Part shown: positions 1 through 47,286 of the stretch, piece after piece
How the letters are laid out: each line of letters starts with the position of its first letter
How positions within the stretch are numbered: position 1 is the first letter of the stretch
NCBI GenBank assembly: GCA_046566325.1
Contig: JBKHWX010000236.1
Location: 1 to 47,286 of the forward strand
Reading direction: 5' to 3'
From: Actinomycetes bacterium
GTDB lineage: Bacteria; Actinomycetota; Actinomycetes; Actinomycetales; BWSM-131
Length of the DNA stretch: 47,286 bases
Notes under the pieces: model-generated
Seen by the model: the letters and a program-made list of their open reading frames with translations, nothing else
What the model was told of the DNA's origin: nothing
Database searches by the model: none
Translations under genes and position numbers: made by a program

Positions 1-859
1 GTTGCAGGTCGGCGGCGGCGAGAGCCCGGCCCGCGAACCCCCACAGCACGGTCCGCAGCTTGGGCTCGTCGTGGAACGTCAGCCCGTGGTCGACGCCCAC
101 CACCCGGCCGCCGGGTGCGGCCAGCAGGTGGCCCGCCTTGCGGTCGGCGTTGTTGACGACGACGTCGAAGGCCGCGACCGTGACGAGACGCTCGTCGTCC
201 GCGTGCACCAGGCAGACCGGCTCGCCGTCCACGCCGTAGGCCTCCATCACCGGCAGCCAGCCGTCCGGGACGGTGTCGGCCGGCACGACGTCGACGAGGC
301 CGGCCGTGCTCTCCGCCATCGGGACGACGGCCGTGTAGCGCCGGCCCCTGCGACGCACCTCGACGTCTTCCTCGTCCTCGTAGCGCTGGTCGTCCTCGTA
401 GCGCTGGTCGTCCTCGTCCGGCTCGTCGTCCTCGTCCGGGTCGTCGCCGTCGCCCTCGGCGTCGTCGTCCGGCTCCGGCTCGACCCAGAGCTGGAGGCTG
501 CCGAGGCCGAAGGGACCGTCGCGAAGCACGGTCGGCGGCACGACGTCGAACTCGCCGGCGACGGACACGCGGTAGGCGGCGACCTCCCGGCGGGCGAGCG
601 TGCGGTCCGGGAAGTCCCAGAGGGGACGCTCTCCCGCGACCGGCTTGTAGACGCACGCCGCTGTCGCGGCGCGGTGGGTGACGACGGCGTACAGCGTCGC
701 GTTGGACGCGCTCACGAGGCGCCCCTTCACCTCGACGGTCCCCTGCTCGAGGAGCTCGAGTGCCCCGTCCTCGGTCAAGGTGTTGCCGGCGAGCGTGCGC
801 CAGCGCGGGACGGCGCCCGAGAGGGTGGTCAGCGGCGATACCCGTTCGCTCGCGGGCAC
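1..859 (-). CDS. SCO1664-family (PI3/4-kinase-fold) protein. The 3' end runs off the window edge. The start is uncertain; GTG at 859 is proposed.
   Basis: My minus-strand translation gives ...LLEQGTVEVKGRLVSASNATLYAVV...FDVVVNNADRKAGHLL...GVDHGLTFHDEPKLRTVLWGF. It follows DUF3090 and the histidine phosphatase in the conserved actinobacterial order. It is not in the ORF track because it is open at the window edge. Confidence 0.6.
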   Translation of the reverse strand, partial: MPASERVSPLTTLSGAVPRWRTLAGNTLTEDGALELLEQGTVEVKGRLVSASNATLYAVVTHRAATAACVYKPVAGERPLWDFPDRTLARREVAAYRVSVAGEFDVVPPTVLRDGPFGLGSLQLWVEPEPDDDAEGDGDDPDEDDEPDEDDQRYEDDQRYEDEEDVEVRRRGRRYTAVVPMAESTAGLVDVVPADTVPDGWLPVMEAYGVDGEPVCLVHADDERLVTVAAFDVVVNNADRKAGHLLAAPGGRVVGVDHGLTFHDEPKLRTVLWGFAGRALAAADLQ

Positions 860-1419
860 ACGTGCCCCTCGGGGTCGAGCGGCCCTGCGCAGAACGGGCA
901 GGGCGGCCGACCGGCGGCGACGAGCGCGAGCGCCCGCTTGGCGAAGGCGCGCGCCACGACGCCCGAGATCGCCACGCGCAGCACGGACCGGGAGTCGTCA
1001 CCACCGGCCAACGCCTCGGCGAGGGCCTCCGGGTCCTCCTCCTCGGGGTCCTCCCCAACCTCGAAGCACTCGATCACGACCAGCTGCCGGTCGCCGTCCC
1101 AGCTGAGGCTCATCGTCCCCACCCGGAACTCCTCCTCGATCGGGCTGTCCATCGGGGCCGTGTCCTCGGCGTCGGCAGGGGTCATCGCCGGGACCGGGGC
1201 GTTGCCCCCCGACCGCCTGACCACCTCGTCCAGCAGCTCGTCGACGCGTTCGGCCAGCGCGAACACCTGCTGCTTCTCGAGGGCGACGCTCGTCAGCACC
1301 GGCGCGGTCGCCCCCGCCGGCACCCCCTTCGCCTGCAGGAAGAACGTCCGCCCCCCCGGTGGCCCGACCGTGCCGGCGACGAACCGCTCCGGCGGGTCGT
1401 AGTCGAAGACCTGCGGCAT
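829..1419 (-). CDS. DUF3090-family protein
   Basis: 196-aa ORF. N-terminus is MPQVFDYDPPERFVAGTVGPPGGRTFFLQA and the C-terminus has a CPFCAGPLDPEGHVCPR zinc-ribbon-like motif. It sits between the histidine phosphatase and the SCO1664-family gene. Confidence 0.8.
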   Translation of the reverse strand: MPQVFDYDPPERFVAGTVGPPGGRTFFLQAKGVPAGATAPVLTSVALEKQQVFALAERVDELLDEVVRRSGGNAPVPAMTPADAEDTAPMDSPIEEEFRVGTMSLSWDGDRQLVVIECFEVGEDPEEEDPEALAEALAGGDDSRSVLRVAISGVVARAFAKRALALVAAGRPPCPFCAGPLDPEGHVCPRANGYRR

Positions 1420-1428
1420 CCCTCGACC

Positions 1429-2139
1429 CTACCCAGCGCCTCCGCCGACAACCGCGTCGGACGTCGGGCGACGCCGGCTCCTGCGCCTCGGCGGCAGCAG
1501 GGAGTCGACGGCCCCCCCCGAGTCGTTCGTCCGCAGGACAAACTGCCGCAACGGGGTGTACCGGACGACGGACACCGAGCACGGGTCGACGACGAGCCGC
1601 TGGAAGGAGTCGAGGTGCATCGCCAGCGCATCCGCCAGCACGGACTTGATCACGTCGCCGTGGGAGACGGCCACCCACACCGCGTCCGGCCCGTGCTCGG
1701 CCGACACCTTCTCGTCGTGCCGCCGGACGGCGTCCACCGCCCGGTTCTGCATGGTCCGCAGCGACTCCCCCTCCGGAAAGGCGGCGGCCGAGGGGTGAGC
1801 CTGGACCACCCGCCACAGCGGCTCTCGTGCCAGCTCCTTCAGGGGACGGCCCGTCCAGGCGCCGTAGTCGCACTCCGCGAAGGACTCGTCCACCACGGGC
1901 AGGGGCCGCGGGCGCCGCTTGGTCCCGCCGGTTCCGGCGATCGCAGCCGCCGTCTGCTGGCAGCGGATCTGCGGGGACGTCACGATGACGGCGACGGGCA
2001 GGTCCGCGAGCCGTGCGGCAAGGCTCTCCGCCTGCCGCCTGCCCTCGTCGTCCAGCTCGACCCCCTCCGAACGTCCCGCAAGCACGCCGCCGGTGTTCGC
2101 TGTGGTCCTCCCGTGACGGACGAGCAGCAGGGTGGGCAC
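1429..2139 (-). CDS. Histidine phosphatase family protein (phosphomutase-like)
   Basis: N-terminal RHG catalytic motif (LLLVRHGRTTANTGGVLAGR), and a later VSHGDVIK motif. Confidence 0.8.
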   Translation of the reverse strand: MPTLLLVRHGRTTANTGGVLAGRSEGVELDDEGRRQAESLAARLADLPVAVIVTSPQIRCQQTAAAIAGTGGTKRRPRPLPVVDESFAECDYGAWTGRPLKELAREPLWRVVQAHPSAAAFPEGESLRTMQNRAVDAVRRHDEKVSAEHGPDAVWVAVSHGDVIKSVLADALAMHLDSFQRLVVDPCSVSVVRYTPLRQFVLRTNDSGGAVDSLLPPRRRSRRRPTSDAVVGGGAG

Positions 2140-2219
2140 GTCTGAACGATAGACGCGGGGCGGGTCGCGGCCTGGCCCGGCGTCAGGCGCGTAACGCCGC
2201 GGCTACCGAGCCTGCAAGG

Positions 2220-3047
2220 CTACCGAGCGTGCAGGACGCCGGCCCCCAGCAGCCCGAACAGCGCGAGGGCCAGGGCGATCCGGTAAACGACGAACGGCTT
2301 GAAGTCGTGCGTCGAGATGTAGCGGAGCAGCCAGGCGATCACCGCGTAGCCGATGAGGAACGCGATGACGGTGGCCAGGGCGATCTGCCCCGACGACGCG
2401 GGGGACCGGGCCGCGCCCGACAGCTTGGCGACCTGGAAGAACCCCGACCCGAGCACCGCGGGGATCGCGAGCAGGAACGAGTACCGGGCCGCCGCCTCGC
2501 GGGTGTAGCCCATCAGCAGGCCGGCCGCGATCGTGCCTCCCGACCTCGAGACGCCGGGCACCAGGGCCAGGCTCTGGGCGAGCCCGTACAGGACGCCGTC
2601 CCTCCACGTCAGCTCGTCGAGGGTGAGCTTGTTGCGCGCGTGGCTGTCCGCCCAGCCGATCACCAGGGCGAAGACCAGCAGCATCGTCGCGGTGATCCAG
2701 AGGTTGCGCAGCGGTCCTTCGACGAAGTCCTGCAGCACGAACCCGAGCCCGCTGATCGGGATGGACCCGACGATGACCAGCCAGCCCATCCTGGCGTCCG
2801 GGTCGTCGCGGGGCGCCTTGCCGACGAGGGCCAGGCACCACCTGGTGACGATGCGGACGATGTCACGCCAGAAGTAGGCGAGGACGGCCGCTTCGGTCCC
2901 GAGCTGGGAGATCGCCGTGAACGCGGCCCCCGGGTCGTCCCCACCGAAGAGCTGCCCCACGATCGACAGGTGCGCGCTCGACGAGATCGGCAGGAACTCG
3001 GTGAGCCCCTGGACGACGCCGAGGACGATCGCTTCGAGCCAGCTCAT
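2220..3047 (-). CDS. uppP: Undecaprenyl-diphosphate phosphatase
   Basis: [27 protein letters not shown] signature. Polytopic membrane protein of 275 aa. Confidence 0.9.
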
Positions 3048-4129
3048 CGGCCGGCGAGCCCGCCCGCGTCGAGCTGTTCGGCGACCGTCCGCAGGACGGC
3101 GAGGCGCCCGTCGGGGTCACCGGCGTACGGCGAGACGTTCAGCGTCGTCACGCCGGCCTGCGCGAAGGCCGACAGCCGGTCCCCGATCCGGTCGGGCGGT
3201 CCGAGCAGGGAGGTGGCGTCGACGAACTCGAGCGGGACCGCCGCCGCGGCCTCCCGGTGCCTGCCCGTGAGGTAGAGGTCCTGCACCAGGGCCGCCTCCT
3301 TCTCGAACCCCATCCGGCAGGCCAGCTCGTTGTAGAAGTTCTGCTCGCGGCTGCCCATCCCCCCGACGTAGAGGGCGCAGTACGGACGGACGGCCTCGGC
3401 CGCCTGCTCGACGTCGTCCGCCACCGCGACGGGGACGGTGGGCACGACGTCGAACCCCTCCATCACGTCGTCCGCGTCGATCCGAGGGTCGCCCGCGACC
3501 CCGGCCTTGCGTCGTCCCTCCCGGACCGTGTCGAGCAGCTGACCGCTGTGCTCCGGGCTGAAGAAGAGCGCCAGCCACCCGTCGGCGATCTCGCCGGCCA
3601 GCTGGAGGTTCCGCGGGCCGATGGCGGCGAGGTAGACCGGGATCGCGGGTCGCACGGGGTGCACGGTCAGCCGCAGCGCCTTCCCGGGGCCGTCCGGCAG
3701 CGGCAGGGTGATGTGCCGCCCCTCGTACCGCAACGGCTTTCGAGAAAGCGCAAGGCGGACGACGTCCACGTACTCGCGCGTGCGGGCGAGCGGCGCGTCG
3801 AAGCGCACGCCGTGCCAGCCCTCCGACACCTGCGGCCCGGACACGCCGAGGCCCAGACGAAAACGACCCCCGGACAGGGAGTCGAGGGTGGCGGCGGTCA
3901 TGGCCGTCATCGCGGCCGACCGGGCCGGGATCTGCAGGACGGCAGCCCCCACCCCGATGCGCGTCGTCCTGGCGCCGATCCACGAGAGCACCGTCACCGC
4001 GTCCGACCCGTACGCCTCGGCCGCCCAGCAGACCGAGTACCCGAGCTCCTCGGCCGCCCGTGCCAGCTCCACGCCGTCCGCCGGCGCCGACCCGGGCCCC
4101 CAGTAGCCGAGGTTCACACCAAGCTGCAT
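3044..4129 (-). CDS. LLM-class F420-dependent (luciferase-like) oxidoreductase
   Basis: [11 protein letters not shown]...[42 protein letters not shown]...[20 protein letters not shown]. It overlaps the uppP start by 4 nt. Confidence 0.8.
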
Positions 4130-4155
4130 GGCTGGTGAGCCTATCCGCGTCCCGC

Positions 4156-4626
4156 TCAGGCGCTGGACGACGTCTGAGGGCGTGGCGCGCCGTCCCGCTC
4201 GACGTCCTCGACCTCGATCTCGTCGGTGTCGTCCGCGCCTTCGTCGTCGCCTTCGTCGTCGAACTCGTCCTCGTCGAGGTCGTCGAGGTCGTCGTCGTCG
4301 ACGTCCTCGTCATCGTCGTCGCCGTCGTCCTCGTCGCCGTCGTCCTCGTCGCCGTCGTCCTCGTCGCCGTCGTCCTCGTCGAGGTCGACGTACTCGACGT
4401 CGGCGTCCTCGCGCTCGTCCTCGACGTCGTCGTAGAGGACGAACGGCGTGATCTCGTCGTACGCCTGGTACAGGGCCTCGTCGTAGCTCTCGAAGGCGTC
4501 GGCGAGGGCGCGGTACGCGGCCTCCACCCCGGGGTCCCGCTCGCCGCGGCGCTGCTGAGCCGCCGCCAGGTGCTCCTCGAGAGCCGCGATGAGCCGGTCG
4601 AGCGAGACGCGCGGGTCGGTGCTCAT
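4156..4626 (-). CDS. Conserved small protein with a hyper-acidic repeat-containing C-terminus. Function unknown.
   Basis: An internal ATG at 4626 is chosen because the longer ORF (to 4857) overlaps the divergent DUF5703 gene. Sequence is MSTDPRVSLDRLIAALEEHL... followed by a D/E-rich tail with DEDDG x4. Confidence 0.6.
   Translation of the reverse strand: MSTDPRVSLDRLIAALEEHLAAAQQRRGERDPGVEAAYRALADAFESYDEALYQAYDEITPFVLYDDVEDEREDADVEYVDLDEDDGDEDDGDEDDGDEDDGDDDDEDVDDDDLDDLDEDEFDDEGDDEGADDTDEIEVEDVERDGAPRPQTSSSA
4321..4380. repeat. Perfect 15-nt tandem repeat x4 (gccgtcgtcctcgtc)
   Basis: Read directly from the sequence. It encodes (DEDDG)4 on the minus strand, inside the acidic protein. Confidence 0.95.
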
Positions 4627-4680
4627 GCGACGACGGTAGCGGTCCGCGGCAAGGCTTGGACACGGGGCAGAATTGGGCCG

Positions 4681-4869
4681 ATGGACGACCGCTACGAGTA
4701 CCGGGTCCTGACTCTGCCGCGCGGAATGACGCGGAGCGAGGCCCGCCAGCTCCTCACCGAGCATGCGGAGTACGGCCGTTGGGAGCTGGCGCGGGTCCTC
4801 CTCTATATGGGAGGTGCCCGCAGGGTCTGGCTCCGCCGGCGGATCCTGCGGGTACAACGGTCAATATGA
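4681..4869 (+). CDS. DUF5703-family small protein
   Basis: MDDRYEYRVLTLPRGMTRSEARQLLTEHAEYGRWELARVLLYMGGARRVWLRRRILRVQRSI. The part of the track ORF upstream of 4681 is the shadow of the acidic gene. Confidence 0.75.
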   Translation: MDDRYEYRVLTLPRGMTRSEARQLLTEHAEYGRWELARVLLYMGGARRVWLRRRILRVQRSI

Positions 4870-4986
4870 GCGAACCGGGACGGTTTGCGTGACACGGGAT
4901 CGTGTCGCAGGCACTTCCCTGGCGAGGTCCTTTCCCCGGGTCTAGTGTCGCGATCACCCGCCTGGAACCGCGACGTGGAGGTCAAC

Positions 4987-6492
4987 GTGGACCTTTTGCG
5001 CACGAAGAGCGTCGAGCAGTCGATACGTGAGACCGACGAGCCCGGCCACAAGCTGAAGAAGAGCCTGACCGCGTTAGACCTGACGGTATTCGGCATCGGC
5101 GTCATCATCGGGACCGGCATCTTCGTCCTGACAGGACAGCAGGCCGCTATCAACGCAGGGCCTGCCGTCGTCCTGTCCTTCCTGCTGGCGGCGGTGGCCT
5201 GTGGGCTCGCCGCGCTCTGCTACGCGGAGTTCGGGTCGACCGTCCCCGTCGCCGGGAGCGCGTACACCTTCTCCTACGCCACCCTCGGTGAGTTCGTGGC
5301 CTGGATCATCGGATGGGACCTCGTCCTGGAGCTGGCGCTCGGAGCAGCCGTGGTCGCGCGTGGCTGGTCGGCCTACCTCCAGACGCTGCTCGGCCTGCCG
5401 GACTGGTTGGCCGGTGACAAGGCGGTGCCCGACATCGGTGCGATCTTCATCGTCGCGGTTCTCGCAACGCTCGGCGTGGTCGGCACGAAGCTGTCGAGCC
5501 GGTTCACTGCGATCCTCGTCGCCATCAAGCTGGCCGTCATCCTGCTCGTCATCGTGCTCGGTGCGTTCTACATCAAGACCGAGAACTACTCGCCGTTCGT
5601 GCCGGCGGCCCAGTCCCCCGCCGGGACCGAGCACGCGGGCATCATGCACCAGCCGCTCATCCAGGTCATCTTCGGTCTGCAGCCGCAGGTGTACGGAGTC
5701 TTCGGTGTGGTCGCCGCGGCGTCCGTCCTGTTCTTCGCGTACATCGGCTTCGACATCGTGGCGACCGCTGCCGAGGAGACACGCAACCCCCAGCGTGACG
5801 TGCCGCGCGGCATCATCGGCTCACTCATCATCTGCACGATCCTGTACATGCTGGTCTCGGCCGTGATCACCGGCATGGTGAAATACACGGACCCGAGGCT
5901 CAACAGCGCCGACCCGCTCGCCGAGGCGTTCGCCACCGTCGGCAACACATGGGCGGCGAAGATCATCGCGCTGGGTGCGGTCTGTGGCATCACGACCGTG
6001 ATCCTCGTGCTGCTGCTCGGGCAGAGCCGGGTGCTGTTCGCGATGTCACGCGACGGGCTGCTGCCAACCGGGCTGGCCAGGGTCCACCCGCGTTACGGAA
6101 CGCCGTGGCTGATCACCGTCGTGACGTCCATCTGCGTGGCGATCCTCGCCGGGTTCGTGCCACTTTCCAAGCTGTCCGAGCTGGTGAGTATCGGGACGCT
6201 TTTCGCCTTCGTAGTCGTGTGCCTCGGTGTGATCATCCTGCGCCGCAAGCGGCCAGACCTGCCGCGCGCCTTCAAGACGCCCGGCGTCCCGTGGCTGCCG
6301 ATCCTCGCGATCCTCGCCTGTGCCTGGCTGATGCTGAACCTGCCGCTCGACACCTGGCTGCGGTTCGTCGTCTGGATGGTCGCGGGGCTCCTGATCTACT
6401 TCGTCTACGGCGCACGGCACAGCCGCCTGGCGCTGGCTCAGCGGCTGACCTCGGAGGAAGACAGGCCGAGCCGCCCGTCAGCAGGACGATAG
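4987..6492 (+). CDS. APC-superfamily amino acid permease (cationic amino acid transporter-like)
   Basis: VDLLRTKSVEQSIRETDEPGHKLKKSLTALDLTVFGIGVIIGTGIFVLTG, with multiple TM segments. GTG at 4987 is preceded by GGAGG with a 5-nt spacer. Confidence 0.85.
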   Translation: MDLLRTKSVEQSIRETDEPGHKLKKSLTALDLTVFGIGVIIGTGIFVLTGQQAAINAGPAVVLSFLLAAVACGLAALCYAEFGSTVPVAGSAYTFSYATLGEFVAWIIGWDLVLELALGAAVVARGWSAYLQTLLGLPDWLAGDKAVPDIGAIFIVAVLATLGVVGTKLSSRFTAILVAIKLAVILLVIVLGAFYIKTENYSPFVPAAQSPAGTEHAGIMHQPLIQVIFGLQPQVYGVFGVVAAASVLFFAYIGFDIVATAAEETRNPQRDVPRGIIGSLIICTILYMLVSAVITGMVKYTDPRLNSADPLAEAFATVGNTWAAKIIALGAVCGITTVILVLLLGQSRVLFAMSRDGLLPTGLARVHPRYGTPWLITVVTSICVAILAGFVPLSKLSELVSIGTLFAFVVVCLGVIILRRKRPDLPRAFKTPGVPWLPILAILACAWLMLNLPLDTWLRFVVWMVAGLLIYFVYGARHSRLALAQRLTSEEDRPSRPSAGR

Positions 6493-7827
6493 GAGACGGT
6501 CGAGGACGCGGGTGCCGAACCGGAGCGCATCCACCGGCACCCGCTCGTCGACCCCGTGGAACAGGCCCGCGAAGTCGAGGTCGGCGGGTAGCCGCAGCGG
6601 CGCGAAGCCGAAGCCGCGGATCCCGAGGTCGCTGAACGACTTGTTGTCCGTTCCCCCCGAGAGGCAGTAGGGCAGCACGCGTGCCCCCGGGTCCTCGGCG
6701 AGCAGCGCGGCGACCATGGCGTCCTGCAGGGTGCCCTCGAAGGGGACCTCGAGGGCGACGTCCTGGTGCGCGATCTCGACGTCGACCCCCTCGCCGGCGA
6801 GCCGCGTGATCGTGTCGAGCAGCTCGTCGTCCCGGCCGTTGAGGAAGCGGCAGTCGACCAGCGCCTGCGCCGAACCGGGGATCACGTTGTGCTTGTAGCC
6901 CGCCTGCAGCACGGTCGGGTTCGCGGTGTTCTGCAGGGTCGCGCCGACCCAGCGCGCGGTCGTCCCCAGCCGGCTCAGCAGCTGCTCCGGGTTGTCCGGG
7001 TCGAACTCGACCCCGGTGATCTCCGTGACGCCGTCGAGGAAGGCTCGGACCGTGGGGGTCAGCTCCAGAGGCCATTCGTACGTCCCGATCCGGGCGACGG
7101 CCCGGCACAGCCGCGTGACGGCGTTGTCCGTTCCGACCTGGCTGCCGTGCCCGGCGCGTCCGGAGGCGACGAGCCGCAGCCACATCACCCCCTTCTCGGC
7201 GGTCTGCAGCAGGTAGCACCACTGCCCTTCCAGCTCGATGGAGAAGCCGCCCACCTCGCTGATGGCCTCGGTGACGCCCTCGAACAGGTCGGGCCGGTGG
7301 GTGACGAGGTACTTCGCGCCCTTGACGCCGCCCGCCTCCTCGTCGGCGAGGAACGCGAACACGAGGTCGCGGGACGGCCGTCGGCCCTGCCTCACGATCT
7401 GCCGCAGGACCGCCAGCAGCATCGCGTCCATGTCCTTCATGTCCACCGCGCCGCGTCCCCAGAGGCAGCCGTCCCGCTCCTCCCCCGCGAACGGGTCCAC
7501 CTGCCAGTCCGCAGCGTTCGCGGGCACGACGTCCAGGTGACCGTGCAGCAGCAGGCCGCCGGGTGCGGCGTCCCGGCCCTCGCCGCCCTCCCCACCTTCG
7601 AGACGGACGACGACACTCGCCCTCGTAGGCTCGCTCTCGACGAGCTCGGGCTCGAGACCGACCTCGGTGAGCAGGCCCATGACGTACTCGGCAGCTGCTC
7701 GCTCCCCCGGCCCGGAGGAGTCGCCGAAGTTGGAGGTGTCGATCCGGATCAGGTCCCGGCAGATGTCCACGACCTCCGACTCCGCGGTGATCGGCGTTCC
7801 GTCTCGGGGACCGGGCTCGGCGCTCAT
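6478..7827 (-). CDS. M20/M25/M40-family metallohydrolase
   Basis: HGHLDVVPANAADWQVDPFAGEERDGCLWGRGAVDMKDM metal-binding motifs. 449 aa. Its 3' end overlaps the convergent permease by 15 nt. Confidence 0.85.
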   Translation of the reverse strand: MSAEPGPRDGTPITAESEVVDICRDLIRIDTSNFGDSSGPGERAAAEYVMGLLTEVGLEPELVESEPTRASVVVRLEGGEGGEGRDAAPGGLLLHGHLDVVPANAADWQVDPFAGEERDGCLWGRGAVDMKDMDAMLLAVLRQIVRQGRRPSRDLVFAFLADEEAGGVKGAKYLVTHRPDLFEGVTEAISEVGGFSIELEGQWCYLLQTAEKGVMWLRLVASGRAGHGSQVGTDNAVTRLCRAVARIGTYEWPLELTPTVRAFLDGVTEITGVEFDPDNPEQLLSRLGTTARWVGATLQNTANPTVLQAGYKHNVIPGSAQALVDCRFLNGRDDELLDTITRLAGEGVDVEIAHQDVALEVPFEGTLQDAMVAALLAEDPGARVLPYCLSGGTDNKSFSDLGIRGFGFAPLRLPADLDFAGLFHGVDERVPVDALRFGTRVLDRLLSSC

Positions 7828-7948
7828 TTCGGCAGGCTAGCGAGCGCGGCGCCAGGGTGGGGTTGCGGTAGGAACGCCGTGAGCGAGCTGGCGTGCACCG
7901 TCGTCAGGCAACGAGCCGGCACTGGGCCGGCAGTGAGGAGCTGGCCCC

Positions 7949-9193
7949 ATGGGGAACACCCCGAACCCGCTCGAGGAGCTCTCGCTCGACCATCTCCGGG
8001 CGAGGACCAGCATGAAGTGGAGCGCCCACCCCGCCGACGTCCTGCCGCTCTGGGTCGCGGAGATGGACGTGAACCTGGCGCCACCCGTCGCCGAGGCCCT
8101 CAGGACCGCGATCGACACCGGAGACACCGGCTATCCCGCGGGCACGCGGTACGCCGAGGCCCTCAGCGGCTTCGCCGCACGCCGATGGGACTGGGGCGGT
8201 CTGGACGTCGACCGGAGCGCGATCGTCCCGGACGTCATGATGGGCGTGGTCGAGGCACTGCGACTCGTGACGAGGCCGGGCGACGCGGTGGTGGTCAACT
8301 CCCCGGTCTACGCGCCGTTCTACGCCTTCGTCTCGCACGACGGCCGGCGAGTGGTGGAGGCTCCGCTGGGCGAGGACCTGCGCATCAGCCTGGAGACCCT
8401 GGAGTCGGCGTTCCGGCAGGCACGTGCCGTGGGTGGCCACCCGGCCTACCTGCTGTGCAGCCCCCACAACCCGACCGGCACCGTTCACACCGCGGACGAG
8501 CTCCGCGTCGTCGCGGAGCTGGCCCAGCGCTACGGCGTCCGGGTGGTCGTCGACGAGATCCACGCGCCGCTGGTCCTGCCCGGCGCCTGGTTCACCCCCT
8601 ACCTCAGCGTGCCCGGCGGCGAGGACGCCTTCACCCTCCTGTCCGCCTCCAAGGGCTGGAACCTCGCCGGGCTCAAAGCCGCCCTGCTGATCGCCGGACC
8701 CGGAGCGGAGGCAGACCTACGCCGTCTGCCGGAAGAGGTCAGCCACGGCCCCTCGCACCTCGGGATCATCGCCCACACCGCCGCCTTCCAGCACGGTGGA
8801 GCATGGCTGGACGCCCTCCTCGGTGGCCTCGACAGCAACCGCTCCCTGCTCGGCGACCTGCTCGCCGAGCACCTCCCCGCCGTCCGCTACACGCCACCCG
8901 AAGGCACGTACCTCGCCTGGCTCGACTGCCGCGCCCTCGGCATCGACGAGGGCATCGACCAGGACGCGGCCGGTGACGGGCTCGCCGTGGTCTCCGACCT
9001 CGCCGGCCCGGCCCGCATGTTCCTCGAGCGCGCCAGGGTCGCGCTCAGCTCCGGCCACGTCTTCGGCAGCGGCGGCGAAGGGCACGTCCGGCTGAACTTC
9101 GCGACCTCTGCCGCCGTGCTGACGGAGGCGGTCTCGCGCATGGGCCGCGCCGTGGCGAGCCTGAAGCACGCCTCCCTTCCCGCTCAGCGCTGA
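7949..9193 (+). CDS. PLP-dependent aminotransferase class I/II, MalY/PatB-type C-S lyase
   Basis: [21 protein letters not shown]...[12 protein letters not shown]...[13 protein letters not shown] (PLP-lysine motif). Confidence 0.8.
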
Positions 9194-9211
9194 ACGCGCC
9201 GTCTCCTGCTG

Positions 9212-10087
9212 TCAGTCGAGCAGCGCCGCGGCAAGGCGTGGTCCCTCGGCGAGCAGCCACGCCTCTCGGCGCTTGATCACGTCGCCGACGCCGTCGTCCC
9301 ACATCCGCGCCCAGCCGCCGCCGAAGGTCTGCGCCGCAAGCAGCATGCGGTGCCAGCCGACCCTCGTGCCGCGCGGCAGGACGTCGACCATCTGCCGTCG
9401 CCCGTCACGGCTCAGGCCGTAGCCGTCCGCGATGACCCGGCAGCGGCGGAACGGGTCCGCGTCGGCGAGGGCGCGGGTCCGGTCGACGGGGTCCTGTACC
9501 GGCGCCCAGTGCAGGCACGTGTTCGCGACGTCGCGCAGCGGTGTCGTGGGCCCCGCCATGTCGAAGTCGACGAGCGCGACGGGGACGCCGTCCCGCACCA
9601 CGACGTTCTGCGGCGTGACGTCGTTGTGGCCGACGATCGTGGGCCGGTCCACGAGGACCTCGAGGTGCGGCGGGAGCGGCAGCAGGTCGCGGTAGAAGCG
9701 CGCACCCGGCGGCGGGGCGAAGCCCTCGCTCGCCTCGTGCAGGCGGCGGACCAGAGCCCCCAGCGCCGGCAGGAGGCGCTCGTCGGCGACCCACGCCTCG
9801 GGCGGCTGGCCGGCGACCCGGCCGGGTACGTACTCGAGCACATCTCGTCCGGCGCGGTCGGTCCCGAGAAACCGGGGGGCGCCGTCGAAGCCGGCGGCCC
9901 GAAGGTGCTCCAGGTAGGCCGCCACCGCCCGCGAGGTCTCCTGACGTGGACGACGCACCGTGCTGCCGACGCGAACGACCCCGACCGTGACGTCCCCGCC
10001 CGGCAGGGACGTCTCGGTCCGTTCCGTGTCACCATCCGGGTCCTGCCAGCTACCCGCACGCAGCAGCGCGTCGAGGTGGGCCGGCAC
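9212..10087 (-). CDS. Aminoglycoside/choline-kinase-like phosphotransferase family protein
   Basis: HNDVTPQNVVV (HxDxxxxN catalytic loop) and VDFDMAG (DFG-like) motifs. Confidence 0.7.
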   Translation of the reverse strand: MPAHLDALLRAGSWQDPDGDTERTETSLPGGDVTVGVVRVGSTVRRPRQETSRAVAAYLEHLRAAGFDGAPRFLGTDRAGRDVLEYVPGRVAGQPPEAWVADERLLPALGALVRRLHEASEGFAPPPGARFYRDLLPLPPHLEVLVDRPTIVGHNDVTPQNVVVRDGVPVALVDFDMAGPTTPLRDVANTCLHWAPVQDPVDRTRALADADPFRRCRVIADGYGLSRDGRRQMVDVLPRGTRVGWHRMLLAAQTFGGGWARMWDDGVGDVIKRREAWLLAEGPRLAAALLD

Positions 10088-10106
10088 GAGGACGACGGTA
10101 ACCGCG

Positions 10107-10192
10107 ACGGACCGTTGCCCCCACGGGTTGTGCCCCCCACGGAACGTTGCCCCCCACGGACCGTCGCCTGGACGGACCGTTGCTCAGCCCCC
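10107..10192. repeat. About 5 degenerate tandem copies of a 16-17 nt unit (ACGGRNCGTTGCCCCCC)
   Basis: Read from the sequence: acggaccgttgccccc / acgggttgtgcccccc / acggaacgttgcccccc / acggaccgtcgcctgg / acggaccgttgctcagccccc. It lies in the intergenic region between the phosphotransferase start and the tRNA. Confidence 0.8.
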
Positions 10193-10291
10193 GCGCGGCG
10201 ATGCCCTCCCGCTGGCGCAGCGGCCCGCCGTGCTAGAGTCGTTGCCCACCGACAGGGGCGCGGATGCGTCTCGCCGCCGGTGGTGTCGCCT

Positions 10292-10376
10292 GTCCGGGTG
10301 GCGGAATGGCAGACGCGCTAGCTTGAGGTGCTAGTGCCCTTTATCGGGCGTGGGGGTTCAAGTCCCCCTCCGGACA
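10292..10376 (+). tRNA. tRNA-Leu (anticodon GAG), class II with a long variable arm. CCA is not encoded.
   Basis: Manual fold. Acceptor GTCCGGG pairs with TCCGGAC. Anticodon stem CTAGC/GCTAG has loop TTGAGGT. T-arm is GGGGG-TTCAAGT-CCCCC. Discriminator base is A. Confidence 0.85.
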
Positions 10377-11091
10377 CACCACGTAGCAGTTCTTCTGTCC
10401 CTATGCCCCCGCCTGTCCCTATGCCCCGGCCAGGGGTGAGAGCAGCGACAAGAGCCCGAACCGCCGGGCGTCCGCGGGCACCGGTACGAGTCGCCGTGAA
10501 GACCCGACGGACGGGATCACCCGGTAGCGCGTGCACGGCCACCCCCGGGTGGTCCGAGGCGCCGGCGAGGTCCGGCATCAGAGCAGCGGCGAGCCCGTGC
10601 TCGACCATGCGCAGGTGCACCTGGAGGTCCGTCGAGGTGTAGCGCACCTCCGGCTCGAAGCCCGCATCCCGGCAGACCGTCACCGACCACTCCCGCGAGG
10701 TCGTGCCCTCCGGCTCCATCGCGAAGGGCCGCGCGGCCAGCTCCAGGAGCGAGGGGCGACCCCAGGCGCTCGGCAGGACGAGCCGCAGCCCGTCGTCCAG
10801 CAGGTCCTCCCGGTCGACACCCGCGAGCCGCGGCCGGGGGTGGCCCGGGTACTCCTCGCCGAGGACGACGTCGAAGTCGCCCCCGACGAGAGCCGGGAGC
10901 GAGAGCTCGGGCTCCATCTCGGTGACCTCCACCCGAAGGTCCGGGTGCTGTCGCCCCAGGGCGAGAAGCGCCGCCGGGAGAAGGGAGAGGGGCGCGGTCT
11001 GGAACGCGGCCAGCCAGGCCCTGGCGACCGACGCGATCGTGCCCCGGCGAGACAGCTCCACGAGCAGACGCAGCCGCCTGACGTCCAGCAC
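10318..11091 (-). pseudogene. LysR-family regulator with an in-frame loss of most of the wHTH/linker region, and a C-terminal read-through into the tRNA antisense strand
   Basis: MLDVRRLRLLVELSRRGTIASVARA joins directly to WLAAFQTAPLSLLPAALLALGRQHPDL. About 60 aa, including the recognition helix, are missing relative to the canonical LysR layout. The substrate-binding domain is otherwise intact. The last ~20 codons are antisense to the tRNA. Confidence 0.6.
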
Positions 11092-11180
11092 GCGGCCCTC
11101 GATCCATCAGATGCGCTTACGGGTCATCGGCAACTCTACGTGCTGGACCTGATGATCGGGTTCGTCCGAGACTTGGCCAT

Positions 11181-12206
11181 GTGAGCGACTGGTACACCAA
11201 CCCCGCCGCGCGCGGCTGGTCCTCCCCGCCCGCCGGACCCTCCGCCCGGTCCTTCCACGCCTCTCTGCCCGGCTACGCCCCCACGCCGCTCGTCGACCTC
11301 CCGGAGGTTGCCGCCGACCTCGCCGTGGGTCGGGTCCTCGTGAAGGACGAGTCCTCCCGCCTCGGCCTGCCCGCGTTCAAGGTGCTGGGTGCGTCGTGGG
11401 CCTGCAGGCAGGTCCTGGACAGCCAGCCGAGCGCCGTCCTGGTCACGGCGACCGACGGCAACCACGGCCGCGCCGTGGCTCGCATGGCCGCGCACTTCGG
11501 GACCACGGCGACGGTGTTCGTCCCGGCCGTGATGCTCGAGGGCACCGCCGCCCTGATCGCGTCGGAGGGTGCGGAGGTGGTCCGGGTCGACGGCGACTAC
11601 GACCAGGCGGTGCGCGCCGCGGCGGACTACGCCGACGCGGACGAGGGCCGGGCGCTGGTGCAGGACACGGCCTGGCCCGCGTACGAGCAGGTGCCCGCCT
11701 GGATCGTCGACGGCTACGAGACCCTGCTCGACGAGGTCGACGAGGCGCTCGGCCGGGCGCCGGACCTCGTCGCGGTCCCCGTCGGCGTGGGCTCCCTCGC
11801 GCAGTCCGTCGTCGCCCACTACCGCCGGCCGGGAAGGTCGCGCCCCAGCGTGCTGTCGGTGGAGCCCGACACCGCCGCCTGCGTCCTCGCCAGCCTGGCA
11901 CACGACCGGCCCACGACCGTCGAGACCGGCGCGACCGTCATGGCGGGGCTGAACTGCGGCACGATCTCGAGCGCCGCGTGGCCGGTGCTGCGGCACGGCT
12001 GCGACGCCGCCGTGGTCGTGAGCGACGAGGAGGCTCTGCGGGCGTCCTCGGACCTCCAGGCAGTGGGCGTCTCCTCCGGCCCGTGCGGCGCCGCCACGCT
12101 CGCGGGCGTCCGCGCCGTCCTCGCCGACCCGGGACGGCGAGCCGCCCTCGACCTGCCCGATGACGCGGTCGTCGTCCTCCTCAGCACGGAAGGACTCCAG
12201 TCGTGA
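11181..12206 (+). CDS. Diaminopropionate ammonia-lyase (PLP-dependent, YgeX-like)
   Basis: LVKDESSRLGLPAFKVLGASWA...TATDGNHGRAVARMAAHFG. GTG start. It is divergent from the LysR remnant. Confidence 0.75.
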   Translation: MSDWYTNPAARGWSSPPAGPSARSFHASLPGYAPTPLVDLPEVAADLAVGRVLVKDESSRLGLPAFKVLGASWACRQVLDSQPSAVLVTATDGNHGRAVARMAAHFGTTATVFVPAVMLEGTAALIASEGAEVVRVDGDYDQAVRAAADYADADEGRALVQDTAWPAYEQVPAWIVDGYETLLDEVDEALGRAPDLVAVPVGVGSLAQSVVAHYRRPGRSRPSVLSVEPDTAACVLASLAHDRPTTVETGATVMAGLNCGTISSAAWPVLRHGCDAAVVVSDEEALRASSDLQAVGVSSGPCGAATLAGVRAVLADPGRRAALDLPDDAVVVLLSTEGLQS

Positions 12207-13507
12207 CCACCCTCCGCATCGACCGTGCGAGGCTCTGGGACTCGCTTCTGGAGCTCAAGCAGATCGGCGCGTACCACGACGATGCCACCGGGCTGCAGGG
12301 CGTCCGGCGCCTCGCGCTGACCGACGCGGACGCCGAGGCCCGGCGGCGCTGCGTCGGCTGGATGCTCGAGGCCGGCCTCGAGGTGCGCGTGGACCGGATC
12401 GGCAACGTCTACGCGACCAGGCCGGGCACGGACCGCTCGCTGCCGTGCGTGCTGATGGGGTCCCACATCGACACCGTCGCCACCGGCGGCGCGTTCGACG
12501 GGACCCTCGGCGTCCTGGGCGGCATCGAGGTCATGCGCACCCTCGACGACGCCGGGGTGCAGACCCTGCGCGACGTCGAGGTGGGGTTCTTCACCGAGGA
12601 GGAGGGCATGCGGTTCGGGACCGACATGCTCGGCTCCGCCGTCACGGCGGGACGCATCCCGATCGAGCACGCCTGGCAGCTTCCCGACGCCGCCGGCGCG
12701 ACCGTGAAGGACGAGCTCGAGCGCATCGGCTTCGACGGGCCGGCGCACGAGCGCCGGCCCGGCCCCCACGCCTACATCGAGTGCCACATCGAGCAGGGGC
12801 CGGTCCTGGCCGACGCCGGCGTGCCGGTCGGCATCGTCGAGGGCGTCCAGTCCATCTCCTGGCAGCGGCTCACCGTGCACGGCGAGGCCGCCCACGCCGG
12901 GACGACGCCGATCGGCTCCCGGCACGACGCGGGCCTGGTCGCCGCGGCCGTCGTCCTCGAGGCTCGTCGCATGTGCGACAGCGGCGGCTACGGCCAGCTG
13001 CGCGCCACGGTCGGGAGCTTCGACATCGGCGAGGGCCAGACGAACGTCGTCCCGCACCGGGCCGTCATCACCGTCGACCTGCGCAACCCGGACGACGCGA
13101 TGATGACGAAGGCCGAGAAGGACCTCGCCGAGTACGTCGACGCGCTGGCGGAGCAGCACGGCGTCACGGTCGAGTGGGAGCGCATGGCCAAGACCGCGGT
13201 CGTCCCCTTCGACCCCGCCGTGCAGGACCTCCTGGCGCGCACGGCGGAGGAGCTCGGCCTCGGGTACGTGAGGACGATGAGCGGCGCCGGGCACGACGCT
13301 CAGGAGATCGCGGCCATCTGTCCCACCGCCATGGTCTTCGTGCGCGGCGAGAACGGGGGCATCAGCCACACGCCACGCGAGTACTCCACGCCCCAGTCGT
13401 GCGGAGACGGCACTGACGTGCTCGCGAACGCCGTGCTCAGCCTCGCGAACCGGCCCGGACCCGGACATACTTCCCCGCCGAGCGGCAGCCTTCGGTCGCG
13501 AGGCTGA
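12203..13507 (+). CDS. M20-family Zn-dependent amidohydrolase (allantoate amidohydrolase / N-carbamoyl-L-amino-acid hydrolase type)
   Basis: RLALTDADAEARRRCVGWMLEAGLEVRVDRIGNVYATRPG...LMGSHIDTVATGGAFDGTLGVLGGIEV. It overlaps the upstream gene by 4 nt. Confidence 0.8.
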   Translation: MTTLRIDRARLWDSLLELKQIGAYHDDATGLQGVRRLALTDADAEARRRCVGWMLEAGLEVRVDRIGNVYATRPGTDRSLPCVLMGSHIDTVATGGAFDGTLGVLGGIEVMRTLDDAGVQTLRDVEVGFFTEEEGMRFGTDMLGSAVTAGRIPIEHAWQLPDAAGATVKDELERIGFDGPAHERRPGPHAYIECHIEQGPVLADAGVPVGIVEGVQSISWQRLTVHGEAAHAGTTPIGSRHDAGLVAAAVVLEARRMCDSGGYGQLRATVGSFDIGEGQTNVVPHRAVITVDLRNPDDAMMTKAEKDLAEYVDALAEQHGVTVEWERMAKTAVVPFDPAVQDLLARTAEELGLGYVRTMSGAGHDAQEIAAICPTAMVFVRGENGGISHTPREYSTPQSCGDGTDVLANAVLSLANRPGPGHTSPPSGSLRSRG

Positions 13508-13534
13508 GCACGCGCTCCTGCTTGGACCCTCTCG

Positions 13535-13813
13535 ATGGTGGAGTTCTCCGCCCACGGGACGACCGATGCCACCCTGGACGAGGCGGGGCAGGGTGGCGCC
13601 GTGGAGACCGCGACCTACTCGGTCGAGTTCGTCCGCAGCGGCCACGGCTTCCCGTCCGGCGAGGACGACAGCGTCCTCGACGCTGCCTATGCCGCGGGCC
13701 CGAGCCCCTTGTCCTCGTGCGGGGAGGGAGTATTCGGCACCTGCAGGACGGCAGACGGAACAAGGTCCTGATCTGCTGCTCGAAGCCGCTGCGACTTCAC
13801 GATCGACGCCTGA
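13535..13813 (+). pseudogene. Remnant of a plant-type 2Fe-2S ferredoxin domain (C-terminus of a PDR/VanB-like reductase). It is frameshifted and carries a deletion.
   Basis: YSVEFVRSGHGFPSGEDDSVLDAAYAAGPSPLSSCGEGVFGTCRT, where the second Cys of the CxxxxCxxC motif is replaced by Phe. KVLICCSKPL follows in a second frame, then CDFTIDA* back in the first frame. There is no upstream reductase domain. Confidence 0.55.
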
Positions 13814-13995
13814 ACAGAGCCGCCGTCCGAACTGCCGCTCGGCGTCCTCCGCGAGATGCGCGCGGGCCCGCAGAGCTCACTCCCGTAGCGAGGTCTTTGG
13901 CCCATTCACGAGTGTTGCCACCGCTTGCGAAGCGCCGCCCACACGGCGACTCTTTTCCCCTACTCTGGCTCAGCCGCCGAGGTGAGGACCTTGCC

Positions 13996-15645
13996 ATGAC
14001 GCAGACCGCAAGCGCGCACCATTCCCTCAACGACGAGCAGGTTGGTTACAAGCAGTCCCTCGGCCGCCGGCACGTTCAGATGATCGCGATCGGCGGGGCC
14101 ATCGGGACCGGGCTGTTCCTCGGCTCGGCCTCCCGGCTGAACAGCACTGGACCGGCGCTGCTGTTCAGCTACGCCGTCGTCGGCGTGATCGCGTACTTCC
14201 TGATGCGCGCGCTCGGCGAGCTGGTCCTGCACCGGGCGACGTCGGGAGCGTTCGTCTCCTACATGCGGGAGTTCTACGGTGAGAAGTGGGCCTTCGTCAC
14301 CGGCTGGATGTACTGGCTGAACTGGGCCCTCACCGGGATCGCCGAGCTCTCGGCGGTCGGGCTGTACGTGCAGTTCTGGTTCCCGCTGATGCCCACGTGG
14401 GCCACGGTGCTCATCGCTCTCGCGGTGGTGCTGGTGATCAACCTGCTGTCGGCCCGGGCCTTCGGGGAGTTCGAGTTCTGGGCGGCGATCCTGAAGGTCG
14501 GCGCGATCGTGATCTTCTTGGCAGTCGGCACCGTCATGGTGGTCGGCGGGTTCAGCATCGGGCGGCACGAGGCCGGGTTCTCCAACATGTGGAACAACCC
14601 AGGTGGGTTCTGGCCCTCCGCCGGGGACTACAACTGGTACGGACCGGTCCTGGCAATGTCCGGAGTGGTGTTCGCGTATGCGGCCATCGAAATGGTGGGG
14701 GTGGCAGCCGGGGAGATGGAGGATGCGAAGACCGAAGTGCCCAAGGCGGTCAACGCGGTCGTCTTCCGGATCGCCGTCTTCTACTGCGGCTCCATCCTGC
14801 TCCTGGTGTCGATGCTGCCTACTACTCAGTACACCGCCGGCACGAGCCCCTTCGTGACCGTCTTCGAGCGGATGGGCCTGACGTGGATGAGCACCCTTAT
14901 CCAGCTCGTGCTCATCGTCGCCGCCCTGTCCAGTCTCAACGCGGGCTTGTACTCCACAGGACGGGTATTGCGCAGCCTGGGCATGTCCAAGCAGGCGCCG
15001 ACCTTCACCCTGAAGATGAGCGCCTCCGGGGTGCCCTGGGCAGGCATCGTGATGACCTCGGTCGTGTACGTGCTCGGCTCGGTGCTGAACGCCCTCGCAC
15101 CGAACGCGTTCGAGATCGCCCTGGAGGCAGCGGCGATCGGCGTGGTCTTCACCTGGGGCACCATCTTCGCCAGCCAGCTCCGGCTGCGGCAGCTGTCCGA
15201 CCGGGGGGTGATCCCCGCAAGCCCGTTCCGCATGCCGGGCTCCCCGTACACCAGCATCATCGGGTTGGTGTTCCTCGGGCTGGTCATCGTGGGTATGGCC
15301 ATCGCCGGCTGGCAGAGCTCGCCGTACTTCTCGCACAAGGTCACCTTCTTGGTGGTCGTCTTCGGGATTCCGATCATCGCCGCGGCGCTTGCCATCGGCT
15401 GGAAGCTGGTGAAACCCGCCGTCGTGGCCAACACGGGCGGAAGGATCGAGGCGGTCTGGTCGAACGACGGGCCGACCTACGGGCGGGGGGTCGACGCCGA
15501 CGACCTCGACGTGGCCGAGCACGCCGTCGTGCTCGAGCACGACGCTGCCCGCGCGCTCGCGGAGCGTGACCCCGTCCTCCGACACGAGGCTGCGCGGGAG
15601 CGCGACGAGCGTCGGCACGACGAGGACGGGCAGGAGCCGCGGTGA
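13996..15645 (+). CDS. AAT-family amino acid permease (AnsP/CycA-like) with a ~70-aa hydrophilic C-terminal extension
   Basis: MTQTASAHHSLNDEQVGYKQSLGRRHVQMIAIGGAIGTGLFLGSA...SGAFVSYMREFYGEKWAFVTGWMYWLNW. The ATG at 13996 is chosen; the upstream part of the track ORF is Arg-rich non-coding sequence. Confidence 0.85.
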   Translation: MTQTASAHHSLNDEQVGYKQSLGRRHVQMIAIGGAIGTGLFLGSASRLNSTGPALLFSYAVVGVIAYFLMRALGELVLHRATSGAFVSYMREFYGEKWAFVTGWMYWLNWALTGIAELSAVGLYVQFWFPLMPTWATVLIALAVVLVINLLSARAFGEFEFWAAILKVGAIVIFLAVGTVMVVGGFSIGRHEAGFSNMWNNPGGFWPSAGDYNWYGPVLAMSGVVFAYAAIEMVGVAAGEMEDAKTEVPKAVNAVVFRIAVFYCGSILLLVSMLPTTQYTAGTSPFVTVFERMGLTWMSTLIQLVLIVAALSSLNAGLYSTGRVLRSLGMSKQAPTFTLKMSASGVPWAGIVMTSVVYVLGSVLNALAPNAFEIALEAAAIGVVFTWGTIFASQLRLRQLSDRGVIPASPFRMPGSPYTSIIGLVFLGLVIVGMAIAGWQSSPYFSHKVTFLVVVFGIPIIAAALAIGWKLVKPAVVANTGGRIEAVWSNDGPTYGRGVDADDLDVAEHAVVLEHDAARALAERDPVLRHEAARERDERRHDEDGQEPR

Positions 15646-16499
15646 TGACAAGGTTGCGGCGAGCGGTCGTCCTCGCTGCGCTTCTCGGAGCGACCCTGAC
15701 CGCCCTGACCGGCTGCGGCGGCTCGAGCGAGGGCCCCAACCAGAACCCGACGCAGGTGCCCGGCGCGACCAAGCTCGACAAGCTGACCATAGGGATCTCG
15801 TTCGACCGGCCCGGCCTCGGGTTCAAGGACGGCAATACCTACAGCGGATTCGACGTGGAGACCGCGAAGTACATCGCCAAGGCCCTGGGCGTACCGGAGT
15901 CCGGCATCACCTGGGTCGAGGCCGACCCGGGCAACCGCGAGTCGTTGCTCACCAGTGGCAAGGCGAATCTGGTGCTCTCCACCTACACGATCACCGAAGC
16001 CCGTAAGCAGGTCGTCGACTTCGCGGGTCCTTACTTCCTCGCGCACCAGGATCTCCTCGTGCGACGCAACGAAACCGAGATCACCGGACCGGAGACTCTG
16101 GACCGCCGGAAGCTCTGTTCCGTGCCGGGGACCACATCTGCAGAGAACGTGCTCAGGTTCTACCGGGGGCGCATCGAGCTGAAGGAGTTTCCCCGGTTCT
16201 CCGACTGCGTGAAGGCGCTCGCGAACAGCGAGGTCGACGCGGTGACCACGGACGACGTGATCCTCGCCGGTTACGCCGCCGAACCGCAGTACCGCGGCAA
16301 GCTCAAGGTCGTGGGCAAGGGCTTCTCCGACGAGAACTACGGGGTCGGGATCAAGAAGGGTAACGAGGCCCTGGTGAAGCAGGTGAACGAGGCGCTGAAA
16401 CAGTACGTGGCCGACGGGTCATGGGCGGCGGCGCTGCGGATGACCGTAGCGCCCTCCGGCTACCAGCTGCCGGCCCCACCGACACCGGGCACTGCCTGA
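15642..16499 (+). CDS. Family-3 ABC-type amino-acid (glutamate/glutamine-like) substrate-binding lipoprotein. No ABC partners are present in the window.
   Basis: Lipobox LTALTGCGG, then LTIGISFDRPGLGFKD...GFDVETAKYIAKALG...DAVTTDDVILAGYA. Its start overlaps the permease stop (GTGATGA). Confidence 0.8.
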   Translation: MMTRLRRAVVLAALLGATLTALTGCGGSSEGPNQNPTQVPGATKLDKLTIGISFDRPGLGFKDGNTYSGFDVETAKYIAKALGVPESGITWVEADPGNRESLLTSGKANLVLSTYTITEARKQVVDFAGPYFLAHQDLLVRRNETEITGPETLDRRKLCSVPGTTSAENVLRFYRGRIELKEFPRFSDCVKALANSEVDAVTTDDVILAGYAAEPQYRGKLKVVGKGFSDENYGVGIKKGNEALVKQVNEALKQYVADGSWAAALRMTVAPSGYQLPAPPTPGTA

Positions 16500-16544
16500 G
16501 GATCCCTCGGCATCGCCGCTTGCCCGGGCCCGTCCGAAATCCCG

Positions 16545-18407
16545 TCATTCCCGCTCCCGCGACGCCCACTCCTCGACCGCAACATAGTTCGACACGTTGT
16601 CCATCCGTCGCTGGACCAGGGCGATCTCGCGCACGGCCTGCTCTATCACCGTGCGGTCGAGGGGAGACAGCCGACCCAGCGTGACGAGGTCGCTCGGCCG
16701 CTCCCCGGCCTGGTACTGGTGCATCTGGTGTCTCAGGCGCAGCCCTTGCAGCACTTCGAACACGTCGATCAGCGTGCTGGCCGCTTCCGCGGGCAGCATC
16801 GCCGACCCCGACGCCGCCTCTAGCCGCTCGATGGTCGGCAGGACAGCCGAGCCGGCGCTCAGCGCCGCCCAGCGGGCGATGTTCACGACCGGCAGCAGCG
16901 CGTGCGACTTGAGGTCGAACGTCTCACGCCGCCGAGCGGGGAACCAGGCCGACCGCAGCTTCGCCCGGTACGACAGCGACTCGCGGAGCAACAACCGCAT
17001 CGTTGCGGGGTGCTCGCGCAGGTCGCTGACGACGCGGGTCACCGCTGGGAGGCCGGGGTCGCCGTGGATGGGGCGCGCGTCCACCAGCAGTGAGGTCATC
17101 ATCGCCCCGTTGTGTTCGGCCGGTGCGGCCAGCCACTCCTTTCCCGCGGTGCGCCAGTCGGCGTTGGTCCGGGCGAACGGGGCGCGCTGGGCGATGGCGC
17201 CGTGGTCGTCGGCGCTGAGGCCGGCCGTGGCTAGTACCTTGTAGACCTCCGCGAACGCGGCCCGGTAGGCCACGATGGCGTCTGGGCCGACGGCGTCGTC
17301 GAACGCGACGGCGGAGTCGACGTCTGAGCTCAGAACGGCTTCCCGGCGGCCGTTGCTGCCCAGCGACAGCCAGGTGAAGGCATCGACCGACAGCTCGGGG
17401 TGCCGTGCGAACACCAGGCCTATGGCCTGTCGAACGATGGTGTCGAGGAAGCTGGAGTAGACGGCGATAGCCCTGGTGGAGGCGAGGCCGCGGGACATCA
17501 GGTCGCCGAGCACGCGCGGAACACGACCGGCGAAGGTGGCCAGGTCGTCGATGCTGGTGGCCCGGCGCATCCGCTCGTGCAGTGAGACGCCGACCGTGAT
17601 GGGGGAGATGGCGAAGTCGCGGGGGCAGACGACCCCGTGCAGCCGACCGGTCCGGTCCGTGACCAGCAGGTACTCCGCGTCTCGCTCCAGCATCAGGATC
17701 AACGCCTCCGCGGCGGAGTCGCACGCGTCCACCGTCGGCACAGTCGTGTCCAGGATCTGGTGCACGCGGGTGGTGGTCGGCCGACCGGCGGCCAGAACCT
17801 CCGCGCGCAGCACCGAGTCCGTGACCAGTCCGAGGTGTTCGGCCTCGATCCGGACCACTGCCGCTGGCACACCCTGCTCCGTCATTCGCGCGGCGACCTC
17901 GGTGACAGAGGCCATTCCGTCGACTACCAGCGGTTCTCGCTCGATCAGCTCGTCGACGCTGCCGTACGTCGGGATGTCGGCGGCGCGCGGACTTGCCGAG
18001 ATGGTCTCGGCCAGAAACCGTGCTCCACGGCGGGTGGCGAAGGCCGGTCCGGCAAGTGCTCCGGGGATCCGGGCCACCGTGGCCCCGCCGGCTGCTACCG
18101 CGCGCGGACCGATCGATCGCTCCGTCAGCATGGCCGAGAATCCGAACAACTGACCCGGTTCGAGGACCTCGTCGGGTTGGGTCAGTACCCCGTGGCGGTC
18201 GTTCCACTGCAGGTTCACCTGCCCTGCCAGGACGACGAACACCTCGTCCGTTGGCTTGGTGAAGGCGTCGTGGATAAGGGCGCCACCGTGGAACCTCTCC
18301 ACCCGCGCTCCGCGGACTACCTCCTTGAGCGCGTCGGGGCCGAGCGAGTCGAAAGGCGGACGCTCAGCAAGGAAGGCTGCCAGATCTGCCGCCTCCACGG
18401 CGGTCAT
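16545..18407 (-). CDS. cNMP-binding / tandem CBS / DUF294 nucleotidyltransferase protein (paralog 1)
   Basis: N-terminal cyclic-nucleotide-binding fold, a CBS pair, the NTase motif LGSNGRREAVLSSDVDSA, and a DUF294_C-like helical C-terminus. Confidence 0.8.
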   Translation of the reverse strand: MTAVEAADLAAFLAERPPFDSLGPDALKEVVRGARVERFHGGALIHDAFTKPTDEVFVVLAGQVNLQWNDRHGVLTQPDEVLEPGQLFGFSAMLTERSIGPRAVAAGGATVARIPGALAGPAFATRRGARFLAETISASPRAADIPTYGSVDELIEREPLVVDGMASVTEVAARMTEQGVPAAVVRIEAEHLGLVTDSVLRAEVLAAGRPTTTRVHQILDTTVPTVDACDSAAEALILMLERDAEYLLVTDRTGRLHGVVCPRDFAISPITVGVSLHERMRRATSIDDLATFAGRVPRVLGDLMSRGLASTRAIAVYSSFLDTIVRQAIGLVFARHPELSVDAFTWLSLGSNGRREAVLSSDVDSAVAFDDAVGPDAIVAYRAAFAEVYKVLATAGLSADDHGAIAQRAPFARTNADWRTAGKEWLAAPAEHNGAMMTSLLVDARPIHGDPGLPAVTRVVSDLREHPATMRLLLRESLSYRAKLRSAWFPARRRETFDLKSHALLPVVNIARWAALSAGSAVLPTIERLEAASGSAMLPAEAASTLIDVFEVLQGLRLRHQMHQYQAGERPSDLVTLGRLSPLDRTVIEQAVREIALVQRRMDNVSNYVAVEEWASRERE

Positions 18408-19093
18408 GCTGTCACATCCCGGCTGACGTGATGTTCACGTCCGACGCGCCCATCGTCGGGGTAGACGAGGTCGGCGACGGTGACCGCACGGAGCCGGACC
18501 GCCATCACCAGCATCAGCTCCGCGGTGGTGAGCGCGTCACCTATGGCGTGGTGAGGGCTGTGCGGCTCCAGTCCGACACTGACGGCGGTCCGCTCCAGCG
18601 ACGGCTCATGGCCCGGGAGCGCTTCGCGGTCCAACCCGGCCGCGCGCACCAGCCCTGCGGTGTCGACCACCGGCCCAACCAGCCGAGTCCCGATCCGGCG
18701 AAACGCCCTGGACAGGAACGCGCGCTCGATCCATGCGGCGTGGGCGACCAGCACCCGGCCGTCGAGCAGATCGGCGAGGACGGGCAACGCTTCCGCCTGG
18801 CTCGGTGCGTCAGCCAGGTCCGCAGGGCGCAACCCGTGGATGCACACCGAGCGCATGGAGACGTCGCAGCCAGGTCGGACGATCTGGTAGGCGCAGTCGC
18901 CCACGCGCACCCTGCCGTCCACGACGCATACCGCTCCGAACGAGACGATCGAGTCGCGGCGCAGATCAAGCCCGGTGGTCTCGACGTCGACCACGCAGTA
19001 CTCCACCTCTCGCCACGGCCGGCCGAGCAGGCGCCTCGGCGGCCCGCACCGGGTACCCCGCCACGGGAACCGCTTTACCCACCACTCGCTCAC
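18404..19093 (-). CDS. DnaQ/epsilon-like 3'-5' exonuclease
   Basis: Exo motifs VVDVETTGL, HAAWIERAFL and HHAIGDALTTAEL. It has 4-nt overlaps with both flanking DUF294 genes. Confidence 0.8.
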   Translation of the reverse strand: MSEWWVKRFPWRGTRCGPPRRLLGRPWREVEYCVVDVETTGLDLRRDSIVSFGAVCVVDGRVRVGDCAYQIVRPGCDVSMRSVCIHGLRPADLADAPSQAEALPVLADLLDGRVLVAHAAWIERAFLSRAFRRIGTRLVGPVVDTAGLVRAAGLDREALPGHEPSLERTAVSVGLEPHSPHHAIGDALTTAELMLVMAVRLRAVTVADLVYPDDGRVGREHHVSRDVTA

Positions 19094-20925
19094 GGCAGCC
19101 GATCGACCCCCTCGCTCTCCAGTCGGGCCTGCACCCGGGACACCTCGCGGAACACGGATCGTAGGTGGCGCCGTGTGAGCGGATCCAGCGTGCGCGGGTC
19201 CAGGTGGTACCCGAGGCTGCGGCTGGCCTGCGTGGCGTCGGACCGGCTCGCCTCGGACCGGAGCGCCACCACCTGGTGCCGCAACAGCAGGTTGTAGATC
19301 AGCTCGAAGGCGCCGAGCAGGTTGTCGGTCTCGTCAGCAGCCAACATCCCGCTGTCCTGCCCGCGTCGCAGACGGTCGGGGGTGGAGCCGGCGGTCTCAC
19401 CGGTAACCAGGGCGACCCACCGCCCGATCGACGCGATCGGGGTCAGGCCTCGCCTCCGCAGGTCCAACAGGCCGCGGTGCTCTCCCGAGTGCTCGGCCAC
19501 GAGGCCGCGCACGAAACCGACCGGGGGTTTCACCGCGAGCGTCGCCTTCAGCAGCATGGCGAGGACGTCGCGGGAGTACGGCCGCCGGGCATTCCCTTCG
19601 ACCACGGCTAGGCCGATCGCGACATCGGTGACCGGCCTGAGGTCGGTCGCTACGCCCATGAGCAGGGGCTGGTCGCGGTCCGGACTCTGCTGCCACCGGT
19701 CTGCCAGGCCCGCCCATCCGCTGATGGACCGGCTGTAGTAGGGGTTGCTGGCGTTGATGCCGACCGCACACCGTCGCAGCCCGCACTGCTCCAGCCGGGC
19801 CAGCACACGGTCGGCCCGCTCCCGGTGGCCGTGCCCCGGGTCGGGCGCAGCCGGTGCCGCGTCGGGCCAGGCCATGGCCGTATCCACGTCGGATCCGAGC
19901 AACGGCTCGAACCGGGCGGTCGAGCCGAGCAGCAGCCAGGAGCACGGCGGGTCCTCCGCCTCATGGGCCAGTTCCACCAACTTGCGCAGCAAGGCGTCCC
20001 GCACGGCTGTGAGCAGCCGACCGACCCGTTCGGCTGAAAGGCCGGACTCGACCAGCTCGATAGAGGTGGACGGCAGCAGCGTCGCCGCGTCAACGAGCTG
20101 GGGCATGGAGGAGGCGCTCTCGATCGCTGCGCGGACGATCAGTGGGTCGCGCATGTCGGCGGCGGCGAGGTCGATTGCGCGGACCACGCCGACCACCCGC
20201 CGCGCGCCGTCGACAACCACAAGGTGATGCACCCCCAGATCGACCATCCGCACGTAGGCCTGGCCCCGGGTGGTCTCGGTCTGGACGGTGAACACCGGAG
20301 CTACAGCGATGTCGACGACCCGCGCGTCGGCGGCGACAATCCCGCAGGCCCGGCGGAAGCTGGCGTCGGTGACGATCCCGATGCCCTGGGGCATGTGTAC
20401 CAACGCGCAGGAGTGACCCACGTCGGTGATCCGGGCAGCGGCCTCCGCAAGCGTGTCTTCAGGATGTACCCAGACCACGGGCCGCAGGTACCGGCCGACC
20501 GGCTGCTGCTCGGCATCCAACGCGGCGTCCTGCACGGCGCGTGTGCGTACATGCGGCGACCCATAGTTCTGGAACCGCAGCCGCTTCGGGTCCGACACGA
20601 GCAGGCGCGGGTCGGGCAGCCGGTAGAACAGCGTGTCCTCGCTCGTTCGCACCGTCAGCGGCGGCGGCAGGCCGGAGAGCATCGAGATGTGGCCGACAAC
20701 GTCGCCAGGCCCGAGCTGGTCGACCACCCGCCCGCGATCGACCACGTCCACCGCGCCCTTGCGGATGAGGTAGAGGTGGTCCAGCACGGATTCGCCAGCG
20801 CTGATCACCTCGGTGCCCGCTGGTATGTACTCCACCTCGATGTGCCGCGCAAGTGCCTCCAGGTCGGGGGCGGCGAGCCCGTCGAACGGCGCCTGCTCCT
20901 TGAGGAAGTCGATGTACTGGCGCAC
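19090..20925 (-). CDS. cNMP-binding / tandem CBS / DUF294 nucleotidyltransferase protein (paralog 2)
   Basis: Same architecture as paralog 1. The NTase motif is LLGSTARFEPLLGSDVDTA, with Ala in place of the second Gly. Confidence 0.8.
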   Translation of the reverse strand: MRQYIDFLKEQAPFDGLAAPDLEALARHIEVEYIPAGTEVISAGESVLDHLYLIRKGAVDVVDRGRVVDQLGPGDVVGHISMLSGLPPPLTVRTSEDTLFYRLPDPRLLVSDPKRLRFQNYGSPHVRTRAVQDAALDAEQQPVGRYLRPVVWVHPEDTLAEAAARITDVGHSCALVHMPQGIGIVTDASFRRACGIVAADARVVDIAVAPVFTVQTETTRGQAYVRMVDLGVHHLVVVDGARRVVGVVRAIDLAAADMRDPLIVRAAIESASSMPQLVDAATLLPSTSIELVESGLSAERVGRLLTAVRDALLRKLVELAHEAEDPPCSWLLLGSTARFEPLLGSDVDTAMAWPDAAPAAPDPGHGHRERADRVLARLEQCGLRRCAVGINASNPYYSRSISGWAGLADRWQQSPDRDQPLLMGVATDLRPVTDVAIGLAVVEGNARRPYSRDVLAMLLKATLAVKPPVGFVRGLVAEHSGEHRGLLDLRRRGLTPIASIGRWVALVTGETAGSTPDRLRRGQDSGMLAADETDNLLGAFELIYNLLLRHQVVALRSEASRSDATQASRSLGYHLDPRTLDPLTRRHLRSVFREVSRVQARLESEGVDRLP

Positions 20926-20991
20926 CGTGCCTCCGGGCTGGCTCCTTCAGACCCTCGTGTCGAGAAACTGTGCCAGGCGGTCCCGCCTACG

Positions 20992-23409
<2,418 letters not shown>

Positions 23410-23472
23410 GGCGTTCCCTTCGTCAGGCGGCGTCGCCGCGGGTGGGGGATCCAGGGTCGGTGGTACGAGGGC

Positions 23473-24309
23473 CTAGCCGAGGTCCTCGAGGTGGCTGGTC
23501 TGCATGATGACGGCTGATATCTCCTCCACCGACATGGAGGAGGAGTTGACCGAGGGTATCCGGTGGGCCCGGTACAGCGCCTCGGCGCGGCGGAGCTCGT
23601 AGCTGCACTGACCGAGGCTGGCGTACGAGGACCCCGGCCGCCGTTCGCCCCGAACCTGGCTGAGGCGGGCCGCGGTCGACAGCAGGCCGAAGCACCTCGC
23701 CGCGTAGCCCCGGATCGGCCGAGGCAGGTCCCCGCTCGCGAAGTCCTCCTCCACCAGGGGGTAGTTGGCCACCTTGAGGCCGTGCTGCAGGGCGAGGTAC
23801 ATGGACGTCGGCGTCTTGCCGCACCTCGACGGTGCGATCAGGATGAGGTCCGCCTGCTCGAGGTTCCGCAGGCTCGCGCCGTCGTCGTGCTCCATCGAGA
23901 ACTCGATGGCCTTCATCCTCGCGTCGTAGCGGCGGGGGTCGCCGAGACCGTGCAGGGAGCCCGCTCGGTGCGTCGCGTTGACGTGCAGCACGCGTTCGAC
24001 CGAGTCCAGGTGCGAGCCGAACAGGTCGATGAACGCGCACCGCGTCCGCTGCAGCTCCCCCCGTATCTCCTTGTCCGAGACGGTGGAGAACGCGAGCGGC
24101 GTGACCGAGTCGGTGATCGCCGCGTCCAGCTCCTTCACCACCTGGCGCGCCTGGTCGACGGTGGTGATGAAGGGGATCTTGCGTCGGACGAAGGTCACGC
24201 TCGGGAACTGCTGCAACATCATGTTTCCCAGCGTCTCGGCCGAGATGCCGGTGCCGCCGGCGAGGAAGAACACGGGAGTGGGCTTGCTCGGCGTCCCGTT
24301 CACGGGCAC
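23473..24309 (-). CDS. ppsR: PEP synthase regulatory protein (bifunctional kinase/pyrophosphorylase, DUF299)
   Basis: VFFLAGGTGISAETLGNMMLQQFP..., P-loop LIAPSRCGKTPTSMYLA. Directly upstream of ppsA and co-directional with it. Confidence 0.85.
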   Translation of the reverse strand: MPVNGTPSKPTPVFFLAGGTGISAETLGNMMLQQFPSVTFVRRKIPFITTVDQARQVVKELDAAITDSVTPLAFSTVSDKEIRGELQRTRCAFIDLFGSHLDSVERVLHVNATHRAGSLHGLGDPRRYDARMKAIEFSMEHDDGASLRNLEQADLILIAPSRCGKTPTSMYLALQHGLKVANYPLVEEDFASGDLPRPIRGYAARCFGLLSTAARLSQVRGERRPGSSYASLGQCSYELRRAEALYRAHRIPSVNSSSMSVEEISAVIMQTSHLEDLG

Positions 24310-24454
24310 AGCCTGCCACGGCGACGCCTCCGCGGACGCGCCGTGACGTCGTCCTCACCGGCTTCGCTCGCGGTCGAGCGGAACGCTGCTGGACGAGGCG
24401 AGGACGACGTACGGTCCGCATGCCTGCCGCGGGACGCCGCACTAGCGTCGCGGG

Positions 24455-25009
24455 GTGGCCGCGGACAAGCAGGGGCCTCAGCCGCGAGGTGAGGTCGGAC
24501 GCAACCCCGTCTCCGGCCGGTTCGAGACCGAGGAGGAGCGGCTCGACCGCAACTACCACGAGCTGCTGCAGGAGCTGCGGGTCGCCCAGACCGGCACCCA
24601 GATCCTGTTCGCCTTCCTGCTCACCGTCTCGTTCTCGCCGCTGCTGAAGGCGGCCGACGACTTCGCCCACCGCCTCCTCGCCGTCGCGATCCTGGCGTGC
24701 GCGGGCGCGACGGGTCTGATCATCGCGCCCGTGGCGTTCCACCGGCTCGTGTTCCACCGCGGCCTGAAGTCCACGCTGGTCACGGTCGCGTCACGGCTGG
24801 CCCAGGCCGGTCTGGCGCTGCTGCTGGTCGCGCTCCTCGCGACCTGCCTGCTGGCCCTCGACGCCGTGCTCTCCCGCGGCTGGGCGCTCGTCCTCACCGG
24901 CATCACGAGCCTGTGGTTCATCGGCTTCTGGTACCTGCTGCCGCTGACCGTCAGGCGGCGCCACGGGGCCGACACGCCACCGGACGAGCGGCCCGATAGC
25001 GTCCGATGA
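24455..25009 (+). CDS. DUF6328-family membrane protein
   Basis: RNYHELLQELRVAQTGTQILFAFLLTVSFS signature plus further TM segments. GTG start. Confidence 0.7.
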   Translation: MAADKQGPQPRGEVGRNPVSGRFETEEERLDRNYHELLQELRVAQTGTQILFAFLLTVSFSPLLKAADDFAHRLLAVAILACAGATGLIIAPVAFHRLVFHRGLKSTLVTVASRLAQAGLALLLVALLATCLLALDAVLSRGWALVLTGITSLWFIGFWYLLPLTVRRRHGADTPPDERPDSVR

Positions 25010-25036
25010 GCAGGGTCGCCCGGCCCGGCGGCGGCC

Positions 25037-25101
25037 GTGAGAACCAAGCACTGAGAACCGAGAAGTGAGAACCGAGCACTGAGCAGTGAGAACCAAGGAG
25101 G
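25037..25101. repeat. Four copies of TGAGAACC(A/G)AG at ~14-nt spacing in an intergenic leader
   Basis: gTGAGAACCAAGcac TGAGAACCGAGaag TGAGAACCGAGcac tgagcag TGAGAACCAAGgagg. The last copy runs into the AAGGAGG ribosome-binding site of the PEBP gene. Confidence 0.85.
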
Positions 25102-25105
25102 CAGA

Positions 25106-25639
25106 GTGAACCTGGAGCGGCCCGTCGCGCCCGACCCCTACGAGCTGTTGCCGGCCGTCCCCGGCTTCGAGGTGACGAGCACCGACGTGTCGGACGGCGC
25201 CCCGATGGCCGAGCGCCACACGGCGGCGGGCGGCAGCACCTCGCCGCAGCTGTCCTGGTCCGGCTTTCCGGAGGGGACCCGGGGCTTCGTGGTGAGCTGC
25301 TTCGACCCGGACGCTCCCACTCCCGCCGGGTTCTGGCACTGGACCGTCGTGGGCATACCCGCCGACGTGACGGAGCTGCCGACGGGCGCCGGATCGGAGG
25401 GGCTGGAGAGCCTGCCCGAGGACGCGTTCCAGGTCCGCAACGACTCGGGCGCCAAGGCGTACATGGGCGCCGCTCCTCCCGCGGGCGACCGGCCGCATCG
25501 GTACGTCTTCGCCGTCCACGCCCTGGACGTCGACGACCTCGGCCTGGACGACTCTGCCACGCCGACGGTCGTCGCGTTCACGATGCTGGGGCACACGATC
25601 GGCCGGGCCGTGCTCGCGCCCACATACCAGCAGACGTGA
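25106..25639 (+). CDS. YbhB/YbcL-family PEBP (Raf-kinase-inhibitor-like) protein
   Basis: [36 protein letters not shown]...[18 protein letters not shown] start with an AAGGAGG ribosome-binding site. Confidence 0.85.
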
Positions 25640-26172
25640 CCGCCCGGCTGCAGCTGCACTGGCTCCCGGCGCTGGACCATCCCGAGCTGCTGGCCGACCC
25701 GGTCGCCGCCGCACTGCGGGCATGGCCGCTGGCGGACCGCGTGATGGTCACCGAGATCGACCCCGACCTCGCGGACACCCAGGCGATGAGCGAGGCCTAT
25801 GACATCGACCTGTCGTGCTCGGCCAACTGCGTCGTGGTCGACGGCAAGCGGGCGGGTGAGGTACGGGTCGCCGCGTGCGTCGTCCTCGCCACGACGCGCG
25901 CCGACGTGAACAACCTCGTCAAGCGCAGGCTCGACGTCCGCAAGGCCTCGTTTCTGTCCGTGGACGACGCGGTGGCCGGCTCGCGCATGGAGTACGGAGG
26001 CATCACGCCGGTCGGGCTGCCCGACTCGTGGAGCCTGCTCGTCGACGCGGCCGTGACCGCTACCGACGAGGTGATCATCGGCAGCGGCGTCCGCCGCTCG
26101 AAGCTGCTCCTGCCGGGAAGCGTGCTCGCCGAGTACCCGGGGGCGGAGGTGGTGCAGGGGCTGGGCATCTGA
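25636..26172 (+). CDS. YbaK/EbsC-family aminoacyl-tRNA deacylase-like protein
   Basis: [12 protein letters not shown]...[28 protein letters not shown]. It overlaps the upstream gene by 4 nt. Confidence 0.7.
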
Positions 26173-26367
26173 ACCGGCCCCCGCGGCTCCCGGCCCGGTG
26201 GCGACCGCACCCTTCCCGTCCTGGCCTGCCGCTCCACTCGACAACCACTATGTTGACTGCCAGTCGCATTCAGTTGTGACACTGGTGGGTGAGCCGAGGA
26301 AGCCGGTGCCAGAGGCACGCCGGGACGACGGGGGTAAGGCGCGTGCACCAATACCAGGACCGGGCGC

Positions 26368-26817
26368 ATGCCTGAGTCAGGAAGCCCGTTCGACTTCGGC
26401 CGCTACGGGGAGCCCGGCGAACCGAATCCTCACGTCGCCCGTTCGCCGTTCTCCGAGCCGACGCAGGACCGGACCTCGGGCTTCTGGTCCACCGCCGACC
26501 AGGCGCCCGCGGCGGTATCCGTCGGCAGGCCGCCCCTCCTCTGGGTCGCGCTGGGACTCGCGACCGCAGTGGTCGGGACGGTGGTGGCGGCCGTCTGGGG
26601 CCGCATGCTGCCGCTCGCCCTGCTGGGGTGGCTGTTCGCCGGCCCGACCGCGATCGGGCTCCTGGCCCTCTTCACCGCACGGGACACGGCGCAGCGCGCG
26701 CGTCCCGTCTACGCAAGCCCCACGTGGGTGTCGCTCGCCTACTGGGCATCGCTCGCCGTCGCCCTGCTCGGCCTGCTGCTCGCCGCGTACCACATCGCGG
26801 ATGTGGTGGCGCGGTGA
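26368..26817 (+). CDS. Small membrane protein, first gene of the tubulin/vWA/GTPase operon. Cytoplasmic N-tail with an SPFDF motif, followed by ~3 TM helices.
   Basis: MPESGSPFDFGRYGEPGEP..., then hydrophobic stretches LLWVALGLATAVVGTVVAAVW, LPLALLGWLFAGPTAIGLLALF and WVSLAYWASLAVALLGLLLAAY. I do not recognise a family. Confidence 0.6.
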   Translation: MPESGSPFDFGRYGEPGEPNPHVARSPFSEPTQDRTSGFWSTADQAPAAVSVGRPPLLWVALGLATAVVGTVVAAVWGRMLPLALLGWLFAGPTAIGLLALFTARDTAQRARPVYASPTWVSLAYWASLAVALLGLLLAAYHIADVVAR

Positions 26818-29543
26818 CCGCGCCTGCTCGCCGAGCTGGGATCGGGCTGCTGACGGTGGCGCTCGCCGTCCTGCTGGCGGTCCCCGGGCTGTCCCTCGAG
26901 CCGGCACTGTCTGTCGAAGCGGTGGACCCGGCTCCGGCGGCCGGCGGCACGCAGACGGACCTCACGCCGGTCCAGCGGTACGGGTCGTGCCTGACGGGGC
27001 ACGGCGAGGGTGACCTCCTCCTGCTGATGGACGAGTCGGGCAGTCTCAAGGACACCGACCCCCACGCCGCCCGGGTCGCCGCGGCCCGCTACCTGCTCGA
27101 ACGGCTCGCTCGCCTGGCCGCGCGGTCGGGCACGACCATCAACGTCGGCATCGCGGGCTTCAGCGACAGCTTCGCGTCCTCGGTCAGCTGGCAGGCGCTC
27201 GACCCCACCTCCCTGCCCACGATCTCCGAGCAGGTGGACGAGTACCGCAACAGGAACGGGGGGAACGACACCGACTACTGGTGGGCGCTGGAGGGCTCCC
27301 GCCGAGAGCTCGCCAAGCAGGCCCACGGAGCGGTGGACCGCTGCCAGGCCATCGCGTGGTTCTCGGACGGGAAGCTCGACGTCGCAGTACCCAGGACGCC
27401 GTGGGGGCGAGCCCACTTCCCCGCCGAGAAGCCGTACGCCGCCGGGGTCGACCTGAGCGCTCCGAACGCGAAACAAGCCGTCACCGAGGCAGCGACCCAG
27501 GCCCTCTGCGAGAAGGGAGGGCTCGCCGACCAGCTGCGGAAGTCGGGGATCCTCGTGTTCGGGGTCGGGCTGGCTCCCGACGCCGCGAGCGACGCCGACT
27601 TCGACCTCATGCAGTCGCTCACCACCGGTACCGACCAGGCCGGCGGCTCCTGCGGGGCGGTCACGAGCCCGCCGCCCGGCGTGTTCTCCCTCGCCCGCGA
27701 CCTCGACGACATGCTGTGGGCCTTCGACGAGCTCGCGGGCTCCGGCCGGACGACGACCGGCGACGTCCACCCGTTCGTCGTCGACTCCTCGATCAGCGCC
27801 GTCCACGTGCTCGGCTCGTCGGGCGTCGAGAACGTCGAGGCCGAGCTGACCCTGCCGTCGGGTCGTGTCGTGTCCCTCGCCCGCACTCCCGACGGCGCCG
27901 GTCGCACCCTCGACCTGGACGGGGTGCACGCCACGTACAGCTGGAAGACCGCACACACGGTCGAGATGGACCTCGCGCGTCCGGACGCCGGCGTGAGCAC
28001 ATGGACGGGCGTCTGGCAGCTTCGGTTCGTCGACCCGGCAGCCGGCTCCGCGGACCCGTCGTCCCGGTCCCGCATCGAGATCAGCGGCGACCTGCAGCCG
28101 AGCTGGTCCGCAGCCGGTACCACCACCCTCCACTCGGGACAGGTGCTCTCCGGCATCAGGTTCGGGCTGGTGAACGGAGCCGGGACGGAGGTGGACCCGT
28201 CGACCGTTCCCGGCGCCGTCACGCTCAGCGCCGTCCTGCTCGACCCGAGCGGCGACGAGGTCGCCGTGACGCCGGGCCAGGAGAAGCCGCAGATCGGGAC
28301 GCCGGTCGACCTCGACCTGACGCACGTGGAGCCCGGGAGGGCAACCCTGCGGCTGACGCTGCTCATGACGACGGCGGACGCCGTGGCACCGGACGGCACC
28401 CCGACACCCGGGACGACGCTCCAGCCCAAGTCCGTCAGTCTCCCCGTCGAGGTGAGGCCGCCCCTCAACTACCCCTCCGTCGCGCCGGTCCTGGACTTCG
28501 GCCTCAACACCGGGCCGGTCCGCAAGCAGCTGCAGCTGAAGGTGTCGGGCCCCGGCTGCGTCTGGTTCGCCGACCTCTCGAAGCCGACGTTCACCACGAC
28601 GCCGGACGGCGTCGGAGGCCTGACCCTGACCTCCGCGGGCTCCCCGTCGAACCCCGCCGGGTGCCTCGAGGTCGCCGACGGGGAGAGCCGAAACCTGCCG
28701 GTCACCCTCAGCACGAAGGAGGGTGGCAACGGCGACGTCAACGGCTCCGTCACGGTGATGGCGGCACCGCTCGGTGAGGTCGAGCAGGCCATCCCGGTCG
28801 AGGTGACGGTCAAGGCCACGCTCGTCAAGCCGCTCAAGCAGATCGTCTACTGGCCCGTCTTCGTCGCCACGTTCCTGCTGGGGGTCGGCATCCCCCTCGG
28901 GATCGCCTACGCCCTGAAGCTCGCCGGCGCGAGGATTCCGCCGAGGCCGCTGTCCTCGCGACGGATCCGCGTCACCGTCGACGGCGGGAGAGTCCTGCGC
29001 GACGGCCGGCCCCTGAGCCTTCGGGACGACGACTTCGTGACCCTGGTGCCCCTCGACCAGGGCGGGAGCCGGCGTCTGAGCGTCGACGGCGTGGAGCTGC
29101 GGACCACCGCGGGCCTCTCGCCGTTCGGCCCCGCCCACGTCGTGGTCTCGGCTCCCGGCCTGCTCGTCGGGTCGAGCGAACCCGTGGGAACCAGGCGCCG
29201 AGGCCCGGAGGGAGAGACAACGCTGCCGCTCGCCGTCCACAACACCTGGGTTCTGCTGCACGACCGGAAGGGCCCCGCGGACGAGGCGGACCTGCTGCTG
29301 CTGGTGTCGGCCGACACCTCGCCGACCCAGCGCGAGGACCTGCTCGAGAGTGCGCGCGGACGCGTCCCGGCCGTCCTCGACGACCTGCGGCGCCGGGCGG
29401 ACGGCGCGGGTACGGGACGACCCGGAGACGACGACGGGACGCCGCCCCCATCCCCGTTCCGGCCGCAGACGCAGACGCGGCCGCCCGCGCCCCAGGCGTC
29501 GTCCCCGTTCGACTTCCCCGACCTCACTGGAGAGGGCCGATGA
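26814..29543 (+). CDS. Bitopic vWA-domain protein: signal/anchor sequence, extracytoplasmic vWA with complete MIDAS, beta-rich domains, one TM helix, and a ~200-aa cytoplasmic tail
   Basis: GTG at 26814 overlaps the upstream stop (GTGA). N-terminus is RRAGIGLLTVALAVLLAVPG. MIDAS motif DESGS at 27030-27044, then NDTDY and FSDG. TM helix IVYWPVFVATFLLGVGIPLGIAYAL at about 28840-28925. C-terminus is ...SSPFDFPDLTGEGR. Confidence 0.8.
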   Translation: MTAPARRAGIGLLTVALAVLLAVPGLSLEPALSVEAVDPAPAAGGTQTDLTPVQRYGSCLTGHGEGDLLLLMDESGSLKDTDPHAARVAAARYLLERLARLAARSGTTINVGIAGFSDSFASSVSWQALDPTSLPTISEQVDEYRNRNGGNDTDYWWALEGSRRELAKQAHGAVDRCQAIAWFSDGKLDVAVPRTPWGRAHFPAEKPYAAGVDLSAPNAKQAVTEAATQALCEKGGLADQLRKSGILVFGVGLAPDAASDADFDLMQSLTTGTDQAGGSCGAVTSPPPGVFSLARDLDDMLWAFDELAGSGRTTTGDVHPFVVDSSISAVHVLGSSGVENVEAELTLPSGRVVSLARTPDGAGRTLDLDGVHATYSWKTAHTVEMDLARPDAGVSTWTGVWQLRFVDPAAGSADPSSRSRIEISGDLQPSWSAAGTTTLHSGQVLSGIRFGLVNGAGTEVDPSTVPGAVTLSAVLLDPSGDEVAVTPGQEKPQIGTPVDLDLTHVEPGRATLRLTLLMTTADAVAPDGTPTPGTTLQPKSVSLPVEVRPPLNYPSVAPVLDFGLNTGPVRKQLQLKVSGPGCVWFADLSKPTFTTTPDGVGGLTLTSAGSPSNPAGCLEVADGESRNLPVTLSTKEGGNGDVNGSVTVMAAPLGEVEQAIPVEVTVKATLVKPLKQIVYWPVFVATFLLGVGIPLGIAYALKLAGARIPPRPLSSRRIRVTVDGGRVLRDGRPLSLRDDDFVTLVPLDQGGSRRLSVDGVELRTTAGLSPFGPAHVVVSAPGLLVGSSEPVGTRRRGPEGETTLPLAVHNTWVLLHDRKGPADEADLLLLVSADTSPTQREDLLESARGRVPAVLDDLRRRADGAGTGRPGDDDGTPPPSPFRPQTQTRPPAPQASSPFDFPDLTGEGR

Positions 29544-29592
29544 GCCGCACCGCACGGACAGACCGGCGTGCCCAGAGGAAGGAATCTTCGTC

Positions 29593-32500
29593 ATGAGGCG
29601 CTTTCTCGTCGTCGGCTGCGGCGGGTCGGGCGGGGCGACCCTCGCCTATCTCATGGACCAGCTCCGCTCGGACCTCGCCTCGCACGGCGTCGGCTCTCTG
29701 CCGCCTGGCTGGCAGTTCGTCCACATCGACGTCCCGACCGGGTCCGAGCCCGGCCCCGAGGGCCTGTCCAACGTGCAGCAACAAGGGGGCACGTACGTGC
29801 CCACGGGCCCGAACGTCCCGTCCTACAAGGTGCTCGACACCGCCGTGAGCAACACGCTCCGCAGCAAGAACGCGCTCGCCGAGATCGCCACGTGGGCGCC
29901 GAGGGACCCCGACCAGGTGAGCGTGCCGATCGCGGACGGCGCGGGCCAGTACCGGGCGCTCGGGCGGATGATCACGCTCGGCCGGGCCGGCGACGTCCGC
30001 CGAGCACTGACGGCAGCGTGGCAGCGCCTCAACACGGTGGAGACCATCTCGGAGATGGGCCGGCTGCAGAGGGTGCCCGGCCTGGGATCGTTCGACCCTC
30101 AGAACCCGGCGGTGGTCCTGGTCGTCTCGTCGATGGCCGGGGGTGCGGGCGCGTCGATGGCCTTGGACGTCTGCCGCCTCCTCACCCTCGTCGACGGGGT
30201 CGACCCCGGCCGGATAGCGGTGTTCATGGCCAGCCCCGACATCTTCGACGCGCTGCCCGCGGCCGCTCGCAGCGGCGTCCGCGCGAACGCGCTCGCGATG
30301 CTCGGCGAGATCATCGCCGCCCAGAGCGGCTCGGCCCGCGGGCACGACGCGACCGTGATGTCCGCGCTCGGGCAGGGCGGGGGGCAGGGGACCCGGGTCC
30401 CGTTCGCGCGCGTGTTCCCCGTCGGGCGGTTCATCGGCGCCGAGAAGGCACTGTTCGGCGACGGGTCGCAGATGGCCGTCTACCGGGGGCTCGGACGCGC
30501 TCTCGCGGGACTGATGACCAGTGGACAGGCGACCCAGGACTTCGTCGCGTTCGACCTCACCAACGGTGTCGGCCTCAAGAACGAGTCGCGGTACCTGAAC
30601 TGGGGCGTCCAGAACCACCTCGAGGCGCAGTGGGGGTCGTTCGGCTTCGCCAGCCTCAGCATGGGGCGAGACCGCTACGCGGAGTACGCGGCCCAGCGCC
30701 TCGCCCGCAGCACCGTCGACCACCTGCTGAAGGCCCACACGGACCCGGGCAGCACCGCCAGCGAGGCCGAACAGGTGCGCGCTCTCGTCGAGAGCCACTG
30801 GGGGAACGCGTGCCGCCTGCTGGGCCTGCCGGTCGAGACGGCGACCGGCGCCCACGGCAGACCGCAGATGGGGCCCTGGCTGGTCGACGTCGCATTTCCC
30901 AGGGCCACCGCGGAGGAGGCCGCGCGCTCCGTCGTCCGCGAGCACCTGTCGCGACACATCCCTTCGCCCAACGGGATCCACGCCGCCCAGTGGACCCCTG
31001 CCCTCCGCAACCAGCTGGCGCTCCGTCGCTCCGCGGTGCTGACCGCCAGCAACACCGCTGCCTACGCCTGGGCCCACGCCTGGCAGCACGAGCTGCTCCG
31101 CCGGCTCGTCGCGGTCGCGGACGAGGCCGTCACGGCGATGGGCCTGCGCTACGCCGTCACGCTGCTCGGCACCCTTGCCGAGCACGTCCGAGACGTCGTG
31201 ATCCCCGGCGCTGCCGAGCTTGCGCTGCAAGGCCCGGTCGACGTGGTGGCGTTGCCCCCCGAGGTCGAGAACCTGCTCGCCGGGCTGAGGGGGGTGATCA
31301 GCAACGGCCAGCACCTGGTCGACCGGCTCACGGATGGCGTCACGAGGAACGTCCGGGACCAGATCTGGTCACGGGCCGCGCACCTCGTGCAGGGCGTCCT
31401 GGGCTCGTTCCTCGCGGACGTCGTCCAGCCGTTGGAGCAGGCGCTCCGCTCCCCGCTGCTGTCCCTCGAGCAGGAGGTGGCGGCGCCGGTGACCGACCTT
31501 GGGCTGGCGCGGCTGGCCGTCGACCAGTACGGGGCGTGGCCGTCGGACGACGACGCCCTCGTGGCGGCCCGCTTCACCCATGCCAACAACGAGGTCCTGC
31601 TCACGAGCTCAGCGGACTTCCAGCCGCGGTACACGGTGGACATCCAGGCCTCCGCATCCCGGCAGCCGGCGGAGTCCACCACGTTCCCGGACGCGCGGAA
31701 CCGCGCCGTCCGGATGGTCGTCTCCGGCCACTGGCCGACGGTGGGCGGCGCCAAGGAGCCGGGGTCTGCCGTACAGCTGCTGTCGGGATGGAACGCCCCC
31801 GTCTTCGTCACCGCACCCGCCAGCGGCGAGACCCTCGTTCACAGCCGCGCACGTTTCGCCGTCTCCCTCTCGCCCCGCGAGATCCTCGGACGCGCCCGCC
31901 AGTTCGTCGCTCGCCCCGGTGAGTCGTTCTCCACCTTCTGCGAGCTCTCGCTCCGCGACTACATCGCAGGGGGCGACGTCTCGGAACCGGCGCAGGCGCA
32001 GCGCATGGCCGAGGTCGTGGGCAAGTTCCAGCAGGCCCTCAGCCTCGCCCGACCGCTGATCAGCGCCGACCAGACGGCGGTCGAGATGGTCCACGGGGAA
32101 GGGCTGAGCTACCAGTACAAGTTCTCCGAGATCCCCTTCGAGGGGCTGCCAGTGGCCGGCAGCGTGGAGAAGAACCTGTCGGCTCCACTGATCGACCCGA
32201 CGACGAGCACACGGTTCCGGGCCGCGCTGTCCATCGACGACCAGATCAAGCGCATCGACGTCTTCGGGTCCTACCCGAAGTACTCACCGCTCGTGTTCGA
32301 CGCGGTCCTCCAGCCGGTGATCGACCAGTGGAACTCCACGGACGGCAACGGGCACGCGCTCTTCTGGCGGTGGCGCAGGTCGCGGCCGCTGCCCGCGTCC
32401 CTGCCGATGGCGGACAGCGAGCGCCGCGCCATGGTCGCGGGCTGGTTCGTCGGCCAGGTCGTCGGCAGCATCCAGATTCCCGCCCCGCCCTACACGTCAC

Positions 32501-33126
32501 CGGTCCAGGTGTGGGACGACGAGCACTCCCGCTGGGAGGCCTTCCCGCACCCGTTGCTGACGCCCCCGTCCGGCTTCCTCGCGCCCTACGACTGGCTCCC
32601 CGCGGTGCTGGAGTCCGCTCTCCTGGCGATCGCCCGCAGCCATGAGCCGCCGATGATGCACTCGCTGCGCCCGTACCAGCTCCTGCGAGGTCTCTGGGAC
32701 GACAGCGACAACGGCCCGGCGGACGGGATCCTGCAGAGGAGCGGCGTGGGCACGCTCGCCCGATGGCTGACGTCCGGGCTGACGTCCGGCACCGTCGACA
32801 GGCGCCGCGGGGGCGCCTCCAGAGTGCCGGGGGTGGACGCCGCGGCGTCGTTGGACGAGCGCAAGCAGCTGACGGTGGACTGGCTCACCCGCATCCAGTC
32901 GCTGGCGGGGACCCACTTCCTCCCGCCGGGCGAGCACGGTGCCCCCGGCGGCGGTCAGTTCTCGACGGTGACGAACCGGCAGCAGGCCGGTCAGGTGCCG
33001 ATCTTCCGCGATGTCGCCGCCGACGTCTACTGGGCGACCGGCGAGATCATCGAGATCGTCGAGAAGGTGACCGACGTCGAGGCGGGCCCGAGCGTTCCGG
33101 GCCTTCCCGACGGAGGCGTCTTCTGA
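29593..33126 (+). CDS. Giant (1177-aa) tubulin/FtsZ-like protein (Tubulin_2-type N-domain plus an ~800-aa uncharacterised C-region)
   Basis: ATG at 29593 follows GGAAGGA. T1-like loop FLVVGCGGSGGATL (29608-29643), DGAGQYRALGR, and T4-like VVSSMAGGAGASMALD (30127-30162). Confidence 0.75.
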   Translation: MRRFLVVGCGGSGGATLAYLMDQLRSDLASHGVGSLPPGWQFVHIDVPTGSEPGPEGLSNVQQQGGTYVPTGPNVPSYKVLDTAVSNTLRSKNALAEIATWAPRDPDQVSVPIADGAGQYRALGRMITLGRAGDVRRALTAAWQRLNTVETISEMGRLQRVPGLGSFDPQNPAVVLVVSSMAGGAGASMALDVCRLLTLVDGVDPGRIAVFMASPDIFDALPAAARSGVRANALAMLGEIIAAQSGSARGHDATVMSALGQGGGQGTRVPFARVFPVGRFIGAEKALFGDGSQMAVYRGLGRALAGLMTSGQATQDFVAFDLTNGVGLKNESRYLNWGVQNHLEAQWGSFGFASLSMGRDRYAEYAAQRLARSTVDHLLKAHTDPGSTASEAEQVRALVESHWGNACRLLGLPVETATGAHGRPQMGPWLVDVAFPRATAEEAARSVVREHLSRHIPSPNGIHAAQWTPALRNQLALRRSAVLTASNTAAYAWAHAWQHELLRRLVAVADEAVTAMGLRYAVTLLGTLAEHVRDVVIPGAAELALQGPVDVVALPPEVENLLAGLRGVISNGQHLVDRLTDGVTRNVRDQIWSRAAHLVQGVLGSFLADVVQPLEQALRSPLLSLEQEVAAPVTDLGLARLAVDQYGAWPSDDDALVAARFTHANNEVLLTSSADFQPRYTVDIQASASRQPAESTTFPDARNRAVRMVVSGHWPTVGGAKEPGSAVQLLSGWNAPVFVTAPASGETLVHSRARFAVSLSPREILGRARQFVARPGESFSTFCELSLRDYIAGGDVSEPAQAQRMAEVVGKFQQALSLARPLISADQTAVEMVHGEGLSYQYKFSEIPFEGLPVAGSVEKNLSAPLIDPTTSTRFRAALSIDDQIKRIDVFGSYPKYSPLVFDAVLQPVIDQWNSTDGNGHALFWRWRRSRPLPASLPMADSERRAMVAGWFVGQVVGSIQIPAPPYTSPVQVWDDEHSRWEAFPHPLLTPPSGFLAPYDWLPAVLESALLAIARSHEPPMMHSLRPYQLLRGLWDDSDNGPADGILQRSGVGTLARWLTSGLTSGTVDRRRGGASRVPGVDAAASLDERKQLTVDWLTRIQSLAGTHFLPPGEHGAPGGGQFSTVTNRQQAGQVPIFRDVAADVYWATGEIIEIVEKVTDVEAGPSVPGLPDGGVF

Positions 33127-35789
33127 TGACCGGCTCGGGCCGCCGCGACGTCACCGTCCTCCTCGCCACCCCCGGGCTCTCCGACGGCGTCCTCGACGTG
33201 CTGCAGGACCTGTCGGCCGACGGTCTCGTCGACCCGTTCGTCTGGGCGGCCGGAGAAAGGGCCTCCGACACGTCGCTGCCGGCCCTGCGGGTGGAGCGCG
33301 GCACGCTGAGCGGCACGACGGTCGAGGACGAGCTCGTGTCCGCGTCGTACCGGACGGTTCGGCTCGCCGTCCTCGTCTCGCTGCTGCCCGGCGAGCAGCC
33401 CGTCGGCTCGGCGGCGGAGCAGCGGCTGGCCGAGGTGGCGAGCCGGTCGGCAGGAGGTGCGCGGCTCGTCCGCCTCCGGCTGCTGCTCGTCCGCCCGGGG
33501 AGCAAGGCCGACCCGGAGGACGTCGCGCGGACGGGCTGGCACAACGTCCTCCTGTCGCCGGAGGACTCGGCGGGTCCTGGACGAGGCCGGCTGGTGCACG
33601 GCTCGGAACCGGACCAGGTCGACGTCGGCCGCCTTGCGGCGCCGTTGGTCGCCTCCCTGGCCGGGCTGTGGGCGGACGTCGAGCACGGCCCCCTCGACGA
33701 GCAGCGTGTGCTGCCCGGCGAGTACGTCGTCCCGTCGCGTTCGTTCTACCGGCGGCTCCGGGCCGCGTACGTCCAGTCCGAGCTGAGCGGCCGGGTCCTC
33801 TCCTTGGACACGGGCTTCCCGCTTCCCTCCCTGCAGGGCGCGATCACCGTGTACGTGGACGACGTCGAGCTGGCGACGTCCGACATGGCCCGGGCGCTGT
33901 GGACACGCCACCAGGGAGTCCTCAAGGGGCCGAGGACACGGCCCGTCGTCGAGGAGACCGCTCCCGTCTCGATGTGGGCGGCCCTCGGGATGATGTTCCG
34001 GTTCATCTGGGCCGCCCTTCGCGGCGCCCCAGGGCAGTGGTACGCCGCGGTCCTGAACAGGGCCAGCTCCGCGGTGGCGAGCGCGGTGCATGCGACGGTC
34101 TTCGGCAGCGCTCCCGCGGCCTACCAGGTCGTCGTCCGCGGGATGACGGCCGAGGGCCTTCCAGCCGGCTGGAGAGAGCTGGGGGACGCCTCCGACCGGC
34201 TCGACGGCCTGCTGGACGACGAGGCACACGCCCGCCAGCACGAGGTCCGCGGCGACCTGTCCGCGCTGTGGAAGGACTACGTCGCAGGCGCGATGACCTT
34301 GGTCGACGCGGGGGAACGGGCCACGTCGCTGCCTCCTGTCCAGGTCGGGGCGGACCGCGGCGTGCTCCGCCGGGCCAAGGACTGCGTCCCGCCTCCGCGC
34401 GATGCCTTCCGCGACGTCCCTGCGCACCTGGCCGCCGTCACCGGCGTCCGCGACATCGAGCCGTACGACGTGCTCGGCGCCCACAACCTGGACCAGTGCC
34501 TGCGCTCGGGAAGCGAGGACTCGAGCGTCAGCGTCTCTGCAGAGAGGACGGCGCAGCAGCTGCGAGAATGGCGCAGCGACCACCAGCGCAGCTACGCGGT
34601 GCAGGTGGGAAACCAGCTGGGCCAGGCCCTGCTGGCCACAGCCAGGGAGGTCCAGGACCTGCTGAGGACGCTGTCGGACGCCGCGGACGTCACGCAGGTG
34701 GACGACGCAGAGCGGGCGCACCAGCTTCGCGTGGCCCAGCACGTCCGGCTGCTCCTCTGGCTGCTCGTGGGTGTCCTGGTGCTGATCGGCGTTGCGCGCT
34801 GGGCGTCGTGGATCACGCCGCTGCGCACGCTCGTGCTCTGCCTCTCGGCGGTCGCCGCCTGGGCGGTGGCGTCGCTCGTGGTCTTCGTCCGTGGCCAGCG
34901 CGAGCTGTTCCGTGAGCTGCACCGGCGCCGGACGCTCGTCGCGGAGGCGGACGCGGCGAAGGCGAACCTGAAGCAGGCGACGCGGGACGTGCGGCGGCTG
35001 AGCGACGCCTACTCCCAGTTCCTCTCCTGGAGCAGGGTCCTCGGCGTCGTCCTCGACGCTCCGTTCGGACCTCCCCCGCCGCCCGGCTGGCAGGGCAACC
35101 GGACGACCGACGGCCTGCCGCACTGCGCGGACGTCGCCGTCGCACGGCCCGACGAGCAGGCCCTGAGGAGGGCGGCGACCGGTGTGCGGCAGTACGTCTA
35201 CACGGCCGGGTGGCTGCGGGGGCCCTGGCAACAGACGCTGGCCACGGCGTCGACCGGCTCGGGCGGCGACAAGGACCTCGCCGAGGACCTGGAACGCCTT
35301 TTCTCGGACCGGGGCGCCGGGTCGGGGTCGCACCTCGACGTGTGGTCACAACAGCTGGCGCAGAGGGGTCTGGGGCCGAGGACCCGGCAGGAGCACTGGG
35401 CCAGCACGCTGGGGCGGCTGCGGGACGACGAGCGACGGTCCGTGACCGCCGCCGTCCTCGCCCGGGTGCAGAGCGTCCGTCCCGGGTCGCCGGTCGTGTC
35501 CCGCGGCCAGTTCCTGCAGGGCCTGGACACGCTGCCGGTCGGGAACACGGGCCCGGAGGCGTGGGAGGGACCGGTCCTGTTCGAGCCCAGCGCGTTCAGC
35601 CCCGAAGCGCTGGCCGGCACGAGGAACCGGATGGCACGAGCCGTCCTCTCCCGCGCCGAGCACGGCCTCGGACAGGTGGCCGTGCTCACCCAGCTGGGCG
35701 AGGGCCTTCCGGTGCACGACTTCACCTTCACCGGCACGCAGGAACGGGAGAACGTCCGTCGTCCCATAGAGGACGAGTTCGAGTTCTAG
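33126..35789 (+). CDS. 887-aa protein of unknown function with a central TM hairpin
   Basis: ATG at 33126 shares a base with the upstream stop (TGATG). Two adjacent hydrophobic helices, LLLWLLVGVLVLIGVARW and LVLCLSAVAAWAVASLVVFV, at about 34741-34890. I recognise no motifs. Confidence 0.65.
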   Translation: MTGSGRRDVTVLLATPGLSDGVLDVLQDLSADGLVDPFVWAAGERASDTSLPALRVERGTLSGTTVEDELVSASYRTVRLAVLVSLLPGEQPVGSAAEQRLAEVASRSAGGARLVRLRLLLVRPGSKADPEDVARTGWHNVLLSPEDSAGPGRGRLVHGSEPDQVDVGRLAAPLVASLAGLWADVEHGPLDEQRVLPGEYVVPSRSFYRRLRAAYVQSELSGRVLSLDTGFPLPSLQGAITVYVDDVELATSDMARALWTRHQGVLKGPRTRPVVEETAPVSMWAALGMMFRFIWAALRGAPGQWYAAVLNRASSAVASAVHATVFGSAPAAYQVVVRGMTAEGLPAGWRELGDASDRLDGLLDDEAHARQHEVRGDLSALWKDYVAGAMTLVDAGERATSLPPVQVGADRGVLRRAKDCVPPPRDAFRDVPAHLAAVTGVRDIEPYDVLGAHNLDQCLRSGSEDSSVSVSAERTAQQLREWRSDHQRSYAVQVGNQLGQALLATAREVQDLLRTLSDAADVTQVDDAERAHQLRVAQHVRLLLWLLVGVLVLIGVARWASWITPLRTLVLCLSAVAAWAVASLVVFVRGQRELFRELHRRRTLVAEADAAKANLKQATRDVRRLSDAYSQFLSWSRVLGVVLDAPFGPPPPPGWQGNRTTDGLPHCADVAVARPDEQALRRAATGVRQYVYTAGWLRGPWQQTLATASTGSGGDKDLAEDLERLFSDRGAGSGSHLDVWSQQLAQRGLGPRTRQEHWASTLGRLRDDERRSVTAAVLARVQSVRPGSPVVSRGQFLQGLDTLPVGNTGPEAWEGPVLFEPSAFSPEALAGTRNRMARAVLSRAEHGLGQVAVLTQLGEGLPVHDFTFTGTQERENVRRPIEDEFEF

Positions 35790-35851
35790 GCGGATGTCGG
35801 CACGGACGTGCCGAGAGACCAGACCGGCCGGCGACACGGGAAGCGCGAGCG

Positions 35852-36535
35852 ATGACGACGAGCAGGTTCAGTGCCAGTGCGAGCCAGCGGCTGGATGCGT
35901 TGAAGCAGTGGCGCGAGGACGCGGAGGCCGCGGGCCACGCCGTCCCGTCGTACACGGACCTGCACACCATCGCCTACGACGGGTGGACGGACGGCATCGA
36001 CCTCGCGCGCTGCCAGCCGTGGCGGGACACGATCCTTCACGTCCTTATCCGTGTGGAACGCGGGGACCCGGCACCGTCCCGCTTCCTGCCGGAGCACCTC
36101 CGCTCCCCTAAGCCGACGCTCGGTGGCGGGCAGACCGCACGGCCCCGGCCGCATCAGGAAAGGACGAACAGCCCCAGCATGGCCTCGCCGACCCAGGAGA
36201 TGATGCTCGGCGTCCCGCAGGAGTGGCGGAAGAGGGGTCAGGACCGCAGCGACCCGCTCTTCAACGGCCTGAAGGACTCCAAGCTGCGTGTGATCGTCCG
36301 CAGCCACGACCGCTCGGCCGAGGCGGTCGCCCGCCTGCTGCCCCAGTCCAAGAGCAGGCTGGCACCCGAGATCGCCCGAGTGCTGTCCGAGTTCACGCAA
36401 GGCTTCGACCAGCAGAGCCGCGAGATGCCGGCGAAGCCGGGCTTCTCCCCGTCGACCGCACCGTCTTCGCAGTCCGCACAGGCTTCGCAGCCCAGCGCGG
36501 CTCGGCAGCCCAGCCCGCCTCCCCCTCCAGCCCGC
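35852..36535 (+). CDS. N-terminal segment (frame 2) of an operon protein. It ends in a Ser/Gln/Pro-rich linker where the coding signal moves to another frame.
   Basis: MTTSRFSASASQRLDALKQWREDAEAAGHAVPSYTDLHTIAYDG...SKSRLAPEIARVLSEFTQGFDQQSREMPAKPGFSPSTAPSSQSAQASQPSAARQPSPPPPP. After about 36530 this frame becomes an Arg-rich shadow with no stop until 36949. The end coordinate is approximate. Confidence 0.5.
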
Positions 36536-38382
36536 CTCCGCCGCCGAGCCCGCCTCCGCCGCGGACCGGCTCCACGGCCGGGGCCTCACGACGCTCCGCG
36601 GAAGGGCCGCCGCCGGCTGGCGCACCGCCGTCGGACGAGGTGCCGGCCGAGATCCGGAACACCGCGCCCGAGCCGGCGGACGGGCCGTCCCGCGACCCTT
36701 CGCTGCCCGGTCTCGAGGAGTTCGCCGCGTACGACTTCTCGAGCCCCGACGCCCCTCCCCCGGGACAGCTGCGGGCGTCCGTACGGGAGGAGCAGGTATC
36801 GCTCAGCTGGAAGCCGTACGAGACCGACCAGAGCACCGTTCTCTACCGCGTCGTGTCGAGCGACGAGTTCGAGCCGTACGCGCCGGAGAAGGCCGCGCCG
36901 GTCACCGGCCCCACGACCGGGCTGCGGGCTGTGGACGTCCGCCCTCTGACATCGGCCGTGCGGTTCTACCAGGTGTGGGCGAACGCGGGCAGCGACGTCG
37001 CGGACGCCGTCGAGCAGCAGCCGGTCCTGCATGCCCGGCAGCTGCTCGTCAGCCCGGTGCGCCACCTCGAGCTCCGGGAGGACTCCGGGCGTGTCATCGG
37101 GCAGTGGTCGGTGTTCCCCGGCACCAGCCGCGTGCACGTGTACCGCATCCCGATCGAGAAGGCCGCGACCGGCGGCCTCGACCCCTCGCACCGGATCCTG
37201 CACTTGGAACCGAACCTCGGAGGCTTCGTCGACGGCGACGCGCAGCGCGGGCGTCGGTACGTCTACCAGGTCGCCGCCGAGGCCGTGGTGGACGGCGTGA
37301 CGCTGCTGTCGGCTCCCGTGAGCCAGGACGTGCTCGTGTCCACCGTCCTCGAGCAGGTCCAGGACCTGGACTTCACCTTCCGCGGCGACGCGGACGACGC
37401 CTCGTTCGACCTGACGTGGAGGACGCCGCGTGGGGGACGCGTCGTCGTCTACCGGACGACGACACCGCCGCGCGCGGGGGCGACCGCAGCCTCGATGCCC
37501 GAGCCGGCCCTCGAGCAGGCCTCCCTGGCGTCCGCCGACCGGCTTGCGCACCCGATCAGCGCCCTCGAGGGCGGCCGATCCGTGATGCGTGACGTGCCGT
37601 GGCCCGCGAGCTGGCATCGCGCGTTCTTCACGCCCGTCACGCTCCTCGACGGTCAGGCGCGGGTGGGCAGGACACGGACCGCGGCTCGCAGCGCGCCCGT
37701 CCGCGACGTTCGCATCGTCGAGAGAGTGCAGCAGCAGGTCGTCACCTTCGCGTGGCCCCAGGGTGCCGACGCCGTCCAGGCCTACATCGGGGCGAAGGAC
37801 CAGACCTCTGCTGCAGCGATGAGCGCGCGACCGGTGGAGATCTCGAAGGCGCGCTACGAACAGCTGGGCGGCCTGACCTTCTCCGCACCGCTGCCCCGGC
37901 ACGGGTGCTCGCTGCACCTCGTCTCGGTGACGTTCGAGGGTGGCTCGAAGATCACCGGCGACCCGACGTCGGTCGAGTACCCCGGACTGGTCGAGCTGCG
38001 CTACGACGTCGCGGACAGGCGGAACTTCCTCGGCGCCCCGGTGGCGCTGGCTGTGTCGATCACCTCGGCCGAGCCCCTGGACGTCTGTCCCCCGTTCGTC
38101 CTGGTCCACCGTCAGGACCGGCTGCCCCTCGACGTCCGGGACGGCGTGGCCCTGCAGGTTCAGCGGGAGGACGACCCCGAGAAGCGACGCACGAGCCGGT
38201 TCACACCGACGACGCTCGGCCCGCAGACGGCAGGCGTGGCCTGGCGGGCAGAGGTCAAGGGCCTCACCGGGTTCGTCCGGCTGTTCGTCGACATCGACCC
38301 CGAGCACCTGACGAAAGTCGCCCTGCTCGACCCGGACGTCGGCAAGCTCGTCCTCGGCTCCCGCTCGAGGTTCCAGCTGTGA
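36223..38382 (+). CDS. Protein with FN3/Ig-like beta-sandwich repeats (frame 1). The true start, or the junction with the 35852 segment, lies at about 36500-36640.
   Basis: This is the maximal ORF in the track, and its first ~90-130 codons look non-coding. After that come repeated modules: LRASVREEQVSLSWKPYETDQSTVLYRVV, VRHLELREDSGRVIGQWSVFPGTSRVHVYRI, VQDLDFTFRGDADDASFDLTWRTPRGGRVVVYRT and VRDVRIVERVQQQVVTFAWPQG. No signal peptide. Confidence 0.6.
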   Translation: MAEEGSGPQRPALQRPEGLQAACDRPQPRPLGRGGRPPAAPVQEQAGTRDRPSAVRVHARLRPAEPRDAGEAGLLPVDRTVFAVRTGFAAQRGSAAQPASPSSPPPPPSPPPPRTGSTAGASRRSAEGPPPAGAPPSDEVPAEIRNTAPEPADGPSRDPSLPGLEEFAAYDFSSPDAPPPGQLRASVREEQVSLSWKPYETDQSTVLYRVVSSDEFEPYAPEKAAPVTGPTTGLRAVDVRPLTSAVRFYQVWANAGSDVADAVEQQPVLHARQLLVSPVRHLELREDSGRVIGQWSVFPGTSRVHVYRIPIEKAATGGLDPSHRILHLEPNLGGFVDGDAQRGRRYVYQVAAEAVVDGVTLLSAPVSQDVLVSTVLEQVQDLDFTFRGDADDASFDLTWRTPRGGRVVVYRTTTPPRAGATAASMPEPALEQASLASADRLAHPISALEGGRSVMRDVPWPASWHRAFFTPVTLLDGQARVGRTRTAARSAPVRDVRIVERVQQQVVTFAWPQGADAVQAYIGAKDQTSAAAMSARPVEISKARYEQLGGLTFSAPLPRHGCSLHLVSVTFEGGSKITGDPTSVEYPGLVELRYDVADRRNFLGAPVALAVSITSAEPLDVCPPFVLVHRQDRLPLDVRDGVALQVQREDDPEKRRTSRFTPTTLGPQTAGVAWRAEVKGLTGFVRLFVDIDPEHLTKVALLDPDVGKLVLGSRSRFQL

Positions 38383-41159
38383 GTCCCGGGCCGAGCGACG
38401 CCAGCAGGTTCCCGCAGCTCACCTACACCTCCTTCGACCGCGGCGACGGCCAGGGAGGGTGGCAGGTGAAGGACACGGTCGGCGACCTCGACGGCGCCGA
38501 GGAGACCTACCTCCTGCGGCACGTCAACACGCACGCGCAGACGCTGGGAGCACTGCCGCAGTTCCCCTCTCCGGAGGAGATCAGTGCTCGCTGTCGAACC
38601 CTCGTCTACCGCAACGACCGCGCCGGCTCCGCTGCCTACTGGCACAGCATCCCTGCCGGGCACGACGCGGCCGGCCGGCCGGGCAACGTCTTCATCCACG
38701 CGCTCGTCGACCGCCACCCGGAGGAACCCTTTCCGCCGCTTCGGCCGGTCGAGCTGTGGCGGTCCCCCTTCTGGCTGGTTCCTTTCGGCGGCCCCGAGGT
38801 CCAGCAGGCGACCCTGTCGCCCGAGGTCCCGGCTCCGGGCCACGTGGTCGACCGCGACCGGGTCGTGGAGTTCCTGCTGGACCCCACGGCGTTCAGGCTC
38901 CCCGTCCTCGCGGTACTGCTCGACGCCGTCCGCGCCAGGCTGGACGACGCCGAGCGACCAGGACCACCGGTGGTCCTGGTCGTCCCCAGCGCCGACGAGG
39001 GGGCTCTCTGGCTCGGGGCGGTGTCACAGCTGACGTCCCCGGGGACTGCCCGGCACCTCGGCTTCACCATCGGGGAGCCGCTCGACCGTCTCGTCGCGGA
39101 CCCCGAGCGTCGCGGCGACCTCAACGCCGTGCTCGACAGCGACGGGAGGACGGAGAGCAGCGTCCCGGACCTCCTCCTGGTCGACGTGACCCGTCCGGTG
39201 ACGCTCGGCGAGCTCGACGGAGCCCCGCACCTGACGGCGCAGGGGTCGGCGGTGCCGGTCACCGAGTGGTCGGTGCTGGCGGCGGAGGTCCTGCAGGACC
39301 CGGACGTCGCGAGCAGCCTGCTGGCGTCGCTCGAGGACATGGCTCTGCGCCTGGGCGACCATGACCTCGCCCCGGCACTCCCGCTCGCCCTCACGGTGGC
39401 CGCGACGCCGGAGACGTGGCCGGACGCCGGCGACGAAGCGGTGCGTGTGCTCCACCGCTCGGCGCCGAGCAGGCTGCTCGAGCGGGAGGATCTCGCGGAG
39501 ACGGTCGCGCAGCTGCTGCGCCACACCCTGGGGACGACCGCGGCCAGCGCGTGGGACACGGTGCGGCCGTCCGTGGCCGTTCGGCCCCCCTCGCTGCTGC
39601 TCGGGCTGGCGCTCGGCCTCTACGCCGAACGAGTCCTGCGGGACGAGCACTGGCTCGCGCGGCGGGGGGGAGTACCGCCCGAGGGCCGCGTGCAGGTCGC
39701 GGACCGCGAGCGGGCGCGCCTTGCCGGCGAGCTCAGCGTCGTCCTCCAGCGCCTCGACGAGCTGGCACGAGAACCCGACCGCGCGGGTGAGGGGACGCTG
39801 TTCGACGCGCTGGTCGCGGTCAGGGCCATCGACTTCGCAGACCGCAGCGACCTGTTCGCCGAGGCCGCCCCCACCGTCCGCGAGGATGCCGAGCTCCTGG
39901 TCCAGCGCCTCGTCCTGCCCATGCTGCTCGACCCGCACGCCGGCGATGCCCTCGTCGGCTCGTGCGGAGCGGTCGCCGAGGCCACCCTGGCCGCCTTCTT
40001 CCGCCCCCTCATGTCCCTCGAGCTGCACGGAAGGTCGCCTGGGCATGGGCCCTCGCCCCAGGTGCTCGACTGGTTGTTCCCCTCGGCGCCCGCCTTCCCC
40101 AGCGCGGCGGAGATGGCCCAGTCGTCCGACCTCCCCGACCCGCTCCTGCTGGAGCTAGCGGTCTCGCTGGTCCGCCGCGGACGATCCCTCGCGCAGGGGC
40201 CCGGGGGAACGCCCGAGCAGGACGTCCGGCCGTTCGCGCTCTGGGGGCTGCTCACCACGCACCCCGAGGAGCCGCCCGCGGCTGACGTGGCCGCCTGCTT
40301 CTCCGGTCCGCCGTGGGAGCCGGCGGCGCTCCGGGTGACCCTCGAACACCTCGGACCACGACTGCGGCCCGGCCAGCTGCTGCAGACGGTCCTGGCGGCG
40401 CCGCGAAGCGAGGACCTCAAGGCGTTGTGCGACCTCATCCTGTCCGCACCACCGGGCGAGCGGCTCCCGGCTCCGGGGGCACGGCCGGACGACGCCCGGC
40501 TGCTCGGCGACGCATCGGCGCTTCGGCTGCGGAGCGCGGCGCGGTGGTGGACGCGCTACAACCCCGCGGAGCAGGCTCAGCAGCTGCTGGACCAGTACCT
40601 GGCCCTCGACCGCCGGGGTCTCGGCGCGTTGCTCGCGGCGGATGCCCAGGTGTCGGTGATCGTCGCCCTGGCGCTGAGGGCGATCGTCGCACCGTTCCGG
40701 ACGAGCGTCCCGCGGGGCGAGACGCTCCTCGCGTGGCACCGCGAGGAGCAAGGGGTCCGTGCGGCGGCAGAGCGGCTCGCGTACGCGGTGAGCCGTCGGT
40801 CGAACCTCGATGCCGCGCTGGCGGCGGCCGCACTCGCCACCGACCGCGCCGCGCCGCGGAACGACCTGCGAGAAGCGCCCGTGGTGCGGGCGCTGGCCCC
40901 TCTCGCAGGCGGCTCACGGTCGTTCTTCGGGGAGGCGTTCTCGATCCGCACCTCCTCGATTCCCGAGTCTCGGGACGCCGTCGAACGCGACGTGCTGCTG
41001 CCCGCCGTCACGTCCGCGCTCCAGCGGCTGTTGCAGCTTCGAAACTCGGCCGGCGAGATGGACGAGTTGGAGAAGTTCGCGAAGTCCTGGTGCAAGGAGA
41101 ACGCCGCACCGTCCGGAGGAGGTCTTCATGGCGCGCTCAGCCGTCTGCGGCGGTCCTGA
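38379..41159 (+). CDS. 926-aa GAP1-like (GTPase-associated protein 1-like) protein with a mostly helical C-terminal region
   Basis: GTG at 38379 overlaps the upstream stop (GTGA). N-terminus is FPQLTYTSFDRGDGQGGWQVKDTVG...GRPGNVFIHALV. The family assignment is from memory of the N-terminal motif only. Confidence 0.5.
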   Translation: MSPGPSDASRFPQLTYTSFDRGDGQGGWQVKDTVGDLDGAEETYLLRHVNTHAQTLGALPQFPSPEEISARCRTLVYRNDRAGSAAYWHSIPAGHDAAGRPGNVFIHALVDRHPEEPFPPLRPVELWRSPFWLVPFGGPEVQQATLSPEVPAPGHVVDRDRVVEFLLDPTAFRLPVLAVLLDAVRARLDDAERPGPPVVLVVPSADEGALWLGAVSQLTSPGTARHLGFTIGEPLDRLVADPERRGDLNAVLDSDGRTESSVPDLLLVDVTRPVTLGELDGAPHLTAQGSAVPVTEWSVLAAEVLQDPDVASSLLASLEDMALRLGDHDLAPALPLALTVAATPETWPDAGDEAVRVLHRSAPSRLLEREDLAETVAQLLRHTLGTTAASAWDTVRPSVAVRPPSLLLGLALGLYAERVLRDEHWLARRGGVPPEGRVQVADRERARLAGELSVVLQRLDELAREPDRAGEGTLFDALVAVRAIDFADRSDLFAEAAPTVREDAELLVQRLVLPMLLDPHAGDALVGSCGAVAEATLAAFFRPLMSLELHGRSPGHGPSPQVLDWLFPSAPAFPSAAEMAQSSDLPDPLLLELAVSLVRRGRSLAQGPGGTPEQDVRPFALWGLLTTHPEEPPAADVAACFSGPPWEPAALRVTLEHLGPRLRPGQLLQTVLAAPRSEDLKALCDLILSAPPGERLPAPGARPDDARLLGDASALRLRSAARWWTRYNPAEQAQQLLDQYLALDRRGLGALLAADAQVSVIVALALRAIVAPFRTSVPRGETLLAWHREEQGVRAAAERLAYAVSRRSNLDAALAAAALATDRAAPRNDLREAPVVRALAPLAGGSRSFFGEAFSIRTSSIPESRDAVERDVLLPAVTSALQRLLQLRNSAGEMDELEKFAKSWCKENAAPSGGGLHGALSRLRRS

Positions 41160-41222
41160 CCCTGTCAGTCGAGGACCTGTCGGCCGCCGGACGACGGCGC
41201 TCGGGAGCGGGGAGATGCGCTG

Positions 41223-42269
41223 ATGCCCGTCTACATCCTCGAGGGCTCGGCAAGCGCCCTGCTCGGTCACGGCACCGTGACGGTCTCGCTGGCAGCTCCC
41301 GGCATCGTCGACACACCGCGGCTCGACGTCGTCGGAGAGGGTGCCGACACGACGAGAGCGATCGCACCGCGGCCCGGGCTTCTGGTCCTGCCGTCGCTGC
41401 GAGAGCACGTTCTGCTGCGTGTCTCCCCGCCCTCGAGGGAGCGTGCGCACGGCGTGCACGTCTTCCCGGACGGGACGGTCGTCACGATCTCGCTGAGCAC
41501 GGGACGGGACGGCGACCCGGCCGCGGACAGGGCCGTCCTGAACCACGTCGACGTCTCCGGCCTGCCCTACAAGGACCTCGTGTCCGTCACCCCCACCCGC
41601 GACGGTGTCGTGGTCGCGGCGCTCGAGGCCGTGGCCGAGGACCCGCTGCCCCCCCTGGCGTCGGCGGCACGGATGGTGGCCCGGTCGATCCTGGGCGTCG
41701 AGCGCGTGCCCGAAGACTCGGCCGTCGAGGTTCTGGTCGCCGTGGACACGTCGGCCTCGATCCAGCCCTGCCGCGCGGACGGCAGCCTGGAGTCGGCGCT
41801 GGAGGTGCTGACCGGCGTCAGCCAGGTCATGAGCCGTGAGCGGTCGGTGCGGCTGGCACTGTTCGGCAGCCGTCCGACGCTCTTCCCCGTCGTGCCACCC
41901 GCGGAGGTGCCTGCGTCGCTCCTCGACTCGCTCCAGCCCGCGCCGACGAGCTACGGGCTGCAGGGCCAGCTTCCCGAGCTGCCGGGGGCGGGCCGCTGCA
42001 TCACCTACCTGCTGACGAACGGTCCGGTGAGCGCGACACCGTCCGGGTCCGCGACCCGGAAGGTGCACCCCGTCGTCCTGGCGCCTCGCTCCGCCTGGCC
42101 GCTGCTGGCGAGGCCGGACGCCGCCGCGTCGTTCGTCCCGGTCCCGGACCGGGGCGAGGAGGCTCGCGGCCTCGTCGCGGAGCCGCACACCCTGCACCCG
42201 CTGGTCGGCTCGCTCCTCAGGAGCTGCGTGCCCGCGGGGTCCCCTCTCGCCGAAAGGCTCTCCAGATGA
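41223..42269 (+). CDS. Cytoplasmic vWA-like protein (348 aa) with a DxSxS MIDAS motif
   Basis: EVLVAVDTSASIQPCRADGSLESALEVL. DTSAS lies at 41745-41759. The later LLTNG replaces the usual xxDG. No signal peptide or TM segment. Confidence 0.55.
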   Translation: MPVYILEGSASALLGHGTVTVSLAAPGIVDTPRLDVVGEGADTTRAIAPRPGLLVLPSLREHVLLRVSPPSRERAHGVHVFPDGTVVTISLSTGRDGDPAADRAVLNHVDVSGLPYKDLVSVTPTRDGVVVAALEAVAEDPLPPLASAARMVARSILGVERVPEDSAVEVLVAVDTSASIQPCRADGSLESALEVLTGVSQVMSRERSVRLALFGSRPTLFPVVPPAEVPASLLDSLQPAPTSYGLQGQLPELPGAGRCITYLLTNGPVSATPSGSATRKVHPVVLAPRSAWPLLARPDAAASFVPVPDRGEEARGLVAEPHTLHPLVGSLLRSCVPAGSPLAERLSR

Positions 42270-43414
42270 GCAAGTGCCCGCACTGCTTCCGCGCCCTTCC
42301 GCCGGACCGGTACGTCTTCGCCTGCCGTTCGGGCAAGTGCACCCCGAACCACGACGCGGAGGCCAGCGCTTTCCACGGCGCGTCGATCTCGACGCCGCCG
42401 CTGCGCGTCCTGACCGCTCCGGAGAACGCGCGGAGAGGTTGGACGCCCGGTCAGTCGGTCCACTGCGCGGCGTGCGGGGGGCCCACGTACGAGGCGTGCC
42501 CGTGGTGCCACTACTGGCTCCTCGAGGGGTGGCGGCACGCGGAGGTGACGTGCCTGGCGATGGCCGGAGCCCGGGCGACGGGCAAGAGCTTCTACATCGC
42601 CGTCGCCGTGAAGCAGCTCGAGAGGCTGGCGGAGCAGATGAACGTCGCGCTCCAGCCGGCGACGCAGCAGACCCAGCGCAGCTACACGGAGCGCTACGAG
42701 AAGCCTCTGTACGAGGACAGGGGGATCATCCCGCCGACACCGCCCGCCACGACGGCGGACTCCTACCAGCGGCACCCGTTGATCTTCAGCCTGGGCATGC
42801 GCGACGGGCGGCGGACGTACCTCGTGCTGCGCGACGTCGCGGGTGAGGACCTCGAGAACCACAGCACCGACGCCTTCCACCTGCAGTTCTTCGCACACGC
42901 GTCGGCGGTGGTCTTCCTGTTCGACCCCCTGTGGGTCCCCGAGGTCTACGGGCAGCTCCAGGGGCTGCTGCCGCACCAGCTCTTCCGGGGCGGCGACCCG
43001 CGGAAGGTGCTCGCGAACGTCCTGCGGCTCATCGACTCCGGGCGTCCCAGGCTCGCTGTCACGATCTCCAAGTTCGATGCGCTCCAGGCCCTTCGCAGGG
43101 TGGAGGGCACGGACTGGAGCCGGGTCATGTCGAACGCAGGGGCCGCCTTCCAGCGCGATCCCGGGCTCGCTCCCGAGTACGACTACCGGGACGGAGAGCT
43201 CCTGCACCACGAGGTGCGCAGCCTGCTCCAGCGACTCCATGCCGGCGCCGTCGTTGCGGCCGTGGAGAACCCGCACACCGGCGAGCCGCTGGCGCACCGG
43301 TTCTTCGCCGTCTCCGCCCTCGGGGAGTCGGCGGAAGGCGAGAGGCTGCACGACCGCGGCATCTCCCCGTTCCGGTGCCTGGATCCCATCCGTTGGGCGA
43401 TGCAGATGTCCTGA
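42266..43414 (+). CDS. Double zinc-ribbon plus P-loop (TRAFAC-type) GTPase
   Basis: ATG overlaps the upstream stop (ATGA). Zinc-ribbon cysteines: CPHC...CRSGKC and CAAC...CPWC. G1 motif GARATGKS (42566-42589), G3 motif LRDVAGE, G4-like motif ISKFD. Confidence 0.8.
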   Translation: MSKCPHCFRALPPDRYVFACRSGKCTPNHDAEASAFHGASISTPPLRVLTAPENARRGWTPGQSVHCAACGGPTYEACPWCHYWLLEGWRHAEVTCLAMAGARATGKSFYIAVAVKQLERLAEQMNVALQPATQQTQRSYTERYEKPLYEDRGIIPPTPPATTADSYQRHPLIFSLGMRDGRRTYLVLRDVAGEDLENHSTDAFHLQFFAHASAVVFLFDPLWVPEVYGQLQGLLPHQLFRGGDPRKVLANVLRLIDSGRPRLAVTISKFDALQALRRVEGTDWSRVMSNAGAAFQRDPGLAPEYDYRDGELLHHEVRSLLQRLHAGAVVAAVENPHTGEPLAHRFFAVSALGESAEGERLHDRGISPFRCLDPIRWAMQMS

Positions 43415-43415
43415 G

Positions 43416-45098
43416 TCACTGCTCGGAAGCGGGATCCAGCCTCGACCCGACCCCGTGACCGTCGGCCTGGGCCGGCGACGTGCCCCGCGTAGCCGAGGCC
43501 TTCCCTCCGGACACCGCGGTCACGACCGCCGTTCCGATCGGCGTCCCCATGCCCGTGCACGCGTCCCAGCCGGGCCCGGCGCTGTAGCCGGGGCTCTGTG
43601 TCGTGTTGTTACCCGAGGTGATGTCACGGAAGGCCTGCGGCGCGGAGTACAGGATCGGCTGCAACGGCGCCGCGGACGACCGGGTGGCCTCGTGGACGAG
43701 CGCGGTCAGCCCGGCCCACAGCGGTGCGACCGCGCTGGTACCGCCGAACACGAGATCCTTGCCGTCGACGTAGACCCGGTAGCCGGTCGCGGGGTCCGCA
43801 ACCGCGGCGACGTCGGGCACGCCGCGTCCGACACGTCCCCCGGGGTTGACGGAGGTGGGGTGCAGCGACGACTGGTACGCCGGGACGTCGAAGACGTCGC
43901 TCACCCCGCCTCCGGTGGCGCCCCCACCCTCGTTCCAGACCACCTCGGCCGAGATGGTCCCGCCCGAAGCCGTCAGCCGCGTGCCGCCGCAGGCTACGAC
44001 GTTCGGGCTGGAGGCCGGGAAGTCCGTGTGCGCCAAGCCGTCGCTGGCGCCGTCCGAGGACCCGTCGTCCCCGGCGGCACAGAACACCGAGACGCCCATC
44101 GCCACCGCGGTCTTGAACGCGGTGTCCATCGCGTCCAGCGACTGCCGCGTCCACGCCGCCTCGCGCTCCCCCCAGCTGATCGAGACCACCGAGGGCTGGT
44201 GGGTGGTGTCGTGGATCGCGGCGTTGACCGCGTCGAGAAAGCCTTGGTCGGTGTTGGGGGCGAAGTAGACGACGATGTCGGCGCCGGGTGCGACGGCCCC
44301 CGCCACCTCGATGTCGAGGACGACCTCCCCGTCGGCGCTCGTCGGGTCGCCGCTCGGCTGGTTGGCGGCGCCGTCGACGCCGACCGCCGTCACCGTGGGC
44401 GCGGGGTCGATGTGGAGGGAGCTGAAGTAGTGGTCCAGGTCGGCCTGCCGGAAGCCACCGCCGAGCTCGATGATCGCAATGGTCTGGCCAGCGCCACGGC
44501 CGGTGCTCGGAAACCGGTACAGCGAGGCCAGCTGCGGCACGGTGAACGAGGTGCCGGGTGCGCGGGCGGGGATGAAGTTCGGCCGCTCGCTGCCCGCCCA
44601 GGCCCGGAAGTGCGGCCGGGCCTGCGGGCGGGTGTCCAGGCCGAGCACAGCCTGCACCGCGGGCGCGAGCCACTGCGGCACGTGCACCGGTCCGGTGCGG
44701 CCGCGGACGACGCCGTCCGGGGTACGGAACAGCGCCAGCTCGACGCCGAAGGCCGCGGACATCGCCGCGGCCGTGCCGGTCAGCTCGACGCTGCGCGCCT
44801 CGGGACGTACGCCCGACACGGAGAGGTCGTTGTCGCGGGCGAACCGGCGGACCAGCTCGACGTCCGCCGGTGACGCGCCGAAGCGCTCGGCGACCTGCGC
44901 GCGGGTGAGATGGCCGCCTTCCCGGTGACCCTCTCGGGAGAGGCTCTGCACGACGTCCTCGAGCCCGTCGTCCGCCGGGCGCAGGACCACCGTGACGTGC
45001 AGCGGCTCCGTGGCGTCCGGGGCACCCATCGGCTCCCCGGACGGAGCCGCCGAGCGTTCGCTGCCCGGGACGGGCACGTGGTCGGGTCGAAGGACCAT
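43416..45098 (-). CDS. S53 (sedolisin/kumamolisin) family peptidase with a pro-kumamolisin activation domain
   Basis: Pro-domain sequence VVLRPADDG...LTRAQVAERFGASPADVELVRRFARDNDLSV. Catalytic-Ser motif GGTSAVAPLWAGL. Its stop is 1 nt from the convergent GTPase stop. Confidence 0.8.
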   Translation of the reverse strand: MVLRPDHVPVPGSERSAAPSGEPMGAPDATEPLHVTVVLRPADDGLEDVVQSLSREGHREGGHLTRAQVAERFGASPADVELVRRFARDNDLSVSGVRPEARSVELTGTAAAMSAAFGVELALFRTPDGVVRGRTGPVHVPQWLAPAVQAVLGLDTRPQARPHFRAWAGSERPNFIPARAPGTSFTVPQLASLYRFPSTGRGAGQTIAIIELGGGFRQADLDHYFSSLHIDPAPTVTAVGVDGAANQPSGDPTSADGEVVLDIEVAGAVAPGADIVVYFAPNTDQGFLDAVNAAIHDTTHQPSVVSISWGEREAAWTRQSLDAMDTAFKTAVAMGVSVFCAAGDDGSSDGASDGLAHTDFPASSPNVVACGGTRLTASGGTISAEVVWNEGGGATGGGVSDVFDVPAYQSSLHPTSVNPGGRVGRGVPDVAAVADPATGYRVYVDGKDLVFGGTSAVAPLWAGLTALVHEATRSSAAPLQPILYSAPQAFRDITSGNNTTQSPGYSAGPGWDACTGMGTPIGTAVVTAVSGGKASATRGTSPAQADGHGVGSRLDPASEQ

Positions 45099-45216
45099 GG
45101 GAACCTTCCCGTCGGACAGAGTGGGCGAGGCGCCACGCTACCGGCGTCATCGACATGTGTGACGCGGCGCGCGCGCTCCTCGCCCGGCCGTCGACCTGCG
45201 AGAGGACACGCGAACC

Positions 45217-45657
45217 GTGCGACCCCGACTCGACCTGCTCACCGTCGCCGTCTCCGACCTGGACGTCGCGAGGCGGTTCTACTGCGAGGGGCTCGGCTGG
45301 ACGGCGACCCTCGACGTCCCCGGGGAGGTGCTGTTCGTGCAGGTCAACCACGGCCTGCTCCTGGCGTTCTTCGGAGCCCGGGACCTCGCCGCCGACATGG
45401 GAGTGGGCTCGGGACCCGTCGTCCCCGGCTCCGGCTTCACCCTGGCCCACAACGTCGACAGCCCCGCCGCGGTACGCAACGTGCTCGCCGAGGCGGAGGC
45501 AGCGGGCGCCACGATCGTCAAGCCCGCGCAGCGGGCGGAGTGGGGCGGCTTCCACGGCTACTTCGTGGACCCGTGCGGGATCCGCTGGGAGGTGGCGCAC
45601 AACTCCGGTCTCCACGTCGCTCCGGACGGCACCATCAGCCTCGGCCCGGTGGAGTAG
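45217..45657 (+). CDS. VOC (glyoxalase/bleomycin-resistance) family protein
   Basis: LDLLTVAVSDLDVARRFYCEGLGW...GGFHGYFVDPCGIRWEVAHN. Confidence 0.75.
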   Translation: MRPRLDLLTVAVSDLDVARRFYCEGLGWTATLDVPGEVLFVQVNHGLLLAFFGARDLAADMGVGSGPVVPGSGFTLAHNVDSPAAVRNVLAEAEAAGATIVKPAQRAEWGGFHGYFVDPCGIRWEVAHNSGLHVAPDGTISLGPVE

Positions 45658-45682
45658 CGGCGCGAGATGGCCCTGGCCGGCG

Positions 45683-46876
45683 TCAGCCGGGAGGACTCCA
45701 GTCCACGACCGACGCCAGGCCGCGGACGAGGAGCCGCGGCGGCACCAGGGCGGTGGCCCGCGCAGCCAGCTGCCGCAGACCCAAGGCGAGCGGGGACGAC
45801 GCCTGGTTCAGGCGCCCTGCCGACCGCGACCTGCGCGCGAGCGTCGTCGTCCGGGGCAGCCGCAGCGCGGTGTACCGGTCGAGGGCCACGTCCAGGTCCC
45901 CGGACCGCGCGGCGGCGTCGTCCAGCAGTGCGCCGAGCGCGACGGCGTCCTCGAGCGCGAGGCAGCCGCCCTGGCCGAGCTCGGGAGTCATGGCGTGGGC
46001 GGCGTCGCCCAGGAGGGCCACGCGACCGCGCGCGAACGTCGGCAGCGCGTCGCGGAGCTCGACGACGTCGTGGTGCAGCACCTGCTCCGGCGTGAGCCCG
46101 GACAGGATCGACGGGATCGGCTCGTGCCAGTCCCCGAACCGGCGGCGCAGCTCGGCCAGCTCGTCGTCGTGCCGGACCCCCGCGGGCGCGTCGGCGGTCG
46201 CGTAGCAGTACACCTCGCCGTCCGCCATGGGCACGCACGCGAACCGCTCCCCGTCGCGACCCCACGTCTCCCACCCGGCCGCCTCCGGAGGCAGCTCCGC
46301 GATCAGCCGCCACGTCGTGTAGCCGGCGTAGGCGGGTCCCGGGTGCCCGGGGAACAGCCGCTCCCGGCACAGCGAGCCGATCCCGTCCGCGGCCACGACC
46401 AGGTCGGCGTCGACCTCCTCGTCGTCGTCCAGCTCCTCGTCGCGCAGGACGACGCGTGTTTGCCCGCCGCCGTCCCCCGGGACCACCGAGCGGACGGCGG
46501 CGCCGAGCCGCAGCGCACCCGGCGGCAGCGCCCCGGCGAGCAGGTCGGTCAGCTCGGGGCGCGGCAGCACGACCAGGGGGTCGCCGAAGCGCCGGCGAAG
46601 CTCGTCCGCGAAGTCCAACCGGGCGAGCCACCGCCCGTCCGGGCGACGCACTCCCATCGGGCCGCCGAACGCCGCCTTCGCCCGAACGGCGTCCCCGAGG
46701 CCCAGCCGGTCGAGCGCGCGAAGGGCGTTGGGCCAGAGCGAGATGCCTGCCCCGACCGGTTCCAGGGCGGGTGCTCTCTCGAGCACCCGTACCGCCCAGC
46801 CGGACCGGGCGAGGGCGGCACCCGCCGCGAGCCCTCCGATCCCGCCTCCGACGACGACCGCCGACCGGTCGCTCAC
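45683..46876 (-). CDS. FAD-dependent aromatic-ring monooxygenase (salicylate hydroxylase/UbiH-like)
   Basis: Dinucleotide-binding motif AVVVGGGIGGLAAGAALARSG, then LLGDAAHAMTPELGQGGCLALEDA. Confidence 0.8.
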   Translation of the reverse strand: MSDRSAVVVGGGIGGLAAGAALARSGWAVRVLERAPALEPVGAGISLWPNALRALDRLGLGDAVRAKAAFGGPMGVRRPDGRWLARLDFADELRRRFGDPLVVLPRPELTDLLAGALPPGALRLGAAVRSVVPGDGGGQTRVVLRDEELDDDEEVDADLVVAADGIGSLCRERLFPGHPGPAYAGYTTWRLIAELPPEAAGWETWGRDGERFACVPMADGEVYCYATADAPAGVRHDDELAELRRRFGDWHEPIPSILSGLTPEQVLHHDVVELRDALPTFARGRVALLGDAAHAMTPELGQGGCLALEDAVALGALLDDAAARSGDLDVALDRYTALRLPRTTTLARRSRSAGRLNQASSPLALGLRQLAARATALVPPRLLVRGLASVVDWSPPG

Positions 46877-46935
46877 CGCACCGCCCAGAAGGCGACCGGC
46901 TGCGGCGCGTCGAGCGCGCGCCGGCAGACCTCTTC

Positions 46936-47241
46936 GTGACCTGCCCGCCGCAGGTGCTCGAGTTCTGCCACAGCGCCCGGACGTCGGAGGAGCACGCGCG
47001 GTACAGGGAGAGGATCAGCCTCGGGTTCCCGCTCCAGCGCGCCCCGGACGAGTCCCTGGTACTCGGCCTGCAGGCAGCCCTGGGGGGCGCTGGCCTGGTC
47101 AGAGCGGCCGGTGCCATCGACCTTCTCATCGCCGGTTACGCCATCGTCAATGACGCGACAGTGCTGGCCGCCGATCACGACTTCGACCACATGGCTCGGA
47201 TGAGCGAGCTACGGCACGAGTACGTAGCGCCCTCGGGCTGA
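46936..47241 (+). pseudogene. N-terminally truncated PIN-domain (VapC-like) toxin remnant
   Basis: ...LFVTCPPQVLEFCHSARTSEEHARYRERISL...AGAIDLLIAGYAIVNDATVLAADHDFDHMARMS. The first ~35 aa, including the N-terminal acidic (DTS-type) motif, would lie under the monooxygenase 5' end. No antitoxin gene is present. Confidence 0.5.
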
Positions 47242-47286
47242 CGTCGTCTCTCAGAGGCTCGGGCGCCCCTCCGTCGTCGGCAGGGA

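What the first reader, a model, noticed from the sequence alone, without database searches (positions are those of the whole stretch)
26368..43414. Eight-gene, translationally coupled tubulin-like / dual-vWA / Zn-ribbon-GTPase operon: candidate uncharacterised NTPase-driven sensing or conflict system
**Seen in the sequence.** Eight co-directional genes run with no intervening opposite-strand gene:
1. Small membrane protein (26368).
2. Bitopic vWA protein with an extracytoplasmic MIDAS motif (26814).
3. 1177-aa tubulin/FtsZ-like protein (29593).
4. 887-aa TM-hairpin protein (33126).
5. FN3-like repeat protein (35852/36223-38382).
6. GAP1-like 926-aa protein (38379).
7. Cytoplasmic vWA-like protein (41223).
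8. Double-Zn-ribbon P-loop GTPase (42266).

Four junctions are start/stop overlaps: GTGA at 26814, TGATG at 33126, GTGA at 38379 and ATGA at 42266. The other gaps are only 50-64 nt. This implies stoichiometric co-expression. A 196-nt upstream intergenic region contains a locally AT-richer patch with TTGACT at 26253-26258, which may be a promoter.

**Established knowledge.**
- vWA/MIDAS domains mediate metal-dependent protein-ligand capture.
- Tubulin/FtsZ folds polymerise in a GTP-dependent way.
- TRAFAC GTPases act as switches.
- From memory, GTPase + GAP1 + vWA combinations were predicted computationally as 'GTPase-centric' conflict systems (Kaur, Burroughs, Iyer and Aravind, 2020). I know of no experimental characterisation.

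**Inference.** An envelope-exposed vWA receptor is wired to a cytoplasmic polymer-forming GTPase and a switch GTPase. The function could be anti-phage or abortive containment, or an envelope/developmental checkpoint.
Basis: partly seen in the sequence, partly recalled or inferred. Interest (0 to 1): 0.9.

Follow-up and report, generated by a model that had tools for sequence, protein, structure and literature searches.

The report
Actinobacterial tubulin-like GTPase membrane operon
This is a real, tightly packed eight-gene operon, but comparative-genomics papers in 2010 and 2020 had already described its type; what is added here is that three of its genes match the mycobacterial "Sae" genes linked by name to ESX-1 secretion, and its function is still untested.

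Summary
**Observation.** The eight co-directional genes, their start/stop overlaps and most domain calls are confirmed.

**Gene 5.** It is frameshifted in this contig. The N-terminal domain reads in one frame (35852 to about 36496). The FN3 repeats read in another (about 36655 to 38382).

**Identity.** The locus is a textbook member of the [quoted passage not shown] of Kaur et al. 2020. It also fits the FtsZl1-vWA-GTPase operons of Makarova & Koonin 2010.

**Conservation.**
- The same gene order recurs in 28 other loci from Mycobacteriaceae, Nocardiaceae, Propionibacteriales and Microbacteriaceae.
- Gene trees follow taxonomy.
- Flanks are housekeeping genes.
- There are no PADLOC hits and no variable effector.

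These points weaken the "conflict system" reading.

- Gene 5 is the orthologue of SaeA, named "ESX-1 scaffolding and assembly protein".
- Four mycobacterial loci carry a reduced three-gene form: SaeA, GAP1 and the GTPase.
- Gene 4 belongs to a large family (963 representative clusters) with a confident predicted structure that has no structural neighbour.

**Verdict.** This is a new member of a known, experimentally uncharacterised kind, of moderate interest. The most likely function is a GTP-gated, membrane-anchored assembly machine. An immune role is not excluded.

The parts
26368..26817 (+). g1: small membrane protein of 149 aa with three hydrophobic segments (about 58-76, 83-101 and 121-147). 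No family assignment.
   Evidence: The ORF is intact with GC3 0.89. The hydropathy scan shows the three segments. Orthologues of 123-191 aa sit directly upstream of the vWA gene in 9 loci that reach that far. The stop overlaps the g2 start (GTGA).
26814..29543 (+). g2: bitopic envelope protein. It has a signal/anchor at 10-28 and an extracytoplasmic vWA domain (about 60-300) with MIDAS residues D73-x-S75-x-S77, T153/D154 and D185. A beta-rich region of about 380 aa follows, then a TM at 682-700 and a cytoplasmic tail of about 210 aa.
   Evidence: Pfam VWA and VWA_2 match below threshold, E about 2e-4. A family profile hits solved vWA domains: PTMP1 at 1.4e-5, complement C2 and TRAP. The MIDAS residues are invariant in 9 orthologues. 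[quoted passage not shown]
29593..33126 (+). g3: FtsZl1/Tubulin_2-family GTPase domain (residues 5-375) followed by a C-terminal region of about 800 aa that is mostly alpha-helical.
   Evidence: Pfam PF13809 matches at E=6.3e-46. The loops GCGGSGG (8-14) and SMAGGAGAS (180-188) are invariant in 20-29 orthologues. Identity across orders is about 50%. A profile search against PDB sequences does not reach tubulin or FtsZ.
33126..35789 (+). g4: 887-aa membrane protein. It has an N-terminal alpha/beta domain, a long helical bundle carrying a TM hairpin (539-588), and a C-terminal mixed domain. The predicted fold has no known neighbour.
   Evidence: The AlphaFold2 model has pLDDT 87.5 and pTM 0.78. 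Foldseek finds no hit at E<=1e-3 in PDB or BFVD. The family has 963 representative clusters. There are only weak hairpin matches to DUF2207_C, DUF4231 and a holin family. The start overlaps the g3 stop in 28 of 28 loci within -1 to +5 nt.
35852..36496 (+). g5 N-terminal part (frame 2): the SaeA first domain, seen as two HRDC-like repeats. It is followed by a Pro/Ser/Ala-rich linker in which the frame is lost.
   Evidence: GC3 is 0.83-1.0 in this frame up to about 36500. tblastn with five full-length SaeA orthologues aligns their residues ~8-184 (1-195 for one) here. The precomputed Pfam domain PF25831 (SaeA_1st) is present in orthologues. Pfam HRDC itself was not detected.
36497..36654 (+). 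Frameshift interval inside g5, from frame 2 to frame 1. It lies in a proline-codon direct repeat with a C5 run at 36521-36525.
   Evidence: locate it. In 27 of 28 other loci the SaeA frame opens within 48 nt of the g4 stop. The only other exception is also a MAG.
36655..38382 (+). g5 C-terminal part (frame 1): five FN3-like domains of SaeA. NCBI annotated 36640-38382 as a 580-aa protein.
   Evidence: P0030 carries PF25832-PF25836, the Fn3_SaeA 2nd to 6th domains. Identity to 37 orthologues is 42-52%. One orthologue is named 'putative ESX-1 scaffolding and assembly protein SaeA'.
38379..41159 (+). g6: GAP1 protein (GTPase-associated protein 1) of the N2 type, 926 aa.
   Evidence: Pfam GAP1-N2 matches at 1.5e-19 and GAP1-M at 1.1e-6. 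Orthologues are present in 35 loci. The start overlaps the g5 stop by 4 nt in 20 of 35 loci.
41223..42269 (+). g7: 348-aa cytoplasmic protein with a beta-rich N-terminal half and a probable divergent vWA-like C-terminal half. D175-x-S177-x-S179 is invariant.
   Evidence: D175, S177 and S179 are invariant in 26 orthologues. Five of 26 orthologues weakly match Pfam vWA-TerF-like, and one homologue has a precomputed PF10138 hit. One UniRef entry is named 'VWA domain-containing protein'. Against this, hhalign versus the g2 vWA gives probability 2.6%, and the AF2 model failed with pLDDT 40.
42266..43414 (+). g8: DO-GTPase2-family TRAFAC GTPase with two N-terminal Zn ribbons (C4/C7/C20/C25 and C67/C70/C78/C81).
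   Evidence: Pfam PF19993 scores 28.7 bits against a cut-off of 27. Motifs G1 GARATGKS, Walker B/G3 DVAGE, G4 SKFD and G5 SALG are invariant in 34 orthologues. C4, C7, C78 and C81 are invariant. The other four Cys are present in 22 of 34 and were lost together (12 of 34 orthologues).
26173..26367 (+). 195-nt upstream intergenic spacer containing TTGACT (26253-26258) and the palindrome GACTGCCAGTC. It is a possible regulatory region, but this is unproven.
   Evidence: The sequence was read. No sigma-70-like promoter was found by the scan.

Best explanation
**What it is (shown).** The locus is a complete copy, apart from a frameshift in gene 5, of the conserved actinobacterial eight-gene FtsZl1/tubulin-type GAP1-N2 / DO-GTPase operon.

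**How it most likely works (inferred).** It builds a GTP-gated, membrane-anchored assembly machine that is a stable, vertically inherited part of the cell envelope apparatus, not a diversifying immune system.

- *Envelope-facing module (g1-g4).* g2 exposes a metal-dependent vWA/MIDAS binding site outside the membrane and has a cytoplasmic tail of about 210 aa. g1 and g4 are membrane partners. g4 is always translationally coupled to the FtsZl1 protein g3, so it would tether g3 to the membrane.
- *Cytoplasmic switch/scaffold module (g5-g8).* This comprises SaeA (HRDC-like plus FN3), GAP1-N2, a vWA-like protein, and a catalytically intact Zn-ribbon TRAFAC GTPase. The GTPase cycle would license or dissolve the assembly.
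- *Output.* The likely output is local organisation or remodelling of the membrane or envelope. In mycobacteria this is reflected in the naming of the reduced SaeA-GAP1-GTPase module as an ESX-1 'scaffolding and assembly' factor.

The composition, topology, motifs and conservation are shown here. The protein contacts, the polymerisation and the biological output are inferred.
For: **Domain content.** One search gives the Pfam assignments. Searches give the motifs and topology.

**Match to published descriptions.** The architecture matches Kaur et al. and Makarova & Koonin.

**Conservation.**
- Gene order g2 to g8 is identical in 28 loci across four actinobacterial groups.
- The start/stop overlaps are conserved and pair g3 with g4, g5 with g6, and g7 with g8.
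- NJ trees of g8 and g5 recover Mycobacteriaceae plus Rhodococcus, Propionibacteriales and Microbacteriaceae.
- Flanking genes are shared only within genera, which indicates a stable chromosomal position.
- The window's flanks are housekeeping genes.
- No component shows unusual variability. FN3 is 42-50% identical, tubulin about 50% and the GTPase 49-58%.
- There are no PADLOC hits.

**SaeA link.**
- Gene 5 carries the SaeA family domains and name.
- The three-gene SaeA-GAP1-GTPase loci are nested within the eight-gene Mycobacteriales clade.
- MSMEG_0048 is a PNPOx-like gene, and a PNPOx gene lies downstream of these loci.
Against: - No experiment bears on this operon.
- The SaeA-ESX-1 link rests on database names plus my memory of Converse & Cox 2005 and Coros et al. 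2008. I could not retrieve either paper. Those phenotypes came from transposon mutants and may be indirect.
- No T7SS genes are in the window or in the L027 flanks. The called genes of L001-L003 show only one weak WXG100_2 hit, in L002.
- From memory, M. tuberculosis runs ESX-1 without Sae proteins.
- FtsZl1 lacks recognisable T6-H7/T7 elements, so filament formation is uncertain.
- Kaur et al. argue for a conflict role from a much larger survey.
- The g4 TM hairpin has weak holin and DUF4231 matches. Its top structural neighbours are pore-forming toxins, though the matches are not significant. This would suit a membrane-damaging effector.
- Vertical inheritance does not exclude immunity.
Confidence: 0.4

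Rival explanations
1. It is a conflict or abortive-infection system, as Kaur et al. proposed. The FN3 and vWA modules sense an invader. GAP1 relays the signal to the DO-GTPase switch. The tubulin-like protein then multimerises as the effector, perhaps driving the g4 TM hairpin to damage the membrane and kill or arrest the infected cell.
For: - The locus matches Kaur's class exactly. Kaur reports an association with multicellular actinobacteria and mutual exclusivity with VMAP ternary systems.
- The g4 hairpin gives weak Pfam matches to DUF4231 (SLATT clan by my recollection) in 4 of 29 members and to a holin family in 3 of 29.
- The top-ranked Foldseek hits for g4 are the alpha-pore-forming toxins SmhB and AhlB, but they are not significant.
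- TerD/TerC stress genes flank the operon in two genomes.
Against: - There are no PADLOC hits.
- Neither defence nor mobile-element genes occur nearby in the window.
- The eight-gene architecture is invariant, with no swapped effectors, in 28 loci.
- The FN3 'sensor' is no more variable than the enzymes.
- Gene trees follow taxonomy, and chromosomal position is stable within genera.
- All the structural and Pfam hints for a pore are below significance.
Confidence: 0.3
2. It is a dedicated accessory of type VII (ESX) secretion or conjugal DNA transfer. On this view the full operon is the ancestral form of the mycobacterial SaeABC module and positions or assembles ESX machines in the membrane.
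For: - Orthologues of gene 5 are named 'ESX-1 scaffolding and assembly protein SaeA', and the Pfam SaeA domains are present.
- The reduced three-gene form in mycobacteria is derived from the eight-gene form.
- The locus is probably positionally orthologous to the M. smegmatis sae locus, shown by the shared downstream PNPOx gene.
- From memory, saeA-C transposon mutants lose EsxB secretion and recipient conjugation activity.
Against: - No ESX genes lie in the window or the L027 flanks, and no ESX Pfam family appears among the called genes of L001-L003 apart from one weak WXG100_2 hit in L002.
- The operon occurs in Propionibacteriales and Microbacteriaceae, where an ESX-1-type system was not shown here.
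- Which of g6, g7 and g8 correspond to SaeB and SaeC could not be established. No source uses those names.
- The primary papers were not retrievable.
Confidence: 0.15
3. In this particular organism the operon is decaying. The gene-5 frameshift would then be a genuine inactivating mutation and the system would be non-functional.
For: The frameshift splits SaeA between 36497 and 36654. Orthologues are intact in 27 of 28 loci.
Against: - All seven other genes are intact, with coding-type GC3 and invariant catalytic motifs.
- The lesion sits in a C-rich proline-codon repeat with a C5 run, which is a classic site for assembly or sequencing indels.
- The only other locus with a gap before SaeA is also a MAG.
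- The FN3 part could still be translated from the GTG at 36640 that NCBI annotated.
Confidence: 0.1

Closest known systems
Actinobacterial tubulin-containing GAP1-N2 / DO-GTPase 'GTPase-centric' system (Kaur, Burroughs, Iyer & Aravind, eLife 2020; PMC7159879)
   Same: All the features Kaur lists are present:
- a DO-GTPase with two N-terminal Zn ribbons and a Walker-B glutamate
- GAP1 with N2 and M domains
- a single tubulin homologue with a C-terminal helical extension
- one cytoplasmic FN3-repeat protein with an HRDC-like N-terminus
- one membrane-bound FN3/beta-rich protein fused to an extracytoplasmic vWA domain
   Different: - Kaur's text does not mention three further invariant members documented here: the small 3-TM protein g1, the 887-aa TM-hairpin protein g4 and the vWA-like g7.
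- The predicted hypervariability of the FN3 component is not seen among these orthologues.
- Kaur's text makes no link to SaeA or ESX.
FtsZl1 operons (Makarova & Koonin, Biol Direct 2010; PMC2875224); Pfam Tubulin_2 PF13809
   Same: The locus has an FtsZl1-type GTPase domain with a long helical C-terminal region. It is linked to a vWA protein with an intact MIDAS motif, a divergent P-loop GTPase with a Cys-rich N-terminus, and several membrane proteins.
   Different: - Neither OmpA-family nor protein-kinase genes are present here.
- That paper proposed membrane remodelling or vesicle biogenesis, also without experiments.
- The actinobacterial operon is far more uniform than the 'lineage-specific' contexts described there.
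Mycobacterium smegmatis SaeA/SaeB/SaeC (MSMEG_0044-0046), 'putative ESX-1 scaffolding and assembly proteins'
   Same: - Gene 5 belongs to the SaeA family. It has Pfam SaeA_1st plus Fn3_SaeA 2nd to 6th domains, and source names use the SaeA label.
- Mycobacterial three-gene loci consist of SaeA, GAP1-N2 and DO-GTPase. They are the closest relatives of the mycobacterial eight-gene operons.
   Different: - The window has five extra genes: g1 to g4 and g7.
- No ESX genes are nearby.
- The M. smegmatis locus itself could not be fetched, so whether SaeB and SaeC are GAP1 and the GTPase is an inference.
- The reported phenotypes are recalled from memory, not read here.
Firmicute tubulin-type GAP1-N2 systems (Kaur et al. 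2020)
   Same: They share the GAP1-N2, DO-GTPase and tubulin-homologue core and have two vWA proteins, one of them extracellular.
   Different: Firmicute versions have two tubulin genes with coiled-coil tails, a YtkA-fused vWA and a multi-TM vWA protein. None of these is present here.

Membership tests
GAP1-N2-type DO-GTPase system, actinobacterial tubulin theme (Kaur et al. 2020) | TRAFAC-clade DO-GTPase with a conserved Walker-B glutamate and 1-2 N-terminal Zn ribbons | tested here: met
   PF19993 scores 28.7 bits against a cut-off of 27. GARATGKS, DVAGE (E194 in 34 of 34), SKFD and SALG are invariant. The window protein has eight Cys arranged as two ribbons, and four of them are invariant across the family.
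GAP1-N2-type DO-GTPase system, actinobacterial tubulin theme (Kaur et al. 2020) | GAP1 protein with an N2-type N-terminal domain and an M domain, encoded next to the GTPase | tested here: met
   PF20013 matches at 1.5e-19 and PF20014 at 1.1e-6 in g6. g6 lies one gene upstream of g8. Kaur describes GAP1 as typically downstream of the GTPase, so the order differs here.
GAP1-N2-type DO-GTPase system, actinobacterial tubulin theme (Kaur et al. 2020) | FNIII-repeat protein, here fused to an HRDC-like domain | tested here: met
   P0030 carries Fn3_SaeA domains PF25832-36. The N-terminal SaeA_1st region is present in frame 2 and aligns to orthologues. Pfam HRDC itself was not detected, so the 'HRDC' label rests on Kaur et al.
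GAP1-N2-type DO-GTPase system, actinobacterial tubulin theme (Kaur et al. 2020) | Single tubulin-superfamily gene with a C-terminal alpha-helical extension | tested here: met
   PF13809 matches at E=6.3e-46 over residues 5-375 of 1177. There is one copy per locus in all loci.
GAP1-N2-type DO-GTPase system, actinobacterial tubulin theme (Kaur et al. 2020) | Membrane-bound protein with an extracytoplasmic vWA domain plus a beta-rich or FNIII region | tested here: met
   g2 has a signal/anchor at 10-28, a TM at 682-700 and a MIDAS motif DESGS. Its vWA profile hits solved vWA domains.
GAP1-N2-type DO-GTPase system, actinobacterial tubulin theme (Kaur et al. 2020) | Behaviour as a biological-conflict system: variable effectors, rapid evolution and defence-island context | tested here: not met
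   The architecture is invariant. FN3 is 42-50% identical, similar to the enzymes. Trees follow taxonomy. Flanks are housekeeping genes. There are no PADLOC hits. This bears on the proposed function, not on homology-based membership.
FtsZ/tubulin superfamily (functional sense: GTP-dependent filament former) | T1 and T4 nucleotide-binding loops | tested here: met
   GCGGSGG (8-14) and SMAGGAGAS (180-188) are invariant. The Pfam Tubulin_2 match supports this.
FtsZ/tubulin superfamily (functional sense: GTP-dependent filament former) | T7 loop/H7 and the C-terminal domain needed for longitudinal contacts and GTPase activation | tested here: inconclusive
   Makarova & Koonin could not identify these elements in FtsZl1. 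A profile of the N-terminal 420 aa finds neither tubulin nor FtsZ among PDB sequences.
vWA domain (g7) | Rossmann-like vWA fold with MIDAS (DxSxS...T...D) | tested here: inconclusive
   DxSxS is invariant, and a near-invariant D at 266 is replaced by N in the window protein. Five of 26 orthologues weakly hit vWA-TerF-like. hhalign versus the g2 vWA gives probability 2.6%. The AF2 model is unusable.
SaeABC module of mycobacteria | SaeA-family protein (SaeA_1st plus five Fn3_SaeA domains) | tested here: met
   The precomputed Pfam domains and the source names support this. In the window the protein is split by a frameshift.
SaeABC module of mycobacteria | Requirement for ESX-1 substrate secretion, or linkage to an ESX-1 locus | not testable with these tools
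   No ESX genes are in the window or in the loci whose flanks were examined. The primary literature is not held. The M. smegmatis locus was not retrievable.
SLATT / holin-like pore-forming effector (g4) | Significant sequence or structural similarity of the 2-TM module | tested here: not met
   The best Pfam E-values are 0.003 (DUF4231) and 0.002 (holin), in 4 and 3 of 29 members, and there is no hit for the window protein. The best Foldseek E-value is 0.03 with TM<=0.27.

The most novel reading that the evidence does not exclude
The eight-gene operon may be the ancestral, complete form of the mycobacterial SaeABC module. On this reading it is a bacterial tubulin-superfamily cytoskeletal system, switched by a Zn-ribbon GTPase. 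Its job would be to organise envelope-spanning secretion or conjugation sites, or other envelope nanomachines, rather than to provide immunity. The g4 family would then be a new-fold membrane tether for an FtsZ-like protein.
Probability: 0.2. Interest if true: 0.75.

Novelty: new member of a known kind. Interest (0 to 1): 0.4.

Why it matters
**State of knowledge.** The class is known only from comparative genomics (2010 and 2020), and I found no biochemical or cell-biological study of it.

**Why the class is unusual.**
- It combines one of the most divergent branches of the FtsZ/tubulin superfamily with a private GTPase switch and an outward-facing vWA receptor.
- It is conserved as a rigid eight-gene unit across several actinobacterial orders, including Mycolicibacterium and Rhodococcus species that can be manipulated genetically.

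**Three leads that make it more testable.**
1. The link to the saeA family suggests concrete phenotypes to score in existing mycobacterial models: Esx secretion and distributive conjugal transfer.
2. Some mycobacteria carry a natural three-gene reduction next to eight-gene relatives. This defines a minimal core and a natural comparison.
3. g4 is a large family with a new predicted fold that is always translationally coupled to the tubulin-like gene. It is an obvious candidate membrane anchor or effector.

**Limits of this window.** For this particular contig the finding is ordinary. It is one more, slightly damaged, copy from an uncultured actinomycete.

Tried and rejected
**Database scans with no result.**
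- PADLOC and NCBIfam scans of all nine ORFs gave nothing significant.
- Rfam and tRNA scans found only tRNA-Leu at 10292-10377, which is unrelated.

**Structure and profile work that did not help.**
- The AlphaFold2 model of g7 from a three-sequence alignment failed (pLDDT 40), so it was not searched.
- A profile search of g7 against PDB sequences gave only spurious RNA polymerase omega matches.
- hhalign of g7 against the g2 vWA gave probability 2.6%.
- A profile of the g3 N-terminal domain against PDB sequences gave no tubulin or FtsZ hit.
- Foldseek of the g4 model against PDB and BFVD gave no significant hit.
- Pfam on the SaeA N-terminal region and on long SaeA homologues, including one named PspA/IM30, found neither HRDC nor PspA. 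One homologue carries DUF3710.

**Literature.**
- Several searches for SaeA/saeABC/MSMEG_0044-46 returned only irrelevant papers.
- Direct look-ups of Converse & Cox 2005 and Coros et al. 2008 by DOI, PMID and guessed PMC id all failed.
- Searches for FtsZl1 follow-up work found no experimental study.

**Other attempts.**
- Looking up the exact g3 protein in the assembly index failed, probably because its annotated start differs.
- The first 18-sequence SaeA alignment was too divergent for the locus scan.
- I considered and rejected a programmed frameshift in gene 5, because orthologues are intact single ORFs.
- I looked for a ninth conserved gene or a conserved defence or ESX neighbour and found none beyond genus-level synteny.

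Full report

The window is a complete 47,286-bp contig of a metagenome-assembled "Actinomycetes bacterium" (source names). Its G+C content is about 72%. In DNA this GC-rich, long spurious ORFs are common, so I used third-position GC to pick the coding frames.

The four start/stop overlaps are real: GTGA at 26814, TGATG at 33126, GTGA at 38379 and ATGA at 42266. The three short gaps of 49, 62 and 63 nt are also real.

Gene 5 is the exception. The frame starting at 35852 is coding only up to about 36500. The frame holding the FN3 repeats becomes coding only after about 36520-36650. Five full-length orthologues of 783-807 aa align with their N-terminal residues (~8-184; 1-195 for one) in the first frame and residues from ~225-246 to ~777-798 in the second. 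The break lies between 36497 and 36654, inside a proline-codon direct repeat with a C5 run. NCBI annotated only the 580-aa FN3 part (P0030).

In 27 of 28 other loci the SaeA frame opens within 48 nt of the upstream stop. The single exception is another MAG. I therefore read the frameshift as an assembly error or a very recent lesion, not as a programmed event.

No promoter-like or terminator-like site was found.

**2. What the eight proteins are.**

Pfam gives these matches:

| Gene | Pfam match | Score |
|---|---|---|
| g3 | Tubulin_2, residues 5-375 | E=6e-46 |
| g6 | GAP1-N2 | E=1.5e-19 |
| g6 | GAP1-M | E=1e-6 |
| g8 | DO-GTPase2 | 28.7 bits (cut-off 27) |
| g2 | VWA / VWA_2 | E about 2e-4, below threshold |

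Alignments of orthologues taken from related loci add detail.

- **g8.** G1 (GARATGKS), Walker-B/G3 with the family's diagnostic glutamate (DVAGE), G4 (SKFD) and G5 (SALG) are invariant in 34 of 34 sequences. So g8 should be an active GTPase. The window protein has eight cysteines forming two Zn ribbons. Only C4, C7, C78 and C81 are invariant. The other four are missing together in 12 of the 34 orthologues.
- **g3.** The loops GCGGSGG and SMAGGAGAS (the tubulin signature loop) are invariant.
- **g2.** It has an N-terminal signal/anchor and a vWA domain with invariant MIDAS residues. A profile of that domain finds solved vWA domains, PTMP1 at 1.4e-5. A beta-rich region follows, then one TM at 682-700 and a cytoplasmic tail of about 210 aa.
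- **g1.** It has three hydrophobic segments.
- **g4.** It has a TM hairpin at 539-588. Its AlphaFold2 model is confident (pLDDT 87.5, pTM 0.78). Foldseek finds nothing at E<=1e-3 in the PDB or BFVD. The highest-ranked hits are alpha-pore-forming toxins, but they are not significant. Weak Pfam matches to the hairpin (DUF2207_C, DUF4231, a holin family) appear in a minority of members and not in the window protein. A full HMMER scan finds 963 representative clusters, 421 of them at E<=1e-30. So g4 is a large family with no model in the Pfam copy searched and no structural neighbour.
- **g7.** D-x-S-x-S is invariant. Five of 26 orthologues weakly match vWA-TerF-like, one homologue has a precomputed hit to that family, and one UniRef entry is called a VWA protein. 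However, the profile-profile comparison with g2's vWA is not significant, and the structure prediction failed.

**3. Is the neighbourhood conserved?**

Yes, strikingly. Homologues of g4 led to loci in Rathayibacter, Rhodococcus and Pseudoclavibacter with the same eight genes in the same order. A scan of species-representative genomes with a SaeA alignment returned 35 more loci.

tblastn with all window proteins shows g2-g3-g4-g5-g6-g7-g8 in the same order in every locus with enough flank (28 loci). The exceptions are four mycobacterial loci described below. g1 is found wherever the fetched DNA reaches far enough.

| Component | Identity to the window |
|---|---|
| GTPase (g8) | 49-58% |
| Tubulin-like (g3) | about 50% |
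| FN3 part of g5 | 42-50% |
| vWA (g2) | about 40% |
| g4 | about 36% |
| GAP1 (g6) | about 34% |
| g7 | about 31% |

The tight junctions are conserved. This points to three coupled pairs: g3-g4, g5-g6 and g7-g8. The g1-g2 junction, a 4-nt overlap in the window, is also tight (-4 to +10 nt) in the 9 loci that reach it.

No other gene family recurs next to the operon beyond closely related genera. Within genera the flanks are syntenic. Lineage-specific neighbours include a PknH_C/DUF4190 membrane protein in Mycolicibacterium and an alpha/beta-hydrolase in Microlunatus.

In the window the neighbours are ordinary housekeeping and metabolic genes:
- PEP synthase and its regulator
- DUF6328
- a PEBP-family protein
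- a YbaK-type tRNA-editing protein
- a sedolisin-type peptidase
- a glyoxalase
- an FAD monooxygenase

Neighbour-joining trees of g8 and of the FN3 part of g5 recover Mycobacteriaceae with Rhodococcus as outgroup, Propionibacteriales, and Microbacteriaceae. The window branches on its own.

**4. Comparison with what is known.**

Kaur, Burroughs, Iyer and Aravind (eLife 2020) define GTPase-centric systems built on a DO-GTPase and GAP1. Within the GAP1-N2 type they describe an actinobacterial tubulin theme with these parts:
- a single tubulin gene with a C-terminal helical domain
- one FNIII protein fused to HRDC
- one membrane-bound FNIII protein fused to vWA and a beta-rich domain
- a GTPase with two Zn ribbons

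That is this locus. Makarova and Koonin (2010) had already described FtsZl1 genes linked to vWA proteins and a divergent GTPase, and proposed membrane remodelling. They also noted that FtsZl1 lacks recognisable T6-H7/T7 elements, so filament formation is uncertain. A 2023 survey treats Tubulin_2 proteins as a divergent outgroup. I found no experimental paper on either the DO-GTPase/GAP1 systems or FtsZl1.

**5. A link not made in those papers.**

Orthologues of gene 5 carry Pfam domains named SaeA_1st and Fn3_SaeA 2nd to 6th. Some are named "(putative) ESX-1 scaffolding and assembly protein SaeA" by their sources. Kaur et al. do not mention ESX, type VII secretion or M. smegmatis.

From memory only: saeA-C are MSMEG_0044-0046. 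Transposon mutants were reported to lose EsxB secretion (Converse & Cox 2005) and recipient activity in conjugal transfer (Coros et al. 2008). I could not retrieve these papers, so this point rests on database names and recollection.

Four mycobacterial loci (L024, L027, L028, L029) contain only SaeA, a GAP1-N2 protein and the GTPase. These three genes are directly adjacent and flanked by metabolic genes. In both trees these loci form a clade inside Mycobacteriaceae, while the outgroups all carry eight genes. The three-gene form is therefore most simply a reduction of the eight-gene operon.

A PNPOx-family gene lies downstream of these loci and of the eight-gene locus of M. aquaticum. MSMEG_0048 is also a PNPOx-like F420 enzyme. 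This fits the M. smegmatis sae locus lying at the same chromosomal position, but it does not say which form M. smegmatis has. No source names the GAP1, g7 or GTPase orthologues SaeB or SaeC.

**6. How it most likely works.**

*Shown here:*
- an outward-facing MIDAS receptor with a cytoplasmic tail
- two further membrane proteins
- a cytoplasmic FtsZ-like GTPase always coupled to the hairpin protein g4
- a cytoplasmic set of SaeA, GAP1, a vWA-like protein and an intact switch GTPase
- rigid co-inheritance of all eight genes

*Inferred:* the first four proteins form a membrane platform that recruits or nucleates the FtsZl1 protein. The last four form a GTP-gated scaffold or switch that controls that assembly. 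The output is local organisation or remodelling of the membrane or envelope.

I favour a stable cell-envelope role (confidence 0.4) over immunity (0.3) for these reasons:
- The architecture has no variable effector.
- The supposed FN3 sensor is as conserved as the enzymes.
- The genes track taxonomy and keep their chromosomal position within genera.
- The context is housekeeping.
- PADLOC is silent.
- The only genetic hint points to secretion.

The immunity model remains viable. It comes from a much broader survey, and the g4 hairpin could be a membrane-damaging effector. A narrow ESX-accessory role (0.15) is weakened because no ESX genes were seen in the window or in the locus flanks that were examined. 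The function is untested in any case.

**7. Verdict.**

The locus is a new member of a known, computationally described and experimentally uncharacterised kind.

Its value lies less in this damaged MAG copy than in three leads:
- the SaeA connection
- the natural three-gene reduction
- the new-fold g4 family

Noticed in passing
window 36497-36654: Gene 5 (SaeA) is frameshifted inside a proline-codon direct repeat (AGCCCGCCTCCxCC, three copies) with a C5 run at 36521-36525. NCBI annotated only the downstream 580 aa. Orthologues are intact in 27 of 28 loci.
   Followed up: yes
L024, L027, L028, L029 (about 9.4-15.4 kb in each locus): Four mycobacterial genomes carry a three-gene form (SaeA, GAP1-N2, DO-GTPase) that lacks g1-g4 and g7. 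In gene trees it is nested within the eight-gene Mycobacteriales, so it appears to be a derived reduction.
   Followed up: yes
window 42266-43414 (g8) and its orthologues: Of the eight Zn-ribbon cysteines, only C4, C7, C78 and C81 are invariant (34 of 34). C20, C25, C67 and C70 are lost together in 12 of the 34 orthologues, which leaves those proteins a single possible four-Cys site.
   Followed up: partly
L001 20432-22727; L002 2394-2969: TerD and TerC tellurite-resistance/stress genes flank the operon in Rathayibacter and Rhodococcus. g7 weakly resembles the vWA-TerF-like family. This could be coincidence or a functional link to Ter systems.
   Followed up: no
window 33126-35789 (g4): g4 has a confident AlphaFold2 model (pLDDT 87.5) with no significant Foldseek neighbour in PDB or BFVD. 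The family has 963 representative clusters and no model in the Pfam copy searched.
   Followed up: partly
It may be an operator. Its conservation in other loci was not checked.
   Followed up: no
L019 16232-17218 and the equivalent position in L021, L022, L032, L036: In Mycolicibacterium/Mycobacterium eight-gene loci a co-directional gene follows the GTPase, 28 nt downstream in four of the loci and overlapping it by about 12 nt in L022. In L019 (the only one scanned) it encodes a DUF4190 plus PknH_C (extracellular sensor domain) membrane protein; the genes at the same position in the other four loci cluster with it by BLASTP. It could be a lineage-specific ninth component.
   Followed up: partly
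window 16545-18434 and 19090-20946 (- strand): Two paralogous neighbouring genes encode cNMP-binding + CBS + DUF294 nucleotidyltransferase proteins.
   Followed up: no
window 13900-15400 (+ strand), GC about 0.67: A lower-GC stretch encodes an amino-acid permease-like membrane protein. The high-GC3 ORFs on the opposite strand (14274-14627 and 14826-15476) look like antisense artefacts.
   Followed up: partly
P0068 (Granulicoccus, 937 aa) and P0087 (1007 aa): Some SaeA homologues are much longer. One is named 'PspA/IM30 family protein' by NCBI, but Pfam found no such domain. Another carries a DUF3710 domain at its N-terminus.
   Followed up: partly

Follow-up and report, generated by a model that had tools for sequence, protein, structure and literature searches.

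A giant divergent tubulin/FtsZ-like GTPase encoded in a further copy of a known eight-gene actinobacterial system

The stretch of DNA analysed here (the window; 47,286 nucleotides from an Actinomycetes bacterium) has a GC content of 72% and contains many long spurious ORFs on either strand. The ORF at 29593..33126 on the plus strand is genuine; its 1177-aa product, a giant tubulin/FtsZ-like protein, was assigned to the FtsZl1/Tubulin_2 family from Pfam, its orthologues and AF2 models. A ribosome-binding site, AGGAAGGA, lies approximately 8 nt 5' of the ATG at 29593, and the GC3 of this frame is 0.90–0.98 over the entire length. The product matched the Pfam family PF13809 (Tubulin_2) over aa 5–375 (29605..30717; E = 6.3e-46; 157.7 bits, cut-off 27), and the match covered profile positions 1–355 of 356. 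Hundreds of full-length homologues exist. A chance origin of the ORF and its Gly-rich motifs in DNA of 72% GC was ruled out by the GC3, the Pfam match (E = 6e-46), the homologues, and the synteny. NCBI already holds an identical protein annotated as "tubulin-like domain-containing protein", which the initial annotation of this DNA had missed.

The tubulin-like gene is the third in an operon of eight plus-strand genes, in the order 3-TM, membrane vWA, tubulin-like, 2-TM 887-aa, FNIII, GAP1, cytoplasmic vWA, and zinc-ribbon DO-GTPase. TM segments were predicted by hydropathy in three of the eight proteins, and at three junctions in the window a start codon overlaps the stop of the preceding gene. 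The first gene (26368..26817) encodes a small membrane protein of 149 aa with a Pro-rich N-terminus and hydrophobic segments at aa 58–76, 81–99 and 121–139; it had no Pfam match, and its stop overlaps the start of the membrane vWA gene (GTGA). The membrane-bound vWA protein (26814..29543; 909 aa) consists of a signal/anchor (aa 5–23), an extracytoplasmic vWA domain carrying the MIDAS motif DESGS (aa 72–76), a stretch of approximately 360 aa without domain assignment (aa ~310–670), a TM segment (aa 682–700), and a cytoplasmic tail of approximately 200 aa. Its VWA_2 and VWA matches (E = 2e-4 to 3e-4; 22.5 bits) lie just under the gathering score. Immediately after the tubulin-like gene, 33126..35789 encodes the 887-aa 2-TM protein, in which large domains lie to both sides of a central TM hairpin (aa 539–557 and 570–588); no Pfam family matched it. 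Its gene is translationally coupled to the tubulin-like gene. The protein is a candidate membrane tether.

The cytoplasmic FNIII-repeat protein (35852..38382) was assigned from a weak fn3 match (E = 0.003; 18 bits, under the cut-off of 25) and the alignment of orthologues. It has an N-terminal helical part, which may be HRDC-like, and a Pro/Ser-rich linker. Pfam HRDC did not match the window copy and gave E = 0.17 with one orthologue. The frame is broken at approximately 36515–36540 in the window, where the alignment of orthologues switches between two frames; in eight of eight related loci the protein is one ORF of 784–859 aa. The N2-type GAP1 (GTPase-associated protein 1; 38379..41159; 926 aa) matched PF20013 GAP1-N2 (E = 1.5e-19; 70.8 bits) and PF20014 GAP1-M (E = 1.1e-6; 29.3 bits), each against a cut-off of 24. 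The DO-GTPase (42266..43414; 382 aa) matched PF19993 DO-GTPase2 (28.7 bits; cut-off 27). Its N-terminus holds two CxxC...CxxC zinc ribbons (CPHC..C..C and C..C..C..C), and its GTPase motifs read GARATGKS (Walker A), DVAGE (Walker B) and SKFD. Between them, 41223..42269 encodes a cytoplasmic vWA-like protein of 348 aa, recognised from its sequence and a MIDAS-like VAVDTSAS. The window copy had no Pfam match; in a mixed set of 84 sequences (28 orthologues each of the 348-aa vWA-like, FNIII and 2-TM proteins), eight matched PF10138 vWA-TerF-like, the matching members not being identified by protein. These downstream GAP1, vWA and DO-GTPase genes, missed by the initial annotation, show that the protein belongs to a system already reported in 2020. 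Given this known system and the NCBI entry, the novelty is less than that annotation implied.

The N-terminal domain carries three Gly-rich loops, whose conservation was assessed in 59 orthologues and in 118 cluster representatives (35–61% identity). The T1-like loop, VVGCGGSGGATL (aa 6–17; 29608..29643), follows strand S1 and leads to helix H1 in the AF2 model. Its G8-C-G-G-S-G-G14 residues are at least 90% conserved among the orthologues, and the pattern GxGGSG[GA]xT is kept in all 111 representatives having the N-terminus. In the T3-like loop, DGAGQYRALGR (aa 115–125; 29935..29967), G116, A117, G118, Q119, R121, G124 and R125 are invariant in the 59 orthologues. Among the 117 representatives with the position, G116, A117 and G118 occur in 116, Q119 in 112, and R121, G124 and R125 in all. 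By-eye comparison with GAGANPEVGR of E. coli FtsZ revealed the same GAG-x5-GR spacing. The T4-like loop, SSMAGGAGASMALD (aa 179–192; 30127..30168), reads AGGAGAS at the place of the tubulin/FtsZ GGGTG(S/T)G, as the initial annotation had noticed. The loop does not match the signature [SAG]GGTG[SA]G: it keeps three invariant Gly, but has Ala in place of Thr (A, S or T in the family) and Ser or Gly in place of the last Gly. S180, G183, G184 and G186 are invariant; in the 59 orthologues so are M181, A182, A187, S188, M189 and D192. Of the 118 representatives, 56 have A at position 185, 50 have S and 12 have T, so that relatives often retain a hydroxyl residue. The patterns GxGGSG[GA]xT, GAGQxRxxGR and SxAGG[AST]G[AS][SG] occur in essentially every representative having the position. 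All three loops had been read from the DNA at the outset; they lie where they were placed and are conserved in both the orthologues and the 118 representatives.

A further invariant motif, G351...G358-R-[D/E]-R-Y362...Y365...Q368-R369 (30643..30699), was found by family conservation. Its G358-R-[D/E]-R-Y part stands at the end of a segment (aa 322–368) that is conserved despite low model confidence (pLDDT <50). We infer that this motif could be an inter-subunit (T7/H8-like) element, and that N324 and G358-R-[D/E]-R-Y may supply the T7 catalytic residue.

The AF2 model of the N-domain had a mean pLDDT of 71 and a pTM of 0.73. A Foldseek search with it returned FtsZ/CetZ structures as 48 of the 50 best PDB matches, each with a probability of at least 0.98 and up to 1.0, with E-values from 5e-4 and TM scores of only 0.3–0.44. 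Given the low TM scores and the moderate pLDDT, the fold match is partial. The structure search agrees with the tubulin/FtsZ-like fold first proposed for this protein. Among the tubulin-family profiles, PF13809 matched strongly (E = 6e-46), in line with the proposal, and PF00091 (Tubulin) had no match to the 1177-aa protein at E ≤ 1. With the loops conserved in orthologues as well, each of the three checks named in the initial annotation was run and none spoke against its reading. No canonical FtsZ C-terminal beta-sheet domain appeared in the AF2 model, and profile alignment with E. coli FtsZ (hhalign) gave only a weak H7-like match of 19 columns (E = 0.11).

Beyond aa 375, neither Pfam nor NCBIfam gave a significant match. 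The AF2 model of this part (aa 391–1177) predicted a long antiparallel alpha-helical bundle at aa ~464–630 (30982..31482), with helices of approximately 53, 27 and 59 residues (model residues 74–126, 128–154 and 182–240; pLDDT 93–97). The bundle has a non-significant likeness to ClyA/AhlC-type toxins and Mx/dynamin stalks (probability ≤0.18). A mixed alpha/beta region follows at aa ~655–1170 (31555..33102), in which RRSRPLxASLPM, FPxPLLTPPS and YDWLPAVLES, among other motifs, are strongly conserved. The C-terminal region had no PDB or BFVD fold match at E ≤ 0.001; the approximately 800 residues that the initial annotation could not assign thus stay unassigned by Pfam, NCBIfam and fold search. 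The protein ends in the peptide LPDGGVF (33103..33123). Close orthologues end in [I/M]PxGGxF, and of 238 full-length relatives 155 have Phe as the terminal residue. Predicted to be disordered (pLDDT <50 for the last 13 residues), the tail is possibly a docking peptide.

The eight-gene order is kept in approximately 70 of 80 actinobacterial loci. Relative to the tubulin-like gene, the syntenic partners in the 80 related loci are the 3-TM (70), membrane vWA (73), 2-TM (79), FNIII (73), GAP1 (71), cytoplasmic vWA (68) and DO-GTPase (69) genes. No part of the system is better conserved than the GTPase domain (57–64% identity versus 27–49% for most others), which fits a constrained enzymatic core. 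In the window the operon is flanked by housekeeping genes; in related loci the flanks are heterogeneous, and the upstream neighbours vary between genomes.

From these results, the ORF almost certainly encodes an FtsZl1/Tubulin_2-type tubulin-like GTPase within an eight-gene membrane-associated GAP1-N2/DO-GTPase system, which corresponds to the actinobacterial tubulin theme that Kaur et al. (2020) described. The gene is a real, very divergent tubulin/FtsZ-like GTPase gene and an ordinary further copy of a known system; computational descriptions of the family, the giant architecture and the eight-gene operon already date from 2010 and 2020. With identity and mechanism blended and the weight on identity, we consider the overall account probable. 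That the cellular role of Tubulin_2 proteins is not established, as the initial annotation held, agrees with PMC2875224, PMC9871819 and PMC7159879, and no experimental study of any family member was found in the literature searched.

As for the mechanism, the tubulin-like protein is most likely a nucleotide-dependent assembling or scaffold subunit, membrane-tethered and gated by a DO-GTPase/GAP1 switch. The N-domain would bind GTP via the conserved T1-, T3- and T4-like loops and drive nucleotide-dependent self-assembly or scaffolding. As no canonical FtsZ C-terminal beta-sheet domain is predicted, assembly would proceed via a non-canonical interface, for which the long helical bundle is one candidate and the invariant G-R-[D/E]-R-Y loop another. 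The translationally coupled 2-TM protein may be what anchors the polymer or scaffold to the membrane. Recruitment of the tubulin-like protein by neighbouring membrane proteins, as the initial annotation suggested, is plausible; the next gene encodes a 2-TM protein whose start lies ≤5 nt from the tubulin-like stop in 75 of 79 loci. The zinc-ribbon DO-GTPase and GAP1 would form the GTP switch that gates the polymer or scaffold, and the extracytoplasmic vWA ectodomain and the cytoplasmic FNIII protein may be ligand or peptide binders coupled to it. Taken as a whole, from GTP-driven assembly and the 2-TM tether to the DO-GTPase/GAP1 gating and the vWA/FNIII binders, this mechanism is tentative.

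What such a scaffold would serve can be read in more than one way. Kaur et al. (2020), who described these loci as conflict systems, predict defence against invaders. The operon would then act in immunity or abortive infection: a phage or other invader would be sensed by the vWA and FNIII proteins, DO-GTPase and GAP1 would set the threshold, and the tubulin-like protein would polymerise as the effector, leading to physical containment, dominant-negative interference or cell suicide. The locus fits that published description (PMC7159879), the varying upstream neighbours fit mobility, and the distribution looks patchy, with 183 confirmed loci among the genomes of 185,579 species in a scan bounded by its search patterns. 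However, PADLOC matched none of the eight proteins, no phage copy of the tubulin-like protein was found, and the only two plasmid copies were on Rhodococcus megaplasmids. Defence or mobile-element genes were absent from the flanks in the window and did not dominate those of related loci, and no component is evidently hypervariable, the FNIII protein being not obviously more variable than the others. Experimental validation was not found in the literature searched, and we regard this reading as possible and somewhat doubtful. The chromosomal setting with housekeeping flanks, the strongly conserved gene order and tight coupling, and the membrane location of three of the eight proteins, one with an extracytoplasmic vWA domain, instead favour a non-immune cytoskeletal complex, constitutive or stress-induced, that would shape membranes, vesicles or the cell wall. 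This was put forward by Makarova and Koonin (2010), who predicted a membrane or envelope remodelling role for FtsZl1 (PMC2875224), and the helical bundle loosely, not significantly, recalls dynamin/Mx stalks. Yet most actinobacteria are without the system, which therefore is not a core function, and elsewhere GAP1/DO-GTPase partners go together with effectors typical of conflict systems, SLATT pores for example (PMC7159879). Experimental support was likewise not found in the literature searched, and we consider a remodelling machine rather unlikely.

A further reading is a non-polymerising scaffold, with the tubulin fold kept solely as a nucleotide-binding or even nucleotide-free adaptor and the large C-terminal region doing the work. 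It would accommodate the change of the T4 signature to AGGAGAS, the prediction of neither a C-terminal activation domain nor a clear T7 loop, and the earlier suspicion that FtsZl1 lacks filament-forming elements (PMC2875224). In contrast, strong purifying selection acts on every phosphate-binding loop throughout the family, and no module of the operon is as conserved as the N-domain. Moreover, A185 is replaced by S or T in 62 of 118 representatives, so that the pocket looks functional. We consider a pseudo-GTPase scaffold improbable. Alternatively, FtsZl1 might be a hybrid assembly machine that combines a GTPase head lacking the T7/C-domain interface, a stalk, a docking tail and a ligand-triggered switch. 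Polymerisation would involve a dynamin-like helical stalk together with the invariant G-R-[D/E]-R-Y loop, the co-translated 2-TM protein would be the docking site of the C-terminal [I/M]PxGGxF peptide, and DO-GTPase/GAP1 would activate it at the membrane upon ligand binding by the extracytoplasmic vWA ectodomain. This proposal is a long shot; if true, it would represent a new assembly mode of the tubulin superfamily for signal-triggered membrane containment or immunity in actinobacteria.

Finally, we compared the window protein and its operon with known systems. TubZ, PhuZ, BtubAB and eukaryotic tubulin belong to the same superfamily, and some of them use extended C-terminal tails for assembly; none was among the best 50 PDB matches of the N-domain model. 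The best structural matches were FtsZ/CetZ (e.g., 7ojb, 4dxd and 4b45_A), which have in common with the window protein the order S1-T1-H1 and S4-T4-H4 and the T3 GAG-x5-GR, with a weak match at H7. They differ from it in sequence (8–14% identity), in its T4 AGGAGAS, in the lack of a predicted beta-sheet C-domain and in its 800 extra aa; unlike FtsZ, the window protein is not a division protein. The closest operon is the actinobacterial tubulin theme among the GAP1-N2 DO-GTPase "conflict systems" described by Kaur, Burroughs, Iyer and Aravind (2020; PMC7159879). Both have a single tubulin gene with an uncharacterised C-terminal helical domain, a GAP1 with N2 and M domains, one TRAFAC-type DO-GTPase that has a Walker-B glutamate and a pair of zinc ribbons at its N-terminus, and a membrane-bound vWA protein. 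The cytoplasmic FNIII protein of the theme has a putative counterpart in the window, given the weak fn3 match. The "membrane-bound vWA + beta-strand-rich" component of that description resembles the 909-aa protein, a likeness read from the vWA domain, the signal/anchor and the TM segment. The theme has HRDC on one FNIII protein, whereas Pfam gave no HRDC match in the window copy, and GAP1 lies upstream of the GTPase in the window and downstream in the theme. The 3-TM, 887-aa 2-TM and cytoplasmic vWA proteins, strictly syntenic here, are unnamed for the tubulin theme in the text of PMC7159879. The FtsZl1 family of Makarova and Koonin (2010), found in operons with vWA proteins and divergent GTPases and here equated with Pfam Tubulin_2 (PF13809), was described as missing T6-H7 and the C-domain, with filament-forming elements suspected to be absent (PMC2875224). 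The window protein shares its full-length profile match, the conserved T1 and T4 loops with family-specific inserts between them, and the lack of a recognisable FtsZ/tubulin C-terminal domain; in either operon, vWA proteins and several membrane proteins accompany a divergent P-loop GTPase. The FtsZl1 extension is a coiled-coil (PMC2875224), whereas that of the window protein is longer and comprises a helical bundle and, after it, an alpha/beta region. We found no essential difference from FtsZl1, of which the window protein is an actinobacterial sub-type of approximately 1180 aa.

Since the window is 72% GC and long spurious ORFs are abundant in it, we called genes by third-position GC (GC3). 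The ORF of the tubulin-like protein (29593-33126, + strand) had a GC3 of 0.90-0.98 along its entire length. Its ATG at 29593 is preceded by a AGGAAGGA ribosome-binding site, and the ORF ends at 33126, giving a product of 1177 aa. The three motifs from which the initial annotation had read a giant divergent tubulin/FtsZ-like protein were located at aa 6-17, 115-125, and 179-192. PF13809 (Tubulin_2) matched over its whole profile at aa 5-375 (E = 6.3e-46; 157.7 bits vs. a cut-off of 27), and PF00091 gave no match at E ≤ 1. The same annotation had been unable to assign about 800 further residues. This was confirmed, as beyond PF13809 there was no Pfam match at E ≤ 1 and NCBIfam returned only noise.

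An identical protein is already public in NCBI, annotated as tubulin-like. Mycobacteriaceae, Rhodococcus, Propionibacteriaceae, Microlunatus, Williamsia, Arthrobacter, and Microbacteriaceae have full-length relatives of ~1150-1200 aa with ~50% identity. With the N-domain as query, an exhaustive phmmer search (1.84 billion searched) returned 809 cluster representatives at E ≤ 1e-3, 315 of them at E ≤ 1e-30. Most of the best 150 matches listed were 1100-1240 aa long, and the shorter sequences among these 150 may be fragments. Conservation was assessed in 59 orthologues and in 118 representatives reaching down to ~35% identity. The Gly loops were kept in both sets: the T1 loop as GxGGSG[GA]xT, the T3 loop as GAGQxRxxGR, and the T4 loop as SxAGG[A/S/T]G[A/S][S/G]...D192. 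Also conserved were D46 after strand S2, the single residues N232, E239, N324, and G351, and the loop motif G358-R-[D/E]-R-Y362. Compared by eye, the T3 loop has the same GAG-x5-GR spacing as GAGANPEVGR of E. coli FtsZ. Because the T4 pattern is conserved across the 59 orthologues and 118 representatives, the modified T4 loop pointed out in the initial annotation is a family trait. Its central residue was A in 56, S in 50, and T in 12 of the 118 representatives; therefore, many relatives (62/118) retain the hydroxyl residue found in canonical GGGTG. D321, considered as the T7 catalytic residue, does not vary among close orthologues, yet just 59 of the 118 wider representatives have it; we therefore dropped it and take N324 and [D/E]360 as candidates instead.

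We then turned to the predicted structure of the N-domain. The AlphaFold2 model of aa 1-410 had a mean pLDDT of 71 and a pTM of 0.73, with strands alternating with helices and the Gly loops at the C-termini of strands. In a Foldseek search of the PDB, FtsZ/CetZ structures made up 48 of the top 50 matches, each with a probability of at least 0.98; tubulin, TubZ, and PhuZ were absent from these 50. The fold match is partial (E from 5e-4, TM 0.3-0.44, RMSD 7-10 Å, identity 8-14%), and a beta-sheet C-terminal (activation) domain was not predicted in this model. The segment aa 322-368 was modelled at low confidence, yet it contains invariant residues, including the GR[D/E]RY loop. A PDB sequence search with the family profile gave no meaningful match (best E = 0.035, a designed helical bundle), and hhalign of the profile against E. 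coli FtsZ aligned only 19 columns (aa 291-309 to helix H7, E = 0.11). Sequence comparisons thus give no significant link to FtsZ, in agreement with Makarova and Koonin, who were unable to locate T6-H7 and the C-domain in FtsZl1 (PMC2875224). The PF13809 match, the conserved loops, and the FtsZ/CetZ fold match bear out the observation and family assignment of the initial annotation: the N-terminal part of the protein is a nucleotide-binding head of tubulin fold, the phosphate-binding loops of this head are conserved, and nucleotide binding is predicted.

The model of the remaining part (aa 391-1177) had a pLDDT of 81. It comprises a long helical bundle at aa ~464-630, modelled very confidently, and, C-terminal to it, a mixed alpha/beta region in which motifs are strongly conserved. 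The C-terminal 787 aa gave no fold match in the PDB or BFVD at E ≤ 0.001. Likeness to the ClyA/AhlC toxins and to the Mx stalk was rejected as non-significant (probability ≤ 0.18). For the C-terminal ~800 aa as modelled, neither the solved nor the predicted viral structures include a fold relative. A stretch predicted to be disordered ends in the tail LPDGGVF (aa 1171-1177; 33103-33123), which reads [I/M]PxGGxF in close orthologues; the terminal Phe occurs in 155 of 238 relatives. By analogy with the FtsZ C-terminal peptide, this tail may be a docking peptide.

The tubulin-like gene is the third of eight genes on the + strand. It is preceded by genes for a small 3-TM membrane protein (26368-26817) and a membrane vWA protein (26814-29543); the latter has a signal/anchor and an extracytoplasmic vWA domain with the MIDAS motif DESGS, followed by a ~360-aa region without assignment, one TM helix, and a cytoplasmic tail. 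Downstream lie the genes for an 887-aa protein with a TM hairpin in its centre (2-TM protein, 33126-35789), a cytoplasmic FNIII protein (35852-38382), GAP1 (38379-41159; PF20013 GAP1-N2 and PF20014 GAP1-M), a cytoplasmic vWA-like protein with a DTSAS motif (vWA2, 41223-42269), and a DO-GTPase (42266-43414; PF19993, two zinc ribbons, GARATGKS, DVAGE). At three junctions, the start codon of one gene overlaps the stop codon of the gene before it, and a fourth shares one base. NCBIfam returned nothing for the partner proteins, and no Pfam family was found for the 2-TM protein, 28 orthologues included. PF10138 (vWA-TerF-like) matched 8 of 84 sequences in a set that pooled orthologues of the cytoplasmic vWA-like, FNIII, and 2-TM proteins (28 each).

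By tblastn, the gene order was identical in about 70 of 80 related loci. The tubulin-like gene was found in 79-80 of these, the 2-TM gene in 79, the membrane vWA and FNIII genes in 73 each, GAP1 in 71, the 3-TM gene in 70, the DO-GTPase in 69, and the cytoplasmic vWA gene in 68; contig ends account for most of the missing components. The tubulin-like gene is tightly coupled to the 2-TM gene, with at most 5 nt from stop to start in 75 of 79 loci. No other module of the operon is as conserved as the tubulin head (57-64% identity vs. 27-49% for most other parts). The DUF6328, PEBP, and YbaK-like genes upstream in the window were absent from all 80 loci and are therefore placed outside the system. 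Several loci differed in composition. No GAP1 match lies between the FNIII and vWA2 genes in L023, and vWA2 follows the GAP1 match by ~1.1-1.4 kb in L029, L044, and L053, vs. the usual ~2.7 kb; GAP1 may be lost or truncated in these four. A gene for a DUF4190 membrane protein of ~210-225 aa, on the same strand and directly upstream of the 3-TM gene, was present in 21 of 107 upstream ORFs scanned (at ~4300-5600 in L003, L031, L035, L042, L045, L054, L057, L058, L064, and others). These loci are mostly Mycobacterium-type, and the window is without this gene, whose product may be a lineage-specific ninth component.

The FNIII gene of the window is read in two frames, with the break at ~36515-36540. 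The frame switch in the orthologue alignments falls in a repetitive Pro-rich, C-rich linker, and the gene was a single ORF (784-859 aa) in all 8 related loci compared. The break reflects either an indel in the MAG assembly or a pseudogene; in the latter case, the system would be inactive in this genome. Fn3 stayed below the Pfam threshold in the product, and Pfam detected no HRDC.

Whether the operon belongs to a defence island was judged from its surroundings. No PADLOC match was obtained for the tubulin-like protein or its seven partners, no defence or mobile-element genes were seen in the flanks of the window, and such genes did not dominate the flanks of the related loci. The window flanks are housekeeping (PEP synthase and its regulator, DUF294 nucleotidyltransferases, a sedolisin-like peptidase, metabolic enzymes), and in other genomes the genes upstream of the operon differ from one another and are for the most part housekeeping. 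No phage copy was found, and the only plasmid copies were on two Rhodococcus megaplasmids. All of this argues against a defence island. The apparently patchy distribution and the varying flanks speak for a non-core, possibly mobile system.

Some features of the flanks were also recorded. The sedolisin-like peptidase gene (43416-45098, - strand; Pro-kumamolisin activation domain and Peptidase_S8) is convergent with the operon, its stop codon starting 2 nt past that of the DO-GTPase. A PEP synthase/PPDK-type enzyme (20992-23409, -) adjoins its Kinase-PPPase (PSRP-type) regulator (23473-24309, -); the two form an ordinary metabolic pair immediately upstream of the region. Two paralogous cNMP-binding/CBS/DUF294 putative nucleotidyltransferase genes lie near each other (16545-18434 and 19090-20925, both -). 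The region 13500-16500 has a lower GC (0.67), and its short ORFs 14274-14627 (-) and 14826-15476 (-) have an unusually low first-position GC (0.46-0.49) with high GC3; searches of this region for Rfam families and tRNAs were negative. The tRNA-Leu(GAG) gene at 10292-10377 is the sole RNA gene in the window.

We propose that the tubulin head would bind GTP and thereby drive assembly or scaffolding. As neither a canonical C-domain nor a clear T7 loop is predicted, the subunits would have to meet through a non-canonical interface, for which the GR[D/E]RY loop and the helical bundle are candidates. The 2-TM protein would tether the assembly to the membrane, the DO-GTPase/GAP1 pair would gate it, and the vWA and FNIII modules would bind ligands. 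The output may be defence or envelope remodelling.

The scaffold or filament GTPase at the membrane suggested in the initial annotation is a reasonable reading that mirrors published predictions. Tubulin_2 is the Pfam model of the "FtsZ-like" proteins of Makarova and Koonin (PMC9871819), whose FtsZl1 operons contain vWA genes, divergent P-loop GTPases, and membrane proteins and for which membrane remodelling was proposed (PMC2875224). The literature we found on FtsZl1, Tubulin_2, DO-GTPase, and GAP1 consists of computational papers, with no experimental study; for this family, described in 2010, GTP binding and polymerisation with membrane remodelling, or a role in immunity, are candidate functions. 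A structure or a phenotype would mark the family out as a new branch of tubulin-superfamily mechanics. The system is also carried by culturable Rhodococcus, Mycolicibacterium, and Propionibacteriaceae, which are better experimental entry points than the MAG copy. The protein and operon are already known computationally, and the protein is already annotated; what the window holds is a further MAG copy, frameshifted in part, of a known system and no new kind of object. Our small additions are the conserved eight-gene order, the coupled 2-TM junction, the invariant GR[D/E]RY loop, and the family T4 pattern AGG[A/S/T]G[A/S][S/G]. Kaur et al. 2020 described GAP1-N2 DO-GTPase systems, including an actinobacterial tubulin theme, and predicted a conflict system that is switched by GTP and has effectors assembling into cytoskeleton-like structures (PMC7159879). 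That theme has a single tubulin, to which an uncharacterised alpha-helical domain is fused C-terminally, and two FNIII-repeat proteins, one with an HRDC fusion (PMC7159879). Except for HRDC and the sub-threshold fn3, the window locus fits this theme feature by feature, and its operon contains three genes beyond those named in the published text.

What the first reader, a model, noticed from the sequence alone, without database searches (positions are those of the whole stretch)
42266..43414. P-loop GTPase fused to an N-terminal double zinc ribbon, terminal gene of the operon
**Seen.** Two Cys4 knuckle pairs (CPHC..CRSGKC and CAAC..CPWC) precede a compact NTPase. Its motifs are G1 GARATGKS, G3 DVAGE and a G4-like SKFD.

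**Established.** An NKxD/SKxD motif together with DxxG specifies guanine nucleotides in TRAFAC GTPases.

**Inference.** This is the switch or thresholding component of the system. The Zn ribbons may bind nucleic acid or a peptide ligand.
Basis: partly seen in the sequence, partly recalled or inferred. Interest (0 to 1): 0.6.

Follow-up and report, generated by a model that had tools for sequence, protein, structure and literature searches.

The report
Zinc-module DO-GTPase ending a tubulin-GAP1 operon
This gene encodes a GTP-binding switch protein with an eight-cysteine zinc module, a new copy of the already described "DO-GTPase" that closes a large tubulin-like/GAP1 operon in actinobacteria, so it is a known kind of system that is still almost untested experimentally.

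Summary
ORF 42266..43414 (+, 382 aa) is a real gene (GC3 0.93). It has four Cys knuckles, then G1 GARATGKS, Walker B RDVAGE, G4 SKFD and G5 SALG, and it is the last gene of a co-directional operon.

The protein matches Pfam DO-GTPase2. Its operon is vWA membrane protein, Tubulin_2/FtsZl1, TM protein, FN3-like protein, GAP1-N2/M, vWA-like protein, then the GTPase. That is the actinobacterial tubulin-type GAP1-N2 "GTPase-centric" system of Kaur et al. 2020, seen earlier by Makarova and Koonin 2010.

- The four outer Cys are invariant in 162 aligned homologues. The four inner Cys are the family norm but are lost together in Mycobacteriaceae and a Rhodococcus-containing Nocardiaceae clade. This suggests nested zinc sites (1+4, 2+3) rather than two sequential ribbons.
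- Mycobacterial homologues are named SaeC (ESX-1 scaffolding). They include a derived three-gene locus beside ESX-1.
- Tubulin-type operons like this one occur in genomes with no EccB.
- The gene is patchy among relatives: 3 of 60, and absent from a genome of the same genus.

Verdict: a new member of a known kind. Interest is low to moderate.

The parts
42266..43414 (+). DO-GTPase2-family GTPase gene (382 aa), last gene of the operon
   Evidence: ORF and translation. GC3 0.93. Pfam PF19993 scores 28.7 bits against a cut-off of 27. 1297 cluster representatives at E<=0.001. AF2 pLDDT 95.6.
42266..42541 (+). N-terminal 92-aa eight-Cys, presumably two-zinc, module
   Evidence: Four knuckles at constant spacing of 12 / about 40 / 7-8 residues. 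Folds confidently alone, pLDDT 92.8. No significant PDB fold neighbour.
42275..42286 (+). Knuckle 1, CPHC (C4, C7): outer pair, invariant
   Evidence: Invariant in 81 locus-derived sequences and 81 diverse sequences.
42323..42340 (+). Knuckle 2, CRSGKC (C20, C25): inner pair
   Evidence: At least 90% conserved in diverse representatives. Lost together with knuckle 3 in Mycobacteriaceae and a Rhodococcus/Williamsia clade.
42464..42475 (+). Knuckle 3, CAAC (C67, C70): inner pair
   Evidence: Same pattern as knuckle 2. Occasional Cys-to-His replacements.
42497..42511 (+). Knuckle 4, CPWCH (C78, C81, H82): outer pair, invariant
   Evidence: Invariant. Knuckles 3-4 weakly resemble the Spt4/RpoE'' zinc ribbon, E 0.019.
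42566..42589 (+). G1 / Walker A, GARATGKS
   Evidence: G101, G106 and K107 in 81/81; position 108 is S or T.
42737..42739 (+). Thr158, candidate switch I (G2) threonine
   Evidence: T in 79/81 and S in 2/81. The assignment to G2 is an inference.
42830..42847 (+). G3 / Walker B, RDVAGE, with the family-defining Glu194
   Evidence: D190, G193 and E194 in 81/81. RDVAGE in 81/81 locus sequences. Kaur et al. name the conserved Walker B Glu as a family feature.
43067..43078 (+). G4 variant, SKFD (family pattern [S/A]-K-F-D)
   Evidence: K269 in 80/81 and D271 in 81/81. Position 268 is S in 64 and A in 14, never N.
43313..43324 (+). G5-like SALG
   Evidence: S350 and G353 in 81/81, A351 in 71/81, L352 in 77/81.
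41223..42269 (+). 348-aa partner gene, a divergent vWA-TerF-like protein with a DxSxS motif, translationally coupled to the GTPase
   Evidence: ATGA overlap, the same in most related loci. D175 and S179 invariant, S177 at least 90%. 10 of 22 family members weakly match PF10138 vWA-TerF-like.
38379..41159 (+). GAP1 protein (GAP1-N2 plus GAP1-M domains)
   Evidence: Pfam PF20013 at 2.3e-19 and PF20014 at 1.7e-06. Start taken from the GC3 frame switch and the first GTG.
35852..38382 (+). FN3-like repeat protein gene, read in two frames in this window (frameshift at about 36300-36560)
   Evidence: GC3 frame switch. Relatives have one uninterrupted ORF. fn3 weak, E 0.007.
32763..35789 (+).
   Evidence: No Pfam match. 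Conserved in position in related loci at 33-39% identity in nearly all.
29350..33126 (+). Giant tubulin/FtsZ-like protein (Tubulin_2 / FtsZl1)
   Evidence: Pfam PF13809 at 7.3e-46. Makarova and Koonin 2010.
26376..29543 (+). First operon region, encoding the membrane vWA protein
   Evidence: VWA / VWA_2 matches at E about 3e-4, below cut-off. Earlier notes place a small membrane ORF at 26368 and the vWA start at 26814.

Best explanation
The gene encodes a member of the DO-GTPase2 family. This is a TRAFAC-class P-loop GTPase with all five G motifs, a Walker B DxxGE and a variant G4 [S/A]KFD. It is preceded by a compact eight-Cys module that most likely holds two zinc ions and is packed rigidly on the G domain.

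It is made in fixed stoichiometry with a divergent vWA-like protein, through a 4-nt ATGA overlap. Together with the GAP1-N2 protein two genes upstream it forms the constant core of a seven- to eight-gene operon. The operon is membrane-associated and carries a tubulin-like (FtsZl1) protein, a vWA protein and an FN3-like protein.

The most likely mechanism is inferred, not shown. The GTPase is the GTP-bound/GDP-bound switch. Through GAP1 and the vWA partner, it licenses assembly or rearrangement of the tubulin-like polymer and the membrane vWA/TM proteins. The system is accessory and probably horizontally acquired, as expected of a conflict or defence-type system.
For: Shown by tools:
- Family: Pfam DO-GTPase2 above its cut-off.
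- Motifs: invariant G1, DxxGE, K/D of G4 and SAL G5 across 81 diverse homologues.
- Fold: AF2 model with pLDDT 95.6 and pTM 0.94. Its only PDB fold neighbours are TRAFAC GTPases: EF-1alpha/EF-Tu, G-alpha, Rab/Rho.
- Context: GAP1-N2/M, Tubulin_2 and vWA in the same operon.
- Synteny: the order Tub - X - FN3 - GAP1 - vWA-like - GTPase is conserved in loci from Propionibacteriales, Mycobacteriales and Micrococcales.
- Coupling: the ATGA overlap is conserved.
- Distribution: patchy, 3 of 60 relatives of the same order, absent from a 92%-complete genome of the same genus.

From the literature:
- Kaur et al. 2020 describe exactly this architecture and propose the switch role.
- Makarova and Koonin 2010 noted the GTPase in FtsZl1 operons.
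Against: - The Pfam score is only 1.7 bits above the cut-off.
- The G4 asparagine is replaced by Ser or Ala, so guanine specificity is inferred from the invariant K and D only.
- No biochemical or genetic test of any tubulin-type operon was found.
- No operon protein matches PADLOC defence models.
- The neighbouring genes in the window are ordinary metabolism, not a defence island.
- The FN3-like gene is frameshifted in this assembly, so the operon may not be intact here.
- Only one DO-GTPase is present, so the 'double' (paralogue dimer) idea does not apply directly.
Confidence: 0.7

Rival explanations
1. It is a SaeC-type factor. Its job would be to scaffold and assemble a type VII (ESX-1-like) secretion machine at the cell envelope, as its mycobacterial namesakes are said to do.
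For: [quoted passage not shown]
- M. smegmatis SaeC is a named, detected protein.
- In fast-growing mycobacteria a three-gene FN3-like / GAP1 / GTPase locus lies just upstream of ESX-1 genes. These are an EspE-family protein, a ParA-like ATPase and EccB about 11 kb away.
- From memory, Wirth et al. 2012 (Mol Microbiol 83:654) reported saeA-C as needed for ESX-1 activity. That paper could not be read here.
Against: - The ESX-adjacent short loci are nested inside the mycobacterial clade and so are derived.
- The window's operon is the tubulin type, with no ESX gene in 47 kb.
- No EccB was found in the MAG, which is only 68% complete.
- No EccB was found in three other genomes with tubulin-type operons, one of them complete.
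- In Propionibacteriaceae, EccB lies 0.5-3 Mb away.
- The SaeC name has been propagated by homology to tubulin-type loci as well.
Confidence: 0.1
2. It is the regulatory GTPase of a housekeeping membrane-remodelling or cytoskeletal machine built around the FtsZl1 tubulin homologue, not a conflict system.
For: - Makarova and Koonin 2010 proposed membrane remodelling for FtsZl1 operons with vWA and GTPase genes.
- Several operon proteins are membrane-associated (notes).
- The flanking genes are metabolic.
- No PADLOC match.
Against: - The distribution is very patchy, 3 of 60 relatives, and the gene is missing in a genome of the same genus.
- The closest homologues lie in other orders at 57-70% identity, against 37-44% within the order. 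This fits accessory, transferred content rather than a housekeeping function.
Confidence: 0.15
3. The protein is a degenerate or ATP-using P-loop NTPase that serves only as a structural subunit.
For: G4 lacks the canonical Asn (SKFD). The Pfam score is marginal.
Against: The catalytic and binding residues are invariant over deep divergence: K107, T158, D190, G193, E194, K269, D271 and the SAL G5. That argues for an active guanine-nucleotide site.
Confidence: 0.05

Closest known systems
[quoted passage not shown]
   Same: - TRAFAC GTPase with a Glu after the Walker B DxxG.
- Two N-terminal zinc-binding elements.
- Operon with GAP1-N2/M, an FN3-repeat protein, a single tubulin fused to a long C-terminal region, and vWA proteins.
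- Found in Actinobacteria.
   Different: - Nothing essential differs. The sequence is divergent: 70% to the nearest database protein and 48-58% to the 80 genome loci fetched.
- GAP1 lies upstream of the GTPase, not downstream as the paper calls typical.
- Only one DO-GTPase is present.
- The function is a prediction in the paper as well.
SaeC of Mycobacterium smegmatis (UniProt A0QNH6; SaeA-C, ESX-1 scaffolding and assembly proteins)
   Same: Homologous over the full length at about 52-54% identity, with the same G motifs and outer Cys pairs. Also the last gene after a GAP1-N2 protein and an FN3-like protein.
   Different: - The Sae-type locus has three genes, lacks the tubulin, TM and vWA genes, and lies beside ESX-1.
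- The mycobacterial proteins have lost the four inner Cys.
- The window has no ESX genes.
GTPase of FtsZl1 operons (Makarova and Koonin 2010, Biol Direct 5:33)
   Same: A diverged P-loop GTPase encoded with FtsZl1 and vWA proteins. The authors noted fusions to a domain related to the Cys-rich domain of DnaJ.
   Different: They quote a TxKD G4 signature, whereas this family has [S/A]KFD. They proposed membrane remodelling rather than conflict.
Cys-rich domain of DnaJ (two zinc sites formed by motifs 1+4 and 2+3; recalled from Martinez-Yamout et al. 2000)
   Same: Four Cys pairs with short-long-short spacing. The co-loss of pairs 2 and 3, with pairs 1 and 4 invariant, is what a nested arrangement predicts.
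   Different: - There is no CxxCxGxG signature.
- Knuckle 2 is Cx4C.
- The central insert is about 40 residues and contains a helix.
- No fold match to DnaJ or anything else in the PDB.

Membership tests
DO-GTPase2 (Pfam PF19993; Kaur et al. 2020) | Profile match above the curated cut-off | tested here: met
   28.7 bits against a cut-off of 27, residues 98-293. The margin is small. Several close homologues score 22-28 bits.
DO-GTPase2 (Pfam PF19993; Kaur et al. 2020) | TRAFAC GTPase motifs with a conserved Glu in Walker B (DxxGE) | tested here: met
   GARATGKS and RDVAGE are present. D190, G193 and E194 are in 81/81. Fold neighbours are TRAFAC GTPases only.
DO-GTPase2 (Pfam PF19993; Kaur et al. 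2020) | One or two N-terminal zinc ribbons | tested here: met
   Eight Cys in four knuckles within residues 4-81. This is the family norm, 70 of 81 diverse representatives. Metal binding itself was not tested.
DO-GTPase2 (Pfam PF19993; Kaur et al. 2020) | Genomic linkage to a GAP1 protein of the matching subtype (GAP1-N2) | tested here: met
   GAP1-N2 at 2.3e-19 and GAP1-M at 1.7e-06 in the gene at 38379..41159. Conserved in related loci.
DO-GTPase2 (Pfam PF19993; Kaur et al. 2020) | Actinobacterial tubulin theme: single tubulin, FNIII-repeat proteins, vWA proteins | tested here: met
   Tubulin_2 at 7.3e-46. vWA weak, E about 3e-4. fn3 weak, E 0.007. Synteny across three orders. The HRDC fusion named in the paper was not detected.
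DO-GTPase2 (Pfam PF19993; Kaur et al. 2020) | GTP binding and hydrolysis; switch function | not testable with these tools
   Inferred from motifs only.
[quoted passage not shown] | Full-length homology to SaeC-named proteins | tested here: met
   52-54% identity at 99% coverage.
[quoted passage not shown] | Three-gene saeABC-type locus adjacent to an ESX-1 cluster | tested here: not met
   The window has the seven- to eight-gene tubulin type and no ESX genes. No EccB in the MAG, which is 68% complete. The short ESX-adjacent type is a derived mycobacterial clade.
[quoted passage not shown] | Required for ESX-1 secretion or assembly | not testable with these tools
   The primary paper is not held.
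Canonical Ras-like/TRAFAC G4 motif [N/T]KxD | Asn or Thr at the first G4 position | tested here: not met
   Ser in 64, Ala in 14 and Thr in 1 of 81. K in 80/81 and D in 81/81 are retained.
DnaJ-type Cys-rich two-zinc domain | Four CxxCxGxG repeats | tested here: not met
   The knuckles are CPHC, CRSGKC, CAAC and CPWC with no GxG. No fold match.
DnaJ-type Cys-rich two-zinc domain | Nested zinc sites (1+4 and 2+3) | tested here: inconclusive
   Supporting points:
- Knuckles 2 and 3 are always lost together: 59 of 81 locus sequences, 6 of 81 representatives, 2 to 5 independent events.
- The outer pairs are never lost.
- AF2 places an uninterrupted strand (73-77) between knuckles 3 and 4.

Limits:
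- The sign test is not significant, median p 0.25.
- No coordinates were available.
- Knuckles 3-4 weakly match the single-zinc Spt4 ribbon.

The most novel reading that the evidence does not exclude
The eight-Cys module may not be two sequential zinc ribbons. It may instead be a nested two-zinc clasp: an outer site C4/C7+C78/C81 that is universal, and an inner site C20/C25+C67/C70 that is dispensable.

The constant trio of GAP1-N2, vWA-like protein and DO-GTPase may be a general GTP-gated assembly or positioning module for envelope machines. It would have been co-opted in mycobacteria as SaeABC for ESX-1, and would not be an immune sensor-switch. The only genetics on the family would then point away from the published conflict-system reading.
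Probability: 0.25. Interest if true: 0.55.

Novelty: new member of a known kind. Interest (0 to 1): 0.3.

Why it matters
The gene is one more copy of a family that is large (about 1300 clusters at 50% identity) and that has been described only by comparative genomics.

Its value is as a clean, compact example with a very confident structure model. It could be used to test three things:
- whether DO-GTPases bind GTP and zinc;
- how they talk to GAP1 and the vWA-like partner;
- whether tubulin-type GAP1-N2 operons are defence systems, envelope-assembly machines, or both.

The link to the mycobacterial SaeA-C proteins is absent from the main text of the 2020 paper. It gives an experimental handle in M. 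smegmatis, a laboratory organism.

Tried and rejected
- A single-sequence locus scan of genome contigs found nothing. The alignment-based scan worked.
- A six-frame search of the MAG with PF19993 gave no hit at E<=0.001, although the gene is there. The model is too weak for genome-wide E-values.
- NCBIfam gave no match. PADLOC gave only a chance-level hit and nothing for the other operon proteins.
- The Wirth et al. 2012 paper on SaeA-C is not held under its DOI or PMC id. Papers that cite it, and a virulence-factor review, give no detail. Searches for MSMEG_0044-46 found nothing. The bare term 'SaeC' was swamped by unrelated acronyms.
- A PDB sequence search with the family profile found no G-domain relative, only a weak Spt4 zinc-ribbon match. 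The vWA-like partner profile found nothing in the PDB.
- The zinc topology could not be settled. Model coordinates are not exposed. A Foldseek search of the isolated domain returned nothing below E 2.6.
- I considered and rejected a second DO-GTPase paralogue. The 348-aa neighbour is vWA-like, not a P-loop protein. The MAG has one copy.
Full report
**Observation**

The window is a whole 47,286-bp contig of an incomplete MAG (68% complete, 309 contigs) with 72% G+C. A single marker, PEP synthase, is 84% identical to that of Knoellia. This suggests a Micrococcales actinobacterium near Intrasporangiaceae.

ORF 42266..43414 (+) gives a 382-aa protein. Codon-position GC is 0.68/0.50/0.93, so it is a real gene. 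All the quoted motifs are present and correctly numbered:
- CPHC, residues 4-7
- CRSGKC, residues 20-25
- CAAC, residues 67-70
- CPWCH, residues 78-82
- GARATGKS, residues 101-108
- RDVAGE, residues 189-194
- SKFD, residues 268-271

The start ATG overlaps the stop of the upstream gene (ATGA). The stop is followed after one base by a convergent sedolisin-type peptidase gene. The gene is therefore the last of its operon.

**Identity**

Pfam places residues 98-293 in DO-GTPase2 (PF19993) at 28.7 bits, against a cut-off of 27. NCBIfam and PADLOC give nothing meaningful.

The co-directional genes upstream are:
- a membrane vWA protein
- a giant Tubulin_2 (FtsZl1) protein, 7.3e-46
- a large protein with no Pfam domain
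- an FN3-like repeat protein
- a GAP1 protein with GAP1-N2 (2.3e-19) and GAP1-M (1.7e-06) domains
- a 348-aa protein

Kaur, Burroughs, Iyer and Aravind (2020, PMC7159879) describe exactly this arrangement. They define GTPase-centric systems with 'DO-GTPases' of the TRAFAC clade that have a conserved Glu in Walker B. They report that 60% carry one or two N-terminal zinc ribbons. These GTPases are paired with GAP1. In the GAP1-N2 type they report an actinobacterial theme with a single tubulin, FNIII-repeat proteins and vWA proteins.

Makarova and Koonin (2010, PMC2875224) had already noted a diverged GTPase in FtsZl1/vWA operons. They said it was sometimes fused to a domain related to the Cys-rich domain of DnaJ. 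An earlier follow-up note on the tubulin gene of this same operon reached the same operon-level reading.

**Family-wide conservation**

The word-indexed search found 635 homologues, the nearest at 70% identity. The exhaustive search found 1297 cluster representatives at E<=0.001, some fused to proteins of about 900-1100 aa.

In 81 diverse full-length representatives, down to about 30% identity, conservation is as follows:
- G101, G106, K107, D190, G193, E194, D271, S350 and G353 are invariant.
- T158 is present in 79/81.
- K269 is present in 80/81.
- The first G4 position is Ser (64) or Ala (14), never Asn.

The family therefore has a non-canonical but fixed G4, [S/A]KFD. It keeps the Lys and the guanine-specifying Asp, together with a classical SAL G5. 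This supports guanine specificity as an inference.

AF2 with this alignment gives pLDDT 95.6 and pTM 0.94. Foldseek against the PDB returns only TRAFAC GTPases: EF-1alpha/EF-Tu, G-alpha, Rab/Rho and RNF112. TM-scores normalised to the query are only 0.24-0.31. No solved structure matches the G domain by sequence. The fold class is confirmed, and there is no close solved relative.

**The cysteine module**

C4, C7, C78 and C81 are invariant in all 81 sequences taken from genome loci and in all 81 diverse representatives. C20, C25, C67 and C70 are at least 90% conserved in the diverse set. All four are missing in 59 of the 81 locus sequences, which come from Mycobacteriaceae and a Rhodococcus/Williamsia clade. 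All four are also missing in 6 of the 81 representatives.

In the locus set no sequence lacks only one inner knuckle. In the diverse set the only partial cases are single-residue changes, three of them Cys to His.

A tree built on the G domain alone needs two independent joint losses in the locus set. The diverse set needs three to five. The paired sign test has too few events to be significant (median p 0.25).

The pattern is what nested zinc sites would predict: knuckles 1+4 forming one site and 2+3 the other. As I recall, that is the arrangement in the DnaJ Cys-rich domain. It is not what two sequential ribbons would predict.

In both AF2 models an uninterrupted five-residue strand (73-77) runs directly from knuckle 3 to knuckle 4, and a six-residue strand (15-20) runs into knuckle 2. 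By my geometric inference, this places sequence-adjacent knuckles at opposite ends of strands and so fits the nested reading.

Three points count against it:
- Knuckles 3-4 weakly resemble the single-zinc ribbon of archaeal Spt4/RpoE'' (E 0.019).
- The isolated domain has no significant fold neighbour.

I rate nested at roughly two in three. It is met only for the inner four Cys in Mycobacteriales.

**Operon partners**

Eighty related loci were fetched. The order Tubulin, large protein, FN3-like, GAP1, 348-aa protein, GTPase recurs in Propionibacteriales, Mycobacteriales and Micrococcales.

The 348-aa protein ends 4 nt into the GTPase gene in most loci. Its family has an invariant D175 and S179 and a near-invariant S177, forming a DxSxS motif, plus a near-invariant downstream Asp. 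Ten of 22 members weakly match vWA-TerF-like. It is therefore a divergent vWA domain behind a beta-rich N-terminal part.

**The Sae connection**

[quoted passage not shown] M. smegmatis SaeC (A0QNH6) is seen in proteomics.

In M. septicum and related fast growers there is a short locus with only an FN3-like gene, a GAP1-N2/M gene and the GTPase. It lies just upstream of an EspE-family gene and a ParA-like ATPase. EccB lies about 11 kb downstream of the GTPase. On the tree these short loci are nested inside the mycobacterial clade, so they are derived from the tubulin type.

Tubulin-type operons behave differently:
- They occur in genomes with no EccB match: a complete Pseudarthrobacter genome, Microlunatus parietis and a Microbacteriaceae strain.
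- In Propionibacteriaceae they lie 0.5-3 Mb from EccB.
- The MAG itself has no EccB match, though it is incomplete.

The window contains no ESX genes. The Sae function cannot simply be transferred to this gene. What I know of the Sae experiments (Wirth et al. 2012) is from memory, because the paper is not held. Kaur et al. do not mention ESX or Sae.

**Biological role**

The gene is patchy. Only 3 of 60 genomes of the same order have a homologue, at 37-44% identity. A 92%-complete genome of the same genus has none. The best matches are in other orders. This argues for accessory, transferred content, in line with a conflict-type system and against a housekeeping role.

Against the conflict reading, no operon protein matches PADLOC and the flanking genes are ordinary metabolism.

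The FN3-like gene is read in two frames in this contig, whereas relatives have one ORF.

**Verdict**

The object is a new, fairly divergent member of a family and operon type already described computationally in 2010 and 2020.

- the family-wide motif definition, [S/A]KFD and SAL;
- the outer/inner Cys dichotomy with its nested-site hypothesis;
- the conserved translational coupling to a vWA-TerF-like partner;
- the placement of the mycobacterial Sae locus as a derived, reduced form of the same system.

Interest is low to moderate.

Noticed in passing
window 35852-38382 (shift at about 36300-36560): The FN3-like repeat gene switches reading frame inside a Pro-rich linker. In 15 related loci checked, the two parts are one uninterrupted ORF. 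The window therefore carries a frameshift, either an assembly error or a real lesion.
   Followed up: partly
L064:5345-11158 and downstream to 21134; also L057, L051: Fast-growing mycobacteria have a reduced three-gene locus (FN3-like, GAP1-N2/M, GTPase, matching SaeA-C). It lies directly upstream of ESX-1 genes: an EspE-family protein, a ParA-like ATPase and EccB. On the GTPase tree it is nested within tubulin-type loci. Some species (M. peregrinum, Mycobacterium sp. NPDC049093) carry both types.
   Followed up: yes
window 41223-42269: The 348-aa protein upstream is a divergent vWA-TerF-like domain (conserved DxSxS and a downstream Asp) behind a beta-rich N-terminal half. Its stop overlaps the GTPase start (ATGA) in the window and in most related loci.
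   Followed up: yes
proteins P0247, P0279, P0284, P0288, P0292: Some family members are C-terminal domains of proteins of 930-1120 aa. These are probably the GAP1-GTPase fusions mentioned by Kaur et al. The N-terminal parts were not examined.
   Followed up: no
window 16545-18434 (-) and 19090-20946 (-): Two paralogous genes lie nearly side by side. Each encodes cNMP-binding plus CBS plus DUF294 nucleotidyltransferase domains.
   Followed up: no
window 13500-16500: This stretch has lower G+C (0.67). It holds two minus-strand ORFs (14274-14627, 14826-15476) with unusually low first-position GC (0.46-0.49) but GC3 above 0.93. They were not identified.
   Followed up: no
window 43416-45098 (-): A sedolisin/kumamolisin-type (S53) peptidase gene converges on the GTPase gene with one base between the two stop codons. 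It is not conserved next to the operon in any related locus.
   Followed up: partly
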